Shown here piece by piece: positions 1 through 64,000 of a stretch of DNA of 64,000 bases. The DNA lies in contig OZ242029.1 of assembly GCA_965205015.1 (NCBI GenBank), positions 1,344,001 to 1,408,000 of the forward strand, given 5' to 3'. The first letter of the stretch is position 1. Every line of letters starts with the position of its first letter. Both the position numbers and the translations under genes were made by a program. The notes beneath the pieces are model-generated. The model ran no database searches, was not told where the DNA came from, and worked only from the letters and a program-made list of their open reading frames with translations. The DNA comes from Candidatus Poribacteria bacterium. Its GTDB lineage: Bacteria; Poribacteria; WGA-4E; WGA-3G.

Positions 1-29
1 GGATTGAGGAGATGTATCCTGAGGATTTT

Positions 30-174
30 TAATTTTTCCTTGCGGATACGTCATGGCATCTGTGGATTTAGCGGTTTCTGTGTTCGAGCCGCCCTCCATT
101 ACATTACGGACTACGGTTTTGAAAAAGAAAACCAAGAATCGGAGTCCTAATTTTTCCTTGCGGATACGTCATGG
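30..174. repeat. 27-bp direct repeat TAATTTTTCCTTGCGGATACGTCATGG (30-56, 148-174) bracketing one copy of the ~80-bp CCGCAAGG element
   Basis: Two identical copies read directly from the sequence. Confidence 0.85.
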
Positions 175-184
175 TATCTTCTGC

Positions 185-1198
185 TTAGGGTGCCATTACC
201 GCAAGTCCATGCTTGATGATCTCGATTGTGGCGGGGGTCTCACACATCGGTTCGCCATCGGCATATAACAGTAGAGGGGTGTCAGTCTCAATCGTTAAAG
301 TGCGGGTCTGGTGCATGGAGACAGCAGGATGCGACACATGTCCTCCCCAGAAGAGTGTTACCAGTAGCCGTAGCACCGTTAGAGAGGAGACTGGGTGGAT
401 AATACAGACATCGAAAAGTCCATCGTCGATGCGGGCGTTCGGCACAATCTGAAATCCACCCCCATATCGACTTGTGATGCCTGTCGCAGCGAGGAGGAGC
501 GGTCCCTCGTGAACACCGAAGTCGCCTTCAAGACGGACGAACGGCGGCTCGTAATAGAAAAGTGTCTCTACGGCTGCGTAAGCATAGGAGGCAGTGCCTG
601 CAAATAGGGGGGTTCCCTTCGCTGCACGGCGGCTCACTTCCGTATCGTACCCGCAGGTGGCGATGGTGGTGAAGTAGCAATCAGCCATCGGCTTTCGGCT
701 TTCAGCATTTGGTTGGAAGGTTGGAAGGTTGGAAGGTTCGGAGGCATCCATTCTTCCATTCTTCCATTCTTCCATCCCCCCTTGCTGACTGCTGACTGTC
801 GACTGCTGACAGCTATTATAGCAGCGTCCTAAATCCACACGGATAGGGGTGCCGGATAAGAGGGTTGCGATTGCGGCTTCAGGTTTCAGGGGCACGCCGA
901 TCGCCGCCGCAAAATCGTTGCCACGCCCGCATGGAAGGACCCCTAAGGTTACATCTGGAACCGTGGCGATGCCGTTGACGACTTCGTGGAGCGTTCCATC
1001 GCCCCCGCACGCAATCACGGATCGAATTCCATCAGAGACGGCTTCCTGTGCGAAACGTTTGGCATCGCCGGATGCCGAAGTGAAGGTCAATTGTCCCTGA
1101 GCCCCGGATTCGGTAAGCGCAGCATAAGCCTGTTCAGCAACCTTTTTCGCGTGTCCCTTACCGGAAATAGGGTTTGCGATGAGGATAAAATCGTTCAT
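185..1198 (-). CDS. Diacylglycerol kinase family (YegS/DgkB-like) lipid kinase with an in-frame repeat-derived insertion
   Basis: NPISG, GGDGT, GRGND and YADGE motifs; ~45-aa low-complexity insert between DLGRC and YFTTIA. Confidence 0.9.
   Translation of the reverse strand: MNDFILIANPISGKGHAKKVAEQAYAALTESGAQGQLTFTSASGDAKRFAQEAVSDGIRSVIACGGDGTLHEVVNGIATVPDVTLGVLPCGRGNDFAAAIGVPLKPEAAIATLLSGTPIRVDLGRCYNSCQQSTVSSQQGGMEEWKNGRMDASEPSNLPTFQPNAESRKPMADCYFTTIATCGYDTEVSRRAAKGTPLFAGTASYAYAAVETLFYYEPPFVRLEGDFGVHEGPLLLAATGITSRYGGGFQIVPNARIDDGLFDVCIIHPVSSLTVLRLLVTLFWGGHVSHPAVSMHQTRTLTIETDTPLLLYADGEPMCETPATIEIIKHGLAVMAP
681..815. repeat. Nested palindromic element inside the kinase CDS (heptamer arms outside, octamer arms inside)
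   Basis: (TTGGAAGG)x3 facing (CCATTCTT)x3, enclosed by TCAGCCA/CGGCTTT and GCTGACT heptamers. Confidence 0.85.
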
Positions 1199-4100
1199 TT
1201 ATTTAATTACCGCGATTTTGCCGATCCGTTTTTCGGTATTAAATTCGAGGAGATAGATATAGATACCGGTTGATACATCTGCGGTGTTATTGCTCGTAAG
1301 CCACCACTCCTTGCGGTTGTGATCCTGATCGGTCACCTCCAATGTTTCAAGCAACTCACCCCCTGCGGTAAAGAGTTGGATGCGTGTGCCGACAGGCAAC
1401 CTATCGAAAGTGATCGCCCCTTTGTCAGCGACGTTGGGACGCACCGGATTTGGATAGACCCGCACCTGCGTCAAGTCAGACACTGCTGTTCCGATAACGT
1501 CGAGTGGTATTTTAAGGGGTTGTGTAGAAGCCCGGATAGGATTCTCATCAATATCAACCACATTGGAGACGGTAATCTCATACTGATCGGTTGTATCATT
1601 GAGCGATTGCCCGAAGTGCTCAAGGAGACTGCCTGTATCAAATGCCAAGAGTGCGCGTGTGCCCATCCGGTCCCGGATAGCAGACACCGGACTCACACCC
1701 CCAATCCGTTTCTCGGCTCTTAAAACATACCGGTTCTCGTCCCCAATCACGGGATCCATCCGCCGATCGAAGGTAACGAGGACCCAGAAATTTCCACCCA
1801 TAGAAGAATGGCGGTCAGGCAAGAGATTCTCTTGCTGCCCGCTGTCCGCTGCCCGCTGACTGCTATCACTCCCAGGACGGTGATAGGTCGCCCCAATCAG
1901 CTGCGGGGGTTCTCGCGGTGTCGCGGAAACGGGTTCGGTGCGGTCGGTCTCGTTCCCGTTTTCATCCTTCGTCGTGATAGCGTACCAGTAGGTATTATCC
2001 TTCGTAACACGCCTATCAAGGAACCTTGTAACGGTGAGGTTTTCTATCACCTTTTCATAAGCACCAGAGGCGGGTGCTTCCTTCTTTTCGCCTTGTGCGC
2101 GGTAGACAGTAAAGTAGCGCGTCTGACCCGACTGTTCTGCATCTGTTTCGTCGTTCTCCTCAGCATCCCACGTAACGTGAACCGTTTTCTGTGTCAGTGG
2201 TTTCGCTTCAACATTCCACGGCTTAAGCGCATCAACGGCATTCGGGTCGGTTGCAAAGATAGATTCAAAGCGGTACATACCATCTTCAAGGTTAACGTAA
2301 AACTCGCTGAACCCATTTTGATTGAGTTCCGCGGTAAGAAGGGCAGGGGTTTCCGCCATCTTTCGGTGCCAGAGGGGTAACATCGCAGCACCATCCCACC
2401 GCATCACGTAGAGATTCGGATACGCAGCGATGACCAATCTATTTTGACCCTTACCTTCCAAGTCTGCGATAGCGAGACTATTCCCGTTTCGTCGGTGCGG
2501 TGCGATCGCGACAGACGCATGACGCGTCCCTTCTGAAAGCACAGCGTAGCCGTTTAGCGTGTGCGTGAAGACAAAAAACTTCCAGATGCGCGGTCCCGAG
2601 GGGATATCCGGTAGCGATAGTAACCCCCCAACAACAAACTCAGGTAAACCATCACCGGTGAGATCTCCAGTAGCGAGTTGCGTGATGTCCTTAAGCGGAA
2701 GTTGTGTCTGCCATTCAAGTCGGACGGTGTTGCGGATAGAGGTAGATTCATAAACGAAAAGATCTCCTTCGCTATCCGCCGCTACCAGTTCCATACTTCC
2801 ATCAGCATCAAAATCGTTAATAGCGAAGCGTTGCGCGAAGACATTAGAGCCAGCGGATTCGTTAACCAATACAGTCCTCTCGACATAAGTGCTTGTGGGC
2901 GTGTCATATTCAAAGATGAGAAGCCGGTCATTGTTGTTATCCGCCCCGATAATTTCCTTTTGCCCATCACCATCCAAATCAGCGACTGTGCCACCGGAGA
3001 GAAACGGGGTTTCCCAGATGATACGGTTCGGATACCCTCGCGGTTCAAGGCTCTCAATGAGGAAGGTCCTTGCATCGTCGGTAGCCAGTATTTCGAGCAA
3101 ACCGTCGTTATCGGTGTCATCTACTGTCCATGTAACGAACTTCTCGAGATTAGAGAGTCCGTCTACACTCTCAAGCGTATGTGCCAGTTCATATCTTCCG
3201 CTGGGCAGCCGTTCATAGACGACAAGGATCGCAGCCGCCACCTCGGTGTCAAGCGTTTCCGAGGACAACGGACTTCCGACGATTTCAAGCTGACCGTCTC
3301 TGTCGAAGTCTGCGGTGCCGCTGGCGATGTGGAGTGGTGGAATATTGAGAGATTTTTCAGTGAATCCGCTGGGCGAGATATAACCAGCCACGATGTCAGT
3401 GGTGTAAAATGCGCCGCCGTTATCCTCTCTCGTCTTGAGATTTGTGGTATTCTCTGCTTCAACAAAGAACTGATACGTTCCGCGCGCCAAACCTAAAAAC
3501 AGGGAATGCTCTACCCCGAGATCGGTTGTCTCAACAGGCGCAAAAGGGGCGAGACTCCCTTTTCGGCGGTAATAGAGTGTATTCTGGGTAACATCATCCG
3601 TTGCCCATGTAAAAACCGTAACGGGTTGCTCGCCGTAAAGTGTATCCGTTGCGGTAAGGGAGATAATTTGAGGAGGTGTCCGATCTACACTCAACACGAC
3701 CTGGTCGTGGACCTGTTGTCCATCCGTAGCTGCCGCCGTTAGACGGACGGTATAAATCCCCTCTGGAACGGTTGTGGTATCCCAAACAGTCAACGTTTCA
3801 CCGATTTTCTGTGTGCTGGAAGATTGTGTGAACGGCGTAAATTCGGTTGGGACTGTAGATGCGCCATAACTGAGTTGCCAAGAGCGGAACTTATAACCCC
3901 CTGCGGTTCCGAAGATGGTAATCGAATCGGCGCCACCGCTATTGGTTTCAGGTGCGAGGATACGTGCCTGTAACGCCCCGCTTGCGAGGAGTGCGCGTTC
4001 GGCATTGACGGTTCCTGCCCCAACAAATCTCTCATCCAATACCTCGCTCTCTTCTTGGTAAACAGGATCAGCAGTGCTGATGAGTATGTGTCGCACCTCT

Positions 4101-5371
4101 TCATGCGTCAGCGCGGGACGTTTGGCGAGTAGCAGTGCTGCAACCCCCGCCACGTGTGGCGATGCCATTGATGTCCCAGTGAGGAGCCGATATTGGTTAT
4201 TAATCTGTGTGCTGAGGATGACGTTACCGGGCGCCCCGATGTCTATAGATGCCCCGAAATTAGACTGGTAGAACCGCTGCTGATTCTGCTCAGTAGATGC
4301 GACAGCGATGACCTTCCGATAGGCGGCGGGGAAGATTGCGGTAGGCTTTTGAGAATTTCCAGCGGCGGCGACCAAGACGGCACCTCGCGTATACGCATAA
4401 TCGATTGCGTCCTGAATAACGAAAGAGCGGCGCTCACTGCCCCAACTCATGTTGACGACGTTTGCACCATTGTCAACGGCATAGACAATCGCTGCGGCGG
4501 AGTCATCATCCTGTAGCCGAGAACCGCCACCGAGCGAGAGTCCTGCGCGTATTGCCATGATCGGACACTCCCACGCGACACCTGCGATCCCGATCCCGTT
4601 ATCAGGCATAGCACCAGCGATCCCCGCGACGTGCGTGCCGTGTCCACTTTCATCAATCGGCTCGTTATCGCCTTCAAGGTAATCGCCCTCTGCTTGCAAA
4701 TTAGGTGCGTCGGTAAAATCCCACCCATAGACATCATCGACGTAACCGTTGCCATCGTCATCCAATCCGTTCTCAGGGATCTCGCCCGGATGTATCCACG
4801 CCTTGGGTGCCAGATCATCGTGTTTGTAGTCGATCCCGGAATCAATAACGGCAATGACAACGTTCCTGTCGCCCTTTTCGATTGCCCACGCCTGTGGCAA
4901 CTTCATCAGTGGTAGGTTCCACTGCTCAGGATACATCGGATCGTTGGGAACGACCGGATCCGCGAGTGTGGGACGGAGGTAGTTATACTCGACAGCCTCA
5001 ACGAGTGGACTCTGTTCATAGACAGCCCTGAGATTCTCCAGTGGTGCGTCAGGGGCAAATCGTAACAGATAGATACGTTTCAGGTTCGGATTCAGTGATG
5101 GACGCGCGATGTAGGGAAACAGTGGGTGTAAGGACTCAACCTTATGCTGGACGTGCAAGATGGAGATAGGTGCGTTCGCCTGCAACCGTTCAAGATCCGA
5201 GGCGGCATTCGGTGTCAAACGGATGAGCAGCTCACCGGGGGTTACTTCAGAAACGATGGGGGAAGCGATGTCGGCGAAAGGCAAGTTCTCCGCTTTCATC
5301 TGAGAGAATTCGGAGCAGATTGCCATTGCTAAAAGGAGGATGGTTATTGATAAGACCTTACAGTGTTTCAT
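1199..5371 (-). CDS. Secreted S8 (subtilisin-like) protease with FG-GAP/VCBS-like repeats, FN3-like domains and a C-terminal T9SS-CTD/FlgD-like domain
   Basis: Signal peptide; triad IDSG / HGTHVAG / GTSMASP; DxDxDG repeats; C-terminal VRVYPNP...GIYIY...KIAVIK. Confidence 0.9.
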   Translation of the reverse strand: MKHCKVLSITILLLAMAICSEFSQMKAENLPFADIASPIVSEVTPGELLIRLTPNAASDLERLQANAPISILHVQHKVESLHPLFPYIARPSLNPNLKRIYLLRFAPDAPLENLRAVYEQSPLVEAVEYNYLRPTLADPVVPNDPMYPEQWNLPLMKLPQAWAIEKGDRNVVIAVIDSGIDYKHDDLAPKAWIHPGEIPENGLDDDGNGYVDDVYGWDFTDAPNLQAEGDYLEGDNEPIDESGHGTHVAGIAGAMPDNGIGIAGVAWECPIMAIRAGLSLGGGSRLQDDDSAAAIVYAVDNGANVVNMSWGSERRSFVIQDAIDYAYTRGAVLVAAAGNSQKPTAIFPAAYRKVIAVASTEQNQQRFYQSNFGASIDIGAPGNVILSTQINNQYRLLTGTSMASPHVAGVAALLLAKRPALTHEEVRHILISTADPVYQEESEVLDERFVGAGTVNAERALLASGALQARILAPETNSGGADSITIFGTAGGYKFRSWQLSYGASTVPTEFTPFTQSSSTQKIGETLTVWDTTTVPEGIYTVRLTAAATDGQQVHDQVVLSVDRTPPQIISLTATDTLYGEQPVTVFTWATDDVTQNTLYYRRKGSLAPFAPVETTDLGVEHSLFLGLARGTYQFFVEAENTTNLKTREDNGGAFYTTDIVAGYISPSGFTEKSLNIPPLHIASGTADFDRDGQLEIVGSPLSSETLDTEVAAAILVVYERLPSGRYELAHTLESVDGLSNLEKFVTWTVDDTDNDGLLEILATDDARTFLIESLEPRGYPNRIIWETPFLSGGTVADLDGDGQKEIIGADNNNDRLLIFEYDTPTSTYVERTVLVNESAGSNVFAQRFAINDFDADGSMELVAADSEGDLFVYESTSIRNTVRLEWQTQLPLKDITQLATGDLTGDGLPEFVVGGLLSLPDIPSGPRIWKFFVFTHTLNGYAVLSEGTRHASVAIAPHRRNGNSLAIADLEGKGQNRLVIAAYPNLYVMRWDGAAMLPLWHRKMAETPALLTAELNQNGFSEFYVNLEDGMYRFESIFATDPNAVDALKPWNVEAKPLTQKTVHVTWDAEENDETDAEQSGQTRYFTVYRAQGEKKEAPASGAYEKVIENLTVTRFLDRRVTKDNTYWYAITTKDENGNETDRTEPVSATPREPPQLIGATYHRPGSDSSQRAADSGQQENLLPDRHSSMGGNFWVLVTFDRRMDPVIGDENRYVLRAEKRIGGVSPVSAIRDRMGTRALLAFDTGSLLEHFGQSLNDTTDQYEITVSNVVDIDENPIRASTQPLKIPLDVIGTAVSDLTQVRVYPNPVRPNVADKGAITFDRLPVGTRIQLFTAGGELLETLEVTDQDHNRKEWWLTSNNTADVSTGIYIYLLEFNTEKRIGKIAVIK

Positions 5372-5461
5372 GATGGATGGCTATCGGTTATCAGTTATCA
5401 GTCTTCAGTTAAAAGAGGGATACGAGCGTATGGACACCTTTATATTAGCATATCACCGAAG

Positions 5462-5510
5462 AAAAAAACAGCAAAAGCCTTGCCGTCAGCGTGGAACTGA
5501 TGACAAGGCT
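5462..5510 (-). terminator. Intrinsic terminator after the ABC binding protein gene
   Basis: AGCCTTG..GTCAG / CTGAT..CAAGGCT stem followed by T-tract on minus strand. Confidence 0.6.
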
Positions 5511-5536
5511 CTGGTTATATCTATCCAATGATGAGG

Positions 5537-7789
5537 TTATTCAAAGGACTGAAGTGTTCCGTCCTTGACGATAAGAACAATCGGGTCATACACCGACTCG
5601 CCATTGGGATCGAAAGAGAAATCGCCTAAAATCGTCGGAAAATCCATCGTCTGTGCCAATGCATCTCGGATCATGGCTGGATCTGTCGATCGGGCGTTCT
5701 TGATTGCCTCGGCGAGAATGTAGAGGGTTGCATACGACTGCGCCGCCCATGCGTCAGGCGCCATCCCGTATTCCGCCTGATAATGTTGGACGAAGGCTTG
5801 GTTACCGGGTGTGTTAGACATACCATCCCAACTAATAAAAGTTATCGCACCTTCGGCGGCAGCACCTGCAGTTTGTACCTCGCTTATACTCAAATCAGGA
5901 ACAATAAAATGAACAGTATCGGGGATACCGAGTTTGCGTCCTTGAATGATAACCTCTGTAATCTCCGCTGCAAATCCAGAGATAAAGAGCGCGTCAATCT
6001 CCAACTTCATGATATTGGTCAGTTGCGCAGAAAAATCGGTATCGCCCTTTTGGAAGGTTTCTATCCCTACAATCTCGACACCGTTGGTTTCGAGCGCTGC
6101 CTTCGCTTGTTCATAACTACTTGTAGAGTAGGCACCATCATCATCATATATCAACGCCGCTTTTTTATAGCCGAGTTTCTCCTGAGTCGCCATCACGCCC
6201 GCAGGTATCAGCCTATCTGTGGCGGGACCGGTGCGGAAAAGAAAATCTCCGAGTGCGCTCAAACCCGCTTCGGCGGAGAGTGAACTAAAAACGACCACTC
6301 CACTCTCGTGTGCAATTGGATAAGATTCCCTCAACTCAGCGGAGCTTGCGAATCCGATGATGGCAGGGACCCCTTGATCCACCAACGTTTGCACGGCAGC
6401 CATCGATCCCTCTACTGTGGTTTGACTGTCCTCGGTCTTGAAGGTGAGATGCATGCTGGGTGGCAGGGTCATGTTAATTTCTTCTCGTGCCAACTCAAAT
6501 CCATTTTGCATTGCCATTCCATACGGTCCAGCGTTACCGCCTGTTAGAGGTACGACAACACCAATGGGAATCCCTGTATCCATCATCTCAGGTGCTGCCG
6601 CTTCAAAGGCTTGAAGTTCCCCGTCCTTGACCATCAGGACAATCATATCATAGACCGCTTCGCCGTTGGGATCAAACGAGAAATTGCCCAAAACTGTGGG
6701 AAAATCCTTCGTCTGTGCTAATGCGTCACGAATCGCAGCGGGATCTGTCGATTGCGCGTTTGCGATGGCGTTGGCGAGAATATAGAGACTCGCATACGCC
6801 TGTGCTGCCCAAGGTTCAGGCTCCATCCCATATTTTGCCTGATAATTCTGGACGAAGGCTTGATTTCCGGGGGTATCAACCATACTTGTCCAACCGAGAG
6901 CCGTTATCACGCCATCGGCGGCAGCTCCTGCTTTTTGTATCTCGGCTGCGCTGAGTTCAGCGACAATCACATGCGTAGAATCAGGAATACCGAGTTCGCG
7001 TCCTTGCATGAGGATCGAGGGTGTTTGTGTTGCAAGCGCAGAGACAAAGAGGGCATCAGGTGCGAGCTTCATTATATTCGTGAGCTGCGTAGAAAAATCG
7101 GTGTCGCCTTTTTGGACGGTTTCCTGTGCCAGAATCTCGACCCCCGCTGCTTCTAAGGCTTTCACGACTTCCTCGTTGCTGCTGGTGGAGTAAGGATCAG
7201 AGGCATCATAGATGGTTGCCACTTTTGTATAACCAAGTTTCTCGTGAGTCGCCATCACCGTTCCCGGCATGATGACATTTGTGGCGAGCCCCGCGCGGAA
7301 GACATAATCCCCAACAATGCCACTTAAACCTGCCTTGGAGGAAATCGGACTAAAAGCGACGACTCCACTCTTTTGTGCGATTGGGAAAGCCTGTTCGAGA
7401 TGTCCTGAGATACCGATCCCAACGATGGCAGGGACCCCTTGATCCACCAATTGCTGGACAGCGGCAACTCCGCCCTCTGCGGTGCTCTGAGCGTCCACCT
7501 CGACGAACATGATGTTTCCATGGTCGTGCGTCATGATGTTCTCATGGCCGTGCATATTAATCTCTTCTCGTGCCAAGTCAAGACCACGTTTCATTGGAAG
7601 CCCATAAGGCTCGGCGTATTCCCCTGTCAACGCCACGGCGATGCCGATGGGAATCGTTCCCTCCATCATTTCAGGCATTTCCGTTTTGGCGTCAGGCATC
7701 ATTTGCGCCGCCTTTTCGCAACCGGAAAGCCCGACAACTAAGGCAACAATTGCGAATACAAACGCGAAGGTTGCAATTTTCTGATACAT
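5537..7789 (-). CDS. ABC transporter substrate-binding lipoprotein, LivJ/K (branched-chain amino acid) family, two tandem domains
   Basis: Lipobox LSGC; two homologous halves (IPIG..LTG, GDTDFSxQLT, FSFDPNGE). Confidence 0.9.
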   Translation of the reverse strand: MYQKIATFAFVFAIVALVVGLSGCEKAAQMMPDAKTEMPEMMEGTIPIGIAVALTGEYAEPYGLPMKRGLDLAREEINMHGHENIMTHDHGNIMFVEVDAQSTAEGGVAAVQQLVDQGVPAIVGIGISGHLEQAFPIAQKSGVVAFSPISSKAGLSGIVGDYVFRAGLATNVIMPGTVMATHEKLGYTKVATIYDASDPYSTSSNEEVVKALEAAGVEILAQETVQKGDTDFSTQLTNIMKLAPDALFVSALATQTPSILMQGRELGIPDSTHVIVAELSAAEIQKAGAAADGVITALGWTSMVDTPGNQAFVQNYQAKYGMEPEPWAAQAYASLYILANAIANAQSTDPAAIRDALAQTKDFPTVLGNFSFDPNGEAVYDMIVLMVKDGELQAFEAAAPEMMDTGIPIGVVVPLTGGNAGPYGMAMQNGFELAREEINMTLPPSMHLTFKTEDSQTTVEGSMAAVQTLVDQGVPAIIGFASSAELRESYPIAHESGVVVFSSLSAEAGLSALGDFLFRTGPATDRLIPAGVMATQEKLGYKKAALIYDDDGAYSTSSYEQAKAALETNGVEIVGIETFQKGDTDFSAQLTNIMKLEIDALFISGFAAEITEVIIQGRKLGIPDTVHFIVPDLSISEVQTAGAAAEGAITFISWDGMSNTPGNQAFVQHYQAEYGMAPDAWAAQSYATLYILAEAIKNARSTDPAMIRDALAQTMDFPTILGDFSFDPNGESVYDPIVLIVKDGTLQSFE

Positions 7790-7975
7790 GCTAAATCTCC
7801 TTTATTTCAAATGAAAATTCGGGCGGGGCACACCAAAAACGCCACCGCCTTCAACCAGATTCATTGTTGTCAGAGAGAACAAATTTTGTATTAAGCCCAT
7901 ATTGATGATACCCACAAAACCACTTTGCGGATCCATCACTCTCAGACAACGTTCTGGTGTGAAAAAATTAATCGT
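7790..7975 (-). ncRNA. Candidate structured 5' leader RNA (no known class recognised)
   Basis: Nested complementary segments ACCAGA/TCTGGT, GTTGTC/GACAAC, GAGAG/CTCTC, TGATG-ATCCGCAAAG/TTTTGTGGGT-CATCA, then a GC hairpin before the RBS. Confidence 0.45.
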
Positions 7976-7980
7976 TGCCC

Positions 7981-8009
7981 ATTATTTCATAGTTAGCAAC
8001 TATTGTCAA
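7981..8009 (-). promoter_or_regulatory. Sigma70-type promoter TTGACA-17-AATAAT with palindrome ATAGTT-N3-AACTAT in the spacer
   Basis: Consensus match with 17-bp spacer upstream of the binding protein gene; inverted repeat at 7989-8003. Confidence 0.6.
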
Positions 8010-8018
8010 TTAAAAAAT

Positions 8019-9365
8019 CAGGGGTATTTAGTTTTAAGTTTTGTCACTGTATGAGTTTAACTGCGAGTTTAGGTTTTGCAGCGAAAAATCGCAGTGTTTC
8101 CGCAATTTTTGTGTGTCCGTCAAAGCGTAAGAGAGCCAGGGCAGTGTTGCGTAGGGCAGCCATGACTTGTGGGAGTCTCCCTGTTCTTGCTTGTGAAGCG
8201 TCCTCCCCGAGGACGACATCTCGCACCCAATGGACTTTGTTTTCTATCGTCCAGTGTTGGCGTCGGAGTTTGAGCAAAGTTTCTGCGGATGCGTCTTGTG
8301 GTGTAAGACTCGTGATGCCATACTGCGTCTGGTAGGTAGTCTCGCCTGTTTTGGTATTCTCCCGCTTGGATTGGTATTGATACACTTGTGCGAGTCCTGG
8401 CCAGTTGATATAATCCGTCAAGAGTGTGCTTGCTGTTAGCGTGCGTGTGGTGATAAACCCGTGTGATGTTTCAACGTCTGTGTGGGTATCAAGGTGTGCG
8501 TCTGCCTCGGTGTGTAGGTTCTGAAACCGTCGTGCTTGGACGTGTGGTGTGTCTGTCTCCGAAAGCGGTTCAAAGAGTTCGCGAATGTCGTGATACATCT
8601 GTTTGTGATTCTCTTTGACGGGCATTGCATAGTTTGCGTGATATTTGAGAACCTCTTTACAAAAGGTTCTTTGGGTCAAAAGTGCATCTGTTGTTATGAC
8701 TTTCCCGGTGACATCAAAGGTTTTCAGAAGTTGCGTTGAGATGGGGATCTCATTTGTTTTTCCACTGACAGCCCGCTGTGTAAGGGTAATCCCTAACTCA
8801 TGAGAGACAGCGGAGAGTAAATGTGTGCGGTATCGGGTTTCTGGGTCTTTGGAGCCACATAACTCTTTGCCATCTATCGCCACCCCTTGTAAATCCTGTG
8901 TTTTCAAAACTTGAAGACTTTCAAGTTTTGAAAACACCCATTTCGTGAGTAAGGCTTCGAGACTCACGACGTCAAGACGCTTCAAAAGATTATGAAGCGT
9001 TCCAGCACACGGGGTCTTCTCTGATTTGAAACCTAACGCTTTTGCCAGGGCCCCTTGATGCCGTGCCCAAGTCGCTATAGACGTATACCCTTTATGATTC
9101 GACATTACACCGATGACGAGCAGCGCAAGGATAGACCCCAAGTTGTAGCGTTTCCCTTTTTTATGGCGTGGATCCGGAACTTCTGCTAATATGTCAAGTA
9201 AGTGGCAAGAGGAACTTCTTGTCATGATTCACCTCAAAAAATGTGATGGTTTTTTACGGTGAAGTATAGCAGATACAGCGGGAAAAGTCACGCTGTATCT
9301 GTTTATTTTATAATATTAACAGATGTGAAAAATATTACGAAAAAACCGAAAACTGAATACCCCTG
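8019..9365 (-). mobile_element. ISAs1-family insertion sequence, intact
   Basis: 17-bp terminal inverted repeats CAGGGGTATT(T/C)AGTTTT with 1 mismatch; perfect 10-bp target duplication ATTAAAAAAT (8009-8018, 9366-9375). Confidence 0.95.
8044..9225 (-). CDS. ISAs1-family DDE transposase
   Basis: DPR, AIDGK, NEI, TTDAL, VKEN, HWTIENKVHW..D...ED motifs. Confidence 0.95.
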   Translation of the reverse strand: MTRSSSCHLLDILAEVPDPRHKKGKRYNLGSILALLVIGVMSNHKGYTSIATWARHQGALAKALGFKSEKTPCAGTLHNLLKRLDVVSLEALLTKWVFSKLESLQVLKTQDLQGVAIDGKELCGSKDPETRYRTHLLSAVSHELGITLTQRAVSGKTNEIPISTQLLKTFDVTGKVITTDALLTQRTFCKEVLKYHANYAMPVKENHKQMYHDIRELFEPLSETDTPHVQARRFQNLHTEADAHLDTHTDVETSHGFITTRTLTASTLLTDYINWPGLAQVYQYQSKRENTKTGETTYQTQYGITSLTPQDASAETLLKLRRQHWTIENKVHWVRDVVLGEDASQARTGRLPQVMAALRNTALALLRFDGHTKIAETLRFFAAKPKLAVKLIQ

Positions 9366-9366
9366 A

Positions 9367-10323
9367 TTAAAAAATAGGAAGATTCGTTTTCATAGGAGAG
9401 AATACATCCAAAACTTTCATAGTTTTCGCGCCAATAATGGCAGTCGCAAGGTTCCCATGGCTGTGATTGGAGAAACTGACTATCCACGCGAACCCTTGAA
9501 ATGACGGATATGCGTGAACCCCGTTTTGACCGGCTAACGTTCTTTTCACGCGTGCATCCGATTTTGCGATGTGGAGGATTACATCCACTGTTTTCTGAGA
9601 AGGGCTCCCCTGCGTTTTCAATGAACCGAGTATCTGTTTGCCCTCGTCTATTTCTGGTGGTAATCTCCTTGGATTTTGTTTTGCGAGTTCGCGAAGGTGC
9701 ATGGCGTGTCGGCGATAGGCATCGCGAAATTTTTCATAACGCTTAAGTCCGTATCCAATTGGAATTTGTTGATACTGCGCGGCACACATCTCCGCGGCAT
9801 CTGCTTCGAGGTGAAGCACTTTTACATAATCACCCTTCTGCTCCGCTACCTCGCGCTGTTTTCTGAAGAAGGTTGGATAGATACCAAATTCGTAAAACCG
9901 ATTGGGGTAGCGCGGTAGCCACATTGCGATAAATTTTGCGATATTTTCGCGTTCGACATCGAGTATTGAAAAGGCATCGGGGTTACAAACCCCTCCTACA
10001 AATTTCTGCCACGCCGTTTCGGCACTCGTGCGGTGCCACCGATATTGTCTCTGAATCTGGCGTGCCTCTTTTTCGGCGCGCGCTGCCCACTTCTCGTAGC
10101 CGTGTCGCGTATAGTAAGCGTGTGCGATCTCGTTCATCGGGACAGAGATGCGCACGAGGCATTCTGCGGCGGCTTCGTGCCAGAGGGCAAGTCTACCATA
10201 ATCACCGGACTGCGTATAGCGGTCAATAAAGACCCCAGCGGTCGCTGTGCCCTCTTGGATTGCCATAGACGGCTGCGCGGTTAGCAATAAAATTGGAAAA
10301 AGCGGTAGTGCGATAAGTTTCAT
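9367..10323 (-). CDS. Hypothetical secreted protein
   Basis: Signal peptide; ATGA overlap with upstream gene; internal repeat GDY......EAAAEC / GDY......EADAAEMC. Confidence 0.7.
   Translation of the reverse strand: MKLIALPLFPILLLTAQPSMAIQEGTATAGVFIDRYTQSGDYGRLALWHEAAAECLVRISVPMNEIAHAYYTRHGYEKWAARAEKEARQIQRQYRWHRTSAETAWQKFVGGVCNPDAFSILDVERENIAKFIAMWLPRYPNRFYEFGIYPTFFRKQREVAEQKGDYVKVLHLEADAAEMCAAQYQQIPIGYGLKRYEKFRDAYRRHAMHLRELAKQNPRRLPPEIDEGKQILGSLKTQGSPSQKTVDVILHIAKSDARVKRTLAGQNGVHAYPSFQGFAWIVSFSNHSHGNLATAIIGAKTMKVLDVFSPMKTNLPIF
9978..9999 (-). repeat. GTAG-type REP-like palindrome inside the CDS (reads VGGVCNP)
   Basis: GTAGGAGGGGTTTGTAACCCCG has the same GTAG+hairpin layout as the intergenic REPs. 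Confidence 0.65.
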
Positions 10324-11471
10324 TGGAGCATAAAGCGGACGATTCCAGAGAAGGTTTCATCGGGTGCAAGCACTATCACACCTGCGGGGATACCTCTCGC
10401 CTCTAAATTGATGGCATCCGTTGGGCAGGTGTAAGGCTCAAAACAGATGGCACCCCTATCAGGGGGCGTATAGACCACCAGTTCCCTGAATATTGCATCC
10501 GATTCCATCACCATGGTATGTCCAGTGTCCCGATTCTCAATGCGGCATCGGCTTACGCCGTCAATCAGTTGCACACTCGTGAAGACATGGTCGAGTTTCA
10601 GTTTTCCGAATGGCTGTCCGTTGCGTAGATCAAGCGTGCCAGCGACATCGTTTTGCTTACCCGTTGGCACGAGAACATCGTCTAACTCCCAATACTTCGC
10701 GGCAGGGACAGTAATCACTGCTTGTGATGCGTCCGCTGCTCCGGTCAAGTTCGTGCTAAAATACGGGTGGATACCGAACCCCATCGGCATGTTCCGGTCG
10801 CCTGTGTTTTTGATAGCAATCCGCATCGTTAGCACTGCGTCTTTGAGGGTATAGGAGATCTCAATTTTAAAAGGGAACGGATACTGCCGGATGACATCGG
10901 GAAAATTTTCGGAATTGAGTGAACAGACGAGTGTTGCTCCGTTTTCATCGGCGGCGTGCTTGTCCACCTGATAGGATAGGTTCAAGAGTAAGCCGTGGAT
11001 TGTCGTTGGAGATTCGGGTGCTTTGTCAAATTGATAGGTTTCTCCTTCAAACTGCCATCTGCCGTTGCGGATTCGGTTAGGGAATGGGAACAGTATCGGA
11101 TTCCCGTAAGCGGTTGGACGTTCTTTCAAGGTCGCGAGATCTGGCGGCGGGTCTATGAGGTTAATCCACGTCTTCCCATCTGCCACTTTAAAAACATAAC
11201 AGTTATTTCCGAGTGCGGGAACAATCTCGGCGAAGGCTTTTCCTTCTTGGTGTAGGGTGTAAACGTCGTATTTTGACTCAAGGGCATCAACCCTTTTTCC
11301 ATTGACTGCGTACCGTGTTTGCGCCATCGCTTTCCCCCTATCTGCATTTGTGAATATTGTCGAAAGTAAGAGAAGAAGACCTGTTATTCCTACGCGGAGC
11401 GTGCGCCTCCAAGTCCCTCTAAATCGAGGAAGTAAAAAAATACAATCCATTGTTTTTACCCTATCTCTCAT
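10320..11471 (-). CDS. Aldose 1-epimerase (galactose mutarotase-like) family protein
   Basis: LFPFPNRI, IHG, GIHPYF, LDH, CFEP motifs; start uncertain. Confidence 0.9.
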   Translation of the reverse strand: MRDRVKTMDCIFLLPRFRGTWRRTLRVGITGLLLLLSTIFTNADRGKAMAQTRYAVNGKRVDALESKYDVYTLHQEGKAFAEIVPALGNNCYVFKVADGKTWINLIDPPPDLATLKERPTAYGNPILFPFPNRIRNGRWQFEGETYQFDKAPESPTTIHGLLLNLSYQVDKHAADENGATLVCSLNSENFPDVIRQYPFPFKIEISYTLKDAVLTMRIAIKNTGDRNMPMGFGIHPYFSTNLTGAADASQAVITVPAAKYWELDDVLVPTGKQNDVAGTLDLRNGQPFGKLKLDHVFTSVQLIDGVSRCRIENRDTGHTMVMESDAIFRELVVYTPPDRGAICFEPYTCPTDAINLEARGIPAGVIVLAPDETFSGIVRFMLQ

Positions 11472-11481
11472 GCGTAGATTG

Positions 11482-11570
11482 GCACAAACTAACAGTTTAT
11501 GCTACAAAAACGTAAACTGGCACAAACTAACAATTTGTGCCACAATGCACAGCCTAACAGGCTATGCTAC
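11482..11570. repeat. Cluster of three REP-like hairpins of the GTAGCATAAACTGTTAGTTTGTGC family
   Basis: GCACAAACTAACAGTTTATGCTAC and two variants; same family at 26585 and 27749. Confidence 0.75.
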
Positions 11571-12184
11571 AAAGTAGCTTTGGCGCACCAGTGAATGCCG
11601 CGCTTCAGGACCTCCCGGAAGTTTGGATTGGAAAAGGTGACATCGTCGTGTCCACTCTGGAAACAGAAGATGCGGGAATTGCCGTATTCACGCGCCCATC
11701 CCAATACATCCATACTGTTCGGATGATCGACTGTTAAGAGGATCGCACTATCATCACCCGCGGACTTCATGGTATAGGTTTCGTCGCCCATCTCCCATTC
11801 GGTGAGACCTTCTGTGATTGGATGCGTGGTATCCGCGATTTGCACCTGTAACGTTTGCCGAGGATAGTAACCAAAATCGCGTTCATGGATACCGCACATG
11901 TCGGAGTAGGCCTCCCATTCTGGGAACGCTAAGATGGCGTGATGCAGAATTACCATGCCCTGTCCACGTTCCGTTATACCGAGAATCGCCTGTGCTTGTG
12001 CATCCGTTGGATAGGGACGGTGAAAGTTGTAAAAGACGACGGTATCGTAGTCTTTCTGGCTTGGATCGTTCACAAAGTCGTCCAGATCCTCTCGGACGAA
12101 TTGAACGTCTTCCATGTTTTCAAAAACGGCGTCAAACTGTTTTTCTTGGAAGCCGTGTTCACCGGTTACGACTGCGATTTTCAT
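11567..12184 (-). CDS. ThuA-like (class I glutamine amidotransferase-like) domain protein
   Basis: TGEH, GMVILH, HPIT, DETY, GH motifs; start at MKIAVV after AAGGAG. Confidence 0.85.
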   Translation of the reverse strand: MKIAVVTGEHGFQEKQFDAVFENMEDVQFVREDLDDFVNDPSQKDYDTVVFYNFHRPYPTDAQAQAILGITERGQGMVILHHAILAFPEWEAYSDMCGIHERDFGYYPRQTLQVQIADTTHPITEGLTEWEMGDETYTMKSAGDDSAILLTVDHPNSMDVLGWAREYGNSRIFCFQSGHDDVTFSNPNFREVLKRGIHWCAKATL

Positions 12185-12210
12185 GGTTCTTTCTCCTTTC
12201 AAGAATGTGC

Positions 12211-12235
12211 GGGCAGGCACAAGACCTGCCCCTAC
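12211..12235 (-). repeat. GTAG REP GTAGGGGCAGGTCTTGTGCCTGCCC (identical copy at 15948-15972)
   Basis: Two identical 25-bp palindromes. Confidence 0.85.
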
Positions 12236-12268
12236 AGTGGACTTTTCAGAACGGAATTACCGAAATCT

Positions 12269-13582
12269 TTAATATCGCGCCCACTGCCATAACTGCCCCA
12301 AGGTGGGACGTTTGCCGTACATCAGAATTCCGATCCGATAGATTTTCCCACTAATCAGTGTGACGAGCAGGACAGTGGCACACACCAATAAGATGTTCAG
12401 TAGAATCTCCCATAAGGGAGGCATTAGCACGTTGATGCGCATGAACATCAGTATCGGAGAGAAAAACGGGATGTGGGAGAGCAGCACACTGAGTGTCGAA
12501 TCAGGGATCCTAAACAACTGGAACATCAGTATGAACGGGATAACAATGAGCATCGTGAGGGGTACGGCCGTCTGCCGTGCTTCCTCCTCACTGTTGCATA
12601 TCGCGCCGACGATAGCGTAAAGCGTCGAATACATGAAGAAACCGATAACAAAGTAGATGAAGAAATATGTCAGCACTTCAGCACTACTCACTTTGACGGT
12701 CTCAATTACGCCGAGAAGCTGCACTGGCAGGCTATCGATACCAAAGATGCCAAGCAACGGCTCTATGTTCATAACCAACAATACACCAAATATCACCCAG
12801 ATAGCGAACATCGTCAAACAGACAGAGCAGACACCGACGAGTTTGCCGAGTAGCAACTGATGCGGTTTGACTGATGAAACGATCACCTCAACGATTCGGG
12901 TTGTTTTCTCTTCGAGTACACTTAGCATGATGGAGTTGGCATAGATGATAACGAACATGTAAAGCACAAAAACAAGTAGGTACCCAAGTCCAAGCCGCGC
13001 CCCTGTCTCTAAGGCACTCTCAACTTTAGCACCACTTTTAACAGCATACGCGTTAAATCTAACGGAGCGCATGAGTCGGCTGGCTTCGCGCTGAGAATAA
13101 CCGCTTTCCGCAAAGCGTTTGCCCCGAACGATATCAGAAATGACGCGGCGGAGCGCGTTTTGCACCTCAAAATTCGTCGCTGTTCTGGCATAGAAACGTA
13201 CCTCGCCGTTTGCAAAAACATCTTTCGGGATCTCAAGATAAGCGTAAAGATCTTTTGTGTTGACACGTTCCCGGAGTGCGGCTCTTGCCTCCTCCGTTGT
13301 AGCAGCCTCCTTATGGAGTTGATAAACGAGTTCCCCTTTATGCTGAAAAGTCGAGTGTCCAGCGATAGCCGCCTGCATCTCTGTAAAGATTTCACCTGTC
13401 TCATCAATAACCGCGAGTTTTCTCATTTCTTTAGTTTTGTCCGCCATGATTGCGATAAAACTGGACAGAAATACCAACCCACACATCAACACCGGCATAA
13501 GAAATAAGGAAACAACAAACCCCTTGGATTTAACGCGCGTCATGTATTCACGTTTGATAACGGTGACAACTTTATTCGGCAT
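12269..13582 (-). CDS. ABC-2 type permease (NatB/YhaP-like)
   Basis: KREY, EEKTTRIVE, LLGK, IPFFSP, YRIGILMYG motifs; multiple TM segments. Confidence 0.9.
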   Translation of the reverse strand: MPNKVVTVIKREYMTRVKSKGFVVSLFLMPVLMCGLVFLSSFIAIMADKTKEMRKLAVIDETGEIFTEMQAAIAGHSTFQHKGELVYQLHKEAATTEEARAALRERVNTKDLYAYLEIPKDVFANGEVRFYARTATNFEVQNALRRVISDIVRGKRFAESGYSQREASRLMRSVRFNAYAVKSGAKVESALETGARLGLGYLLVFVLYMFVIIYANSIMLSVLEEKTTRIVEVIVSSVKPHQLLLGKLVGVCSVCLTMFAIWVIFGVLLVMNIEPLLGIFGIDSLPVQLLGVIETVKVSSAEVLTYFFIYFVIGFFMYSTLYAIVGAICNSEEEARQTAVPLTMLIVIPFILMFQLFRIPDSTLSVLLSHIPFFSPILMFMRINVLMPPLWEILLNILLVCATVLLVTLISGKIYRIGILMYGKRPTLGQLWQWARY

Positions 13583-14495
13583 CCTGTACTGTTCCTCCGT
13601 GCGTTTCAACACTTTGGACGAAAATCTCGTGTAACGCCGGTTCTACTAACTCAAACCGCGTCACATCAACGCCTTTCTCAACCAGTTCTTGGAGCAGTTG
13701 ACGATAGTCCTCTGGGTTCCGTAATTTAACCTCAGCATACTGCCCAAAATCGTTAAAATCTTGAACCCAAGGGGAGTTGCGAATCGGTTCAAGAGCCCCT
13801 ATGTATTCAATCTCAACAGAATTTTTGCCGAATGCACGCTTAACAGCGCGAAGCTCGCCTTCAAGTAATACTTTGCCCTGATGAATGAGACAAATGTGAT
13901 CGCATAGTTTTTCCACCTGTTCCATCACATGCGTTGAGAAGATAATTGTACTGCCGTTATCCCGCAGTTCAAGCATCATATCCTTGAGAAGCGTCATGTT
14001 AATAGGGTCCAGACCGGAAAAAGGTTCATCAAGAATAATCAACTCAGGTTTGTGAATTACTGTGGTGATGAACTGAATTTTCTGAGCCATCCCTTTTGAG
14101 AGCTCATCAACCCGCTTGTTTCCCCACTCCGACAGTTGCATCTTCTCTAACCATCGTTCAATTTCGCTGAGTGCCTGTTGCTTATATAAGCCTTTTAATT
14201 CAGCGATAAAGAGGATGACATCCCGCACCTTCATTTTGCGGTACAAACCACGCTCCTCTGGTAGATATCCAATCTGGTCCAAAAAATCTTGGATGTGCCG
14301 ATTGCCGCTGAATGTAATGCTGCCTGTATCCGGCGCAATAATGTCCATTATCATGCGGAGGGTTGTCGTTTTTCCGGCACCGTTGGGACCCAGCAGCCCG
14401 TATATACTCCCCTTTTCAATGCTGAAGGAGATATCCGATACCGCTACGAAGTCACCGAACCGTTTATGAACATTTTCGAGTTGAAGGAGGTTCAT
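13572..14495 (-). CDS. ABC transporter ATP-binding protein (NatA/YhaQ-like)
   Basis: GPNGAGKT, LSKG, LDEP, STH. Confidence 0.95.
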   Translation of the reverse strand: MNLLQLENVHKRFGDFVAVSDISFSIEKGSIYGLLGPNGAGKTTTLRMIMDIIAPDTGSITFSGNRHIQDFLDQIGYLPEERGLYRKMKVRDVILFIAELKGLYKQQALSEIERWLEKMQLSEWGNKRVDELSKGMAQKIQFITTVIHKPELIILDEPFSGLDPINMTLLKDMMLELRDNGSTIIFSTHVMEQVEKLCDHICLIHQGKVLLEGELRAVKRAFGKNSVEIEYIGALEPIRNSPWVQDFNDFGQYAEVKLRNPEDYRQLLQELVEKGVDVTRFELVEPALHEIFVQSVETHGGTVQDAE

Positions 14496-14543
14496 CTTTT
14501 TACTCCGAAATTAGACAAATGATGGGTTTCACTCATGCCTAAT

Positions 14544-14714
14544 TCGGTGCGGTTGAATGAAGATTAATTTATTAATTCGGTAATGCCATAGCCATATCCG
14601 GTGTCCCTTCCCAGTAACGGGTGGGAACCCTGGTTGCAAACCGCACCTACCGGGCCTGGGGAAATATCAAATTACCGAATTATTTTTTGAAACTTTATCA
14701 AACCGCACCTACCG
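14544..14714. mobile_element. REP-like hairpin (GGTGCGGTT...AACCGCACCTAC) interrupted by a MITE-like insert with TAATTCGGTAAT inverted repeats
   Basis: Inner inverted pair ~14574-14585 / 14671-14682; outer REP arms at 14546 and 14701; extra AAACCGCACCTACC inside. Confidence 0.5.
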
Positions 14715-14737
14715 AGAATGGCACAGCAATTACAAAT

Positions 14738-15934
14738 CTAATCCGTAATCGCCTGATAGGTAAGGACCCGGAACTGGGCGTGGAACGGTGAGTCACCTAT
14801 CAATTGCGTCATCAGGATGCCGATTAAATCTTCGACAGGATCAATCCAAAAGGTTGTACTTGCGAGCCCACCCCAACTGTAGGTGCCTTCAGAACCGGGC
14901 CCGTGGGTCTCAGCGACATCGGTGACGACGGCAAACCCGAGTCCGAAACCGCATCCGGTTCTCTCAAGCGGTTGCCAATCGTCAGAGATATGATTCATTC
15001 TGATGAGTTCAACGGTTTTCCTTCCAAGCAGTCGAACGCCATCGAGTTCACCATCGTTGAGTAGCATTTGGCAGAAGCGGAGATAATCCGCAGCGGTTGA
15101 CTGCAGTCCAGCACCACCCGAGTGGAAAAAGCTGCGCGGTCCGCTGGAAACCGGAGCGTTCTCGATTACCTGAATACCGCCGTCTTCGGCAGGTTCATAT
15201 AACGTCGGGTACCGATCCGCCTTTTCGTCGGGCACCGAGAAAGCAGTGTCCGTCATTCCCAACGGATCCAAAATCTGGGTTTTTAGAAATTCCGCAAACG
15301 GCACGCCGGATACGACTTCTACGAGGTAGCCGAGAACATCGGTAGACATGCCGTAATTCCATGCACCACCGGGATGGTGAAGGAGCGGGATATTTCCGAG
15401 TTCTTGCGCCATGTTTGCAAGGTCGCCACCGTAGAAATTCGCTGCCTTATACCGTTCATTAATCGGGTGATCCCAGTCGCCACCGTAGATAATTCCAGAG
15501 GTGTGCGTCAACAGATGCTTGATTGTCATCTCGCGTTCTGCGTCAACAATATTTTCGCCGCCCTCAGTATAAACTTGCATGTCTTTGAAAGCGGGAATCA
15601 ATTCAGAGACGGGGGTGCCGAGTTGGAAATGCCCTTCCTCGTAGAGCATCATCACTGCGATGCTGGTAATCGGCTTCGTCATCGAATAGATGCGGAAGAT
15701 GGTATCAAATTCCAGCGGTTTCTCGGTAGCGATATCCTGCATACCGAGCTTTTCGAAATGGACGAGTCTGCCCTCACGCGCGATCATCGTTAGCGCGCCG
15801 GGGATTTTTCCATCGTCAACCCAGCGTTGCATGACTGGCGCGATGCGTTCCAACCGCGCGGTTGACATGCCGACATCTTCAGGTACTGCGCGTGGTAATC
15901 CGCCATATCCATATCTTGTCATAGAACCCTCCAT
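14738..15934 (-). CDS. Serine hydrolase, beta-lactamase class C/EstB-like family (paralog 1)
   Basis: SMTK, LLTHTSG, WNYG, SWGG. Confidence 0.92.
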   Translation of the reverse strand: MEGSMTRYGYGGLPRAVPEDVGMSTARLERIAPVMQRWVDDGKIPGALTMIAREGRLVHFEKLGMQDIATEKPLEFDTIFRIYSMTKPITSIAVMMLYEEGHFQLGTPVSELIPAFKDMQVYTEGGENIVDAEREMTIKHLLTHTSGIIYGGDWDHPINERYKAANFYGGDLANMAQELGNIPLLHHPGGAWNYGMSTDVLGYLVEVVSGVPFAEFLKTQILDPLGMTDTAFSVPDEKADRYPTLYEPAEDGGIQVIENAPVSSGPRSFFHSGGAGLQSTAADYLRFCQMLLNDGELDGVRLLGRKTVELIRMNHISDDWQPLERTGCGFGLGFAVVTDVAETHGPGSEGTYSWGGLASTTFWIDPVEDLIGILMTQLIGDSPFHAQFRVLTYQAITD

Positions 15935-15994
15935 GTGATAGATCTGTGGGCAGGCACAAGACCTGCCCCTACTGAAAATAACTGACGGCCACTA

Positions 15995-17179
15995 TTAAGT
16001 TAGTGCTTGATAGGTTAGCACACGGAATTGGGCGTGGAACGGTGAATCGGCACCTACTAATTGGGTCATAAAGACACCGATCAACTCCTCCACAGGATCG
16101 ATCCAAAATGTGGTACTTGCCATACCGCCCCAACCGCAAGTACCTAAGGAACCGAGCGTGTGCGTTTCAGCGACATCCGTGACAACGGCGAACCCAAGTC
16201 CGAAACCGGATCCAGTTCTCTGATTGGGTTGCCAAACGTTAGAAATATGGTTCATTGTGATGAGTTCGACTGTCTTTCTGCCGAGCAGTCGCACACCGTC
16301 GAGTTCACCACCGTTGAGTACCATCTGACAGAATCGGAGATAATCGGGGGCGGTCGATTGGAGTCCTCCCCCACCAGAATGGAAAAAACTCAACGGTCCA
16401 GTTGCAGCATGGACCTTCTCAATTGCCTGAAGTCCACCGTCTTCCCCGAATTCATATACCTTTGAATATCGGTTAGCGTTTTCAACTCGCACGGAAAAAC
16501 CGGTGTCATTCATGCCTAAAGGCTCAAAAATACGAGTTTTCAAAAACGTCTCAAACGGCACACCCGATACGATCCCTACCAAGTAGCCGAGTACATCGGT
16601 AGACATGCCGTATTTCCATGCATCCCCAGGATGATGAAGGAGTGGAATACTCCCGAGTTTTTGTATCATGGTGGCGAGATCACCGCTGTAGAGATCCGCA
16701 TCTTCATATTGCCGATCGATCGGGTGATTCTCCCTATCGCTCTCATAGATAAGTCCGGCGGTATGCGTGAGTAAATGTTTGATTGTCACCTGGCGTTCGG
16801 CATCCACAATAGCACTGCCATCTTCCGTGTAAACCTTCATGTCTTTGAAAGCCGGAACAAACTCGGAGATAGGTGTGGTGAGTTGAAAATGTCCTTCCTC
16901 ATAGAGCATCATCACTGCGATACTGGTAATCGGCTTCGTCATTGAGTAGAGGCGGAAGATGGTATCAAATTCTACGGGTTTGGCGGCGGCGATATCCTGC
17001 ATGCCAAACTTTTCAAAATGGACGAGTTTGCCTTCACGGGCGATCATTGTCAATGCGCACGGGATTTTTCCGTTGTCAACATAGCCCTGCATGACCGGCG
17101 CAATACGTCCTAACCGCGAGGTGGACATACCCACATCTTCGGGGATCGCTCGTGGCAATCCATGATATGTTGTCATCAA
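15995..17179 (-). CDS. Serine hydrolase, beta-lactamase family (paralog 2)
   Basis: SMTK, LLTHTAG, WKYG, GWGG; highly similar to paralog 1. Confidence 0.92.
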   Translation of the reverse strand: MMTTYHGLPRAIPEDVGMSTSRLGRIAPVMQGYVDNGKIPCALTMIAREGKLVHFEKFGMQDIAAAKPVEFDTIFRLYSMTKPITSIAVMMLYEEGHFQLTTPISEFVPAFKDMKVYTEDGSAIVDAERQVTIKHLLTHTAGLIYESDRENHPIDRQYEDADLYSGDLATMIQKLGSIPLLHHPGDAWKYGMSTDVLGYLVGIVSGVPFETFLKTRIFEPLGMNDTGFSVRVENANRYSKVYEFGEDGGLQAIEKVHAATGPLSFFHSGGGGLQSTAPDYLRFCQMVLNGGELDGVRLLGRKTVELITMNHISNVWQPNQRTGSGFGLGFAVVTDVAETHTLGSLGTCGWGGMASTTFWIDPVEELIGVFMTQLVGADSPFHAQFRVLTYQALT

Positions 17180-17197
17180 GTCTCCTGTAAGGTGTTA

Positions 17198-17316
17198 GGG
17201 CAGCCGCAAGGGCAGCCATAAGGCAGCCACAAGGCAGCCACAAGGGCAGCCATAAGGGCAGCCACAAGGGCAGCCACAAGGGCAGCCATAAGGGCAGCCA
17301 TAAGGGCAGCCCCTAC
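17198..17316. repeat. Tandem array of nine 11-12 bp units (G)GGCAGCC(A/G)(C/T)AA ending in GGGCAGCCCCTAC
   Basis: Units read directly; the end is a minus-strand GTAG REP head. Confidence 0.95.
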
Positions 17317-17335
17317 AGCTGGGTGCTGGTAGCCA

Positions 17336-18676
17336 TTATTCCGTGAGCGCCTCATAGGTCAGCACTTTAAATTGGTGGTGGAACGGATACGGGTTATTGT
17401 GAATCTGCGTCATGAGCACGCCGACCACCTCTTCGACAGGGTCTATCCAGAAGATGGTCGCGGCGGCACCGCCCCAACTGAAACTTCCGACCGACTCCGG
17501 GTCGTCTTTTGATTCCTTATCCTCCTCACCTGATGCGTCCTCGTCATCAGCGTCTGAGGTATCCTTATCCTCCTTATCTGATGCGTCCTCGTCATCAGCG
17601 TCCGTATCTGTGGGTTCTTTATCGCTTACCACAGCGAAACCGAGTCCAAACCACCCCTCGTGATGCGGATAGCGCATCAGTTCGACCGTTTCCTTCGCTA
17701 ATATACGGGTACCGTCGAGTTCACCGCCGTTGAGCAGCATTTGAGAAAAACGTATGTAATCTGCAGCGGTTGAGACGAGCCCCCCACCGCCGGAAGGGAA
17801 AAACGTGAATTCGCCGTCCGCGTCGGCTTTCTTTCCAACACGTTCGAGCCCATCGTCTTTACTAAAAGTATACAGTGCGGCAAACCTGTCCCGCTTCTCC
17901 GGTGGCACCGAAAATGCGGTGTCTACCATGCCGAGGGGTCCAAAGAGGCGCGTTTGGAGGAATTTTTCAAACGGCATTCCGGAAACGGTTTCCACAAGAT
18001 AACCGAGTACATCCGTAGAGACGCCGTAGGTCCATCTTTCACCGGGTTCATGAACGAGTGGAATGTCCCCGAGTGTTTTCACCATATCGACTAATGTCGC
18101 ACTGGCACCAGACATTTTCAGCGCCTTATAGCGTTCATCAACGGGTTTATTCCCCCAACCGTAGGTGAATCCTGCGGTATGCATGAGGAGGTGTTTGATC
18201 GTTATCTCGTTCTTCGCGTCCGAGATTTCCGTTTGGTCCTTGTTGTAGACCTTCATATTTTCAAATTCAGGAATAAACCGAGAAACGGGTGTGTCAAGTT
18301 GGAAATGTCCCTCTTCATAGAGCATCATCACTGCGACACTGGTAATCGGCTTCGACATGGAGTAGATGCGGAAGATGGTATCAGGCGCTATGGGTTTCTT
18401 ATTTTCGATATCTCGCATGCCGACGGTTTCAAAATGGACGATTTTCCCGCGTCTGGCGACGACTGTCAGGAATCCGGGTAGGTTTTCCTTATCGACGTAA
18501 TCTTGCAACATAGGACGGATGTGTTCAAGACGTTCGGCAGAAACACCGACCTCCTCCGGTGCTGCCGTCGGTAGTCCTTGTCCGAAGGCAAGCACAGGGA
18601 GGCAAAAAATCAGTAAACACATATAGGTCAATTTTTTCAATCTACTTTCCTTTCTCTTTTCTCGTAAAGTATGCAT
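17336..18676 (-). CDS. Secreted serine hydrolase, beta-lactamase family (paralog 3), with acidic duplicated insert
   Basis: Signal peptide, SMSK, LLMHTAG, WTYG; DADDEDAS occurs twice. Confidence 0.9.
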   Translation of the reverse strand: MHTLREKRKESRLKKLTYMCLLIFCLPVLAFGQGLPTAAPEEVGVSAERLEHIRPMLQDYVDKENLPGFLTVVARRGKIVHFETVGMRDIENKKPIAPDTIFRIYSMSKPITSVAVMMLYEEGHFQLDTPVSRFIPEFENMKVYNKDQTEISDAKNEITIKHLLMHTAGFTYGWGNKPVDERYKALKMSGASATLVDMVKTLGDIPLVHEPGERWTYGVSTDVLGYLVETVSGMPFEKFLQTRLFGPLGMVDTAFSVPPEKRDRFAALYTFSKDDGLERVGKKADADGEFTFFPSGGGGLVSTAADYIRFSQMLLNGGELDGTRILAKETVELMRYPHHEGWFGLGFAVVSDKEPTDTDADDEDASDKEDKDTSDADDEDASGEEDKESKDDPESVGSFSWGGAAATIFWIDPVEEVVGVLMTQIHNNPYPFHHQFKVLTYEALTE

Positions 18677-18695
18677 ATTAACAACGGGATATAAA

Positions 18696-18723
18696 GGGGC
18701 GAGGTTCGGAAACCTCGCCAGCA
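18696..18723. repeat. REP-like palindrome GGCGAGGTTCGGAAACCTCGCCAGC (near-identical copy at 25960-25985; relative at 35494-35516)
   Basis: Repeated hairpin sequence. Confidence 0.8.
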
Positions 18724-18756
18724 GTGGAAGAACGTTCTCGATCTATTGCCTTTTTT

Positions 18757-19569
18757 CTACGGTGCCCGTTTGAGGTACGCCCATCGGGTTGCGAGTTTTC
18801 CACCGGGTTCAACACTGAGAATCGCAGCCAACCCGACATCCATCGCTTCCTGGATTTCCGCTTCGGTCCGTGCGACATTGGAGATGCGTATCTCTTCAAT
18901 GACACCTTTCAATCCGTTGGCGTTATTGAGGTTCGGCACGCCGATTGTAATCGGATCGGCACTCTGAAACGTGGTCCCATTGGGTGCTTCGGTCTCCAAT
19001 TCACCATCAACATACGCGCGTCCCATTTTGCCATCATAGGTAAAGGCGAGATGATGCCACTTATCGTCGGTGATCTGGGTCGTGCCATCTATACTGAATC
19101 CACACTGCCCATTCGCCCCGATTTCCGAGTGTAGCACATGTTGATCTACATGGACCCAGATACCGTAGTTCCGATTGTTACACCCCGCCTGCTGTTTGCA
19201 GACGATGCCCTGCCATTTCCCTGTGCCTTCTGCCACCTTGACCCACGCTTCAATACTGAGTGTTTCTAATTCCAGTTTTTTTGTCGACTTGACGACGACG
19301 TATCCACTATCATTGCCAGGAAATTCCAAGCCTCCTCCGAACTTTGCCTTGACCCACTTCGGTTTCCCTGCGAATTCACCATCGTGACCGTTGCCGGAAG
19401 CGTCTTTCACGACATCACCGGCACCTTCCTCAAAGAGCCAGACAGCAACGGTGTGCTTGTCAACCGCTGCGTCTGTAGACAGCCCACCGAACAGTGCCAA
19501 AACCACTGCAGCGATGAAGAGTTGCTTGATGCTATAGATCGATTTTGTATCTGTAGTGTGCATAGTCAC
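18757..19569 (-). CDS. Secreted LamG/concanavalin A-like domain protein with C-terminal VEPGGKLATRW tail
   Basis: Signal peptide; WLFEEG, DASGNGHDG, SIEAW, WHHLAFTYDG, IEEIRI. Confidence 0.88.
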   Translation of the reverse strand: MTMHTTDTKSIYSIKQLFIAAVVLALFGGLSTDAAVDKHTVAVWLFEEGAGDVVKDASGNGHDGEFAGKPKWVKAKFGGGLEFPGNDSGYVVVKSTKKLELETLSIEAWVKVAEGTGKWQGIVCKQQAGCNNRNYGIWVHVDQHVLHSEIGANGQCGFSIDGTTQITDDKWHHLAFTYDGKMGRAYVDGELETEAPNGTTFQSADPITIGVPNLNNANGLKGVIEEIRISNVARTEAEIQEAMDVGLAAILSVEPGGKLATRWAYLKRAP

Positions 19570-19587
19570 TTCCCCCTTTATGGCTGT

Positions 19588-19616
19588 ATTCTACCAGAAT
19601 ACAAACCTTAAGTCAA
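19588..19616 (-). promoter_or_regulatory. Sigma70-type promoter TTGACT-17-TAGAAT
   Basis: Near-consensus hexamers with 17-bp spacer upstream of the LamG gene. Confidence 0.6.
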
Positions 19617-19667
19617 GCATTTGGTGGTACATTCGAGAGGTATTCAGTTTTTAGGGGTTGGACGTTA

Positions 19668-19712
19668 ATTGTCTGAATCAGGATTTACAAGATTTTAGGA
19701 TTGGCAGGATGA
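19668..19712 (+). repeat. ATTGTCTGAATC followed by ~9-10 bp periodic (G)GATT units (second copy at 25855-25902)
   Basis: Shared 12-mer and periodic tail in two intergenic regions. Confidence 0.55.
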
Positions 19713-19772
19713 GAAAATTTGCTTGATTGATAAATTGAACCTTCATGGGAGATCTAAATTAAGGGAAACTGA

Positions 19773-21183
19773 TTGACATACTCTCCAATCTAAAGATTGG
19801 AGATTCTGGTATCATCAAGAACCGCTTGCGATAGCAAGTCTAACGTTCTCTACTCCAAAGGTTGATGCCCCAACCTTAAGAATGTTAATAGCCGCGTTAA
19901 TATCGCGGTCGTGGTGAGTATTACAATGTTCACACGTCCATGTCCTATCACGCAATTCAAGAGAAACACGAGTATTACAGATGTGACACACAGAAGTTGT
20001 AGGTGGTCCATTGATCGATGCATTCAACACGTTTACCACGTTTCTTGGCTTGCCACTTGAGTTTCTGCGAGAATGCGTAGAACCCAATATCAGAGACTTT
20101 GCGACCCCAGATTCGTTTCATGCCATCAAGGTTCAACGTTTCAAAGAACAGAACATCAAATCTACGCACAAGTTCAAGAGCAAGTTTCCAGTGGTGATCT
20201 TCGCGTTGTCTCTTGACTTTGCGATGCGTACGTGCAGAGTGGTGTCGCGCACGTTCTCGGTTGTTACTTCCACGCTGTTTTGTGGAAAGTTTGCGATTCG
20301 CTGTTCTAACTTTATCAATAGACTCGGTGTAAAAATAGGGCGATTGATATTGTTTTCCATTTGAACACGTCAACATTGTTTTGACGCCCATATCAAACCC
20401 TGCAGCATTACCCGTCATTGGCTTGAGATGGGACTGAATGTGATCCGTAACAACAGACATGTAAAAATCGCCAAGGGCATCTTCTTTGATCGTAACAGTT
20501 TTGATAGTGCCAAATATAGGACGACTGAGATTAAATCTGTATGTTTTCCCCAGGATTGTCACGCGGTCACTGTAGATGCCGAATCCCTTATTACCAGCGA
20601 CAGGGACAGCAAACTTGTATCCAGAAGGACACATTGTGAACGAGTAAGGCTTACGAAACGATCGGAACCTTGGCGGTCGCTTCGCGATTTTCTTAAAGAA
20701 CCGCTGATAACCTTCATCAAGACGTTTGAGTATTTGGCGGGCTGCCCACGAATCTAACTCACGCCAATGTGCAAATATCTCGGGGTGTGATTTACGCAGT
20801 ATCGTGAACGCTCGCGACATCTCTTTGTAGGAGAGATACGGCAATCCAAGAGAATAGCGCGTGCGTTGCCACCCGAGAAAGTAGTTCCATATTGTCTGTG
20901 CGATCCACGTCTTTCGTTTTAAGTTCCGATTGCGTGGCGCACGAAAGAATTTGTAGAGTGCGGTATACATGGTGTTCCTTTACATGGTGATACCGCTTCT
21001 AAACGGTGCGGTGGCACTCCCAAGCGGGAGGTAGAATCCACCGCCACCATGTAAGAATATTAAACCACAATTTACAAAAAATATCAAGTGTTTTTTACTT
21101 AATTTTAGAGGTTTGGTCTAATTCACTAAAGCGGTTCTGTATCTCCCCGCTGAAGCGAGGGAGTTTTAGAACCGAAGGTTTTG
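19773..21183 (-). mobile_element. IS200/IS605-superfamily element, tnpB-only (IS1341-like)
   Basis: Right-end hairpin TCTCCAATC-TAAA-GATTGGAGA followed by TCAA; left-end hairpin CTCCCTCGC-TTCA-GCGGGGAG preceded by TTAT; no tnpA. Confidence 0.8.
19815..20970 (-). pseudogene. tnpB: RNA-guided endonuclease TnpB, frameshifted near 20008
   Basis: RuvC GFDMG and FETL in one frame; zinc finger CHIC/CEHC and DRDINAAINI in another frame. Confidence 0.88.
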
Positions 21184-21207
21184 ATAACGCCTCGAGAGAT
21201 TAAAATG

Positions 21208-21236
21208 TTGACATGAGACCCTGTATCGCATATAAT
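21208..21236 (+). promoter_or_regulatory. Consensus sigma70 promoter TTGACA-17-TATAAT
   Basis: Perfect hexamers and spacer upstream of the oxidoreductase pair. Confidence 0.8.
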
Positions 21237-21307
21237 TTCGCATGTTCACTTGTCGGCGCGTGTTGGAGACGCGTGAATCATGAGTTGAACACACAAGGAG
21301 GCTTTAC

Positions 21308-22477
21308 ATGGCAGAACGAATTAAAATGGGATTGGTCGGATGCGGCGGTATGTCGGGTGCCCACATGGGTGGGTATCGCGAACTCTGGTCGAAAGGAATC
21401 AGGGATTATGAGATCGTGGCGGCGTGTGACATCGCAGTCGAACGCGCCGAAGAACGGGCAGCTCAGGCGCATGAGTTCCAAGGCGGCACGAAACCAGCCA
21501 TCTATACAGACCTCGATGAGATGCTGGCAAAACATCCTGATCTGGCGTGCGTTGACATCTGTGCGCTCCATAGTGCACATCATACACTCGCCGTGCCTGC
21601 GCTCGATGCTGGAAAACACGTTATCATTGAAAAACCGTTCGGTATTACAATGCGGGCATGTAAACTGATGATGGAAGCTGCGGATCGCAACGACAGGATT
21701 ATCTCCGTCGCTGAAAACTATCGTCTGGCACGTATCCAACGCGCCCGCAGCTGGGCAATCGCGCAAGGACGTATCGGTGATCCCCGCATGTTCTTCTGGG
21801 TAGAGGTCAGCGAAGGTTTAGGGAAATGGGGGTGGCGTAACTTTAAGATGGATGCCGGCGGCGGTTGGGCATTAGACGGCGGTGTGCACTTCACGGACCT
21901 GATGCGCTATATCCTCGGTATGGAAGCCGAGGAGGTTTACGCGATTAACAAGGCTTACGAACCTTTCCGCTACGACAACGCTGCAGAAAGAGAAGGTGGA
22001 TACGCCGTTGACGTTGAGGACGCCATGATCGCCACTATCAAGTTTGAGCAGGGCGTTACAGCACAGTGGACATGGGTCGGCTCTGCTCCCGGACACGGGT
22101 TCCGTCAACATACCGTTTACGGCAGTGAAGGCTCGCTGGATTGGAATCACGGGTTAGTGCCGCGCAGCGGCGAACCGATCTCCAACGATGACCTCATGCA
22201 GGCGTTTACGGATAGCCTCAGCGACTCGGAACGGGAATACTACTTCCCGAGCGGTGTGGAAGATACCGTGGCGATTGAACTGAAATATTTCGCCGATGCC
22301 ATTCGGAGCGGTGGCAAACCGGAAGTGGATGCCGTCGAAGGGATGCGATCAGAAGCCATCTGCATGGCAGTCTACGAATCGGGATGGTTCGGGCGCCCCG
22401 TGACGATTGAGGAGATCGAAAATTGTGAGTTGGAAGGCTATCAGAAAGAGATTAACGACAAGTTAGGGATTGGCTAA
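21308..22477 (+). CDS. Gfo/Idh/MocA family oxidoreductase
   Basis: GCGGM, AGKHVIIEKP, LDGGVH; AAGGAGG RBS. Confidence 0.92.
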   Translation: MAERIKMGLVGCGGMSGAHMGGYRELWSKGIRDYEIVAACDIAVERAEERAAQAHEFQGGTKPAIYTDLDEMLAKHPDLACVDICALHSAHHTLAVPALDAGKHVIIEKPFGITMRACKLMMEAADRNDRIISVAENYRLARIQRARSWAIAQGRIGDPRMFFWVEVSEGLGKWGWRNFKMDAGGGWALDGGVHFTDLMRYILGMEAEEVYAINKAYEPFRYDNAAEREGGYAVDVEDAMIATIKFEQGVTAQWTWVGSAPGHGFRQHTVYGSEGSLDWNHGLVPRSGEPISNDDLMQAFTDSLSDSEREYYFPSGVEDTVAIELKYFADAIRSGGKPEVDAVEGMRSEAICMAVYESGWFGRPVTIEEIENCELEGYQKEINDKLGIG

Positions 22478-22535
22478 ATGCAAATTTGCGGACAAATTAG
22501 CCCGGCTGGGTTAATTTGCCCATACGGAGCAGACA

Positions 22536-23336
22536 ATGGACCGATTGAACGGGAAAGTTGCGATTGTTACAGGTGCCGGCAAAAAAGGGGAGGTCGACGG
22601 CACCGGCTATTCGACATCAATGCTCTTCGCAAGAGAGGGCGCGAAAGTGCTGTTGGCGGACATTTCCCCTGAGAATGCTAACGCCACGCTGGCAGAAATT
22701 GAGGCAGAAGGCGGCGAAGCCGCGACCTTCATCGGCGATCTGTCCACGGAGGAAGCCTGTGCCGGGATGGTAGAAGCCGCCGTCGAAAACTTTGGCAAAG
22801 TGAACGTGCTTTTTAACAACGTCGGGCTTGGCGGCGGCGGGACGGTCACGCAGGTGGACGAGGCGAAGTGGGACAGAGTCATGGATGTCAATCTCAAAAG
22901 CATGATTATGGCGTGCAAACACGCCGTGCCACGAATGGCTGAGGCAGGAGGCGGCTCAATTATTAACGTTTCGTCCATCGACGCGTTGCGCGCGGGTTGG
23001 GTTCGAAATCTGCCCTACGCGGCTGCGAAGGGTGGGATGATTTCCGCAACAACGGTGATGGCAGTTCACCACGGACGAGATAACATTCGGGTGAATTGTA
23101 TCGCGCCCGGACATCTTTACGCCTCATTTCCCGCGCCGTATTTGAGTGAAGCGGAGCGGGAGCGGCGTCGACTTATCGGACCGCTTGGGACAGAGGGAAC
23201 CGCCTGGGATGTCGCGTGGGCAACCGTTTTCCTCGCCAGTGATGAGTCGAAATGGATCTCTGGTGTCACGATTCCGATTGATGCGGGGTTACTGGCGGCG
23301 ACACCGCTCGCTGTTGTGCATCAACTGGATGAATAA
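22536..23336 (+). CDS. SDR family NAD(P)-dependent oxidoreductase
   Basis: VTGAG, NNVG, YAAAK, IRVNCIAPG. Confidence 0.93.
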   Translation: MDRLNGKVAIVTGAGKKGEVDGTGYSTSMLFAREGAKVLLADISPENANATLAEIEAEGGEAATFIGDLSTEEACAGMVEAAVENFGKVNVLFNNVGLGGGGTVTQVDEAKWDRVMDVNLKSMIMACKHAVPRMAEAGGGSIINVSSIDALRAGWVRNLPYAAAKGGMISATTVMAVHHGRDNIRVNCIAPGHLYASFPAPYLSEAERERRRLIGPLGTEGTAWDVAWATVFLASDESKWISGVTIPIDAGLLAATPLAVVHQLDE

Positions 23337-23354
23337 GAACAGCAATACGATCAG

Positions 23355-23387
23355 AAAAACGGGCAACGGACCGAAGTCCATTGCCCG
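23355..23387 (-). terminator. Hairpin terminator between convergent genes
   Basis: CGGGCAA.GGAC-CGAA-GTCC.TTGCCCG with adjacent A5. Confidence 0.65.
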
Positions 23388-23425
23388 CTGGTTATTTCAG
23401 GGATTGGAATTAGAATATCCCTTGG

Positions 23426-25645
23426 TTAATCTCGTAAGCGTTTCAATTGTCCCCACTGTGTTGTTAGCTTACCTTTAGCAGAGACCAACCCTCTCAAGCG
23501 GACTGTCGCCAATGTTTGGCGCTCACCAGCAAAAGATACGTCCTCAATTTGATAGTAGTAGACGAGGTTCGGCTTCGCTGTGGTGTCTGTCCACGTGTAA
23601 GTCGTGCTTTCCGCAGTCGTACCTGCTCCCGGAATCAATTGGGCGTTGATGACTTTGAATTCACCCGTCCTCGTTTGACTGCGTAATATATTGAATCCGG
23701 CGTTATCCATTTCGGATTGGGTGGTCCAATGGATGACGACCGTGCCGGCTTCCGTGCGGTCTGGACGGAAGTGGGAGAGCTGAACGGGGAGCTCGCCACC
23801 AGCACGGATGCCGGGGCTCCCGTGATCGGAGGGACCGCCATACCACACCTCAAGTCTTTTTTCCGATAGATACAAGAAACTGGTTTCTGCTGCGGGGATC
23901 CATCCGTCTGCCCGAGTGCCATCACGTGCTCTTTGTCTGTTATATCTGCGGATGATTGAGGTCCGGTCGTTGTCTGATGTCCATCCACTCGGCAATTGCC
24001 ATGTGGGTGAATCGGCGGTCCGGGTTCTCCCATCAAGGTTACCCACTTGATCGGCGAGGTTATTTTTTCCATCGATGAGTTGGATGTGGAACCCGCTCGT
24101 TGGGTTCAAGAACGGAGCTCGCCGGGTCCTCATCCCAAAGTCAGCGGCGAGCTCTGCGTAGACATCGAAGACACGGGTGGATACAAAATGAGCGTTATTT
24201 GATCTTTTATACGTATTACCCGAGTTTCTGCCCGTTGTTGAGACGATGAGCACTGTTTGCCTCGGGGGGATGGTTTTCACCCTACCACTATTTTTAAAAT
24301 TAATCACCCCGGAGAAGGGGTCTTCCCTTGAGCGAGGATCGTTATAGTTTTCAATGGCCAGCTCCCATCCGGCATCCGCATCTAAGGCAACGGCTTGGGT
24401 ATCAGAACTATTGAAGAGTTCAATCCATTGGATGTCATTTGTGCCGCCCTCGGTAGCGAACATGATTTCACTGATCGTCACTGTTCCGGTGAGATCTCTG
24501 ACGCTCCCTTGTCTTGGCGTGGTGTCTGGGGTTGCGGGTGGCGCGCCGGTTGCGGCGACTGTAAAGGTGCGTGCGGGGGAAGGCGTTGCGACGTTTGGAA
24601 CTCCACCTGCGTCTGTGACTGCCCCGGCGTTGACTTGTACCGTCACCGTCGCCACCCTGGAATTGGGCGTGAGCGTTGCGACGTAACTATTTGTATTGGG
24701 GATCGCGAAGAGGGCAGGGATTGAGCCGCCGATGACGGTGATTTCATTCGGAACCAGCGTGGCATCCGTCTGAAGGGGTTCGTCAAAAGTGATCGTTATG
24801 GGGAACACACCGCCGCCTACCGGAGGCTTTCCTGTAATCGTGGCGACGGGCCCGGTGGTATCTACGGTAAATGTACCTTTTGGAAAGATATAGGAGCCGT
24901 TACTCGAGGCTTCCACTGTTACCTCTGTTCTGCCGACAACGGGGAGAATTGTCACTGTCCACACTCTTTTGGCAGCGTCAGATGACAGGCTATCAACATA
25001 TCCGTTGGTGACCTTGAGATCGACAGATCTCAGTGTAATTGCCTGTGTTGAGGTTAAGGTCACGGTAAACGGTGCATTGCCACTAATAGATTTATCAGGG
25101 GACAGTATGAGCGGGGGTGCTGCACTTCGGATTATTTCGACTGATTTTGTTACAGCATGTTCAGGGACAAGAGCTCCGCGTACAAACGTGCCGCCGGAAA
25201 AATCGTCTTGGGTTCGTGCAGATCCTGCTGGCACTGCTATATTTACCTTACTCACATTACCCTTAACAGTGATTGTCGTTGTCCACACCGCACTATCTGT
25301 AGTTGTAAGACGAGCGGCTGTGGCACCGTTTAGAACAAGATTGTCGTTGCTATTTAAACCCTGCAACACAATATCACTGACATCAAAGCCGGTGACTGGG
25401 GTATTAACCGGATTAGGAACAGCGGGATTTTCCTGAAACGTAATGGTCAGCGGAAAAGAAACGGTTTCGGCTCTGATACCGTATCTCTGTATGCCCGTTG
25501 TGTCCGCGTCACCGTCAACATCCGCTAATTCATCCGGCACCGACAGGACTGGTATTACTGCGATTGCGGGGATTGCAACGAAGGCGAGCCCGGTAACGAG
25601 TAACACCGCTAAAACTACGGAATACGTCAATTTATTACAGAACAT
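23426..25645 (-). CDS. Secreted protein with Ig-like repeats, lamin-tail domain, LPVxLxxF domain and C-terminal KGKLTTQW tail
   Basis: Signal peptide; ITFxE Ig-like repeats; VTISEIM...QWIELFN; ELPVQLSHF...WTTQSEMDNAGF. Confidence 0.8.
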   Translation of the reverse strand: MFCNKLTYSVVLAVLLVTGLAFVAIPAIAVIPVLSVPDELADVDGDADTTGIQRYGIRAETVSFPLTITFQENPAVPNPVNTPVTGFDVSDIVLQGLNSNDNLVLNGATAARLTTTDSAVWTTTITVKGNVSKVNIAVPAGSARTQDDFSGGTFVRGALVPEHAVTKSVEIIRSAAPPLILSPDKSISGNAPFTVTLTSTQAITLRSVDLKVTNGYVDSLSSDAAKRVWTVTILPVVGRTEVTVEASSNGSYIFPKGTFTVDTTGPVATITGKPPVGGGVFPITITFDEPLQTDATLVPNEITVIGGSIPALFAIPNTNSYVATLTPNSRVATVTVQVNAGAVTDAGGVPNVATPSPARTFTVAATGAPPATPDTTPRQGSVRDLTGTVTISEIMFATEGGTNDIQWIELFNSSDTQAVALDADAGWELAIENYNDPRSREDPFSGVINFKNSGRVKTIPPRQTVLIVSTTGRNSGNTYKRSNNAHFVSTRVFDVYAELAADFGMRTRRAPFLNPTSGFHIQLIDGKNNLADQVGNLDGRTRTADSPTWQLPSGWTSDNDRTSIIRRYNRQRARDGTRADGWIPAAETSFLYLSEKRLEVWYGGPSDHGSPGIRAGGELPVQLSHFRPDRTEAGTVVIHWTTQSEMDNAGFNILRSQTRTGEFKVINAQLIPGAGTTAESTTYTWTDTTAKPNLVYYYQIEDVSFAGERQTLATVRLRGLVSAKGKLTTQWGQLKRLRD

Positions 25646-26011
25646 TCGTCATTCTCCTCCTTCAGGCACATTCAAACGCGGGAATATGTTTGGGACCTTG
25701 ATTTAGGTATTTTTCTCCTTAGATGTGGTTTCCAATCGCGCGCGAATTCTTAAAATTTTTCTCCTGAAGTAAGGTAACGCTATTTTTTCGAAAGGTGTTA
25801 CGAAAAAATGGGATAAAAGCAGGGATAACGCGTCAGATTCGGTGAGGTGTGTATATTGTCTGAATCGCGGATTGACGCGGATTTTACAGATTTCGCGGAT
25901 TTTTTGTTAGCCGCGGACCATCAATTGGTAGATATTAGAATTAATTAGGCACTCTGAGTTGGCGAGGTTCGGGAACCTCGCCAGCGATTGGTCTGTGCTG
26001 CTAATGTGACG

Positions 26012-26542
26012 TTAGAACTGCGCGGGGAAATTTCCGCGGGCGGCATCCATGACTTCGCCTGTGATTTCATCGTAGCCGTTGTCTTTGGCGAAACTTTCAA
26101 TTCCCATTTTCGCCATCGGACGGACAAACGCTGGGATGCGTTCCAAGCGTTCAAGTGCCTCGGCTGACCAGACGGGACCGCTCGGCTCGGCAGGCTCGAC
26201 CTCTTCCTGAAATGCGTCCGAGATGACACCGGTAAAGGGACATTTGCCGCCTTCAGCTGTTCCGTCTGAAGGCATTCCTGGGGAATACTCGTTCGGCATT
26301 GCTTCGGTTTTTGCGGTTTCTAACTGTGAACGCACCATCTGCATCGGCTGCGCGGTTTCGTTGTTCCCACCGAGTTTGAGATCCAAGGATTTTAGCATCT
26401 GGGTCTCCCACGGATTCAGGAACATGGCGATCTCTGTGAAACAGTCGGGACATTCAAAAAGCGCCGTCACGGAGCCTTGTTCGGGACGGGTTACGTCTTT
26501 AAATTTCATCGCTGTGTCACAATCCGTACATAGAAACTTCAT
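26012..26542 (-). CDS. Zn-ribbon/rubredoxin-like + PCP_red (BchB C-terminal-like) domain protein
   Basis: CTDC...CPDC; WSAEALERLERIPAFVRPMAK; start at MKFLC after AAGGA. Confidence 0.8.
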   Translation of the reverse strand: MKFLCTDCDTAMKFKDVTRPEQGSVTALFECPDCFTEIAMFLNPWETQMLKSLDLKLGGNNETAQPMQMVRSQLETAKTEAMPNEYSPGMPSDGTAEGGKCPFTGVISDAFQEEVEPAEPSGPVWSAEALERLERIPAFVRPMAKMGIESFAKDNGYDEITGEVMDAARGNFPAQF

Positions 26543-26584
26543 TTTTTTATTTTCCTTTTTTAATTTAACGCAAATTGCCCCCCT

Positions 26585-26721
26585 ATAGCATAATCTGTTA
26601 GATTGTGCGTATGGGGGCGCGAACTGAAAGCTTACGCTACGAAACACCCGAGAATGATGAACGGTTTACAGTTAAGAACGGGGCTGCATGTCTAAAATCT
26701 TGTCCGTAGCAACTTGGGTTA
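26585..26721. repeat. ~136-bp composite repeat, copy 1 (REP doublet + CTAAAATCTTGT...CTTGGGTTA)
   Basis: Colinear with 27749-27884. Confidence 0.8.
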
Positions 26722-26728
26722 AATAGTC

Positions 26729-27646
26729 CTAGCGTAGCGGATTTATGGAGTTCGGCTCGTCACCATTATCACCTTCATTTTGGTGAATAAGTGGACAAAT
26801 GCCCTCAAACTCAAGAATGGTAGCGTCCCTGATTGGAAAATACTGGTGTCTTCGTCCCTTAAAACGCACCTTTAATGCCGCGCCTTTTTGCATTTTTTGA
26901 TAACGCGGATGCCAATAACCGCCATTTAAGGGAAACGGGAATTCCACTGACTCCTGGAGTTCTAACTCCAATTGGAGGATTTCCTCAACCGTGTGTGTCA
27001 ATTTTAAAAAAAGCACCGATACTAGATGGACAAATTTCTTGAACTGCTGAGGCGTTTCTCGGAAAACCCGGTAGAGTTGAGGAGTAGGAGATTCGTGGAC
27101 TTCCAAACCATTCGGGTACTGTAATGAGAGTCCGTTACGAACACGATATTCGCCTAACCAAGGGGTTGCAGGACCAAGTTTATCATCCAGAAGTATCCGC
27201 TTTGCGCGCAGTTCGGCAATCTGGTCACCTACTAGGTCACCGAAAGGTTTTTCATTATGTATGCCTTGCTCATCGCTCTGTTTCAGCGTGACTGTCCAAC
27301 CAGAGGAAGTTTTCTCGACTGATCGCGGCGTAACCCAGGTGGCATATTCTCGGTGTGCAAAAGCGATATCGTCACCATCCCACACTTTTAATGAATGCAA
27401 AAAGTCAATTTCTTCGGGTAACTCCGGCAGCAGTTTAAGGAAAATTTCCGATGAATTCAGGCACACCTCTTGCACTCGGACAAAATACTGTATCCGTTTT
27501 GTTGTCCGTAAAAGCACATACTCGCAACGCTCAATTTCGACAGTATTCGGAACGAATGTGCTTTTCGTGTCATCACGAGGGTTTGTGGAAAGTGCAGACT
27601 TCCGGTACCTTTCCATGAAAGTGAGTTCATAGATGTGTTGTGGCAT
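26729..27646 (-). CDS. Hypothetical protein
   Basis: 305-aa ORF with AGGAG RBS; no family recognised with confidence. Confidence 0.7.
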   Translation of the reverse strand: MPQHIYELTFMERYRKSALSTNPRDDTKSTFVPNTVEIERCEYVLLRTTKRIQYFVRVQEVCLNSSEIFLKLLPELPEEIDFLHSLKVWDGDDIAFAHREYATWVTPRSVEKTSSGWTVTLKQSDEQGIHNEKPFGDLVGDQIAELRAKRILLDDKLGPATPWLGEYRVRNGLSLQYPNGLEVHESPTPQLYRVFRETPQQFKKFVHLVSVLFLKLTHTVEEILQLELELQESVEFPFPLNGGYWHPRYQKMQKGAALKVRFKGRRHQYFPIRDATILEFEGICPLIHQNEGDNGDEPNSINPLR

Positions 27647-27712
27647 TGTTTCAATCTCCTAGTGGAGAGTGAGTTCATAGACGAGTCGTGGGATTTTTTC
27701 AATCTCCTAGTG
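27621..27712. repeat. 48-bp-period tandem duplication covering the RBS and start of the 26729 gene
   Basis: GTGAGTTCATAGA...TTTCAATCTCCTAGTG occurs twice. Confidence 0.8.
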
Positions 27713-27748
27713 AAGTTCGTTCCTACTATAACCTTAGTTGCCATTTTC

Positions 27749-27884
27749 GTAGCATAATCTGTTAGATTGTGCTTATGGGGCACAAACTGAAAGTTTAGGC
27801 TACCTACCTCTGCAGATAATAAACCATCTTTCATGAAAAACGGTATCCGCACACCTAAAATCTTGTAAGTCGCAGCTTGGGTTA
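27749..27884. repeat. ~136-bp composite repeat, copy 2
   Basis: Colinear with 26585-26721; abuts the stop codon of the 27885 gene. Confidence 0.8.
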
Positions 27885-28610
27885 CTATAGATCGGCTGAT
27901 GTCGGGGCTCGAGAGTCAATAATCCGAAGCAGATGACTCGCAAAGATTATTAATTCCGCTGCTTCTTCCGCAGTAACGGGCACGCTTCGATGGCTGTGCG
28001 GATTTTTGTAAAGTCCAATTGCCCCTGCAAACAAATGTGATGTAGCCTGCCTTTCCGCTTCTGGTTGACTCGCGTCTGCTAATGTACCTCGTTCATGGTG
28101 GAACGCCTGTCGCATCAAGTCAATCCCGTAATATTCAGCATATCCGGAAACACTACGCACTGCTACTTCAACTGCCTTGAATGCCTGGAGTACAGCTGTA
28201 TCATAACGACCTCGTGAAAAGAGGAACCAAATATCTTCGGCTATCGTAGGGGGCAAAAGTTGTCTAGGCAACAGATTCGCTTGGCGATAGGCTTCCAAAG
28301 CAACTGCGTTTTTTACACGTTCTCCTCGCCTCGTAATAGAAACCATATCCGGGTGAAATCCCGGGGTCGGTATAATAAATCCTTCATTTTCCAGCCACTG
28401 CCACGCTTCCCTGAGTGCTCTAATAATGTCCTCATGATGCTCCCCGGGGTATTCTGCAACCGTCTGTGGTAGACTGAAATTAGGAAGGCTGAACTGGCTA
28501 TCTGATTCCGGTAAGGAATGAAGATATTCCAAAACGACTCCAGCTAATTCCTCCGGTTCAAGACTCAGCAAGAGTTCATGATCAGGCATTAATTCATAGA
28601 TAGACGACAT
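27885..28610 (-). CDS. TIGR02391/Ymh family protein (HEPN-like)
   Basis: YDTAVLQAFKAVEVAVR, GIDLMRQAF, LFAGAIGLYKNPHSH; start uncertain. Confidence 0.8.
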   Translation of the reverse strand: MSSIYELMPDHELLLSLEPEELAGVVLEYLHSLPESDSQFSLPNFSLPQTVAEYPGEHHEDIIRALREAWQWLENEGFIIPTPGFHPDMVSITRRGERVKNAVALEAYRQANLLPRQLLPPTIAEDIWFLFSRGRYDTAVLQAFKAVEVAVRSVSGYAEYYGIDLMRQAFHHERGTLADASQPEAERQATSHLFAGAIGLYKNPHSHRSVPVTAEEAAELIIFASHLLRIIDSRAPTSADL

Positions 28611-28658
28611 AATACCATTTCCAAAAGGAGCACACAAATTGTATAAGTTCTACAACCA

Positions 28659-28687
28659 ATTATAACCTATCCAAAGCAGGAAGTCAA
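28659..28687 (-). promoter_or_regulatory. Sigma70-type promoter TTGACT-17-TATAAT
   Basis: Near-consensus; gives the Ymh gene its own promoter inside the co-directional run. Confidence 0.7.
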
Positions 28688-28852
28688 AGAAATCTCATGC
28701 CGACACTGATGCCGAAGACTGTTATCCGCTCTAAACATTTTCAGATTTTTTACAGAAGCCTACCCCAAGTCTTGAATATTCTCAACCATCTCCGGATCCT
28801 TGTCAGGTCTGATATAGTAAACCCGAAAATCTGAAACTTCATACAGTTCGTG

Positions 28853-29734
28853 CTACATTTTAAAAAAGTCTCGAATTTTTTCAGCCACTGCTATGAGTGC
28901 CCTACTCGCAGGAGCGTCCGGGTATTTATCAAGATATAGTGTTCCTTCGTCACCAGCACGAGCGAGTCTCGGATCGAAGGGGACACTGCCCAACAGATCC
29001 TGCTGGAATGCGGCGTCCAACGTCTCATCGGCGGAAAAGAGGGGTTCCTCCTCGCCACAGTGCTCACAGACATAGAATGCCATATTTTCGACAACACCAA
29101 TGATGGGGACCTTGAGAATGTCTCTCGCCATTGTTACCGACTTTTTGACGATGAGTTGCGACACCTCAGACGGGATCGTCACAACGACCACACCGCCAAG
29201 CTCCGGGATAAGTTCTGCTACGTTCGGGAGCCGATCGGTGCCGGGTGGCAAATCCAGCAGGAGATAATCCAGCATGCCCCATTCGGTATCGCCGATGAAC
29301 TCTCGGAGCGCGCCGACTTCCATCGTGCTCCGCCACGTGAACGCATCCTTCTGGGTGTGCGCATTCCAGAGTACCGGGGCATCGTCTTCTGCCAAGAGCA
29401 AATCCATAGAGATAAGCTTGGTGCCGAGTTCGGTAATAGCAGGTTTGACGCCTGTAGGCGTGTATTCCAACGTGGCGTTTCGTACCCCCATCATCTTGGC
29501 GAGCGTCGGTCCGTTGATGTCGGCATCGACGACTCCGACAGTACTCCCCTTCAGCGTGAGGGCGGTGGCGAGGTTCGCAGTGAGTGCGCTCTTACCGACG
29601 CCACCTTTCCCGCTCATAATCGCGACGGTGTGTTTGACCGAGGCGAGCCGTTGCTGGAGTCGGTTCATCTGCGCCGTGACTTGTCCGATAATATTGGAGC
29701 CGGCATCGCTTGGTAACTCTTTGTAAGTCTTCAT
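28853..29734 (-). CDS. apbC: Mrp/ApbC/NBP35 family P-loop ATPase (Fe-S cluster carrier)
   Basis: SGKGGVGKS, DADINGP, DLPPGT, VENM...CEHC. Confidence 0.9.
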   Translation of the reverse strand: MKTYKELPSDAGSNIIGQVTAQMNRLQQRLASVKHTVAIMSGKGGVGKSALTANLATALTLKGSTVGVVDADINGPTLAKMMGVRNATLEYTPTGVKPAITELGTKLISMDLLLAEDDAPVLWNAHTQKDAFTWRSTMEVGALREFIGDTEWGMLDYLLLDLPPGTDRLPNVAELIPELGGVVVVTIPSEVSQLIVKKSVTMARDILKVPIIGVVENMAFYVCEHCGEEEPLFSADETLDAAFQQDLLGSVPFDPRLARAGDEGTLYLDKYPDAPASRALIAVAEKIRDFFKM

Positions 29735-31002
29735 TTGGTGCCACCAACGGCATAGAGTGCCTGATAACTGCGTAGATAGAGTGTGCCATTTGCGAGAACA
29801 GGAGAGGCAGCGATAATTTCACCTATCGAGTTGCTGGCAACAATCTCAAACGCACGTCCCGCTTTCACAACGGTGATAACACCGTCCCGAGATGTGAGAT
29901 AGACATATCCGTTCGCATAGATCGGCGAGGCGCGATGTCGGTGCCGATGCGTTCGTTTGCGATAGAGTTGTTCGCCGGTCTCGGCATCCAGACATATCAG
30001 ATCACCGTTTTCGCGACAGAGATACACTAAACCGTCATGGATAAGCGGGGAAGGGACATCCGGTGTGCCTTGTCGAAGCTTCCAACGTTGCCATTTGCTG
30101 TTCGTAATATCCCCCTGCGCAGCCGGATCAATACCTACAACGGGTCCGTTTTTCGCCGAGGGGACGACAATGAGTCCCTCCATTGCAACCGGAGAAGCGA
30201 CGAATCGGAGGCTATAGTTATACCTATTTTTCGGGTTCAGGTCCCCGCACCGCCAAATTTCATTGCCATCTTCCAGACTGTGTGCGGTGACATAATCCGC
30301 GCCGTGTACGACGAGATATTCACGTTCTGAATCGCGGTAGAGGATAGGGGAGGTATAGGCGTGTTCGCACTCCTCGGTTGCGTCGCTTTTGCGTTTATGC
30401 TTCCAGATCTCTTTCCCCGTCATTTTGTCGAGTGCCAGCACGAGCCATGCATTGCTGTGGATGAGTTGGATGTAAAGCCGATCCTTATCCAGTAGCGGGG
30501 TTGTTGACATAACGAAATAGAGGTTGAACCTACCGTAACGCTCGGCAAGATTGGTGTGCCAGACCTGATTCCCATCGAAATCGTAGCAGGCAAGATCCCC
30601 GGTGCCGAGGAACGCCCAGACGTGTTCGCCATCGGTCACGGGAGAGGGAGCGGCAGAATTGCCTTCACCGCCACGGACGACGCGGTTGCCGTGTCCTAAA
30701 GTCCGTTTCCAGAGTTCTTCGCCTTCCGTGCTGACACACATCAGAACCAGTGCGTTGCCTTCAGCAGAGGTGAGAAAAATTTTATCTTCCCAGATAACGG
30801 GGGTAGCGGCGGCTTCACCGGGAAGAGGCAAACGCCATCGGACGTTCTCGGTTGGACTCCATTGGATAGGCGCGTCGGTCTCCTGGCTGACCCCGTCGTT
30901 GTTCGGTCCACGCCACTGGTGCCAGTTGTCGGCAGATAAAGACCCTACAAGGATAAACACCCCAAGTAGGAGTGTGAGTATGTTTCTTAGGATATATTGC
31001 AT
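29731..31002 (-). CDS. Secreted PQQ-like/BamB-like beta-propeller protein
   Basis: NWHQWRGP, repeated (A/P)SP..G..W blades; ATGA overlap with the Mrp gene. Confidence 0.88.
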   Translation of the reverse strand: MQYILRNILTLLLGVFILVGSLSADNWHQWRGPNNDGVSQETDAPIQWSPTENVRWRLPLPGEAAATPVIWEDKIFLTSAEGNALVLMCVSTEGEELWKRTLGHGNRVVRGGEGNSAAPSPVTDGEHVWAFLGTGDLACYDFDGNQVWHTNLAERYGRFNLYFVMSTTPLLDKDRLYIQLIHSNAWLVLALDKMTGKEIWKHKRKSDATEECEHAYTSPILYRDSEREYLVVHGADYVTAHSLEDGNEIWRCGDLNPKNRYNYSLRFVASPVAMEGLIVVPSAKNGPVVGIDPAAQGDITNSKWQRWKLRQGTPDVPSPLIHDGLVYLCRENGDLICLDAETGEQLYRKRTHRHRHRASPIYANGYVYLTSRDGVITVVKAGRAFEIVASNSIGEIIAASPVLANGTLYLRSYQALYAVGGTK

Positions 31003-31072
31003 GATGTCCTGCTCCTCAGTGATCCTCGTTGAGATAAGAAATAGTAGTCAGTCGAATAAAAAATAGTCGCAC

Positions 31073-31666
31073 CTACACATCAATGCCAAAAATGAGAACA
31101 GGAATATCAATGTCAGCGACTCCGCGCTGCTCCAAATCCCACACAAATTGCTCAAAATATGAGACACCCGTAGACATATCATCAGCGAAAGATTTCACAG
31201 GGACAATCTCAACACCAGCATCAATGTAGTCCAAGTTGCGAAAAATGGTCATCTTTGCACATACGTTGTAGACCATGAATGCGTATTTTCCAAATTGAAT
31301 CTCCACGCCAAGCCGTTCTTTTAGAAAGTCCATTTCTCGGTACGCGGGACGCATTCGTTTAGGCGAATATCCAGGGAGGTAGTAGTCTGTTGAATAGTGA
31401 CACGTTACACGTTTTTTCTGCCATCCTCTGACTCCAAAACCTTCGGCAAAAGAGCGATTAAGGTCGGGCGGACTATACAACTTTTTGCCCGGCATCGTGA
31501 GTTCCTTGCTTTCTTTAACTTTGTAAAGCGAGGCATCAACAAGGGCAATAATATCCTTTACCTCTTGTAACAGGTAAGGGTGCGTCTCTTGAATAGAATG
31601 TCCATCATTGAATGAATACTCAGCAGCAATAACCACGATTGTCCTATCTTCACCCTCTATTTCCAT
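31073..31666 (-). CDS. Type II restriction endonuclease, BglII/BstYI family
   Basis: EMDFLK..LGVEIQFGKY, MSTGVSYFEQ; adjacent to MTase. Confidence 0.8.
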   Translation of the reverse strand: MEIEGEDRTIVVIAAEYSFNDGHSIQETHPYLLQEVKDIIALVDASLYKVKESKELTMPGKKLYSPPDLNRSFAEGFGVRGWQKKRVTCHYSTDYYLPGYSPKRMRPAYREMDFLKERLGVEIQFGKYAFMVYNVCAKMTIFRNLDYIDAGVEIVPVKSFADDMSTGVSYFEQFVWDLEQRGVADIDIPVLIFGIDV

Positions 31667-32640
31667 TCCAAAGGCATCTGTGCTGCCCGTTCTTTTTCGG
31701 TTGGTTTGTGAATCGGTTTTCCTAACGGGCGAAGTGGTAGTGTCCCCTCTGAAAATTTCTGTATTCTTTCACGAGTAATCGCCGCATAGTTTGAATCTTG
31801 TTCAGCCCCAATTGCTTTTCGGTTATACTGCAGGGCAGCAATAATAGTAGATCCAACACCACAATAGGGGTCCAAAACGACCCCACCAGGTTGCGTGAGT
31901 GCTAAGACACACCGCTGGACCAATTCAACAGGAAATTGGCAGGGATGTTCGGTTTTCTCTGGATGGTTTGCTTTCACATTCGGAATATCCCAAACTCCAT
32001 CTTCCCAGTCCTGTGTGACTACGTCCCAAATATCAGAAGGATTCTTGCCAAGCGGGTTTCCCGAAAGTTGACCGCGCTTTGGACCCTTGAAATGTCGTTT
32101 GCCTGGATATTTTGACGGAACGCGCACCGGATCGAGATTGAAAACATATTCGTCGTCCTTGGTAAACCACAAAATAGTCTCATATCGACCTGAGAACCGT
32201 TTTGTGCAGTGCAAACCGTGATTAAATCGCCAGATAATTCGATTCCGTAATTTTAAGTCCAAGCGTTTGAAAATCTCATAAAAGTAAATATCGAGCGGAA
32301 ATACTTCACCTTTTTGGACGTAATTTCCGACTTGCCAACAGAGACTTCCAGTCGCGGCAAGCACTCGAACTATTTCCTTAATTATAGGTTCTTGATTTTT
32401 CAGATATGACGCTAAGGATGTTGTCTTCTCATATTTTTTGCCTATATTGTATGGCGGAGATGTGACGACTAAATCCACTGAACCTGATGGAATGTTTCTT
32501 AGCAGCTCGCTACAATCCCCGTCAAAGAGGACAACGTCTACATCAGTACTATAGGTCTCTGAAACCGTAATTTGACGCGGTGTGTTGAAAATATCCGTTG
32601 CAACTTCAACTGTCTCAACGCGAGAATCTTGGGATGCCAT
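31657..32640 (-). CDS. Site-specific DNA methyltransferase, beta class (N4-C/N6-A)
   Basis: TSPPY, HPCQFP, DPYCGVGST in beta order. Confidence 0.92.
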   Translation of the reverse strand: MASQDSRVETVEVATDIFNTPRQITVSETYSTDVDVVLFDGDCSELLRNIPSGSVDLVVTSPPYNIGKKYEKTTSLASYLKNQEPIIKEIVRVLAATGSLCWQVGNYVQKGEVFPLDIYFYEIFKRLDLKLRNRIIWRFNHGLHCTKRFSGRYETILWFTKDDEYVFNLDPVRVPSKYPGKRHFKGPKRGQLSGNPLGKNPSDIWDVVTQDWEDGVWDIPNVKANHPEKTEHPCQFPVELVQRCVLALTQPGGVVLDPYCGVGSTIIAALQYNRKAIGAEQDSNYAAITRERIQKFSEGTLPLRPLGKPIHKPTEKERAAQMPLEWK

Positions 32641-32649
32641 GTCAATCTC

Positions 32650-34542
32650 CTAAGGTTGATAGTATTGCCCAAGGACCTCATTGGCAAGGCTTCTGCCGTC
32701 CTCAATGACGCGAGCGGCGAAATCAAGTGTAACTTGGGTAACGTTGTTCTCTTGCGCTCGCTGCTCAATCCGCGTTTGCGTGATATTCCGCATAAATCCG
32801 GCAGGCACTAAATTCAAACGCTCGATTGCCTCTTCCGTCCACTGAACCGGACTCTCAAAATCTTGAACGCCTTCAGCACTCTGAGCCTCGGGCTGCGCTT
32901 GCACGGCTCTGAGTTCAGGAGCGTCCTCACGGACTGCCGCCGCTTCACCCATGCTGTCGTTGATAATCTCGGTTGCGAAGTCGTTTGTGATAGTCGCAAT
33001 CTTTTGAGAACGCGCGGATTTCTCAATACGTGCTTTAACGTTTCGGCGCATATAGCCGCGCGGAACCCCGCGGAGTGCCTTTTTCGCCTGTTCCGACCAC
33101 TGGAGTCGCACACCGTCAAACGTCTCTTCTTCGGCAGTACCGCCCTCGTCGACAGCGATATTCTGCAGTGAACGCTTGTCAACCCGCTGAAAACGTTCCG
33201 GCGGTGAACTACAGACGGGGCATTTCACGGGCTGTTGGTTGTGCGCAGCGTAGCCACATTCGCCACAGATATACGTCTGGACGGCATCCGATTCCAGCAC
33301 CTTCTGCTCAGCGATCTCCTTTGCGACGCGGGTCAACTGCTCAGAGGCACGCTGCGGCATGATGGCCTCCATCGCCATGTCAATAACACTCTCGGTAATC
33401 ACGGAATGCCCGCGCTCTATAGCGAACCGATGGACGGCTGTCTTGGCGATGCCGCGAACGAGCGGGGGTGCCTTCTCCATTCTATCCATAGCCTCCTGCG
33501 TCCAGACGAGCGTCTCCTCCGCTTTCACATCGATTTGTGGGAAATAGCGTTGGCTCGACAGGAGGACGTTGCAAGGGGCAAGGCGTAACAGATTCTCGGC
33601 AGTGCTACCGATGTCCATCTCCTGTTCACTGTGGACACCGATTCTGCCTAAGACGAGGAGCCACGGGTTCGTTTTACGTGTGTATTGTAGAATTTTTTCG
33701 TAGGCTTTGCCGTCAAGTAGGGTAATTTTTAGCGCGTAGTCGTGCTCCTCTTTTGCGATGGCGCGTGCAACCTCCAGATGCGACTGATAGATTTTCGCTA
33801 AACCCGTATCAATTACCTCTTCGTGGAGTTGTTCTTGCTCTTTAAATCTGAAAGTCCTCGCGGCGCGTTCCGTGAGCACATTCACAACGGAATTGAAGAC
33901 GATATAGTGTAGATACGGATCGTAGACCCCGACGGCTTCGACCTGTTTGTTGAACTTCCGTCCGAGGTGTATCGCGGTTTTCAAGCCTGAGAAAGATTCC
34001 GGACTTCCATCAATTCCGACGAGGATATTTCCTTGACTCTCTTCAATCGGTTCAAGGTCTCGGACGACGAGCGTATCGGTATTAATACGGCGGACAACGC
34101 GTTCACAGACGCCCCCGATGAGACTATCCTTGACGGCACCCATACCGAGTGCCCCCATAATCACAAGATCGTAATCGCCTTCCTGAATGTCCTCAACGAG
34201 TTTAATGAAGTGCTTGCCTTCCGGCATTCTCGCTTCAAACGGGATCTCGAATTCAGTGCACTTCTGTTTCATCACCTCAAGATAGGAATCCGAGATGAGT
34301 TGTAATCCCATGGTAATGAGCGTATCGTGGATACGACGTTGTTTCTCAAGTTCGACCTCGTCCTGATACTCCTCTGGCAGGGTATACTCCATCTGTTTAA
34401 AGCGAACATCGTGCATTTTTGCGGCATAAACGTGCGAGCCTACCAATTGGGATCCGAATTTCCTCGCGAACGCAACAGATAGAGCGATACTCGCGTCCGA
34501 GTAGTCCGAATTGTCAACGGGTACGTAGATTTTTTTGATCAT
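32650..34542 (-). CDS. Tandem universal stress protein fused to three PCP_red domains and a rubredoxin-like motif
   Basis: VPVDNS / GIDGS, MGALG..LIGG, IGSTAE; WTQEA, WSEQA, WTEEA repeats; CGEC..CPVC. Confidence 0.85.
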   Translation of the reverse strand: MIKKIYVPVDNSDYSDASIALSVAFARKFGSQLVGSHVYAAKMHDVRFKQMEYTLPEEYQDEVELEKQRRIHDTLITMGLQLISDSYLEVMKQKCTEFEIPFEARMPEGKHFIKLVEDIQEGDYDLVIMGALGMGAVKDSLIGGVCERVVRRINTDTLVVRDLEPIEESQGNILVGIDGSPESFSGLKTAIHLGRKFNKQVEAVGVYDPYLHYIVFNSVVNVLTERAARTFRFKEQEQLHEEVIDTGLAKIYQSHLEVARAIAKEEHDYALKITLLDGKAYEKILQYTRKTNPWLLVLGRIGVHSEQEMDIGSTAENLLRLAPCNVLLSSQRYFPQIDVKAEETLVWTQEAMDRMEKAPPLVRGIAKTAVHRFAIERGHSVITESVIDMAMEAIMPQRASEQLTRVAKEIAEQKVLESDAVQTYICGECGYAAHNQQPVKCPVCSSPPERFQRVDKRSLQNIAVDEGGTAEEETFDGVRLQWSEQAKKALRGVPRGYMRRNVKARIEKSARSQKIATITNDFATEIINDSMGEAAAVREDAPELRAVQAQPEAQSAEGVQDFESPVQWTEEAIERLNLVPAGFMRNITQTRIEQRAQENNVTQVTLDFAARVIEDGRSLANEVLGQYYQP

Positions 34543-34572
34543 TTTTTTAATTTTCCTTGCGGATTCTTCATT

Positions 34573-34842
34573 TTACCTTGCATCCTGTTCGTCTTTTCTG
34601 TAACGCGCCCCCAGAAAGCCGCCGAGTATATGCACAATCAATGTTGCGGGCCATAAGTAAACCATCGCGGTTTGCCAGTCCCAATGGAGGACAAAACGGC
34701 GTGCGACGATATTAATAACAATCGGTATGTAAAGGCATCTGCTCCACGGACGACTGAATCTCTTAAACCGTCCACGGTAAAATCCGAACGTGAAATGAAC
34801 CACAAAAGCCGCGAGGGAGATGAATAGGTTCAAATCATTCAT
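34573..34842 (-). CDS. Small membrane protein
   Basis: Three hydrophobic segments; ATGA overlap with the SCO gene. Confidence 0.7.
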   Translation of the reverse strand: MNDLNLFISLAAFVVHFTFGFYRGRFKRFSRPWSRCLYIPIVINIVARRFVLHWDWQTAMVYLWPATLIVHILGGFLGARYRKDEQDAR

Positions 34843-35477
34843 TTCTTAAGGAGTGCTTTGACATCTCGCCGCAAGCGTAGCAGTGCGGGTTTGCTCCGGC
34901 TATCGTAGTAGCCATAAATGTTCCCATCTGGCGCGACGAGAACGAATCTCGTGCTATGCAGGAGTTCAGTGCCGTTGTGTCCCGCCGCTAAACTGAAGCC
35001 GTTTTCGGCTAACGCGTAGATATCCGCTTTGTTCCCCGTAAGAAAGTGCCAACGTCTATCGTCAGCCCCATAAACCTTTGCGTAGCGTGAGAGGACGCTT
35101 GATGTATCCCGCTCCGGGTCGACCGAGAAAGAGACAAAATAGACCGGATCCGCAACGAATTCGGATTGAAGACGTGCCATCTCCTGCGTCATCGCCGGGC
35201 AAATCGTTGGGCAATTGGTGAAGATGAAGTCTGCGACCCAAATTTTGCCCTTCATGTCGGACAGTGTCAATGACTTCCCCTGTTGCGTTGTCAGACGAAA
35301 GTCTGGCACGCTGACAGCGGCACTTTTAGAGACCGGCATCTCCGATTTCGTATCAAATACCGACCACAAGTTGACACCCGCGATACCGATAATAATAACA
35401 CCGAGCACCACCCAGATGAGGGTGCTTTTATCGAGTTTTCGTTTAACGTTACCGGCAGCTTCGGTGTGTGTCTCCAT
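34839..35477 (-). CDS. SCO1/SenC family copper chaperone
   Basis: FTNCPTICP, DPERD, HS; N-terminal TM. Confidence 0.93.
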   Translation of the reverse strand: METHTEAAGNVKRKLDKSTLIWVVLGVIIIGIAGVNLWSVFDTKSEMPVSKSAAVSVPDFRLTTQQGKSLTLSDMKGKIWVADFIFTNCPTICPAMTQEMARLQSEFVADPVYFVSFSVDPERDTSSVLSRYAKVYGADDRRWHFLTGNKADIYALAENGFSLAAGHNGTELLHSTRFVLVAPDGNIYGYYDSRSKPALLRLRRDVKALLKK

Positions 35478-35518
35478 ATCCAGTCACCACATCGTAGGGG
35501 CGAGGCTCCCTCGCCCGA

Positions 35519-35860
35519 CTAATGAGCCGAGGTATCAACGACTTCCGCCGGTTTTTCTATGCCTTCATGCCGATCATCTGACGTGAGATCCGGCATCAGC
35601 ATGATGACGAGAAAAACGCAGATAAGGAAGGGGGTTACGACAATAGCTGCCAACGTCTTCCTTTCAAATTTCAGATGCATGAAATAATTCGCAACTAAGA
35701 TGGCCTTAGCACACGCCAGTCCAATGAGCAGGATGGCTTTGACCACCGTTGGGAAATCCGGGATGACTACCAAAAGTTCAAGGACGGTCAGCCCGGCGAG
35801 CCACCAGAAAATATTCATGTATTTCGGATGCTCTTTGTGCCCATTTTGTGCCATTTTCAT
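35519..35860 (-). CDS. Cytochrome c oxidase subunit IV (CtaF-like)
   Basis: LTVLE, KA....YFMHLKFE. Confidence 0.88.
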   Translation of the reverse strand: MKMAQNGHKEHPKYMNIFWWLAGLTVLELLVVIPDFPTVVKAILLIGLACAKAILVANYFMHLKFERKTLAAIVVTPFLICVFLVIMLMPDLTSDDRHEGIEKPAEVVDTSAH

Positions 35861-35869
35861 GTCCTCCTA

Positions 35870-36520
35870 TTATAGTAGATAGATGAAGGTGAAGACCATA
35901 ATCCAAATAAGGTCAACGAAGTGCCAGTAGAGCCCGACAATTTCTACCTCATGGTTAAATTCGGCGGTATATCTGCCACGCAAGCCGTGTATCAAGATAA
36001 CAATGAGATAGATGACACCCCCGGTTACGTGCATCCCGTGGAAACCCGTGATGGCATAGAAAGTGGGACCAAAAAGCGTCGAGCCACTAATTGCTGCCCC
36101 CGATAACCCATGCTCAGGAATACTGGTAAGCGTCAATCCGTGGTGAATCAGATGATACCATTCATAAGCCTGTAGCCCAAGGAAGATGACACCTCCACCG
36201 ATCGTCAACCCAAGGAACATGCACATGCGTGAGACATTACCGTTCTGAATCGACTCCAATGCTTTTACCATTGTGACACTACTGCATATCAACAGAAATG
36301 TCATAAACGCCGTTAACTCAATGCCAAGAACCTCCGTTGGCGGCGCCCAACCGATTGCACCTGCCCCCGCTCGGATAGCGGCATAAGCCGCCAACAACGC
36401 GCCAAACGACATGGTATCCCCGACGAGGAAGATCCACATGCCGAGTTTACCAAGGCTGTCCGGCGTCAGCGAAGGTTCATATACATCTTCAGTGTGATCT
36501 AAAGTGGTAGTGTGTTCCAC
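35870..36520 (-). CDS. ctaE: Heme-copper oxidase subunit III (second copy)
   Basis: GMWIFL, TGFHGMHV, GLYWHFVD. Confidence 0.9.
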   Translation of the reverse strand: MEHTTTLDHTEDVYEPSLTPDSLGKLGMWIFLVGDTMSFGALLAAYAAIRAGAGAIGWAPPTEVLGIELTAFMTFLLICSSVTMVKALESIQNGNVSRMCMFLGLTIGGGVIFLGLQAYEWYHLIHHGLTLTSIPEHGLSGAAISGSTLFGPTFYAITGFHGMHVTGGVIYLIVILIHGLRGRYTAEFNHEVEIVGLYWHFVDLIWIMVFTFIYLL

Positions 36521-36624
36521 TACAGTTAACTCCTTATATTCGTTATCGGTTATCAGTTAAAGAAGGATTTGGAATTATCAGAATCCAGTTTTAAGTGTGT
36601 ACTGATAACTAACAACTATTTTGA

Positions 36625-36861
36625 TTAGATGGTTTCTTGATCCATCGGTTTCCTGTTTGCCCGTCGGTGATGCCAATAAACTGTGCCACCGATGAGACCG
36701 AAAACCGTAAACGGCATCGCCATCAGAAAAAGGATACTCCAATTAAAACCCTTATTGATAGGATCATCAAGTTCTTTACAGCCCGGACACGCCTCAAGAG
36801 ACATCGGTACGATGAACATAACGAGTATCAAGATAGATGCCCAGAAAAACAATGTATGCAT
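36625..36861 (-). CDS. Small membrane protein with ACPGCK motif
   Basis: Signal-like N-terminus, CxxC, one TM; AAAGGA RBS before ATG at 36861. Confidence 0.7.
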   Translation of the reverse strand: MHTLFFWASILILVMFIVPMSLEACPGCKELDDPINKGFNWSILFLMAMPFTVFGLIGGTVYWHHRRANRKPMDQETI

Positions 36862-36874
36862 TCTAACAATTCCT

Positions 36875-37426
36875 TTACGAGAGATATACCAAAACGTAGA
36901 GAATTGGCCAGAGCGCGACAACAAAAATCCAGTAGATCGTACAGGTATCAACACCGACGTAACGTTCAGCAGAGAAACGTCCTGCCAGTGCCATGCCAAA
37001 AACGATGAACAGCCAGATAACAGCACTCAGCACATGGACGGCATGGCATCCGATGAGTACATAAAAGATACCGCCATACACCCCAGACTGGAGCGTCAGT
37101 CCGTTGCGAATCAGCTGCACCCATTCGCTTCCCTGCACGCCGAGGAAGAGTAACCCAAGCCCGCCCGTAATCAGTAGCCAATTGCGGAGTTGCTTCACAT
37201 GGTCCCTCTGAATTGCGCGGTGTGCTTGAAACATCGTGTAGCCGCTCAATAGAAGCAGTGCCGTGTTGATACCCGTTACCGCACGTGGGAGTTCAATCCC
37301 GAGATGCGACGGCGGGGGCCAGGTGACATTCCCGACTCGAAATACGAGAAACGTCCCGATGAGACCTGCAAACAGCATTGTCTCAGCACCGAGCAGGACT
37401 AATATAGCCAATCGTGCGTTGCTCAT
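36875..37426 (-). CDS. Heme-copper oxidase subunit III (first copy, divergent)
   Basis: ETMLFAGL, NTALLLLSG, GCHAVHV, YWIFV. Confidence 0.88.
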   Translation of the reverse strand: MSNARLAILVLLGAETMLFAGLIGTFLVFRVGNVTWPPPSHLGIELPRAVTGINTALLLLSGYTMFQAHRAIQRDHVKQLRNWLLITGGLGLLFLGVQGSEWVQLIRNGLTLQSGVYGGIFYVLIGCHAVHVLSAVIWLFIVFGMALAGRFSAERYVGVDTCTIYWIFVVALWPILYVLVYLS

Positions 37427-37460
37427 TTATTTCAATCTCGCAATCAAGATGCTTTTTGTT

Positions 37461-37706
37461 TCACGTATTTCGAGTGATCCGAAGAACGATCTCAGCGACT
37501 GCCGCGATAACCAGTAGTAAACCGATGACCCCTAAAACCGGTGTGCCGATACCTCGCACAACTTTTTCAACGAGCGGATGCGTTTTGCTGCCTGTAACAA
37601 TTGCTGTCGTTGCGATGATAAACAATCCCGCAAACAGCAGACACAGGATAATACCGAGGCGACGATTTCGTTTGCGATGTTCTGGGGCATTCATCTGTGC
37701 CATCAT
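37461..37706 (-). CDS. Small two-TM hypothetical protein
   Basis: Two hydrophobic helices; overlaps DUF805 stop. Confidence 0.55.
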   Translation of the reverse strand: MMAQMNAPEHRKRNRRLGIILCLLFAGLFIIATTAIVTGSKTHPLVEKVVRGIGTPVLGVIGLLLVIAAVAEIVLRITRNT

Positions 37707-38068
37707 CCACGCCCCCTATTTCTCACAACTCTGTATTTCAATGGATCGGGCCCAAAGCGGTTTCGACCGTAAGTTCCGCTGCGACACCCTAATTCAATCA
37801 CTATCCAGAAGATACCAATACCCGTAAACTCAATGAGTATCCACCACCCTGATCTGTCCCGATCGTGAAAGCGTTTCGTACTTGTAGCCCAGTGTGCCAA
37901 ACCAAGACAGAGCGTGCAAAAACTATAAACTCCAGACTCTCCCGCATCAAGAAGCGCAGCACTCCCGTGAACGATAAAACCGACACCGAATATCAGCAAC
38001 TGTGTCAGCCACCATTTCTCCCGATTAATCCGACCGCTGAACGAGAACAGGAGTTCAAATAGTGCCAT
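37703..38068 (-). CDS. DUF805 family membrane protein
   Basis: FSFSGRINR, KRFHDRDRSGWW, NRFGPDP. Confidence 0.9.
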   Translation of the reverse strand: MALFELLFSFSGRINREKWWLTQLLIFGVGFIVHGSAALLDAGESGVYSFCTLCLGLAHWATSTKRFHDRDRSGWWILIEFTGIGIFWIVIELGCRSGTYGRNRFGPDPLKYRVVRNRGRG

Positions 38069-38095
38069 TTTTCTAATTTTCCTTGCGGCTAAACC

Positions 38096-39022
38096 CTAAA
38101 CCTTGTCCAACGCCATCGTGACAAATACCAACGGCAGATAGAGCAGCGAGGCGTATAACAGATAGCGTGCGGCTTTCACGGAGCGTGTGCGTGCTAAATA
38201 GATACCAATCGCCAGAAACCCTACGCCTGATAGCAATGCTGTGAAGAAATAGACGCTACCGGCAATGGTGTATAACGTCGGTAACAAACCTATTCCGAGG
38301 AGTGCGACGCAGTTAACCACAATTTGACGACACGTACTCGTCCCATCTGGGTGAATGACCGGTAACAAACGGAACCCCGCTTTTGCGTAGTCTTCGCGAT
38401 AGATGTAGGCGATTGCGAGAGAGTGCGGTATCTGCCACAAAAAGAGGATCGTAAATAGCACCCACGCCTCGCCCGTTAGCGAACCCCGTGCGGCAACCCA
38501 TCCGACGACAGGCGGAAGTGCTCCCGGCACTGCCCCGATAAGTGTACACAGCGAGGTTTTCCGCTTGAGCGGTGTATAGAGAAAGAGATAACTCACGACT
38601 ATCAGCGAAATGACAAAACCACTCAGTACATTGACGATAAACGTCAGGTAAAGCATCCCGCTGCCCGTGAGGACAGCACCGACAAGAAGTGCCGTCAGCG
38701 GATTCATCCTACCACCGGGGAGTGGTCTCTCCTGTGTCCGCATCATCTGTGCGTCTACATCGCGCTCAAGATATTGGTTGAGCCCCAAGACCCCTGCCGC
38801 GGTCAACCCTGCACCAAGAAGTGTATGCAGGCATTGGAGCCAATCTACGGTTTGTTGTGCGCCGAGATAGAAACCCGCGGCGGTCGTAATGAGTATCATC
38901 ACCACCAATCTCGGCTTGACGAGTTCGATAAAGTCAGCGGCGCGATGCGCAAAAACCGTCGACTTTGACGGTGGATTCGCCGTATCTGTATTGTCTGGTA
39001 ACGTTACCGTTGTTGAACGCAT
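38096..39022 (-). CDS. ctaB: Protoheme IX farnesyltransferase (heme o synthase)
   Basis: KPR, NQYLERDVD..M.RT..RPLP, YTPLKR, WQIPH. Confidence 0.95.
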   Translation of the reverse strand: MRSTTVTLPDNTDTANPPSKSTVFAHRAADFIELVKPRLVVMILITTAAGFYLGAQQTVDWLQCLHTLLGAGLTAAGVLGLNQYLERDVDAQMMRTQERPLPGGRMNPLTALLVGAVLTGSGMLYLTFIVNVLSGFVISLIVVSYLFLYTPLKRKTSLCTLIGAVPGALPPVVGWVAARGSLTGEAWVLFTILFLWQIPHSLAIAYIYREDYAKAGFRLLPVIHPDGTSTCRQIVVNCVALLGIGLLPTLYTIAGSVYFFTALLSGVGFLAIGIYLARTRSVKAARYLLYASLLYLPLVFVTMALDKV

Positions 39023-39185
39023 CTTTTAATTATACCTTGCCGATAAATAACGTCCATTTGAATTTTGATATTTTTCGCTTTCGAGTCGCCTGCGTGTTTT
39101 TGCTTGGGGGTTTCTGCGTATTGTTGCAGGCTACGTTTTTGAGACTCATATTTACGCAGAGATACACCTCATCCTAATACCCATC

Positions 39186-40118
39186 TTATTCTGTGAGCAG
39201 GGTATCACTCGCGGGTGTACCGACAACTACCGATGCATCTGTGAATCGGTAGACTCTTAAGGTAAGCACAAAACTGCTCACCAGCATGAGTGCCCCGACT
39301 GCGACATGTGCAGTCGTGATTGTGACCGTGAGGGCGGTTGCGAACGTTTCTCCGAGGGCGGTAAGCTTGGCGAAAAACGCGCCAGTGCCGAGCATCAACT
39401 GAATCACAAGCAAACCCAGCAACACCATAGGCATCGCTTGCCCAATCCGCTGTGCGTCCCCATTCACCCCAAGAACACGCCTTGCCAATAAAAAGATATG
39501 CAACGCAACCAAGAAAGCAAAGAGAAGATGTGCGTCAAGTCTACTACCGGTATGTCGCAAAATCGCGCCAAAAATGAGCTGCACATACAAGAGACAGGTC
39601 GTAATCAGGCTTAACCGGCGTAACTTTTGGGCTGACTCAATCGCAGGTCTCCCCTCATCTTGCCACCAATCGCGAGAGGTAAACCAAGCGATCCCACAAA
39701 GCAGGGCAAAGAACGCTTGTGCGAGGCATGCATGCACTATTGCGAAGTTGCGATTAATCTGTGTGACCCGAAGCCCCCCGAGAACCCCTTGGACAATGAC
39801 AGCGACCAGCGCAGCAAGCCCAAGCCATTTCAGCCATTTGCGTGAATCTCTTACCAAAAGTAAAATAAAGAGACCGACTGTCAAAAGTCCTACGAGGGAC
39901 CCCATAAGCCGATGACTATGTTCGTATAGAATGCCGCCTACCATCTCCGAGAGTGGATAGAGAAACATATTATACCCAAAGGTCGTCGGCCAATCAGGCA
40001 CTGCTAACCCGGATTCTGTACTTGTGACAATCCCACCGATGACAATCAACAAGAACGTCGCGCCTGCTGTGAGGCGTGCCATTCTGTGAAGCCACGGGCT
40101 ATACGCGTGTTGTTCCAT
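39186..40118 (-). CDS. ctaA: Heme a synthase COX15/CtaA family
   Basis: SGLAVPDWP, EHSHR, QGVLGG, conserved His. Confidence 0.9.
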   Translation of the reverse strand: MEQHAYSPWLHRMARLTAGATFLLIVIGGIVTSTESGLAVPDWPTTFGYNMFLYPLSEMVGGILYEHSHRLMGSLVGLLTVGLFILLLVRDSRKWLKWLGLAALVAVIVQGVLGGLRVTQINRNFAIVHACLAQAFFALLCGIAWFTSRDWWQDEGRPAIESAQKLRRLSLITTCLLYVQLIFGAILRHTGSRLDAHLLFAFLVALHIFLLARRVLGVNGDAQRIGQAMPMVLLGLLVIQLMLGTGAFFAKLTALGETFATALTVTITTAHVAVGALMLVSSFVLTLRVYRFTDASVVVGTPASDTLLTE

Positions 40119-40164
40119 GCCAAATTTCCACCAAAGAAAAAAGAATGGAAGACAAGAAAATTCT

Positions 40165-40230
40165 TGGTTGGAAGGTCGGAAGATTGGAGGGCACCCCCTT
40201 CCATCCTTCCGTTCCTCCTTCCACGCTTCC
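40165..40230. repeat. Octamer palindromic element (GGTTGGAA...TTCCATCC), intergenic copy
   Basis: Same layout as the core of the in-frame insert at 711-778. Confidence 0.7.
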
Positions 40231-40238
40231 TCCGTCTT

Positions 40239-42062
40239 TTAGTCACCGCTTGTCGCGGGCGCGTGCTCAGGCTGCGCTTGCGGTGTCCAATCATCTTCTT
40301 CACCCGGAACACTATATTCATAGGGACCCCGGTAGACAGTCGGAATTTGACCGAAATTGCCGTGTGGTACCGGTGTCGGTGCCTCCCACTCCAAGGTATT
40401 CACCTGCCACGGATTCTGTTCGGCAACCTTTCCTCGGTACATGCTCCAGAAGAAGTTAAAGACCAATATCAACTGTGCAAACCCAAGGGTAAACGCACTC
40501 ATCGTGATAAAGATGTTCATGCCTTCGAACGTTTGCAGAAATTCATACTGCATCGGGTTGGAGATACGCCGCATGTGTCCACCCACGCCGAGAATATGCA
40601 TCGGGAAGAAGGTACAGTTGAAGGCAACGAAGGTCAGCCAAAAATGAATTTGGGACAGTACATCGTTCATATAGCGTCCGTACATTTTTGGGAACCAGAA
40701 GATAATGCCCCCGAAAATAGCGAACAGACTTCCGCCGAACACCACATAGTGAATATGTGCGACAATGTAGTAGGTATCGTGGATGAAGATGTCCACCGGC
40801 GTATTTGCCATATAGATACCGCTCAACCCGCCAATTACAAACATTGAGACGAAGGCGATACCGTGGAGCATCGGTGTCGTGAATTTGATCGCACCTCGGA
40901 ACATTGTGCCGAGCCAGTTAAATGTCTTGATGGCTGATGGCACCGCGATGAGCATCGTTGTCGTCATAAACACAGAACCGAGCCCGGGGCGCATTCCACT
41001 TTGGAACATGTGGTGTCCCCAAACGATCCATCCCAAAAACGCGATGGCGATCATAGCATAGACCATGGAACGATATCCGAAGATCGGTTTCCGTGAAAAG
41101 ACGGCGATCAATTCAGAAGCGATACCCATGCCCGGCAAGATGAGGATATAGACCTCAGGGTGTCCGAAGAACCAGAAGAGGTGCTGCCACAAGAGCGGGT
41201 CGCCGCCGCCTTCTGCCGTTGCAGAAAAGAACGTCGTTCCCGCAAGCCTATCAAAGATGAGGAGTGCGAGTGCGGAGGACAGTACCGGGAAAGCGAGTAG
41301 CAACAGGATCGCGACGATGAAAAGCGACCAGATGACCAACGGGAGTCGGAAGAACGTCATTCCGGGTGCGCGCATATTGATAATCGTCGTGATGTAGTTA
41401 ATAGACCCGACCAGTGAGGAGAACCCTTGAATGAGCAGACTAATCGCCCAGAGATTTTGCCCCCAGTCAACGCCTGTCCACTGTGCATCGGAGGAGAGGG
41501 GTGCGTAGCCTGTCCATCCTGCTGCGGCGTGTCCGCCGGGTACAAAGAAGCCGACGACCATAATAATTGCGGCAAGGACAGCCAACCAAAAGGAGAGCAT
41601 ATTGAGAACAGGAAACGCCATATCCCGTGTCCCAATCATCAACGGAATCAGGAAATTTCCGAAAGCCCCCACCAAGATCGGAACCACGACGAAGAACACC
41701 ATAATGGTGGCATGCATCGTAAACAGCATATTGTAAAATGCGGGTTCGACGACGCCATTGGGCATGTTTACCTCAAGCCATTCCTCTTTCTCGGACTCAT
41801 AAATTCGTTCCCACATCCTGTCAGCACCGGTAGTGACTTCACCTTCATCCAGGTACTGCTGCGATGCCCCGATAATGGGTAGCGGTTTTTCGGGGTAGGC
41901 GAGTTGCCATCTAAAGAGGAGTGCGAGCCCGCCACCGAGGAAAAACATAATCAGTCCATAGATAAGGAACTGCTTACCAATCGTCTTGTGGTCGAGCGAA
42001 AAGATATATTTACTAATAAAACTTTCTTCGTGATGATGTGACGCATGTTCGTTATCGTGCAT
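40239..42062 (-). CDS. ctaD: Cytochrome c oxidase subunit I, A1 type
   Basis: GHPEVY, WGHH, AHIHY, D-channel D (RDMAFP), K-channel K (SAIK). Confidence 0.97.
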   Translation of the reverse strand: MHDNEHASHHHEESFISKYIFSLDHKTIGKQFLIYGLIMFFLGGGLALLFRWQLAYPEKPLPIIGASQQYLDEGEVTTGADRMWERIYESEKEEWLEVNMPNGVVEPAFYNMLFTMHATIMVFFVVVPILVGAFGNFLIPLMIGTRDMAFPVLNMLSFWLAVLAAIIMVVGFFVPGGHAAAGWTGYAPLSSDAQWTGVDWGQNLWAISLLIQGFSSLVGSINYITTIINMRAPGMTFFRLPLVIWSLFIVAILLLLAFPVLSSALALLIFDRLAGTTFFSATAEGGGDPLLWQHLFWFFGHPEVYILILPGMGIASELIAVFSRKPIFGYRSMVYAMIAIAFLGWIVWGHHMFQSGMRPGLGSVFMTTTMLIAVPSAIKTFNWLGTMFRGAIKFTTPMLHGIAFVSMFVIGGLSGIYMANTPVDIFIHDTYYIVAHIHYVVFGGSLFAIFGGIIFWFPKMYGRYMNDVLSQIHFWLTFVAFNCTFFPMHILGVGGHMRRISNPMQYEFLQTFEGMNIFITMSAFTLGFAQLILVFNFFWSMYRGKVAEQNPWQVNTLEWEAPTPVPHGNFGQIPTVYRGPYEYSVPGEEDDWTPQAQPEHAPATSGD

Positions 42063-42077
42063 CGTTATTCTCCTCCT

Positions 42078-42740
42078 TTACTGCCATCTTTCTTGCACCC
42101 AGGCATCATAATTTTCTCGCGTATGCACATTGAGGTACCCGAGCATTCCGGAGTGTCCAAATCCACACAACTCAGCGCACGGAATCTCATAACGACCTGC
42201 TTTTGTTGCCTCGAACCAGACGTTGATAAATCGGTTAGGCAAGGCATCCTGTTTCAGTCGCAATTGTGGCACAAAAAAGCTGTGGATGACATCCTCAGCG
42301 GTTAATCGGATATGCACGACCGCGTTGATCGGCACATGCAATTCGTTTTCTAATTTCAGATCATCATCTGTCCCGAACTCGTTATCGGGTCCGGGGTAGG
42401 TCATATCCCAGTTAAACTGTTTTCCACTGACCTGGACGACGACCTCCGGGTTTTCAGGAAATTGTGTCGGCGACTTAATATTATTCCACTGCGGGTAACT
42501 GAGCATCGCGAGTCCGAAGACGATCACCGTTGTAGCGGCGGTCCAGACAATTTCCAGCGTCGTGCTCCCTTCAATGTAGTCCGCCCTTTTCCCTTCCTGA
42601 TGGCGATACTTAATCAGGAAAACGATAAGGGTTCCCATCACAAGGATGAACACAACAAGGGTAAGATAATAAATACCGTAAAAGAGGTTATCAACGCTTT
42701 GCCCGAACGTTGATACGTTCTCTGGGAGCCATTGAAGCAT
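42078..42740 (-). CDS. ctaC: Cytochrome c oxidase subunit II (CuA, no fused heme c)
   Basis: DVIHSF, CAELCGFGHSGM. Confidence 0.96.
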   Translation of the reverse strand: MLQWLPENVSTFGQSVDNLFYGIYYLTLVVFILVMGTLIVFLIKYRHQEGKRADYIEGSTTLEIVWTAATTVIVFGLAMLSYPQWNNIKSPTQFPENPEVVVQVSGKQFNWDMTYPGPDNEFGTDDDLKLENELHVPINAVVHIRLTAEDVIHSFFVPQLRLKQDALPNRFINVWFEATKAGRYEIPCAELCGFGHSGMLGYLNVHTRENYDAWVQERWQ

Positions 42741-42756
42741 TAAATTCTCCTTTTAA

Positions 42757-42847
42757 GAGTTATCAGTTATCAGTTGTCAGTTACAAGAGACTTTTGTTAA
42801 ACGAAAACCTTATTGACTGAAAACCGACTACCGATAACCGACAACTA
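42757..42847. repeat. Heptamer (TATCAGT/ACTGATA-type) palindromic element; relatives at ~1810-1868, 5380-5418, 36541-36618, 43660-43741, 44654-44858, 45657-45745, 63455-63570
   Basis: Tandem 7-mers forming inverted arms, often around an AAGAG...CTCTT core. Confidence 0.8.
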
Positions 42848-42848
42848 T

Positions 42849-43628
42849 TTAATTTGCTTGTGTAGACGCGGTGAGCGTTGCCCCTACATACGTCAAAACA
42901 CAAAACAGACCGGTAATCAGCAGAGAGAGTGTCCAAGCCGGTCCCTCTCCAATTGCTTTCGCGGCGGTATCAATGTAGAGACCCTGCCGAAAAACGGCAA
43001 GCCCATACGTTAACGGATTGAACCTCATTGTCCATGCTAACCAACTGGGTACGCCTGTACTCGGAAAAAATGCGCCAGAGAGCAGCCATATCGGAATCAA
43101 CAGGAGGTTCATAATCGCGTGAAACCCTTGTGTTGATTCCATCCGCCATGCGATGAGCAGTCCGAGGTTTGTCAAACCAAACGCCAAAAGTGCCATTACA
43201 CCGAGCGTGGCAAAGAGCGACGCTGCCCCGAATCGGATGCCGGTCATGGGGGCGAGTAGTAGTAGCAGAATACCTTGCAAGAGTGCTAACGTCGTGCCGC
43301 CTAACGCTTGTGCGAGTACAATCTGCCACCTCGGCACGGGCGCCACGAGGACCCCTTGCAAAAAGCCTTCACGTCGGTCATTCACGACAGAAATTGTAGC
43401 GAAAATGGACGTAAAAAGCAAGACTAAAATAACGATCCCGGGATAAAAGTATTCGATATAACTGGGTCCATCCGCCGTGCCAGAAGGTTGAAAAGAGGCA
43501 CTCAAACCGCTTCCGATGAGTACCCAAAATACTAAGGGCTGCGCGATAGCACTGAAGAGTCGACTTCGTTGGCGATAAAACCTGATGATTTCACGCCACC
43601 ATATCGTTGCAATCGGTTTCATTAGCAT
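42849..43628 (-). CDS. ABC-2 type permease
   Basis: WWRE, YFYPG, DRREGFL, LSGAFFP, NPLTY; start uncertain. Confidence 0.9.
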   Translation of the reverse strand: MLMKPIATIWWREIIRFYRQRSRLFSAIAQPLVFWVLIGSGLSASFQPSGTADGPSYIEYFYPGIVILVLLFTSIFATISVVNDRREGFLQGVLVAPVPRWQIVLAQALGGTTLALLQGILLLLLAPMTGIRFGAASLFATLGVMALLAFGLTNLGLLIAWRMESTQGFHAIMNLLLIPIWLLSGAFFPSTGVPSWLAWTMRFNPLTYGLAVFRQGLYIDTAAKAIGEGPAWTLSLLITGLFCVLTYVGATLTASTQAN

Positions 43629-43745
43629 TGTCCCGCAAGCCCACACGCGGCTTGCGCAGCCATCAGCAGTCAACAGTCAGCCCAGAGGTGTTCGGATTTG
43701 AAACGACCTCTTTTAACTGATGGCTGATAGCCGATAGCCATTCCT

Positions 43746-44684
43746 CTATACGAATGGAGTGCCTGTCAATTTTATAAACACATCCTCCAGCGTCGGTTTC
43801 CCAAATCGAACGGATTGAATCTCATCTGGAAAAGCGTCAACTAAATCCCGGACGAACTCATGTCCGCGTTCACATTCAACACGCAGTTGGTTATCCGTCA
43901 GCACTGGCGAAACGCCGAAACTCTCAGCAATAACCGGGGACAATGTTTCACCATTTTCACTTTCTATGATAACGACATCACCCCCGACTTGTGCCTTGAG
44001 TTCATTAGGTGCCCCGAGAGCGACCAATTTGCCTGAATCCAGAATCCCAACCCTGTCGCACGCCTCAGCATCCTCTAATAGATGTGTCGTCAGCAGGACG
44101 AGGATATCTCCTGTGTCCGCGAGGGCACCGAGATAGTCATTGAGCTGTCGGCGTACAAGTACGTCTAACCCACTCGTTGGTTCATCGAGGAGTAGAACAC
44201 GAGGGGAATGGAGCAGCGCTTTTGCGATTTCAACCCGTTTTTGTAAACCGCCGGATAGGCGTTCAACCCGTTCTGTCGCCCTGTCGGTGATGCCAAAACA
44301 TTCGAGGAGTTCCGAAATTCGGTGGTGCAGCGCTTTGCCATCCAGTCCATAAAGGTGCCCGTGGTGCCGTAAATTTTCAACGACAGTGAGCTTGCCATCC
44401 AGTCCTGGGTGTTGAAAAACAACCGCTAAGAGATCCCGAACGGCTCTCGCTTCAGTGGCCAAGTCATATCCAAAGATACGAACAGTGCCGGACGTTATCG
44501 GCATCAGCGTGGACAGAATCTTAAAAAGGGTTGTTTTCCCACTCCCGTTCGGTCCAAGAAGTCCGAAAATCTCGCCACCTGAGACGCTAAAACTGACAGT
44601 GTCAAGTGCGCGCCATGTCTGATATGAATGTGAAAGATTTCTTACTTCAATTCGACTGTCGGCATATTGGCTATCGGTTTCCAT
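43746..44684 (-). CDS. ABC transporter ATP-binding protein (DrrA-like)
   Basis: GPNGSGKT, LSGG, LDEP, TTH; start uncertain because it overlaps a repeat element. Confidence 0.92.
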   Translation of the reverse strand: METDSQYADSRIEVRNLSHSYQTWRALDTVSFSVSGGEIFGLLGPNGSGKTTLFKILSTLMPITSGTVRIFGYDLATEARAVRDLLAVVFQHPGLDGKLTVVENLRHHGHLYGLDGKALHHRISELLECFGITDRATERVERLSGGLQKRVEIAKALLHSPRVLLLDEPTSGLDVLVRRQLNDYLGALADTGDILVLLTTHLLEDAEACDRVGILDSGKLVALGAPNELKAQVGGDVVIIESENGETLSPVIAESFGVSPVLTDNQLRVECERGHEFVRDLVDAFPDEIQSVRFGKPTLEDVFIKLTGTPFV

Positions 44685-44855
44685 CGGAGACCGTGGACTG
44701 TCGGTTAAGAGGTTTTCGTTTCGCAAAGGTTTCCTCTTGTGACTGACGACTGTCGGCGTATTGACAACCAGCAATCAGTTTTCGTCGTCGACGGTTATCG
44801 GGCGTGCGAAGCCTTTTAAGGTCGTCAACGCCTGCTGAAAGCTGAAAGCCGACTG

Positions 44856-45638
44856 CTACTTAAGTTTTAGCGTGAAATTTTGCGTGGCAGTGCCGCCGGC
44901 TTCTACGGTAACAGAAGCGGGAGAACCGCTGTTCGTGCCACACGCCTCATGCCAATAACCGAGTTTATAGGTACCTGCGGGGACATCTTCAAGTGTGAAT
45001 TCACCCTTCTCGTTCGTCACCGCAAAATACGGATGCGGAACGTAGGCGATCCAAGCAGACATCCATCCATGAATATCGCATTTTACAGAGACGGGACCTT
45101 CCGCCTTCTTCACCCCCGCAAGCGGCATTTTCCTACGGTTTTTCGACTGGGGCTTGTTAACCGGCTTGTTGACGCTACTGAAGATATGCACATTGTGCAT
45201 AATCTTATCGGAATTCAACATTGTGAGGCGCGTGCCAACAGGAACAATCTGGACATGTGGCGTAAATTTGCAACTTTTCTGGTCGATCTCGGGTTTAACG
45301 GATTTGTCAAAACCTTTACCTTTTGAGATGTCGATGAGGTAGACAATCGTATTTTTTAAAGCGTTGCCTTCACCAAGGACAACGGATTCATTATACTTTT
45401 CGGTAACCGCACAAACCGCCTGATCTTTTGTGATTTCCAGTGCTTTCTTCTCAGGCATGTCGCCTTCAAAGGTCACCATCCCGCTAATTGTGCCGCCATT
45501 GCTAACGCTTCCAGCAGCATAGGATTTAGGGAATACCAGCATTTCTACTTCGCCTGCACCACTGTCAGCCGCAAAAGCATTACCAACATAGCAACATGCG
45601 AGAAGCAGGACAAGTCCTGCTAACAGATAGGTTTTCAT
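44856..45638 (-). CDS. Secreted cupredoxin-like / carboxypeptidase-regulatory-like domain protein
   Basis: Signal peptide; HNVH...CDIHGWM. Confidence 0.75.
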   Translation of the reverse strand: MKTYLLAGLVLLLACCYVGNAFAADSGAGEVEMLVFPKSYAAGSVSNGGTISGMVTFEGDMPEKKALEITKDQAVCAVTEKYNESVVLGEGNALKNTIVYLIDISKGKGFDKSVKPEIDQKSCKFTPHVQIVPVGTRLTMLNSDKIMHNVHIFSSVNKPVNKPQSKNRRKMPLAGVKKAEGPVSVKCDIHGWMSAWIAYVPHPYFAVTNEKGEFTLEDVPAGTYKLGYWHEACGTNSGSPASVTVEAGGTATQNFTLKLK

Positions 45639-45776
45639 TTTTTCTCCTTTGTTAGTAGTTATCGGTTATCGTAGGGACGCGGTTCTCCTCGTCCGTTTCG
45701 GAAATCTATCGGGTTGGGGAACCCAACCCCTACGATAACTGAAGATTGGTTATTGATTATCTATTTTTCGTCATTC

Positions 45777-47492
45777 TCATGAATTTCTCCGCTGTACGAC
45801 TGCCCGTAAACCGAAGAGCAAGCCGAGAGAGAGAATAGCAATCAAAGGTGGATAAATAAACCGTCTTGAAGACGGAACGGGTTCAAGTACAAAAGTATAC
45901 CAACTGGACATGACCCGTTTTGTGTCAACATCGCCGTTCGCGCCATCCCATGCGGAGAAGGCGATAGGCACAAAAACGCCGGGTTCAAGTTGCAAGTCCT
46001 TCTTGTCATCAGTTTTCAAGGCACGTTTTACCCATAATTTGTATTGCCCATTTGTATACGTGCCCTGTACTTGGAGTTCGCCCTGTGCTGCCTGAATTTC
46101 TGCGTTGTGAATACCTTTAGCGGTAAGTTCGGTTACCTGTTCAGGTGCGGAGGCTTTCCAGTGCCATAGATAGACCGGCAGCCTCCCGCCCCCTAAGAAA
46201 TAGGGCTTCGGCGCGGTCGGTCCTTGCGGCACCTTCACGGGAAACTGGACTGCCAAAGCGTCTTCGAGGGTTTTTCCAGTTTCTTCATCAGTCTCGTCAG
46301 TCGTGTGTGTTCGGTCATCCCATATAAAGAGGAAAGCGACCTCTGTGTCATTGTAAAACGACTTGACGTTCACAGCATCAATGGTTGGATTAAACTGTCG
46401 CGGCTCAATAACGACTTGCCCGACGAGAGGAAAGTACTTGGTTTCAAGGGTTTCCCATTCGGCACCGTCCATGCGCGGCAATTCACTCTTGATATATTGC
46501 GAGCGGAGTACATTATTCCCAATCGCGGATTCAGGACGTTTCTCAGGAGAGAGAGATTTAACGTAGTTCGCTAAATGCCAGCTCTTTTCATAGACGACTT
46601 TCATCGCCGCATCATAAATCTGTTTTTCTGCAGCAGTCAGTTCTGTACCCTCTGCCAGATTGAGCGCAATGTCAACAGCAGCATCATATTTCTCGTAAAG
46701 TTGCGCGGATTCTTCTTCCTCTGCCTCTGTCATTTCATCTTTGTTGTCTAATTCAATCATGCGACTGGATTCCTCAGCTGTCAGTCCGAAGCCTGGAAAA
46801 CTATCGCCCTCAAAAGCAGGCATGGGTGACCCCGCAATTCCGCCGATGAAGCGTTTGAAGATATCTTCAACGTCAGCACCGCCACGGAAAGTCCAACCCT
46901 GCGCCAGATTGGCGGGCCAGGTCTGGAATCCCCATTCATCCGTCAGTGTAGGCGCGGACGTGCCATCCCCTCTTCCGACGTTTCCGTGACATTCCACACA
47001 CCCGAGTTCGGTATAAAGTGCTTTTCCGGTTTCCACACTCTGTTCAGCGTAAGAAATTTTCCCAGACAGATTAATCTGCACGGGGGGTGTTTCAGCTTCC
47101 TTAAAGCCGTCGTAGAAGGTTTTGATATAAGCAACTACTTCCCAACGATCATTGGCATTTAAGGCAGTCTCCCATGGCGGCATAGATGAGCCGGGCATCC
47201 CTTCGGTGATGATGTCAAAGAGGTCTTGATCTGTTGGGAGTTCTCCAGCTGCCGTAGACCGGATTTTATACAAACCCCGCGTGAAATCTCTCGGTTTTGG
47301 AAGAAGGTTCTCAGCGGCGGAACCGTCACCTCTCCCTTCGATGCCGTGGCAGTGTGCGCAACTCTGTTCATACACTTCTTTCCCTTTCTCAGAAGCCTCT
47401 GGAGCGTTCTGTGCGTAGGTCACGGCACAGCAGAGTGGGCCGACTACTATTCCTAAAACCAACATCAGGAGGGTTACATTTCTGGTTCTCAT
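45777..47492 (-). CDS. Diheme cytochrome c fused to an ethylbenzene-dehydrogenase-gamma-like (DMSO reductase type II heme b) domain, C-terminal TM
   Basis: CAHCH, CVECH; DALAVQFP, LWHWKA, AFSAWDG. Confidence 0.82.
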   Translation of the reverse strand: MRTRNVTLLMLVLGIVVGPLCCAVTYAQNAPEASEKGKEVYEQSCAHCHGIEGRGDGSAAENLLPKPRDFTRGLYKIRSTAAGELPTDQDLFDIITEGMPGSSMPPWETALNANDRWEVVAYIKTFYDGFKEAETPPVQINLSGKISYAEQSVETGKALYTELGCVECHGNVGRGDGTSAPTLTDEWGFQTWPANLAQGWTFRGGADVEDIFKRFIGGIAGSPMPAFEGDSFPGFGLTAEESSRMIELDNKDEMTEAEEEESAQLYEKYDAAVDIALNLAEGTELTAAEKQIYDAAMKVVYEKSWHLANYVKSLSPEKRPESAIGNNVLRSQYIKSELPRMDGAEWETLETKYFPLVGQVVIEPRQFNPTIDAVNVKSFYNDTEVAFLFIWDDRTHTTDETDEETGKTLEDALAVQFPVKVPQGPTAPKPYFLGGGRLPVYLWHWKASAPEQVTELTAKGIHNAEIQAAQGELQVQGTYTNGQYKLWVKRALKTDDKKDLQLEPGVFVPIAFSAWDGANGDVDTKRVMSSWYTFVLEPVPSSRRFIYPPLIAILSLGLLFGLRAVVQRRNS

Positions 47493-47494
47493 TT

Positions 47495-48292
47495 TTAGTG
47501 TGCCTCCCCAAAGGTTCGGAATTGATAACCAGTGTAGTCAGACAGAAAGAGAATTACGTCCCAAATTTCGTCTTTTGTCAAGTGGTCTTCCCAGATAGGC
47601 ATTGCTGAATCCCAGGGTGTGCCAGCTGCAGGTAATCCCGGTCCGCCCTTGGCTATCCGCCAAAAGAAGAAAGACTCTTGGAAGTTCGGGATGATCCCAG
47701 GGTCTTGGAAATTAGCGGGTAACGGCTGGAGATATGGCGCGAAATGCCCCTGCCCATCTAAGTGATCTCCATGGCAGTAAAAGCAATTATCATGATAGAC
47801 ACGTCTACCGTTTTCAACATGCGCTTTGAACGCCTCCGGATCATCCTTTTCATAGTGCCGAAAGGGGTTCACCACATCTTGCATCGTGCCAATGACCTCA
47901 TCCTTGTATGTTAATTCAAGGGGCGGCGATGGGTGTGCGTCACGCGGGCTGCCGGGTGGATTCGCTCGCTGGGCAATAATCGAATAGGTATAACCGAGTA
48001 GGAACAACGGGATTAATACCGCGATAACACGACGGCGGATTTGACGTTTGTCTTCGACGAGGGTTTCACGGATGGGGCGCAGAAATTCCCGAAAGAGTGA
48101 ATCCTCAACGGAGATATGCACCAAGATAGCAATGATAACCAACCCCATATACATCGCAATCACGCTGCCTGGTATTGGTACTGAGACGATGCCGCCAACG
48201 GCGAATCGGAGTACTGCCCAAGAACCAACCAGAACTATGAGACATATTGTGAAGAGCGACAGCCTTTTCATTTTTCGTGTTTTGTCCTCCAC
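47495..48292 (-). CDS. Membrane-anchored monoheme cytochrome c
   Basis: Three N-terminal TMs; CFYCH; SAMP. Confidence 0.88.
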   Translation of the reverse strand: MEDKTRKMKRLSLFTICLIVLVGSWAVLRFAVGGIVSVPIPGSVIAMYMGLVIIAILVHISVEDSLFREFLRPIRETLVEDKRQIRRRVIAVLIPLFLLGYTYSIIAQRANPPGSPRDAHPSPPLELTYKDEVIGTMQDVVNPFRHYEKDDPEAFKAHVENGRRVYHDNCFYCHGDHLDGQGHFAPYLQPLPANFQDPGIIPNFQESFFFWRIAKGGPGLPAAGTPWDSAMPIWEDHLTKDEIWDVILFLSDYTGYQFRTFGEAH

Positions 48293-48375
48293 TCGTTTTT
48301 TGTAGCCTCGATTTGGTAATCAAGAACCTCAAGCGAATGATGTTTTTTTCGATCGTAATTTATATCAGTTGTCTG

Positions 48376-49884
48376 TTATTCTGCGGGAGTATCTCCTGTC
48401 TCCTCTGACACTGCTTCCGCTGTTGCGCCGGTAAGCGTGCTTAAGAAGGAGAGCAAATTGCTCATGTCCGATACGGATAACAGTAGTGGGAAGTTTTCGG
48501 GCATCGGCGATGTAACCAGCAACTTCTTGCCAGAGGCACGGGTAAAGGTCGCTTCCTCAAGATCAAATGTATCAAATACTTCTTCGGTCCCGTCAACGAT
48601 TAGAACGATTTCGTCGTCGTCCATCGAGCCTGAAACGTATTCGCCAACAATCTCATCGCCATCAAAAGTGATAACAGTCATCTGGCTTTTCACGTCTGCC
48701 TTGGAAAATGTCCGATCCTCACCATCGACCTTAAGCGTTACAGTGTCATCAGTTTCTGAAACGATTTCACCGCTTACGGGAGCATCCGCATCCGCAGGCA
48801 TTAGCGTCAGTGTAAAATAACCTCTCGCTTGTAGATTGCTAAGTTCTTCAATTGGTTCATCATCGAGTTCGCTCAACAAGAGGGTATGCTCCTCTTCGAC
48901 GCCATCCGCCGTTTTGGTTCGGACGACAATCTGTTCTGTATCCTGCGAGACAAGCGTTCCTTGATAGGTCGTTCCATTGGCACGGACGGTAACGGCCCCA
49001 TAACCGCTTACTATTTGTACGCTCGGTTTCAGGATCGACTCCTCAAGATACCGCATGTCGTTAAAGGCGGCAATTTCAGAGAGGTCGGGCGCAGTGACGA
49101 CTTCAAAGTCTGTACTCGTCTCACCTGCAGCTGGACTTTCTATACCTGTCACAGCATGGCACGAGATACACGCCGCAGTCACAAACACCTTTTTGCCGAG
49201 TTCAGGATCACCCGTAAGCAGGGGTGGAAGTGCTTCAGCGATTGCCCCCGCATCTGCCCGATCTATCGGTTCATCAAAGGGTGTTGGATCAATCTCACCC
49301 CCGAGACTCTGGAGATAAGCGATAACTGCCTCAATCTCCAATTTTGAAAGCGCGATCGGAGCCTTCCAAATCTCTGGCATAATCTTGCCGTATCCGGGTA
49401 CAAGATATTTGGCGGGTTCGTAGAGCGATTCAATAAGATAGGTTTTTGCATCCGTGCCTGGCACGCGACTCGCTGCGTTAATACCGATGTCTGTCAGATC
49501 GGGACACCTTCCTGGTGGTGCCGATGGATCAACGGTATGACATGCGGCACACTGTCCCTTTCCATTAAACACCAAGGCACCTTGCTCAGCGACTGCGTCT
49601 GGATCACTCCAATCCAGCTCAGTTAGGTTCACCGCTGTAGAACTTTCGGGGACAAGCCCCGCGACAAAGGCGTAAAACCATATCACGGCAAGCGAAAACG
49701 TCAACAACTTCATGACGTTCGACCATAAAACGATATTTATGATGACCGAGATGAGAAACCAGACCGACCACGGTAGCAAGTTCTCGGAAGCGATCGGAAA
49801 CGCAGATGCGCCCGCAATATATGCGACGAAACTCACCACCATTAAGATGAGACTCGCAATTTTTATGAGCGTATTCCTTGACAT
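48376..49884 (-). CDS. Membrane-anchored diheme cytochrome c with acidic beta-rich repeat insert
   Basis: CAACH, CISCH; IMP and SPMP Met ligands. Confidence 0.88.
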   Translation of the reverse strand: MSRNTLIKIASLILMVVSFVAYIAGASAFPIASENLLPWSVWFLISVIINIVLWSNVMKLLTFSLAVIWFYAFVAGLVPESSTAVNLTELDWSDPDAVAEQGALVFNGKGQCAACHTVDPSAPPGRCPDLTDIGINAASRVPGTDAKTYLIESLYEPAKYLVPGYGKIMPEIWKAPIALSKLEIEAVIAYLQSLGGEIDPTPFDEPIDRADAGAIAEALPPLLTGDPELGKKVFVTAACISCHAVTGIESPAAGETSTDFEVVTAPDLSEIAAFNDMRYLEESILKPSVQIVSGYGAVTVRANGTTYQGTLVSQDTEQIVVRTKTADGVEEEHTLLLSELDDEPIEELSNLQARGYFTLTLMPADADAPVSGEIVSETDDTVTLKVDGEDRTFSKADVKSQMTVITFDGDEIVGEYVSGSMDDDEIVLIVDGTEEVFDTFDLEEATFTRASGKKLLVTSPMPENFPLLLSVSDMSNLLSFLSTLTGATAEAVSEETGDTPAE

Positions 49885-49896
49885 TTTTTAATTATT

Positions 49897-49980
49897 CCTT
49901 GCGGTTAAATGACGTGGGTTTGGACCTTAGCGTGCCACTCTTAAATCCGCGCTCCATTCCATTACGAGCGACGCACTTTG
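49897..49980 (-). repeat. ~80-bp CCGCAAGG element (copies at 38-121, 49897-49980, 56405-56490)
   Basis: CCTTGCGG and CTCCATT(A/C)CATTACG blocks at conserved spacing (starts 55-57 bp apart). Confidence 0.8.
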
Positions 49981-49994
49981 TTCCACCACCGCTA

Positions 49995-51893
49995 TTAGTC
50001 ATCACCTTCAGCAGTAACAGCCGCTTCAGCGATAGCTGCTTTCTCTTCCTTCTTCTTTTCGCCCCACAAACCGAGCCAGAAGATAAATCCGACGAGCGCG
50101 AAGAAGATTACCATGATGATTGCCACCATATTCACTGCTTCACTGAGAAGCGGCGTAAATGCATCGGCAGACGTATCCTGCATGACACCGAAAATATGCC
50201 ATGCCTCTCGAAGTCCGGAGCGTGCGTATCCCATCAGTCCCATCAAGGAAGTGAACGTAATTGCAACAAGAATTAACACGTATTGGGAGCGGTCTGTCAT
50301 CTCCCCCCATTTGATAGTGCCAGACGTTGTCGCCTTGCGGTACATGAAAATATCAACGATTGTAACGACTGCCATCACGGCGAGCGCAATTAGGACCTGA
50401 TAAGGCGTAAGGATATTGACCCGCAAATCTGTCGGAACACTGAACCCGACGATACCGATAACCACGATTGAGACGGTCGCGAGGAAAAAGACCGCAGAGA
50501 TACCAATGTTACCAACCTTTTTCCAACGTGCCGTAGGTATTTTGCCTGAACGCCGATAAAATAGGAAGCTCAAGAAAGTCGTGAGAATGATGATATTAAC
50601 CGCCGTATTTTTAGCAGTCATCAAGCCGAACAAGCCGAGGTGTGGGTGGTTTGCACCGCCCATCGCGCTCAGTTCACTGGCAGTTGAAATCTTAGAGAGC
50701 GTCCGCGGGGTCATCCAGATTGCGACACAAATAACGATAACCGTAATCATATACGGACGGTATCGTGCATAGATCTCCGCCCCCTCAATCCGTCCCATGC
50801 CTGACCAGAGGTAGTAGTTCGCGCCAATAAACAGGACACCAATCATCACCGCCTGAATGATAAATAACCAAGAGAACAGGCTACCCATCATGTTAATGCC
50901 CATTGTGTTGTTGAACATGTAGATTTCTCTACCGAGCCAATACCCCAAGAAAGGCAGCGGTATCAGTCCACAGAGTGCGATGAAGTTTCCAGTATAGCCC
51001 ATCCAATCGTAGTGCGCTTTGTCCTCTTTGGTCTTCGCGACGAGGAATCGGAACGCTGCGTATGCGGCGACAATCGAGCCTCCGAAGGCAATGTTCCCGA
51101 CGAGGCGATGGATATTAACAGGCATCCACGTAAAATTGTTGACGGCATCCCAAACGGTTCCCATGAACTCGCCTGTTGTCTCATTGTGGAGCGGCACCAT
51201 CGTATGGCTTGTGACACCTTCCATAGCGGTCTCAGGCGTGAGTGCTGGATCTGCAGCCAATTTCTCCTCAATCCAAGATTTTCGTCTCCCTTCAGAGAGC
51301 ACGCCGTATTGGGTTGCGGGACTGGTTTGGTAGCTCAACCATGCGTTAGAAACGAACATAATCGCAGTACCGAATACATTCAGAAGCACGCCGAGGAAGA
51401 GATGCCATCCTTTATGGCGTCCCTGCATCTTATCCCATCCGTAGGAGTACAGGTAAAGCGTAAAGGTTTCGCCGAAGAAGAGGATGACGTAAAAAATCAT
51501 CGTCGGTCCGAATATCCCACTGAGCTTTGTCATGACTTTGGGATAACACCAGATGAGGATGAAGACGAGGACTCCCCCGAGCAAGGCTGTCGTTGAAAAC
51601 GCGCCCATACAGAGTTTAATAAACTCTTGCGCCATGCGATCATACCGCATGTCCTTCGTCTTCCAACCGATAAATTCGATGATAACGGCGAACATCGGGA
51701 CGCCGAGAATAAAAGATCCGAATAACAGATGGAGTTGCGCAGCGATCCAGGCGGCGTTTCGGCTGCCGATCTTCGGGAAGTTACGATATTCAGCCTCGGT
51801 TACGTCCTGTGCAAATACCGGTGCAACGAATACCAAAAACGCATAAGCAAGGAGGACACAGCCAAGGATAAGATAGAGTCTCTTTTTAGACAT
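49995..51893 (-). CDS. Cytochrome bd-superfamily (CydA-like) oxidase subunit, probably of the cytochrome c-oxidising/Nitrospira-like type
   Basis: QLHLLF, FFGET, NIHRL, MGYARSGLR; about 14 hydrophobic segments; no QPxKxAAxE quinol motif; no cydB nearby. Confidence 0.8.
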   Translation of the reverse strand: MSKKRLYLILGCVLLAYAFLVFVAPVFAQDVTEAEYRNFPKIGSRNAAWIAAQLHLLFGSFILGVPMFAVIIEFIGWKTKDMRYDRMAQEFIKLCMGAFSTTALLGGVLVFILIWCYPKVMTKLSGIFGPTMIFYVILFFGETFTLYLYSYGWDKMQGRHKGWHLFLGVLLNVFGTAIMFVSNAWLSYQTSPATQYGVLSEGRRKSWIEEKLAADPALTPETAMEGVTSHTMVPLHNETTGEFMGTVWDAVNNFTWMPVNIHRLVGNIAFGGSIVAAYAAFRFLVAKTKEDKAHYDWMGYTGNFIALCGLIPLPFLGYWLGREIYMFNNTMGINMMGSLFSWLFIIQAVMIGVLFIGANYYLWSGMGRIEGAEIYARYRPYMITVIVICVAIWMTPRTLSKISTASELSAMGGANHPHLGLFGLMTAKNTAVNIIILTTFLSFLFYRRSGKIPTARWKKVGNIGISAVFFLATVSIVVIGIVGFSVPTDLRVNILTPYQVLIALAVMAVVTIVDIFMYRKATTSGTIKWGEMTDRSQYVLILVAITFTSLMGLMGYARSGLREAWHIFGVMQDTSADAFTPLLSEAVNMVAIIMVIFFALVGFIFWLGLWGEKKKEEKAAIAEAAVTAEGDD

Positions 51894-51913
51894 TTTTTAT
51901 GGCTTTCGGCTAT

Positions 51914-52663
51914 TTATCTCGAGCGTTTCTTGAAGTCAGCACTCGTGAAGTTTACAGCAATATCGCCACTCGCTGGCACTTCAATGGTCTTGTTTGCTGA
52001 ACCGAGTTCTTCATGCCATGCGACGACACGCACTTTACCCGCTGGCACATCAGCGATCGAATAACCGCCTGTATCCGCGGATTTTTCATAGTCATCTGAA
52101 CTGATCCATGTGCCATCAGCATTTTTGTAACCCGTAACCGTGAAAAAGTTGTTAGGAACAGCGACGACGTACCCCGTCATCCACGTGTGGATATCGCACG
52201 TGAACTTAATTTCTTCAACCTTGGCGACTTTGTGTGGAAGGACTATGCCGGACTTCGGAATCTGATAGTTTATCGCGTCATTTTTTTTCGCGTGAGAGCG
52301 AACGTTATGCGCAACCGGATCACTGGAGGTAATATCAACAGTAGAGCCAGCAACGACTGCGAGGACGTGCGGGTAGTAAGCACATGCCTTCTGGTCCATC
52401 ACTGGATTCTTATCCGGGACGACAGGTTTCGCCCCACGAACACGGGCATAAATGACGACGTTTTTAAGACCTTTGCCCTTTGAGACAACGAGTGCCTCGG
52501 ATTTTGTGCCTGCTACAGCGTCAATGCAATGCTGATCTTTAGTAGCCGTTAAGGCGGGACGCGCAGGTGCATCGCCTTCATAGGTTACGGTGCCGGTGAT
52601 GGTCCCTGCGAACGCAGCACTTGCAAGCATCGTGCTAACAAGCAGGGCGACGAAAACTTTCAT
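51914..52663 (-). CDS. Secreted cupredoxin-like / carboxypeptidase-regulatory-like domain protein (paralog of 44856-45638)
   Basis: Signal peptide; HNVR...CDIHTWM. Confidence 0.75.
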   Translation of the reverse strand: MKVFVALLVSTMLASAAFAGTITGTVTYEGDAPARPALTATKDQHCIDAVAGTKSEALVVSKGKGLKNVVIYARVRGAKPVVPDKNPVMDQKACAYYPHVLAVVAGSTVDITSSDPVAHNVRSHAKKNDAINYQIPKSGIVLPHKVAKVEEIKFTCDIHTWMTGYVVAVPNNFFTVTGYKNADGTWISSDDYEKSADTGGYSIADVPAGKVRVVAWHEELGSANKTIEVPASGDIAVNFTSADFKKRSR

Positions 52664-52785
52664 AATTTGGTTTCTCCTTATATGTTTTAAATTACCTCTA
52701 ATATATTAACACCCCAATGTTTTAGGATGCAAATAAATAGACCTAAAAATTCAAATTAATTTTTCCTAAAGGCTCCCTTTACAAA

Positions 52786-53142
52786 TTAAGGACGAAACAT
52801 TTCCTTAATATAGGCGAGTAGCTCCCGTTGTTCCGCATCATTGAGGTAATAGTGGAACGCCGGCATATCGTCCTTTCCAGCATTGATGCTATCCAGCAAT
52901 TGTTCATCACTGTGCATCTCCCAGAGGCTGTTGTCCGTCAGGTCTGCGGGATCCAACCTTTTGAAACGTCCGATCCGTCCGTTGCCTTCTCCATTGTTTC
53001 CATGGCACCCTGCGCAATACCGAGCGTATTTGTATTCGACCTCTGACTGATACTTCGTACTCGGGTCAACCTGCTTAGCCAACCAGATTAAGCCGTTGAG
53101 CCATACCATAATCATGACGATAACGACCACAAGGTGTTTCAT
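52786..53142 (-). CDS. Small monoheme class I cytochrome c
   Basis: N-terminal TM; CAGCH; DMPAF. Confidence 0.88.
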   Translation of the reverse strand: MKHLVVVIVMIMVWLNGLIWLAKQVDPSTKYQSEVEYKYARYCAGCHGNNGEGNGRIGRFKRLDPADLTDNSLWEMHSDEQLLDSINAGKDDMPAFHYYLNDAEQRELLAYIKEMFRP

Positions 53143-53166
53143 ATTTTTAATTTATGGGATCCTTCG

Positions 53167-53240
53167 CATAGACATTGCCCCTCGCTGTGGTGCTTAAAAG
53201 GCATTCCTTCTTGAACCCCGTAGGGGTGAAATGTCTGCAG
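53167..53240. repeat. REP-like inverted doublet (AGACATT..CCCC / GGGGTGAAATGTCT)
   Basis: Inverted arms with CCCCGTAGGGG core. Confidence 0.55.
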
Positions 53241-53268
53241 AGGAACTCAGATTCCGAACAATTTAAAA

Positions 53269-56200
53269 TTAGCGTCCTAAGGAGATGAGGTAATCTCGGA
53301 CGAGTCGAATCTGTTTTTCAGCGTCATTGCCAGCGTAACCATCGAGTGGCATATGTTGTCCACCAATCAGCGGCCATGCTTGCGGCATCGCTGTTCCGGG
53401 CTGGAACGCCTGCGGATCCTTCATCCAATCAATAAGCCAATCCGCCTTGAGTCGCTCCTTCGCCAACGCAAGATCTGGTCGTCCCGCCTTGTCACTCCCT
53501 TCAGGAATAATTTCACCCTGCGAAGGGTGACAAGAGATACACTGAAGTGCATCAAAAATCTGCTTACCGACTCGTAATTCAGCACGCGTCGGCATTGGGG
53601 TCTCAAGCGTTTCATACGGGAACGGTTCATCGTCAAGCGCGGAGAAGTATTTGACCAGCGTTGTCGCTTCGTCATCAGATAATCCGAATGTCGGCATCCG
53701 TACCTTGAGTCCGTATCGGATGTCTGAGGGTTCTTTGAGGAATGTAAATAACCAGTCTGGATAAACCCTTGCGCCCTCTGCTTTCAAGGGTGGCGGCGCC
53801 ACTTGCTTGGCAACCATCTCACTTAACCCTTCGTGTGCGATGATAACCTCCTCATAATCGCCGCCCGCGCCTTCAATCACATGGCATCCGGTGCAGTTAT
53901 ATTTTTTGATCAATCGTCTACCCGCATCAATGTCGTTTAGTTTCTCGGATCGGTTATGGATATAACTCAGCGGATACTGCTCGGGTTGGAAACTCTTCAA
54001 CAGCACGGCGATCGCTCTCGCATCTTCATCGCTCATCTGGAAGACCGGCATCCGAGAAACAATCCGGCGGGTTTGATACCGTCGTGGATTGGTAACTTTA
54101 CCGACCGTCCATCCCGTCCAACTGTGTTCAATGCCCACGGTGTCGCCAAAGTCAAGTTCATCCGCTAATTTCGCGCCGAACTCGCCGAGATCCGCACCGA
54201 CCTTTGACTCATTTTCGAAACCGGGAATCTCATGACACCCGAAACATCCGTAAGTCCTGACGAGTGCTTCACCTTCCGCGACATCCACTTCACCGATGGA
54301 GTCGGTAGCTACGTTTGTCGTGGCTTGTTGCATACTCATCAGATAGGCGACGACGTTGTCGAGTTCGCGGGTACTTAACCGCAAACTCGGCATACTCGTA
54401 TCTGGGTCGTATGCCTTTGGATCATTAATCCACTGTCGGAGATAACTCGCTGTAACCTTTGTGCCAACACTATCGAGTGCCGGGGCAAAATCACTCCCCA
54501 AACCCTCAACAGCATGACATGTGAGGCAGCCAACGGTCTTGACGGTTTCCTCGCCTGCCTTAATAGCCCTTTCAGATGTGGAATAATTGGAACTGGATGC
54601 ATCTAAGTCCGCATCATTCATTGCGGCAAGGTAAGCCGAGATAGATTTCACTTCATCAACAATGCGGAGGACATAACTGTCGGGGTAAGGATACTCTGTG
54701 CCATCGTCTGTTTTAATGACAATGCCATTGTCTGTTTCGGTAACAACACCGGTGCGCTTTCCGCCGTTTTTGAGATAGACGACCTGCGTCATGCCATCAA
54801 CGGGGAAGAAATTCGGCATTGTCGTATTTTCGAGGTAGGCTTCGGGTTTCTTAATCCAACTTTCAAGCCACGCAGTATCTTTCACCTTACTGCCGACTTT
54901 CGCAAGCGATGGACCGACTTTGGCGAGGGTATCGAGGGCACTATACCCCTCAACAGCGTGACATCCGTGGCATCCAAGGTCTTCAAAGAGTGCCAAGCCC
55001 TTCGTTAAATTCGGGGCATAGTCCTGCGGTTCATCCGTTTCGGGGTTCACACCGTAATCTAACATCATCACGCCATCATGGCAGCGGCGGCAGTTAGATT
55101 CCATATAGCCTTTCGTTTCTTCGGACGTTCTACCGGTATGCTCATCTAATCCGAGTACAGGCGTGAGCCAGTATTCAGCATGCGTCAAGGCGTGAGCGGC
55201 TTTCGCTGTGAGTGCCTGTCCCTGCCCACCGTGGCACGGCGTACACCCAAATTTATCAACTGGGTGCTTATCAAGAAGGACATCACGGTGTGGGTGCGTT
55301 TGAAGGACGGAACGATAGCCGGTTTCATAAGAAATCTCAACTTCACCGAAGACATCCACGTCACTGAAGGTAAGCGTACCGTTTTCCTCTAATGTATATT
55401 CATCCGCTTCCGCTTCAAATCCATCAATGATCATATTCTCACTACCGACCTTGACGCTTGTGTGCTTGAGACGCTGCACAACAGGATTTTCGCCATCACC
55501 TTCCACCTCAAACACCTCTTGCGCGGATTGATCGTAACCGGTCTTATCAGCAGAGAAATGGCATGTAGCACACCTGTCTGCGGTATGATTGAAGTCTTCA
55601 AGATAGTATTGAACGATAGTTCGTGTTTCACGGAAAGGATTCTCTAATAGACTCCCCAAGAAGGTTCGCTTGATCCCCCCCACCGAATGCAATTTTTCTT
55701 CAAGGCGTGTAACTTCGTCGTGTTTTGCTTTGTCGGCTCGCAGTGATTGAAGGGAGGCTTCTGCGGCGGTGAGACCCGTTATAATTTCGGTATCTGTAGG
55801 ATTATATTTCTGGGCGATGAGGTAGGTACTCAGGGCACTTTGTGCGTCCCCAGTGGCTTGATAAAACTGCGCCAGAGCTATGTTCGCGTTTGCAAAGGTT
55901 GCTTCCGCTCCCAAAACGGCTTCGGTGAGTTCACCTTCAATTTGGGATTCAAAATCCGCTAACTTCTTCTGCCACTTGTCAACAGTCTCATTGTGTTTCC
56001 CCTTCGCTACGTGGAGGCTGTGCTGATATTTATAGTTAATAGCATCGGATTCGCTCTGTCGAAATTTGCGTTCCTGTAGTGCTTCATCTAAGGCGACCTG
56101 AGCGTCCCTGACCTCCTTCATTAACCGTGCGAGCTCCTTGGCATCAGGTTCTTGAGGCGTAGGAAGTTCAGGCAAAGCCAATTTTGCGTTCTCTAATTCC

Positions 56201-56379
56201 GCGTGTGTTTTTTCATATTCATATTGATAAAATTGCTGCTGGATCTGCTTCCAGGGGCGCCGAGTAATCATCTCATCCCAGAACCCCCATATCGTCACCA
56301 GTCCTAACAACCCGGATAGAATAAAGAACAAAGCAGAATACGACTTACTCTCAGCAGGAATTTCCTTTTTGCTCCTCAC
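53269..56379 (-). CDS. Membrane-anchored octaheme cytochrome c associated with the Rieske/cytochrome b complex
   Basis: Eight CxxCH (CATCH, CTPCH, CRRCH, CHGCH, CLTCH, CFGCH, CTGCH, CISCH); N-terminal TM and coiled-coil-like region. Confidence 0.9.
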   Translation of the reverse strand: MRSKKEIPAESKSYSALFFILSGLLGLVTIWGFWDEMITRRPWKQIQQQFYQYEYEKTHAELENAKLALPELPTPQEPDAKELARLMKEVRDAQVALDEALQERKFRQSESDAINYKYQHSLHVAKGKHNETVDKWQKKLADFESQIEGELTEAVLGAEATFANANIALAQFYQATGDAQSALSTYLIAQKYNPTDTEIITGLTAAEASLQSLRADKAKHDEVTRLEEKLHSVGGIKRTFLGSLLENPFRETRTIVQYYLEDFNHTADRCATCHFSADKTGYDQSAQEVFEVEGDGENPVVQRLKHTSVKVGSENMIIDGFEAEADEYTLEENGTLTFSDVDVFGEVEISYETGYRSVLQTHPHRDVLLDKHPVDKFGCTPCHGGQGQALTAKAAHALTHAEYWLTPVLGLDEHTGRTSEETKGYMESNCRRCHDGVMMLDYGVNPETDEPQDYAPNLTKGLALFEDLGCHGCHAVEGYSALDTLAKVGPSLAKVGSKVKDTAWLESWIKKPEAYLENTTMPNFFPVDGMTQVVYLKNGGKRTGVVTETDNGIVIKTDDGTEYPYPDSYVLRIVDEVKSISAYLAAMNDADLDASSSNYSTSERAIKAGEETVKTVGCLTCHAVEGLGSDFAPALDSVGTKVTASYLRQWINDPKAYDPDTSMPSLRLSTRELDNVVAYLMSMQQATTNVATDSIGEVDVAEGEALVRTYGCFGCHEIPGFENESKVGADLGEFGAKLADELDFGDTVGIEHSWTGWTVGKVTNPRRYQTRRIVSRMPVFQMSDEDARAIAVLLKSFQPEQYPLSYIHNRSEKLNDIDAGRRLIKKYNCTGCHVIEGAGGDYEEVIIAHEGLSEMVAKQVAPPPLKAEGARVYPDWLFTFLKEPSDIRYGLKVRMPTFGLSDDEATTLVKYFSALDDEPFPYETLETPMPTRAELRVGKQIFDALQCISCHPSQGEIIPEGSDKAGRPDLALAKERLKADWLIDWMKDPQAFQPGTAMPQAWPLIGGQHMPLDGYAGNDAEKQIRLVRDYLISLGR

Positions 56380-56514
56380 GAACTTTTCTCCCTCTTTTAT
56401 TTTACCTTGCGGTTCGGTCAGGTGGGTTGGACACTTTCAAGTGCCTCCCCGTAGATCCGCTCTCCATTACATTACGAGCTACAGGTTTTGCCGCCCGCCT
56501 TCCGATTGCTATTC

Positions 56515-57381
56515 TTAGATGTTGAACCACGGGGACACCCAGATGTATTTTACATTTAAAGCGACACGCAGTATCATTTTTATCGGCAATGCAAGCATCG
56601 TTAAGAACAGAAATGAAACAACGATATATCGGACAAGGCCGAGTTCCTGTAAGAAACGACTACTTTTACACTTCCACAAGTAGAAAATGGGACCGATCGC
56701 GAAATAGCCTGCGACCACCACGAACCCGAAATAGTTTGCAGTATCCGCGTCGCGGATGCCGAAAAGATACGACAAATTCACATTTGTCAGCGGAACGACG
56801 AGATGTGGATCCCACGCTTCCCATGGCGCGAAGAAGTTCCATCCGGGACCTCTGAGGAATGTCCCCACGACCATCAGAACGATCCATAAAATGATAAATC
56901 CGAAACAGAATACGGCGAGTGCGAACGGACGTTCTTTTACTGTGTAATACCCTTTCCCCTTGGGATTAATGTCAATATAGGGAATAGCAATCAAACCGGC
57001 GATGATCAACCCCGGGAGCACTACGCCTGCGATCCACGGATCGAAATAGACGAGCATCTCCTGCAGTGCGAGGAAATACCATGGTGCTTTAGAAGGGTTC
57101 GGTGTCTTCGTCGGATCGCTGGGTTCCTCGAGCGGGGCATCAATCATAATTGACCATACACCGAGCACGAGCATCACGATAATAGCGCAGATAAACTCAT
57201 TCCGACACAGATACGGCCACACGTACACCTTATCGTTCAGAGCGGCATCCGAAGGGGTACCTGTTTTGTCTGTCTGGCGCGCCTGCCGGTATGAAAGCCA
57301 GATGAAATAAGGTATCAAAAAGAGAATAGCAACAATGGGGACATTATCCGGCTTCGTCACCAGTGCTATAAAATGCTCCAT
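56515..57381 (-). CDS. Cytochrome b C-terminal subunit (subunit IV/PetD-like)
   Basis: VWPYL, APLEEP.DP..TPNPSKAPWYF, IPYID. Confidence 0.9.
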   Translation of the reverse strand: MEHFIALVTKPDNVPIVAILFLIPYFIWLSYRQARQTDKTGTPSDAALNDKVYVWPYLCRNEFICAIIVMLVLGVWSIMIDAPLEEPSDPTKTPNPSKAPWYFLALQEMLVYFDPWIAGVVLPGLIIAGLIAIPYIDINPKGKGYYTVKERPFALAVFCFGFIILWIVLMVVGTFLRGPGWNFFAPWEAWDPHLVVPLTNVNLSYLFGIRDADTANYFGFVVVAGYFAIGPIFYLWKCKSSRFLQELGLVRYIVVSFLFLTMLALPIKMILRVALNVKYIWVSPWFNI

Positions 57382-57459
57382 ATTCTTCTGCTCCTTTGAA
57401 GATTAGATTCCTCGTCCGTGCTGATCCCACCGACACAAAAGATCTGCTTCTACACGCCT

Positions 57460-58230
57460 CTATAGAGGTCCAGAGATACCACCATCTTTACGGACCCGCC
57501 AGAAATGCAAAGCCATCAGAACGCTTGCCAACAGCGGCACCGCAACGCAATGTAAAATATAGAACCTCAATAAAGTGGACGGACCAACGATGGTACCCGC
57601 CAGTAGTGCGAATCGGACATCGTTCGATTGTGTGATGTCTTGCGGGGCAAACGGACCTTCATGCCCCAGAACAGGTGTCGCCCGTGCCATGTTCGTCCCG
57701 ACAGTCACCGCCCAAAACGCCAATTGATCCCACGGCAAGAGATAACCCGTGAAGCTGAGGAAAAATGTCACGAGTAACAAGATGACCCCGACTGCCCAGT
57801 TGAATTCCCGAGGCTTCTTATAGGAACCCGTCAAGAACACCCTGAACATGTGGAGCATTACCGAGATCACCATTCCGTGTGCCGCCCAGCGGTGCATGTT
57901 CCGCAGGAGCATCCCGAACGGAATGTCAAATTCAAGGTACTGAACATCGTGGAAGGCGTATTCAGCTGTGGGTCGGTAATAGAACATCAGGAGTACGCCA
58001 GTGACGGCTGTCACGAGAAACATAAGGAAAGTGATCCCGCCCATACACCAAGTGAATCGGAAGTTCAGCGCGTGCCGAGAAATCCGGGGAGGATGGAGAT
58101 GCAGCCAGACGTTTTGGAGGACCTGTAAGGTATAACGGCGCCCGGTGTTTTCATACCCGTGGCGGAATATAGAGCGCCAAATGTCGGAATTCGTAATCTT
58201 TTCTTTGAGCCCTTTACGTTCTTCGTTCAT
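57460..58230 (-). CDS. petB: Cytochrome b6-like N-terminal subunit
   Basis: WCMGGIT, HRW...H, GYLLPWDQ, H-x14-H. Confidence 0.93.
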   Translation of the reverse strand: MNEERKGLKEKITNSDIWRSIFRHGYENTGRRYTLQVLQNVWLHLHPPRISRHALNFRFTWCMGGITFLMFLVTAVTGVLLMFYYRPTAEYAFHDVQYLEFDIPFGMLLRNMHRWAAHGMVISVMLHMFRVFLTGSYKKPREFNWAVGVILLLVTFFLSFTGYLLPWDQLAFWAVTVGTNMARATPVLGHEGPFAPQDITQSNDVRFALLAGTIVGPSTLLRFYILHCVAVPLLASVLMALHFWRVRKDGGISGPL

Positions 58231-58346
58231 ACGTTTTTTAGCAAGTTTCGACGTGTACGCTGCGATGTGGACTTCGAAGATTCGCTCTATAACGCCGAAA
58301 CGCCGTTTCTACCTGACGGGAGCCAGGCACAAATGCTCTCCTTTCT

Positions 58347-58835
58347 TCAAACCTTCAAAAAGGAGCCTGGGTCGGTCCACTGCCCCTTCTCACCTAAAAA
58401 CTTCACAGCCTTGTCGATTTCGATCTGACCATCTTCTGCCAATGTAATTTTAACACGTTCGAGCGGTCGCGGCGCAGGACCTTCGTAGTTAATGCCTTCC
58501 CGGTCAAAACCGCTACCGTGACAGGGGCACTTGAATTTGTTTTCAGAACCCAGCCAGCGCGGTGTGCAGCCGAGGTGTGTGCAAATCGTTAAGAGCGCGT
58601 AGAATTCACCGTCTTGCTTCCGGACAATCCAAACACCAAACGGCTCTTTTTTGAACTTTTCACTAACGCTGCCCGGTGGATATTCTGCTGGAAATCCTGC
58701 TTTAAAAACAGAGGAGGGTTCAAACAGCACGCGCGGATATAAATACCGAACCAATCCCGGGCCGAAGGTCAAGCCTAATGCTGCAACGAAATTCCCCCAG
58801 CCGAGAAATTTAAAAAACTTACGTCGAGATACCAC
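58347..58835 (-). CDS. petC: Rieske [2Fe-2S] subunit
   Basis: SRRKFF Tat-like motif; CTHLGC, CPCHGS, GPAPRPL. Confidence 0.95.
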   Translation of the reverse strand: MVSRRKFFKFLGWGNFVAALGLTFGPGLVRYLYPRVLFEPSSVFKAGFPAEYPPGSVSEKFKKEPFGVWIVRKQDGEFYALLTICTHLGCTPRWLGSENKFKCPCHGSGFDREGINYEGPAPRPLERVKITLAEDGQIEIDKAVKFLGEKGQWTDPGSFLKV

Positions 58836-58908
58836 TTATACCCCCGATCTTGTAGGCTAACGCTTACGCGTAACACCTACGAATTAACTGTAAGGTAAAC
58901 CGCAAAAG

Positions 58909-58937
58909 ATTATAACCTAATTTGAAATAAATGTCAC
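58909..58937 (-). promoter_or_regulatory. Proximal promoter GTGACA-17-TATAAT
   Basis: Near-consensus with 17-bp spacer upstream of the Rieske gene. Confidence 0.6.
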
Positions 58938-59061
58938 CAAAATCTTTCCGCATTCAAAGGTCTGCTCTGCATAGACAAGACAGAGGCATCCATTCCAGAT
59001 GGTTTCGATTAAAAGCGCACTCAACTGAAGCCAAAGCCATTTTGCGCAATGAGCGTTACAT

Positions 59062-59090
59062 ATTATAACATATCTTCAAATGTTTGTCAA
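59062..59090 (-). promoter_or_regulatory. Distal consensus promoter TTGACA-17-TATAAT for the respiratory cluster
   Basis: Perfect hexamers and spacer. Confidence 0.8.
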
Positions 59091-59335
59091 CCAATTTTTT
59101 CAATTTTTATACAGAATCCGACAAATTTGAATTGAGAGAAAATAGCAAGATGGGTAACCTATTTTACCTCGAGATGCAGTCGCCCGTTGCATTCTTTGCC
59201 TTCCCATACGAAAGTTCGTAAAATTTTGTTCAATTCCCCAACGGTTTGTGATAAAATCTAACGCAGAAATTTCCCAGTTTTCAGAGACCAATAATCCGTC
59301 AGTGACCTCACACTGATGAACAAAGGAGAATTAAG

Positions 59336-60124
59336 ATGGCTCGCTTTACAATCAGCTTAATCGTCGTCGGTTTCATGTTCGCACACCTTTGCAGTGCTGA
59401 AATCGATCCGGGATCTATTGTGGGTGCGTGGTTGTTTGATGAAACAGGTGGCAAAGTCGCCAAAGACGCATCCGATTACGGCAACGACGGTGACCTTGTC
59501 GGCGGTGCGAAATGGGTGAAGGGTAAATTCGGCAACGCTATTGAACTCAATGGAAAGGACGCTTGGGTCACTGTGCCAGAGATTGGACCGCTTGACGACT
59601 TTACACTCATGAAATGGTTCAATTCGACAGGCAGGGTTGGACTGTGGAGATGCTTCTTCAATCGTGACGGTTGGGCAGCTGGGTTTGTCCATTATCAATT
59701 CCGTCCAGATAACAAGATGGAGATGGCTATCCACTCCAACAACCCAGTGCGACATCCAGGGTGGCCCAATTCAGATTTCACGGCGGACAAAGACATCTTG
59801 GATAAATGGTTCCATCTCGCAGTCGCCTACAGCAGCACCGATGAATTCGTTCGCGTCTACTTCGATGGTGAACTCGATGCAGAGGGTAAATGGGGACCCT
59901 TGCCTGGGGAATTTGGACCCGGACGGATCGGCTCATGGGACGGTGGTGGAAGAGAGTGGGAAGGGATGTTCGACGAAATGCTACTCTTCGATGTCGCACT
60001 GGAGGAAGCGGACATTCAGTCGCTTATGGAAAACGGGTTAGAAGCCACGCTTGCTGTCGAACCGGCGGGTAAACTGACGACACATTGGGGGAAAATTAAG
60101 TTAGGGCAAACGCACAGTAGATAG
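59336..60124 (+). CDS. Secreted LamG domain protein with C-terminal VEPAGKLTTHW tail
   Basis: Signal peptide; WLFDE, KGKFG, WFHLA, FDEM; AAAGGAG RBS. Confidence 0.88.
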   Translation: MARFTISLIVVGFMFAHLCSAEIDPGSIVGAWLFDETGGKVAKDASDYGNDGDLVGGAKWVKGKFGNAIELNGKDAWVTVPEIGPLDDFTLMKWFNSTGRVGLWRCFFNRDGWAAGFVHYQFRPDNKMEMAIHSNNPVRHPGWPNSDFTADKDILDKWFHLAVAYSSTDEFVRVYFDGELDAEGKWGPLPGEFGPGRIGSWDGGGREWEGMFDEMLLFDVALEEADIQSLMENGLEATLAVEPAGKLTTHWGKIKLGQTHSR

Positions 60125-60145
60125 GCAGGAACGATGAGCAGATAC

Positions 60146-60180
60146 CCTCTGATAGGCGCGCTTTCGGGCGCGCTCGGAGG
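60146..60180. terminator. Hairpin between convergent genes
   Basis: CCTCTGA..GCGCGCT-TTCG-GGCGCGC-TCGGAGG. Confidence 0.5.
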
Positions 60181-60212
60181 TTCTGTCCGTTTACATTGTA
60201 TAATTACAGGAG

Positions 60213-60863
60213 TTAAAAAAGCGTCAGTTTTGGAATTTCGACCGCCTCCTGTAACTTTCGCACTCCCTCGGCGATATCGTCGACAAGAACTTGCCGTAGT
60301 GCTGTAAAATTCTCACCCTCCTGTCGTAGGACATAAGCAGGGTTAAACGTTGCCATAGCGAAGGGAGCGTACGTGGTATCCGTAAACCAGACACCACGTT
60401 CCTCTGTAATGCGAAAACCACGATGGATAAGCGCTTTCGCGGCAGGCGCGCCCATACAGAGAATGACTGAAGGTTGCATCACAGTCAACTCACCATCAAG
60501 CCACCTGGAACACGCCTTAATCTCTGATGCTTTCGGTGGACGGTTCTTTAGCACATCCCCTTTAGGACTCGCGGCACGACACTTAATGATGTTCGTGAGC
60601 CAAATATCGCTGCGCGTTAACCCATTTGCGGTCAAAACATCATCAAGCATATCCCCGGCAGGACCTGAAAATGGGAGTGCTGTCCGATTATCAGCAGCAG
60701 AGGGTCCCTCGGCAACAATCGCTAACTTTGCGGTGGCATTGCCGCTACCGAAAACAACATTCGCACGGGTTTTCGCCAAATCACAAGCCGTACAGACGCT
60801 TGCCCGCGTTTTGAGGGCTTGCATTTGTGTCTGAACACTACTCACTTTTTCACACCTCGCCAA
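60213..60863 (-). CDS. Uracil-DNA glycosylase family 4-like protein ([4Fe-4S]) with deviant motifs
   Basis: CTAC, VFGSG, PFSGPAG, TNIIKCR, NRPP..EI.AC; AEGPS and FNPAY in place of GEAPG and HPA. Confidence 0.85.
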   Translation of the reverse strand: MARCEKVSSVQTQMQALKTRASVCTACDLAKTRANVVFGSGNATAKLAIVAEGPSAADNRTALPFSGPAGDMLDDVLTANGLTRSDIWLTNIIKCRAASPKGDVLKNRPPKASEIKACSRWLDGELTVMQPSVILCMGAPAAKALIHRGFRITEERGVWFTDTTYAPFAMATFNPAYVLRQEGENFTALRQVLVDDIAEGVRKLQEAVEIPKLTLF

Positions 60864-60877
60864 CGAAATCTATGAAA

Positions 60878-63433
60878 CTACAGGTTGCCTCCGGAAGTTT
60901 TTGCGAAGTGAATACTGGCGTGCACTAACTGATCCGGTTGTGTCCCCGTAAATGTTAGTTTATAAATCGGTTTGTCCCAATTATATTGATAATCGCTCCC
61001 ATAGGTTGCCACATTCACAGGTAGGTAACCCTCTGGCACATGAATAAAGCAGGTGCCTTCAGCCTGTCGAAGCGGTTTGCAGACAATCATGTAACATTGG
61101 CTGTGCCGATCCCAACCCGCAGATAGAATCTCAACACCGCCCTGTGTATAGTGCATATCGGTAGCGAGGAATTGCGGCACATCTTGTTCTTCACGGAAGC
61201 AGAGCAGTTTCGCAGAACGGGGGGGGATGTTCAACAACGTTACACTGTGTGAAACCTTTCCAAGATATTGGCGCATCCAGAAGTCGTGGACGAGGAATTC
61301 CTTAGATTTGGGTATCCCAAGTGTCTCCAGTTCAAAATAGGCGTCATCCTCGTAATCGTTCCAGTTGAAAACTGCGGCGAGATACCAGGATTCACGAGGT
61401 GTTGACACGGGGAGGCACCATATTTTTGGAAAAGGTTCATCGTAAAGGTCTATTGGTGTAGCAGCCGTGCCGATGAGTGGAAAGATTTTTGCTAAGTACC
61501 CCGCACGCGAAGGCATCAGTGTTGCAAATTGGTCCGCGCACAAGACTGTCCCACCACTCAATGCAGCCGCCGTCATTTCCACAATCGCCTCGTTGACCGG
61601 ACGGGGTTCATCAATGACAATCTCACCAAAGACGTGTCCCCAGAGAACGTTATGTTCCCTCAGATGCGCTGCATATCTGCTCAAGCGATGCTTTGTCCCC
61701 CGTTGATGATGCCACGCGTCGCTTGGACGGTTACGGTTGGAAACCCCGCTGATCGTAGAAAGGGAAGGACTGAGGAGTGGGGTATTCACATCAACACTAC
61801 CAATGTACAGCCCCGGGACAGTATTGTATCCTGCCAGCAGAACATCATCCTTTAGAAGCCCCTTCTCTGACTGTGCTTCATCAATCGTCTCCCTGAGCAA
61901 TTCCCCAGCGAGGCGATAAAGTTGGACCGAGGTCAGGCGGCTATCATGCCAGTGTAAGTTGTGAGAAGCGTTCGTAAGCCCCATCGTATAAGCCGTAAAG
62001 TCGGCGTTGATGAAGGAATATCCACATTCGCCAACTATCTGTTTAATTTGTTCGCGAATACGGGACTGCACCTCTGGATGCGAAACATCCAAGAGCGCCA
62101 CCTCTTTACCGGTCTCTGGTAGGTGAACGGAGGCAGGTTTATAGCCATTACGCGCAGCGTGCCCCCGTGAATATTTTTTTCCACCCCGGGACGCAGTTTT
62201 CTCTTGTACACAATAATCTGGATGGTTTTGGACAAGCGTCGAATCAAGTGCTGCACAAAACGGATTGAACCGGATCCCCGCTTTAAAACCCTTTGCTCGG
62301 ATATGACGGGTAACCGCTTTCATTTCCTCACGATCTTGCGATACCGAGACCTCTGACCCTTGTGAAAAAATCCCCACTTCTGATTCTGAGACCGCATTCA
62401 ATTGAATAGAATTAATGCCGCCTGGACAGTTCGGCTGAAACATCGGACTCTCGGCGAGAGCGTCTATTTGAGTTAAGATCGTATCCGCATTAAGGGATCC
62501 CTCTGTATCGGAAAACGTCCACACAGTAGCGGGTGGGTCGTATTCGAGGGAGGGTTGATTCTGAGCAGGATCGTTGTCGTGCGGGCTGTTCCGCGCGGCT
62601 ATCAGTGAAATATAATGTTCATAAGCCGCAGATACTTTATCTGCAAAGTTGATGTAAGCAGTTTCAGAGGTGATTTCCTCACCGGAATTGCACAGCTGCT
62701 GACCTTCATGATAAAGTGCCCAGGGATTAACACCCGACGCGGATGACTTTTTACCTTGTCCGCGTGAACCGCGCCCCCCATTTCTATGACAGCCCACTTG
62801 AATTCGGGGCCACCATTTCTCAGTCGTCAGGAAACCGAAGACGAGTGCTTTCCCCCCTTTTGTATCGCAAATCACACCATCAGTGCTCGGATGCATAGCG
62901 TCGGTTTCACTCAGTAGAAACCCTTCATAGAGTTTTCTACTGATACCGGGAGAAACGGGTGGCGTGTTAATAAAGAGATGGCAATCCGATGGAAGCCCGC
63001 CAAGCAGCACCCCACCCCGGTTAGATGAAACCCCAAGCACCGTTAGACTATTGAGTCGAAGGGGTTCCGATTTTAGGTTTTCAACACCGACCTTAAGATG
63101 TATCGCTGGGTGTTCGGCATAACAATTGAGGTAGGTGTTTATCCGAACCCCTTTACCTGGCGCCTCATGTGAGAAGCGAACTTGGTGATACCTCCCGAAA
63201 GCGTCGGTTTTCGGAAGTTCTGTGATAAATCCGCGAGTACCAGCGTCCTCAGTCTTGATGACACTCCCATCGCCAAGGGTTATCTGCGTGCAACCATCTC
63301 GGATAATTGTGTCGCCGTTTTCATCAATATAATCCCATGTTCCTTTTGAAAGGTTAAACTTAATCTCAAATTGCGCGTGGTTTATCACGGCAAGGTTACC
63401 CCGCCGTGAAACTGTTATCACATCTGATCTCAT
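60878..63433 (-). CDS. Alpha-galactosidase (GH36/GH27 clan D)-like protein, divergent
   Basis: GFKAGIRFNPF, LDVSHPEV, INADF, ALSGG, AVFNW, HDFW. Confidence 0.65.
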   Translation of the reverse strand: MRSDVITVSRRGNLAVINHAQFEIKFNLSKGTWDYIDENGDTIIRDGCTQITLGDGSVIKTEDAGTRGFITELPKTDAFGRYHQVRFSHEAPGKGVRINTYLNCYAEHPAIHLKVGVENLKSEPLRLNSLTVLGVSSNRGGVLLGGLPSDCHLFINTPPVSPGISRKLYEGFLLSETDAMHPSTDGVICDTKGGKALVFGFLTTEKWWPRIQVGCHRNGGRGSRGQGKKSSASGVNPWALYHEGQQLCNSGEEITSETAYINFADKVSAAYEHYISLIAARNSPHDNDPAQNQPSLEYDPPATVWTFSDTEGSLNADTILTQIDALAESPMFQPNCPGGINSIQLNAVSESEVGIFSQGSEVSVSQDREEMKAVTRHIRAKGFKAGIRFNPFCAALDSTLVQNHPDYCVQEKTASRGGKKYSRGHAARNGYKPASVHLPETGKEVALLDVSHPEVQSRIREQIKQIVGECGYSFINADFTAYTMGLTNASHNLHWHDSRLTSVQLYRLAGELLRETIDEAQSEKGLLKDDVLLAGYNTVPGLYIGSVDVNTPLLSPSLSTISGVSNRNRPSDAWHHQRGTKHRLSRYAAHLREHNVLWGHVFGEIVIDEPRPVNEAIVEMTAAALSGGTVLCADQFATLMPSRAGYLAKIFPLIGTAATPIDLYDEPFPKIWCLPVSTPRESWYLAAVFNWNDYEDDAYFELETLGIPKSKEFLVHDFWMRQYLGKVSHSVTLLNIPPRSAKLLCFREEQDVPQFLATDMHYTQGGVEILSAGWDRHSQCYMIVCKPLRQAEGTCFIHVPEGYLPVNVATYGSDYQYNWDKPIYKLTFTGTQPDQLVHASIHFAKTSGGNL

Positions 63434-63586
63434 CCATTAATTTCCTTTTTTTTAGTGGCTTTCAGCAAATTGGCTAACAGCCATCAGCCATCGGGTATCA
63501 GGTACTTGTGGCTATCGGAAATCATCGACTGACGGTTCTCATCTTTCCTGACTGCTAACTGCCGAGGGCTCTTCTGTTGAAAGCCA

Positions 63587-64000
63587 TTAACTCCCGGAAG
63601 CGGCAACTGCCCAACAAGATAGGATCGCTGCGGGTTCATCTCCCACTTGAGCAAGCGAAAAGGTATCTCCAGGGGACAAGAAGAGGACATCATGGCGTTC
63701 CAAAGCACACGTTTCTCCGGTATCAGTCGTCACTTCAGCACACCCATCCCAGAGCACATAAATTGATTCGCTGTCTATCGGTTTATGTGCGAAGTTTTCC
63801 TCTTTGTTGAGATAGATGTAATCTAAGGAAAGATGTACAGAACCTTTCTGCGGAGAGACGACACTTCGCCATTCCGTGGATTTCCCAAAAACAGGCCCAC
63901 TGCGCGCCATATTGATGACTTGGACGTTACTTCGATGTCCATCTTGAGGTATGGGGGCTGCATTGGGTGTATCTCGCTCGCCGCGGTAGAGTGCCATATC
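63587..64000 (-). CDS. Cupin domain protein, partial (runs off the window end)
   Basis: HKPIDSESIYVLWDG...HDVLFLSPG cupin pattern. Confidence 0.65.
   Translation of the reverse strand, partial: DMALYRGERDTPNAAPIPQDGHRSNVQVINMARSGPVFGKSTEWRSVVSPQKGSVHLSLDYIYLNKEENFAHKPIDSESIYVLWDGCAEVTTDTGETCALERHDVLFLSPGDTFSLAQVGDEPAAILSCWAVAASGS

Follow-up and report, generated by a model that had tools for sequence, protein, structure and literature searches.

What a CydA-like protein does when its gene stands, without CydB, between a Rieske/cytochrome b module and a complete aa3 oxidase is the question raised by this locus, which lies in a stretch of 64,000 nucleotides (the window) whose assignment to Candidatus Poribacteria was confirmed. 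Given this lineage and the Poribacteria literature, the source organism is presumably a sponge-associated heterotroph. All features described here lie on the minus strand, where the earlier note had seen about 24 co-directional genes; the shared direction holds, but the run from 34,573 to 58,835 comprises 25 open reading frames, and the conserved gene run extends past 34,573 down to 26,012, adding maturation genes. Recounting reproduced the claimed 14 CxxCH sites in five proteins: 8 (53,269-56,379), 1 (52,786-53,142), 2 (48,376-49,884), 1 (47,495-48,292), and 2 (45,777-47,492). Pfam matches in the first part of the run (Rieske, Cytochrome_B, Cytochrom_B_C, Cyt_bd_oxida_I, and EB_dh) and in the oxidase part (COX2, COX1, COX15-CtaA, UbiA for CtaB, two COX3, COX4_pro, and SCO1) identified the modules that had been named, but an ABC-2 ATPase and permease pair (42,849-44,774), found in the same place in 5/5 chromosome-level relatives, had been overlooked, as had a DUF805 gene. 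The latter, matched by Pfam and accompanied by an 81-aa membrane ORF (37,461-38,068), was found in one of five relatives and is a passenger. All modules are of known types, namely an OR-N bd-like cassette, a Rieske/b6-octahaem complex, and aa3, and they correspond in type to modules described from Nitrospira, Nitrospina, and anammox bacteria (PMC3578206, PMC6606698), in line with the earlier comparison to Nitrospira-type nitrifiers and related lineages.

The run opens with a Rieske [2Fe-2S] protein with a twin-Arg start (58,347-58,835; PF00355), which carries CTHLGC and CPCHGSGF boxes. It is followed by a split cytochrome b, consisting of a subunit (57,460-58,230) with His113/127 and His227/242 and with Cys62 at the haem ci position, and subunit IV (56,515-57,381; PF00032, TIGR01156 weak). 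The spacing of 14 residues within the second His pair and the haem ci Cys are taken to mark the b6 type. A membrane-anchored octahaem cytochrome c (53,269-56,379), with eight haems in 15/15 Poribacteria copies, and a small monohaem cytochrome c (52,786-53,142) complete this module. Rieske protein, split b6/subunit IV, and octahaem cytochrome c occur in the same order in Nitrospina gracilis, Kuenenia, and Methylomirabilis (PMC3578206 section 14), whereas here they share their locus with the OR-N cassette and aa3. The CIII_1 region of Nitrospira moscoviensis, proposed as a III-IV supercomplex, likewise has Rieske/cytochrome b beside a bd-like gene, c cytochromes, and an alternative NxrC, but it contains two bd-like genes, and a haem-copper oxidase is reportedly lacking in Nitrospira (PMC6606698), in contrast to the one bd-like gene and full aa3 found here.

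The CydA-like protein (49,995-51,893) gave a partial match to Cyt_bd_oxida_I (E 5.5e-17), and no CydB was found in the locus or among the 34 proteins scanned with Pfam, as the earlier note had it. Its AlphaFold model (pLDDT 84.7) has 14 long helices, which fits the 14-helix N1/N2 group of the OR-N family within the cytochrome bd superfamily (Murali, Gennis, and Hemp; bioRxiv 10.1101/2021.01.16.426971), and superimposed on bd oxidases with Z 24-26 and rmsd 3.2-4.0 (5doq_A in VIA-align: Z 25.8, rmsd 3.3, 357 residues). His55 aligns with the Geobacillus His as the His19-type ligand, His262 is the His186-type residue, and Glu142 is the second proton-channel Glu. By contrast, Tyr135 occupies the position of the first channel Glu and Ser559 that of the Glu445-type haem ligand. 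The alignment to CydA stops after the His186-type helix, where the model has helices, so that the Q-loop is absent; the protein itself carries no CxxCH. The missing ligand, channel Glu, and CydB exclude a canonical CydAB and leave the OR-N assignment unaffected. Nitrospira-like genomes have four paralogues, every one with this same conserved residue set; among them, the copy beside Rieske/cytochrome b is 44-45% identical to the window protein and has been treated as the terminal oxidase (PMC6606698, PMC12342949). Because the Glu445-type ligand is absent, O2 reduction by the CydA-like site is something that we only infer, and of the two terminal oxidases claimed earlier, aa3 stands while the CydA-like protein is one by family label.

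By identity, the closest Nitrospira-type paralogue is the NIDE0901-type bd-like oxidase, which shares the CydA fold, His19-type ligand, 14 helices, lack of a Q-loop, and position as a lone CydA without CydB in its operon. It differs in that the Poribacteria copy is single per genome, belongs to a lineage without NXR, lies behind the same predicted promoter as aa3, and groups with Latescibacterota-type copies in a separate clade; backbone support in this tree, including for the split between N1 and N2, is low. Downstream lie a membrane dihaem cytochrome c (48,376-49,884), a membrane monohaem cytochrome c (47,495-48,292), and a dihaem "alternative NxrC" protein (45,777-47,492). The EB_dh domain of the last was confirmed (PF09459; 7b04_C, E 4e-9), but it lacks the Met haem b ligand of NxrC-type proteins, and the Lys ligand is either displaced or substituted, a loss also seen in Nitrospira-type alt-NxrC_2 sequences. 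The order CydA-like, dihaem, monohaem, and dihaem alternative NxrC, with cupredoxin, zinc-finger, and Usp genes close by, is that of the bd-like_3/TO_1/kustd1709-1712 cassette of Nitrospira, Manganitrophus, and Kuenenia (PMC6606698, bioRxiv 2021.11.15.468770, PMC6423088, PMC3578206). The window protein is 42% identical to the bd-like_3 copies, and the Poribacteria locus differs in its flanks, which are bc-octahaem and aa3, and in the lack of NxrA from the genomes that carry it (0/107).

Both cupredoxin-like proteins reported earlier contain the type-1 copper ligands, spaced as His...Cys-x2-His-x2-Met. Cupredoxin 1 lies inside an Ig-like domain (51,914-52,663; His119, Cys156, His159, Met162), and cupredoxin 2 (44,856-45,638; His148, Cys187, His190, Met193), as a structural model, superimposed on plastocyanin with Z 11.4 and rmsd 1.8 over 86 residues; a search of the ESM Atlas with the latter returned Ig-like domain names only. 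Among 16 sequences the two His and the Cys are invariant and the Met nearly so. The aa3 oxidase comprises CoxII with a CuA motif and without a fused cytochrome c (42,078-42,740) and CoxI of the A1 type (40,239-42,062), which has GHPEVY, D- and K-channel residues, and six His, and scored 623 bits against TIGR02891 (cut-off 671). CtaA (39,186-40,118), CtaB (38,096-39,022), two CoxIII, CoxIV, and a 78-aa membrane ORF (36,625-36,861) within 35,519-37,426, and SCO1/SenC with an 89-aa membrane ORF (34,573-35,477) follow, with CtaA, CtaB, and SCO as assigned earlier. Operons that unite complex III or ACIII with aa3 are known from Actinobacteria (qcr-cta) and from Flavobacterium and Rhodothermus (act-cta); like these, the present locus joins a quinol-oxidising module to an A-type oxidase, but here the OR-N cassette and two cupredoxins lie in between.

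Beyond the oxidase, a tandem Usp, PCP_red, and rubredoxin-like protein (32,650-34,542) is conserved in 5/5 relatives and occurs near the cassette in 42/80 loci, and a Mrp/ApbC-type Fe-S carrier (28,853-29,734), identified by profile match, is also conserved in relatives; both belong to the system. A zinc-finger and PCP_red protein (26,012-26,542) is the last conserved gene within the window, and gene order is kept up to it in 5/5 chromosome-level genomes. The CydA-like gene is single-copy in 107/120 Poribacteria genomes, and its position between cytochrome b and CoxII is kept in 101 of these 107, which makes the locus a near-core feature of Poribacteria and, together with the five chromosome-level relatives, rules out a chimeric contig. 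No description of the cluster in Poribacteria was found in a search mainly of freely accessible literature, and published OR-N phylum counts may include this phylum.

The tandem sigma70 promoters claimed upstream were recovered at 59,090-59,062 (12/12 with a TG extended -10; same site in 3/13 relatives) and 58,937-58,909 (11/12); the window holds 2 perfect 12/12 sites, where 100 shuffles gave 0.06. A putative internal promoter with a TTG -35 and an extended -10 (52,703-52,732), which scores under the scanner threshold, lies directly upstream of cupredoxin 1 and aligns with palindrome-preceded promoters of relatives, suggesting that it starts the cassette and aa3 block. In relatives a 16-bp palindrome is present at both the upstream and the internal promoter, upstream of the proximal-equivalent one in 9/13; none was found near either window promoter with up to 3 mismatches allowed, and no prior description of it was found in the literature searched, which included few subscription journals. 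No conserved match to FNR- or Rex-type consensus sequences was found upstream of Rieske, and terminator scans gave matches at chance level. This second promoter and the palindrome at both sites in relatives indicate that the locus is probably two co-regulated units, so that the single supercluster proposed earlier holds as conserved linkage and probably not as one unit. The suggestion that it serves fluctuating O2 fits poorly, given that the bd-like cassette and aa3 lie behind the same promoter and that canonical CydB is encoded elsewhere in 79/107 cassette-bearing genomes.

These features can be explained by the following model, to which we assign a probability of about one half: a shared haem and copper wire would supply both the bd-like site and aa3, in what would be the principal locus for aerobic respiration in this lineage. 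Unit 1, from Rieske to the monohaem cytochrome c, would oxidise quinol by a Q-cycle, as its family and ligands suggest, and hand electrons on to the periplasm. Unit 2 would start with cupredoxin 1 and provide the wire, made up of the c-type cytochromes in the membrane together with the blue-copper proteins, along which electrons may split two ways. One branch would lead to the CydA-like protein, acting, by analogy with its family, as a cytochrome c-fed O2 reductase at the His19-type haem site; the other would run from cupredoxin to the CuA of aa3, a route suggested by a CoxIV-cupredoxin fusion in one genome (G060) and by co-inheritance. The Usp, Mrp, and zinc-finger genes, with radical-SAM genes in relatives, may mature cofactors. 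Nitrite oxidation is outside the proposed system: no NxrA-type enzyme was found in any of the 107 cassette-bearing Poribacteria (at E<=1e-20) or 28 Gemmatimonadota genomes, most of them MAGs, with a query that would miss very distant enzymes, and the best TIGR03479 score in five chromosome-level Poribacteria was 66.7 bits against 323.7 for the query itself. The link between the Poribacteria cassette and NXR was accordingly dropped.

Consistent with a shared wire, electron donors lie upstream wherever seen (bc-octahaem in Poribacteria, ActA-B-E in 29/64 non-Poribacteria loci), the CydA-like protein has no known quinol site, and a short CoxII subtype travels with the cassette. Moreover, with Nitrospira reportedly devoid of haem-copper oxidases (PMC6606698), one or more OR-N-type complexes should reduce O2. 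Against it stand Ser559, Tyr135, the missing CydB, and the canonical CydB already present in most cassette genomes, as well as the company that the cassette keeps elsewhere. It is followed by an NxrAB-type pair in one archaeal locus (L044) and by an AioA/IdrA-type enzyme in another locus (L154), and in the anaerobe Kuenenia it lies in the NXR cluster and falls 5.2-fold once nitrite turnover stops (PMC6423088 Table 1).

In every case the cassette is followed by a terminal enzyme that faces the periplasm, which fits a different and rather doubtful reading, raised as an option by Lucker et al. (PMC3578206), in which the cassette is no oxidase and conducts electrons from the quinone pool to the periplasm as a stand-in for complex III or ACIII. 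Oxidation of quinol might then take place away from the usual Q-loop site, with the electrons passing through the c haems and cupredoxin to the terminal enzyme that follows. In the present locus this may be aa3, and in others NXR, periplasmic nitrate reductase, or an enzyme of the iodate/arsenite type; Poribacteria would perhaps have two quinol-oxidising entries into one aa3. The absent Glu445-type ligand and the next-best fold match after CydA, which is ActC (Z 15.2-17.7), agree with such a role. In 29/80 loci the end of ActB and the CydA-like gene are 775-1,104 bp apart, a gap that holds ActE alone and no ActC; a complex prediction for an acidobacterial ActB Fe-S domain and its CydA-like neighbour scored 0.00, which is evidence neither way. 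In G060 the cupredoxin-aa3 block directly follows bc-octahaem, whose place the cassette takes in Gemmatimonadota, where the short CoxII follows the cassette in 28/28 genomes but occurs in 1/73 others, although genomes with a shared operon are not independent events. No quinol-binding residues were identified in the CydA-like protein, however, and its hosts already have a complex III, supplied by the Rieske/b6 module of the locus itself, by ActB encoded elsewhere in 28/28 Gemmatimonadota genomes, or by NrfD-family genes in 5/5 Acidobacteriota checked. Some Nitrospira would, moreover, be left without a high-potential oxidase. In its broadest form, also held tentatively, the cassette would represent a third class of quinol:periplasm oxidoreductase, with the bd fold as its scaffold, plugging into aa3, NXR/nitrate reductase, and iodate-type reductases, with a dedicated cassette-cupredoxin-aa3 unit in Poribacteria and Gemmatimonadota under an undescribed activator binding the palindrome near -61.

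It is improbable that the cassette does both, linking the downhill reduction of O2 with an exchange of electrons, uphill or parallel, with the quinone pool by bifurcation or as a reversible hub, a proposal made for the Manganitrophus TO_2 complex (bioRxiv 2021.11.15.468770). Four near-invariant His and four Met leave room for more cofactors than in canonical CydA, and the same core occurs in aerobes and anaerobes; by our own reasoning, however, reverse electron flow is of little use to a heterotroph, and no structural sign of a second site was obtained. Equally improbable is a guard co-expressed with aa3, acting on NO or peroxide or scavenging O2; the altered haem ligation, occurrence in anaerobes, and dihaem peroxidase-type neighbours in L154 are set against the absence of any NO-forming or NXR partner tied to the Poribacteria locus and a near-universal single-copy retention that fits core respiration.

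In the main nitrite oxidisers, Nitrospira and Nitrospina, the terminal oxidase has been assigned to the CydA-like OR-N family by inference only, and conservation of the cassette was taken to point to a function in the oxidation of nitrite (PMC3578206). Added here are cassette genomes free of NXR, the link to a CoxII subtype, the second promoter and palindrome, and maturation genes down to 26,012. Its presence as a single-copy core locus where NXR is lacking, together with its link to one subtype of aa3, uncouples the cassette from nitrite chemistry and narrows the question to two testable options, oxidase or complex III stand-in. No purified OR-N cassette member is reported in the literature covered, and single-copy hosts with one clear partner suit purification better than four-paralogue Nitrospira. 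The palindrome offers a way in to a putative regulator that governs energy metabolism in this abundant and uncultured phylum.

All 25 open reading frames between 58,835 and 34,573 were found on the minus strand, with 14 CxxCH motifs spread over five of the encoded proteins and Pfam matches to a Rieske protein, a split cytochrome b, a partial CydA, EB_dh, CoxI-IV, CtaA, CtaB and SCO, which bears out the gene run, haem count and module families described in the earlier note. GC content is even (0.48-0.52) over the whole locus. The two sigma70-like sites read there as tandem promoters are also genuine consensus matches; over the whole window, perfect sites number two, compared with 0.06 expected. 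The gene list overlooked an ABC-2 pair within the run and three genes past its end, encoding Usp-PCP_red (32,650-34,542), Mrp (28,853-29,734) and zinc-finger-PCP_red (26,012-26,542) proteins. Inserted between Usp and Mrp is a restriction-modification pair (BglII-like endonuclease and N4/N6 methyltransferase; 31,073-32,640), which is at this place in none of the five chromosome-level relatives.

Direct repeats of 30-48 bp (26,586-27,884) flank two unrelated inserted ORFs between the Mrp and zinc-finger genes. A dispersed intergenic repeat is present at 49,885-49,972 and 56,395-56,482, with shorter copies at 34,540, 38,063 and 39,020; it ends in a CCGCAAGG hairpin directly 5' of start codons, many metatranscriptome contigs stop at it, and passenger genes of relatives are often located at junctions carrying it. 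Elsewhere in the window there is a DDE transposase gene (8,044-9,225), and inspection of the sequence suggests a tandem trio of serine-hydrolase/beta-lactamase-like paralogues (14,738-18,676) and a TnpB-like ORF (19,975-20,970).

The named proteins that best match the CydA-like protein (49,995-51,893, minus strand) are from Ca. Poribacteria, and statements at the genome level refer here to genomes of relatives, not to the window's own genome. One CydA-like ORF was present in 107 of 120 genomes drawn from the phylum Poribacteria. In 101 of the 107, this ORF has cytochrome b upstream and CoxII downstream, each at most 20 kb away and sharing its contig and strand, so that the linkage of modules claimed from the window extends to relatives; in the other six, one of the two partners sits on a different contig. 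Gene order from Rieske to zinc finger is kept in all five chromosome-level genomes, three of which also carry a radical-SAM gene resembling the NirJ2/AhbD type, with scores below both cut-offs. Given this conserved linkage and order, a chimeric contig was rejected. A CopD-like membrane gene precedes the NirJ2/AhbD-like gene (L096:10388-12342; L098; L099), the pair forming the cluster end in three of the five genomes and lying elsewhere in two. Many Poribacteria also carry a second Rieske/cytochrome b pair at another place (L135:7402-9241, G004).

A perfect 16-bp palindrome, TCACGGATATCCGTGA, was observed upstream of the Rieske promoter (window gene at 58,347-58,835, minus strand) in 9 of 13 relatives and again upstream of cupredoxin 1 (window gene at 51,914-52,663, minus strand). 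Examples of these sites in relatives are G001:C1:4650244 and 4657280 and L003:8926. With one mismatch allowed, it occurred in 65 of 120 Poribacteria genomes versus 4 for the reversed control, and both sites were present in 29 of 33 genomes among the matches listed. The palindrome is 17-18 bp upstream of a TTG -35 element at 14 of 17 sites, which places its centre near -61, the spacing of a class I activator; the other three centres are near -71. The palindrome was sought in the window and its closest relatives and was absent; these keep an aligned internal promoter (52,732-52,703), and 3 of the 13 relatives have the extra 12/12 promoter in common with the window. Literature searching found no description of the motif. 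Further copies precede a 2[4Fe-4S] ferredoxin gene (L165-L167) and, in one genome (L170), ATP synthase F0 genes.

Together, the palindrome at two promoters and the aligned internal promoter indicate that the locus probably consists of two co-regulated units, one of which holds both the bd-like cassette and aa3. The single supercluster proposed earlier thus stands as a joined locus, but probably not as one unit, and the suggestion of two oxidases switched as O2 fluctuates is weakened by their sharing a predicted unit. Metatranscriptome contigs (four runs from three studies, at least 82% identity) covered all 30 bins, with individual contigs spanning cupredoxin 1-CydA, monohaem-alt-NxrC and monohaem 118-cupredoxin 1. 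This coverage hints at expression of the locus, although the source is relatives and the contigs cannot show one transcript.

The cassette was surveyed in the best 80 of 605 genome loci, 64 of these being non-Poribacteria. Within this sample, the order CydA-like, dihaem/monohaem, monohaem, alt-NxrC was kept at every locus with 3 kb or more of downstream sequence (68 of 68), spanning Acidobacteriota, Gemmatimonadota, Latescibacterota, Rhodothermales, Nitrospinae and one archaeon. Partners of the 64 non-Poribacteria loci were ActA-ActB-ActE immediately upstream, with no space for ActC (29), a short CoxII no more than 7.5 kb downstream (14) and an NxrAB-type pair (1). Usp (42), Mrp (27), zinc-finger (27) and radical-SAM (28) genes lie within 10 kb of the cassette in the 80 loci, counts that may be slightly inflated by the common PCP_red domain. 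At one locus (L154), an AioA/IdrA-type enzyme and two dihaem peroxidase-like genes follow the cassette. In Acidobacteriota L149 (G008) and L150-L151 (G006), a canonical ACIII-caa3 operon adjoins the ActABE-cassette operon, giving respiratory islands of at least 40 kb. The alt-NxrC domain of the window cassette is without the Met haem-b ligand. The dihaem domain at 45,777-47,492 matches PDB 6h5l chain B (E 3.7e-47), which we take to be Kuenenia Kustc0457. The neighbour of Kustc0457 is a cupredoxin (PMC12053348), and Table 1 of PMC6423088 places an identical cassette order within the Kuenenia NXR cluster.

Lucker et al. (PMC3578206, section 14) saw in the conservation of this gene set strong evidence that it takes part in nitrite oxidation. 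An NxrA-type query matched 2 of the 120 Poribacteria, both belonging to the 13 without the cassette gene; among 101 Gemmatimonadota, the cassette gene was present in 28 and NxrA in one, which is without the cassette gene. Nitrite oxidation therefore cannot be the general role of this gene set. No type II DMSO-reductase match came close to the cut-off in the five chromosome-level Poribacteria. Two distant Poribacteria encode an NxrA/B-type periplasmic enzyme whose NxrC-like subunit is a dihaem protein (L122:12032-19630, G107; L124:11754-19928, G111); the cassette gene was searched for in both and not found.

A short CoxII lies 5-6 kb downstream of the cassette in all 28 cassette-bearing Gemmatimonadota (split in one), most of which have an additional longer CoxII and all of which have ActB elsewhere in the genome. 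At E<=1e-45, the short subtype was detected in 27 of the 28 versus 1 of the 73 others, a count that, owing to common ancestry, does not represent 28 independent events. In Poribacteria, the aa3 enzyme is the sole full CoxI in five of five genomes, and canonical CydB is encoded elsewhere in 79 of the 107 cassette genomes. Both cupredoxins (the second at 44,856-45,638, minus strand) have type-1 copper ligands and a plastocyanin fold and are likely donors to CuA. In one relative (G060), where the cassette gene was looked for and not found, cupredoxin and aa3 genes come after Rieske-b6-octahaem, and this operon encodes a fusion of CoxIV with a cupredoxin/Ig protein (L134:4641-5843).

The model of the CydA-like protein has 14 long helices. 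Its closest structural match is bd oxidase subunit I (Z 24-26), and the next is the alternative complex III subunit ActC (Z 15-18). His55, Glu142 and His262 align with His19, the second Glu and His186 of canonical CydA, with Tyr135 at the first-Glu position and Ser559 at that of the Glu445-type ligand. All four paralogues in Nitrospirota genomes that are probably Nitrospira-like, their gene context matching that of N. moscoviensis, retain the identical set together with His164, His566 and four Met. Accordingly, the window protein has the same claim to being an oxidase as the Nitrospira protein NIDE0901, no stronger and no weaker. It fits the OR-N1/N2 group as set out by Murali et al.; Kop et al. 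(PMC10839748, PMC12342949) label the family uncharacterised.

At a probability of about one half, we favor a shared haem/copper wire that supplies aa3 as well as an O2-reducing OR-N site, the reasons being that donors lie upstream, there is no known quinol site, the hosts already own a complex III and Nitrospira physiology requires some OR-N family member to be an oxidase. A quinol-to-periplasm oxidoreductase feeding aa3 would account better for the absent Glu ligand, for operons that lack ActC and for the copies found in anaerobes or linked to reductases, yet seems less likely.

Each module of the locus is already described. Literature searches found no description of the joined locus in Poribacteria, and the part available of PMC8546597 mentions neither cytochromes nor oxidases. 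The locus is real and of a known kind, with a function that is only predicted; new findings of this analysis are the counts against NXR at genome scale, the test of CoxII co-inheritance, the fusion of CoxIV to a cupredoxin and the palindrome at two promoters.
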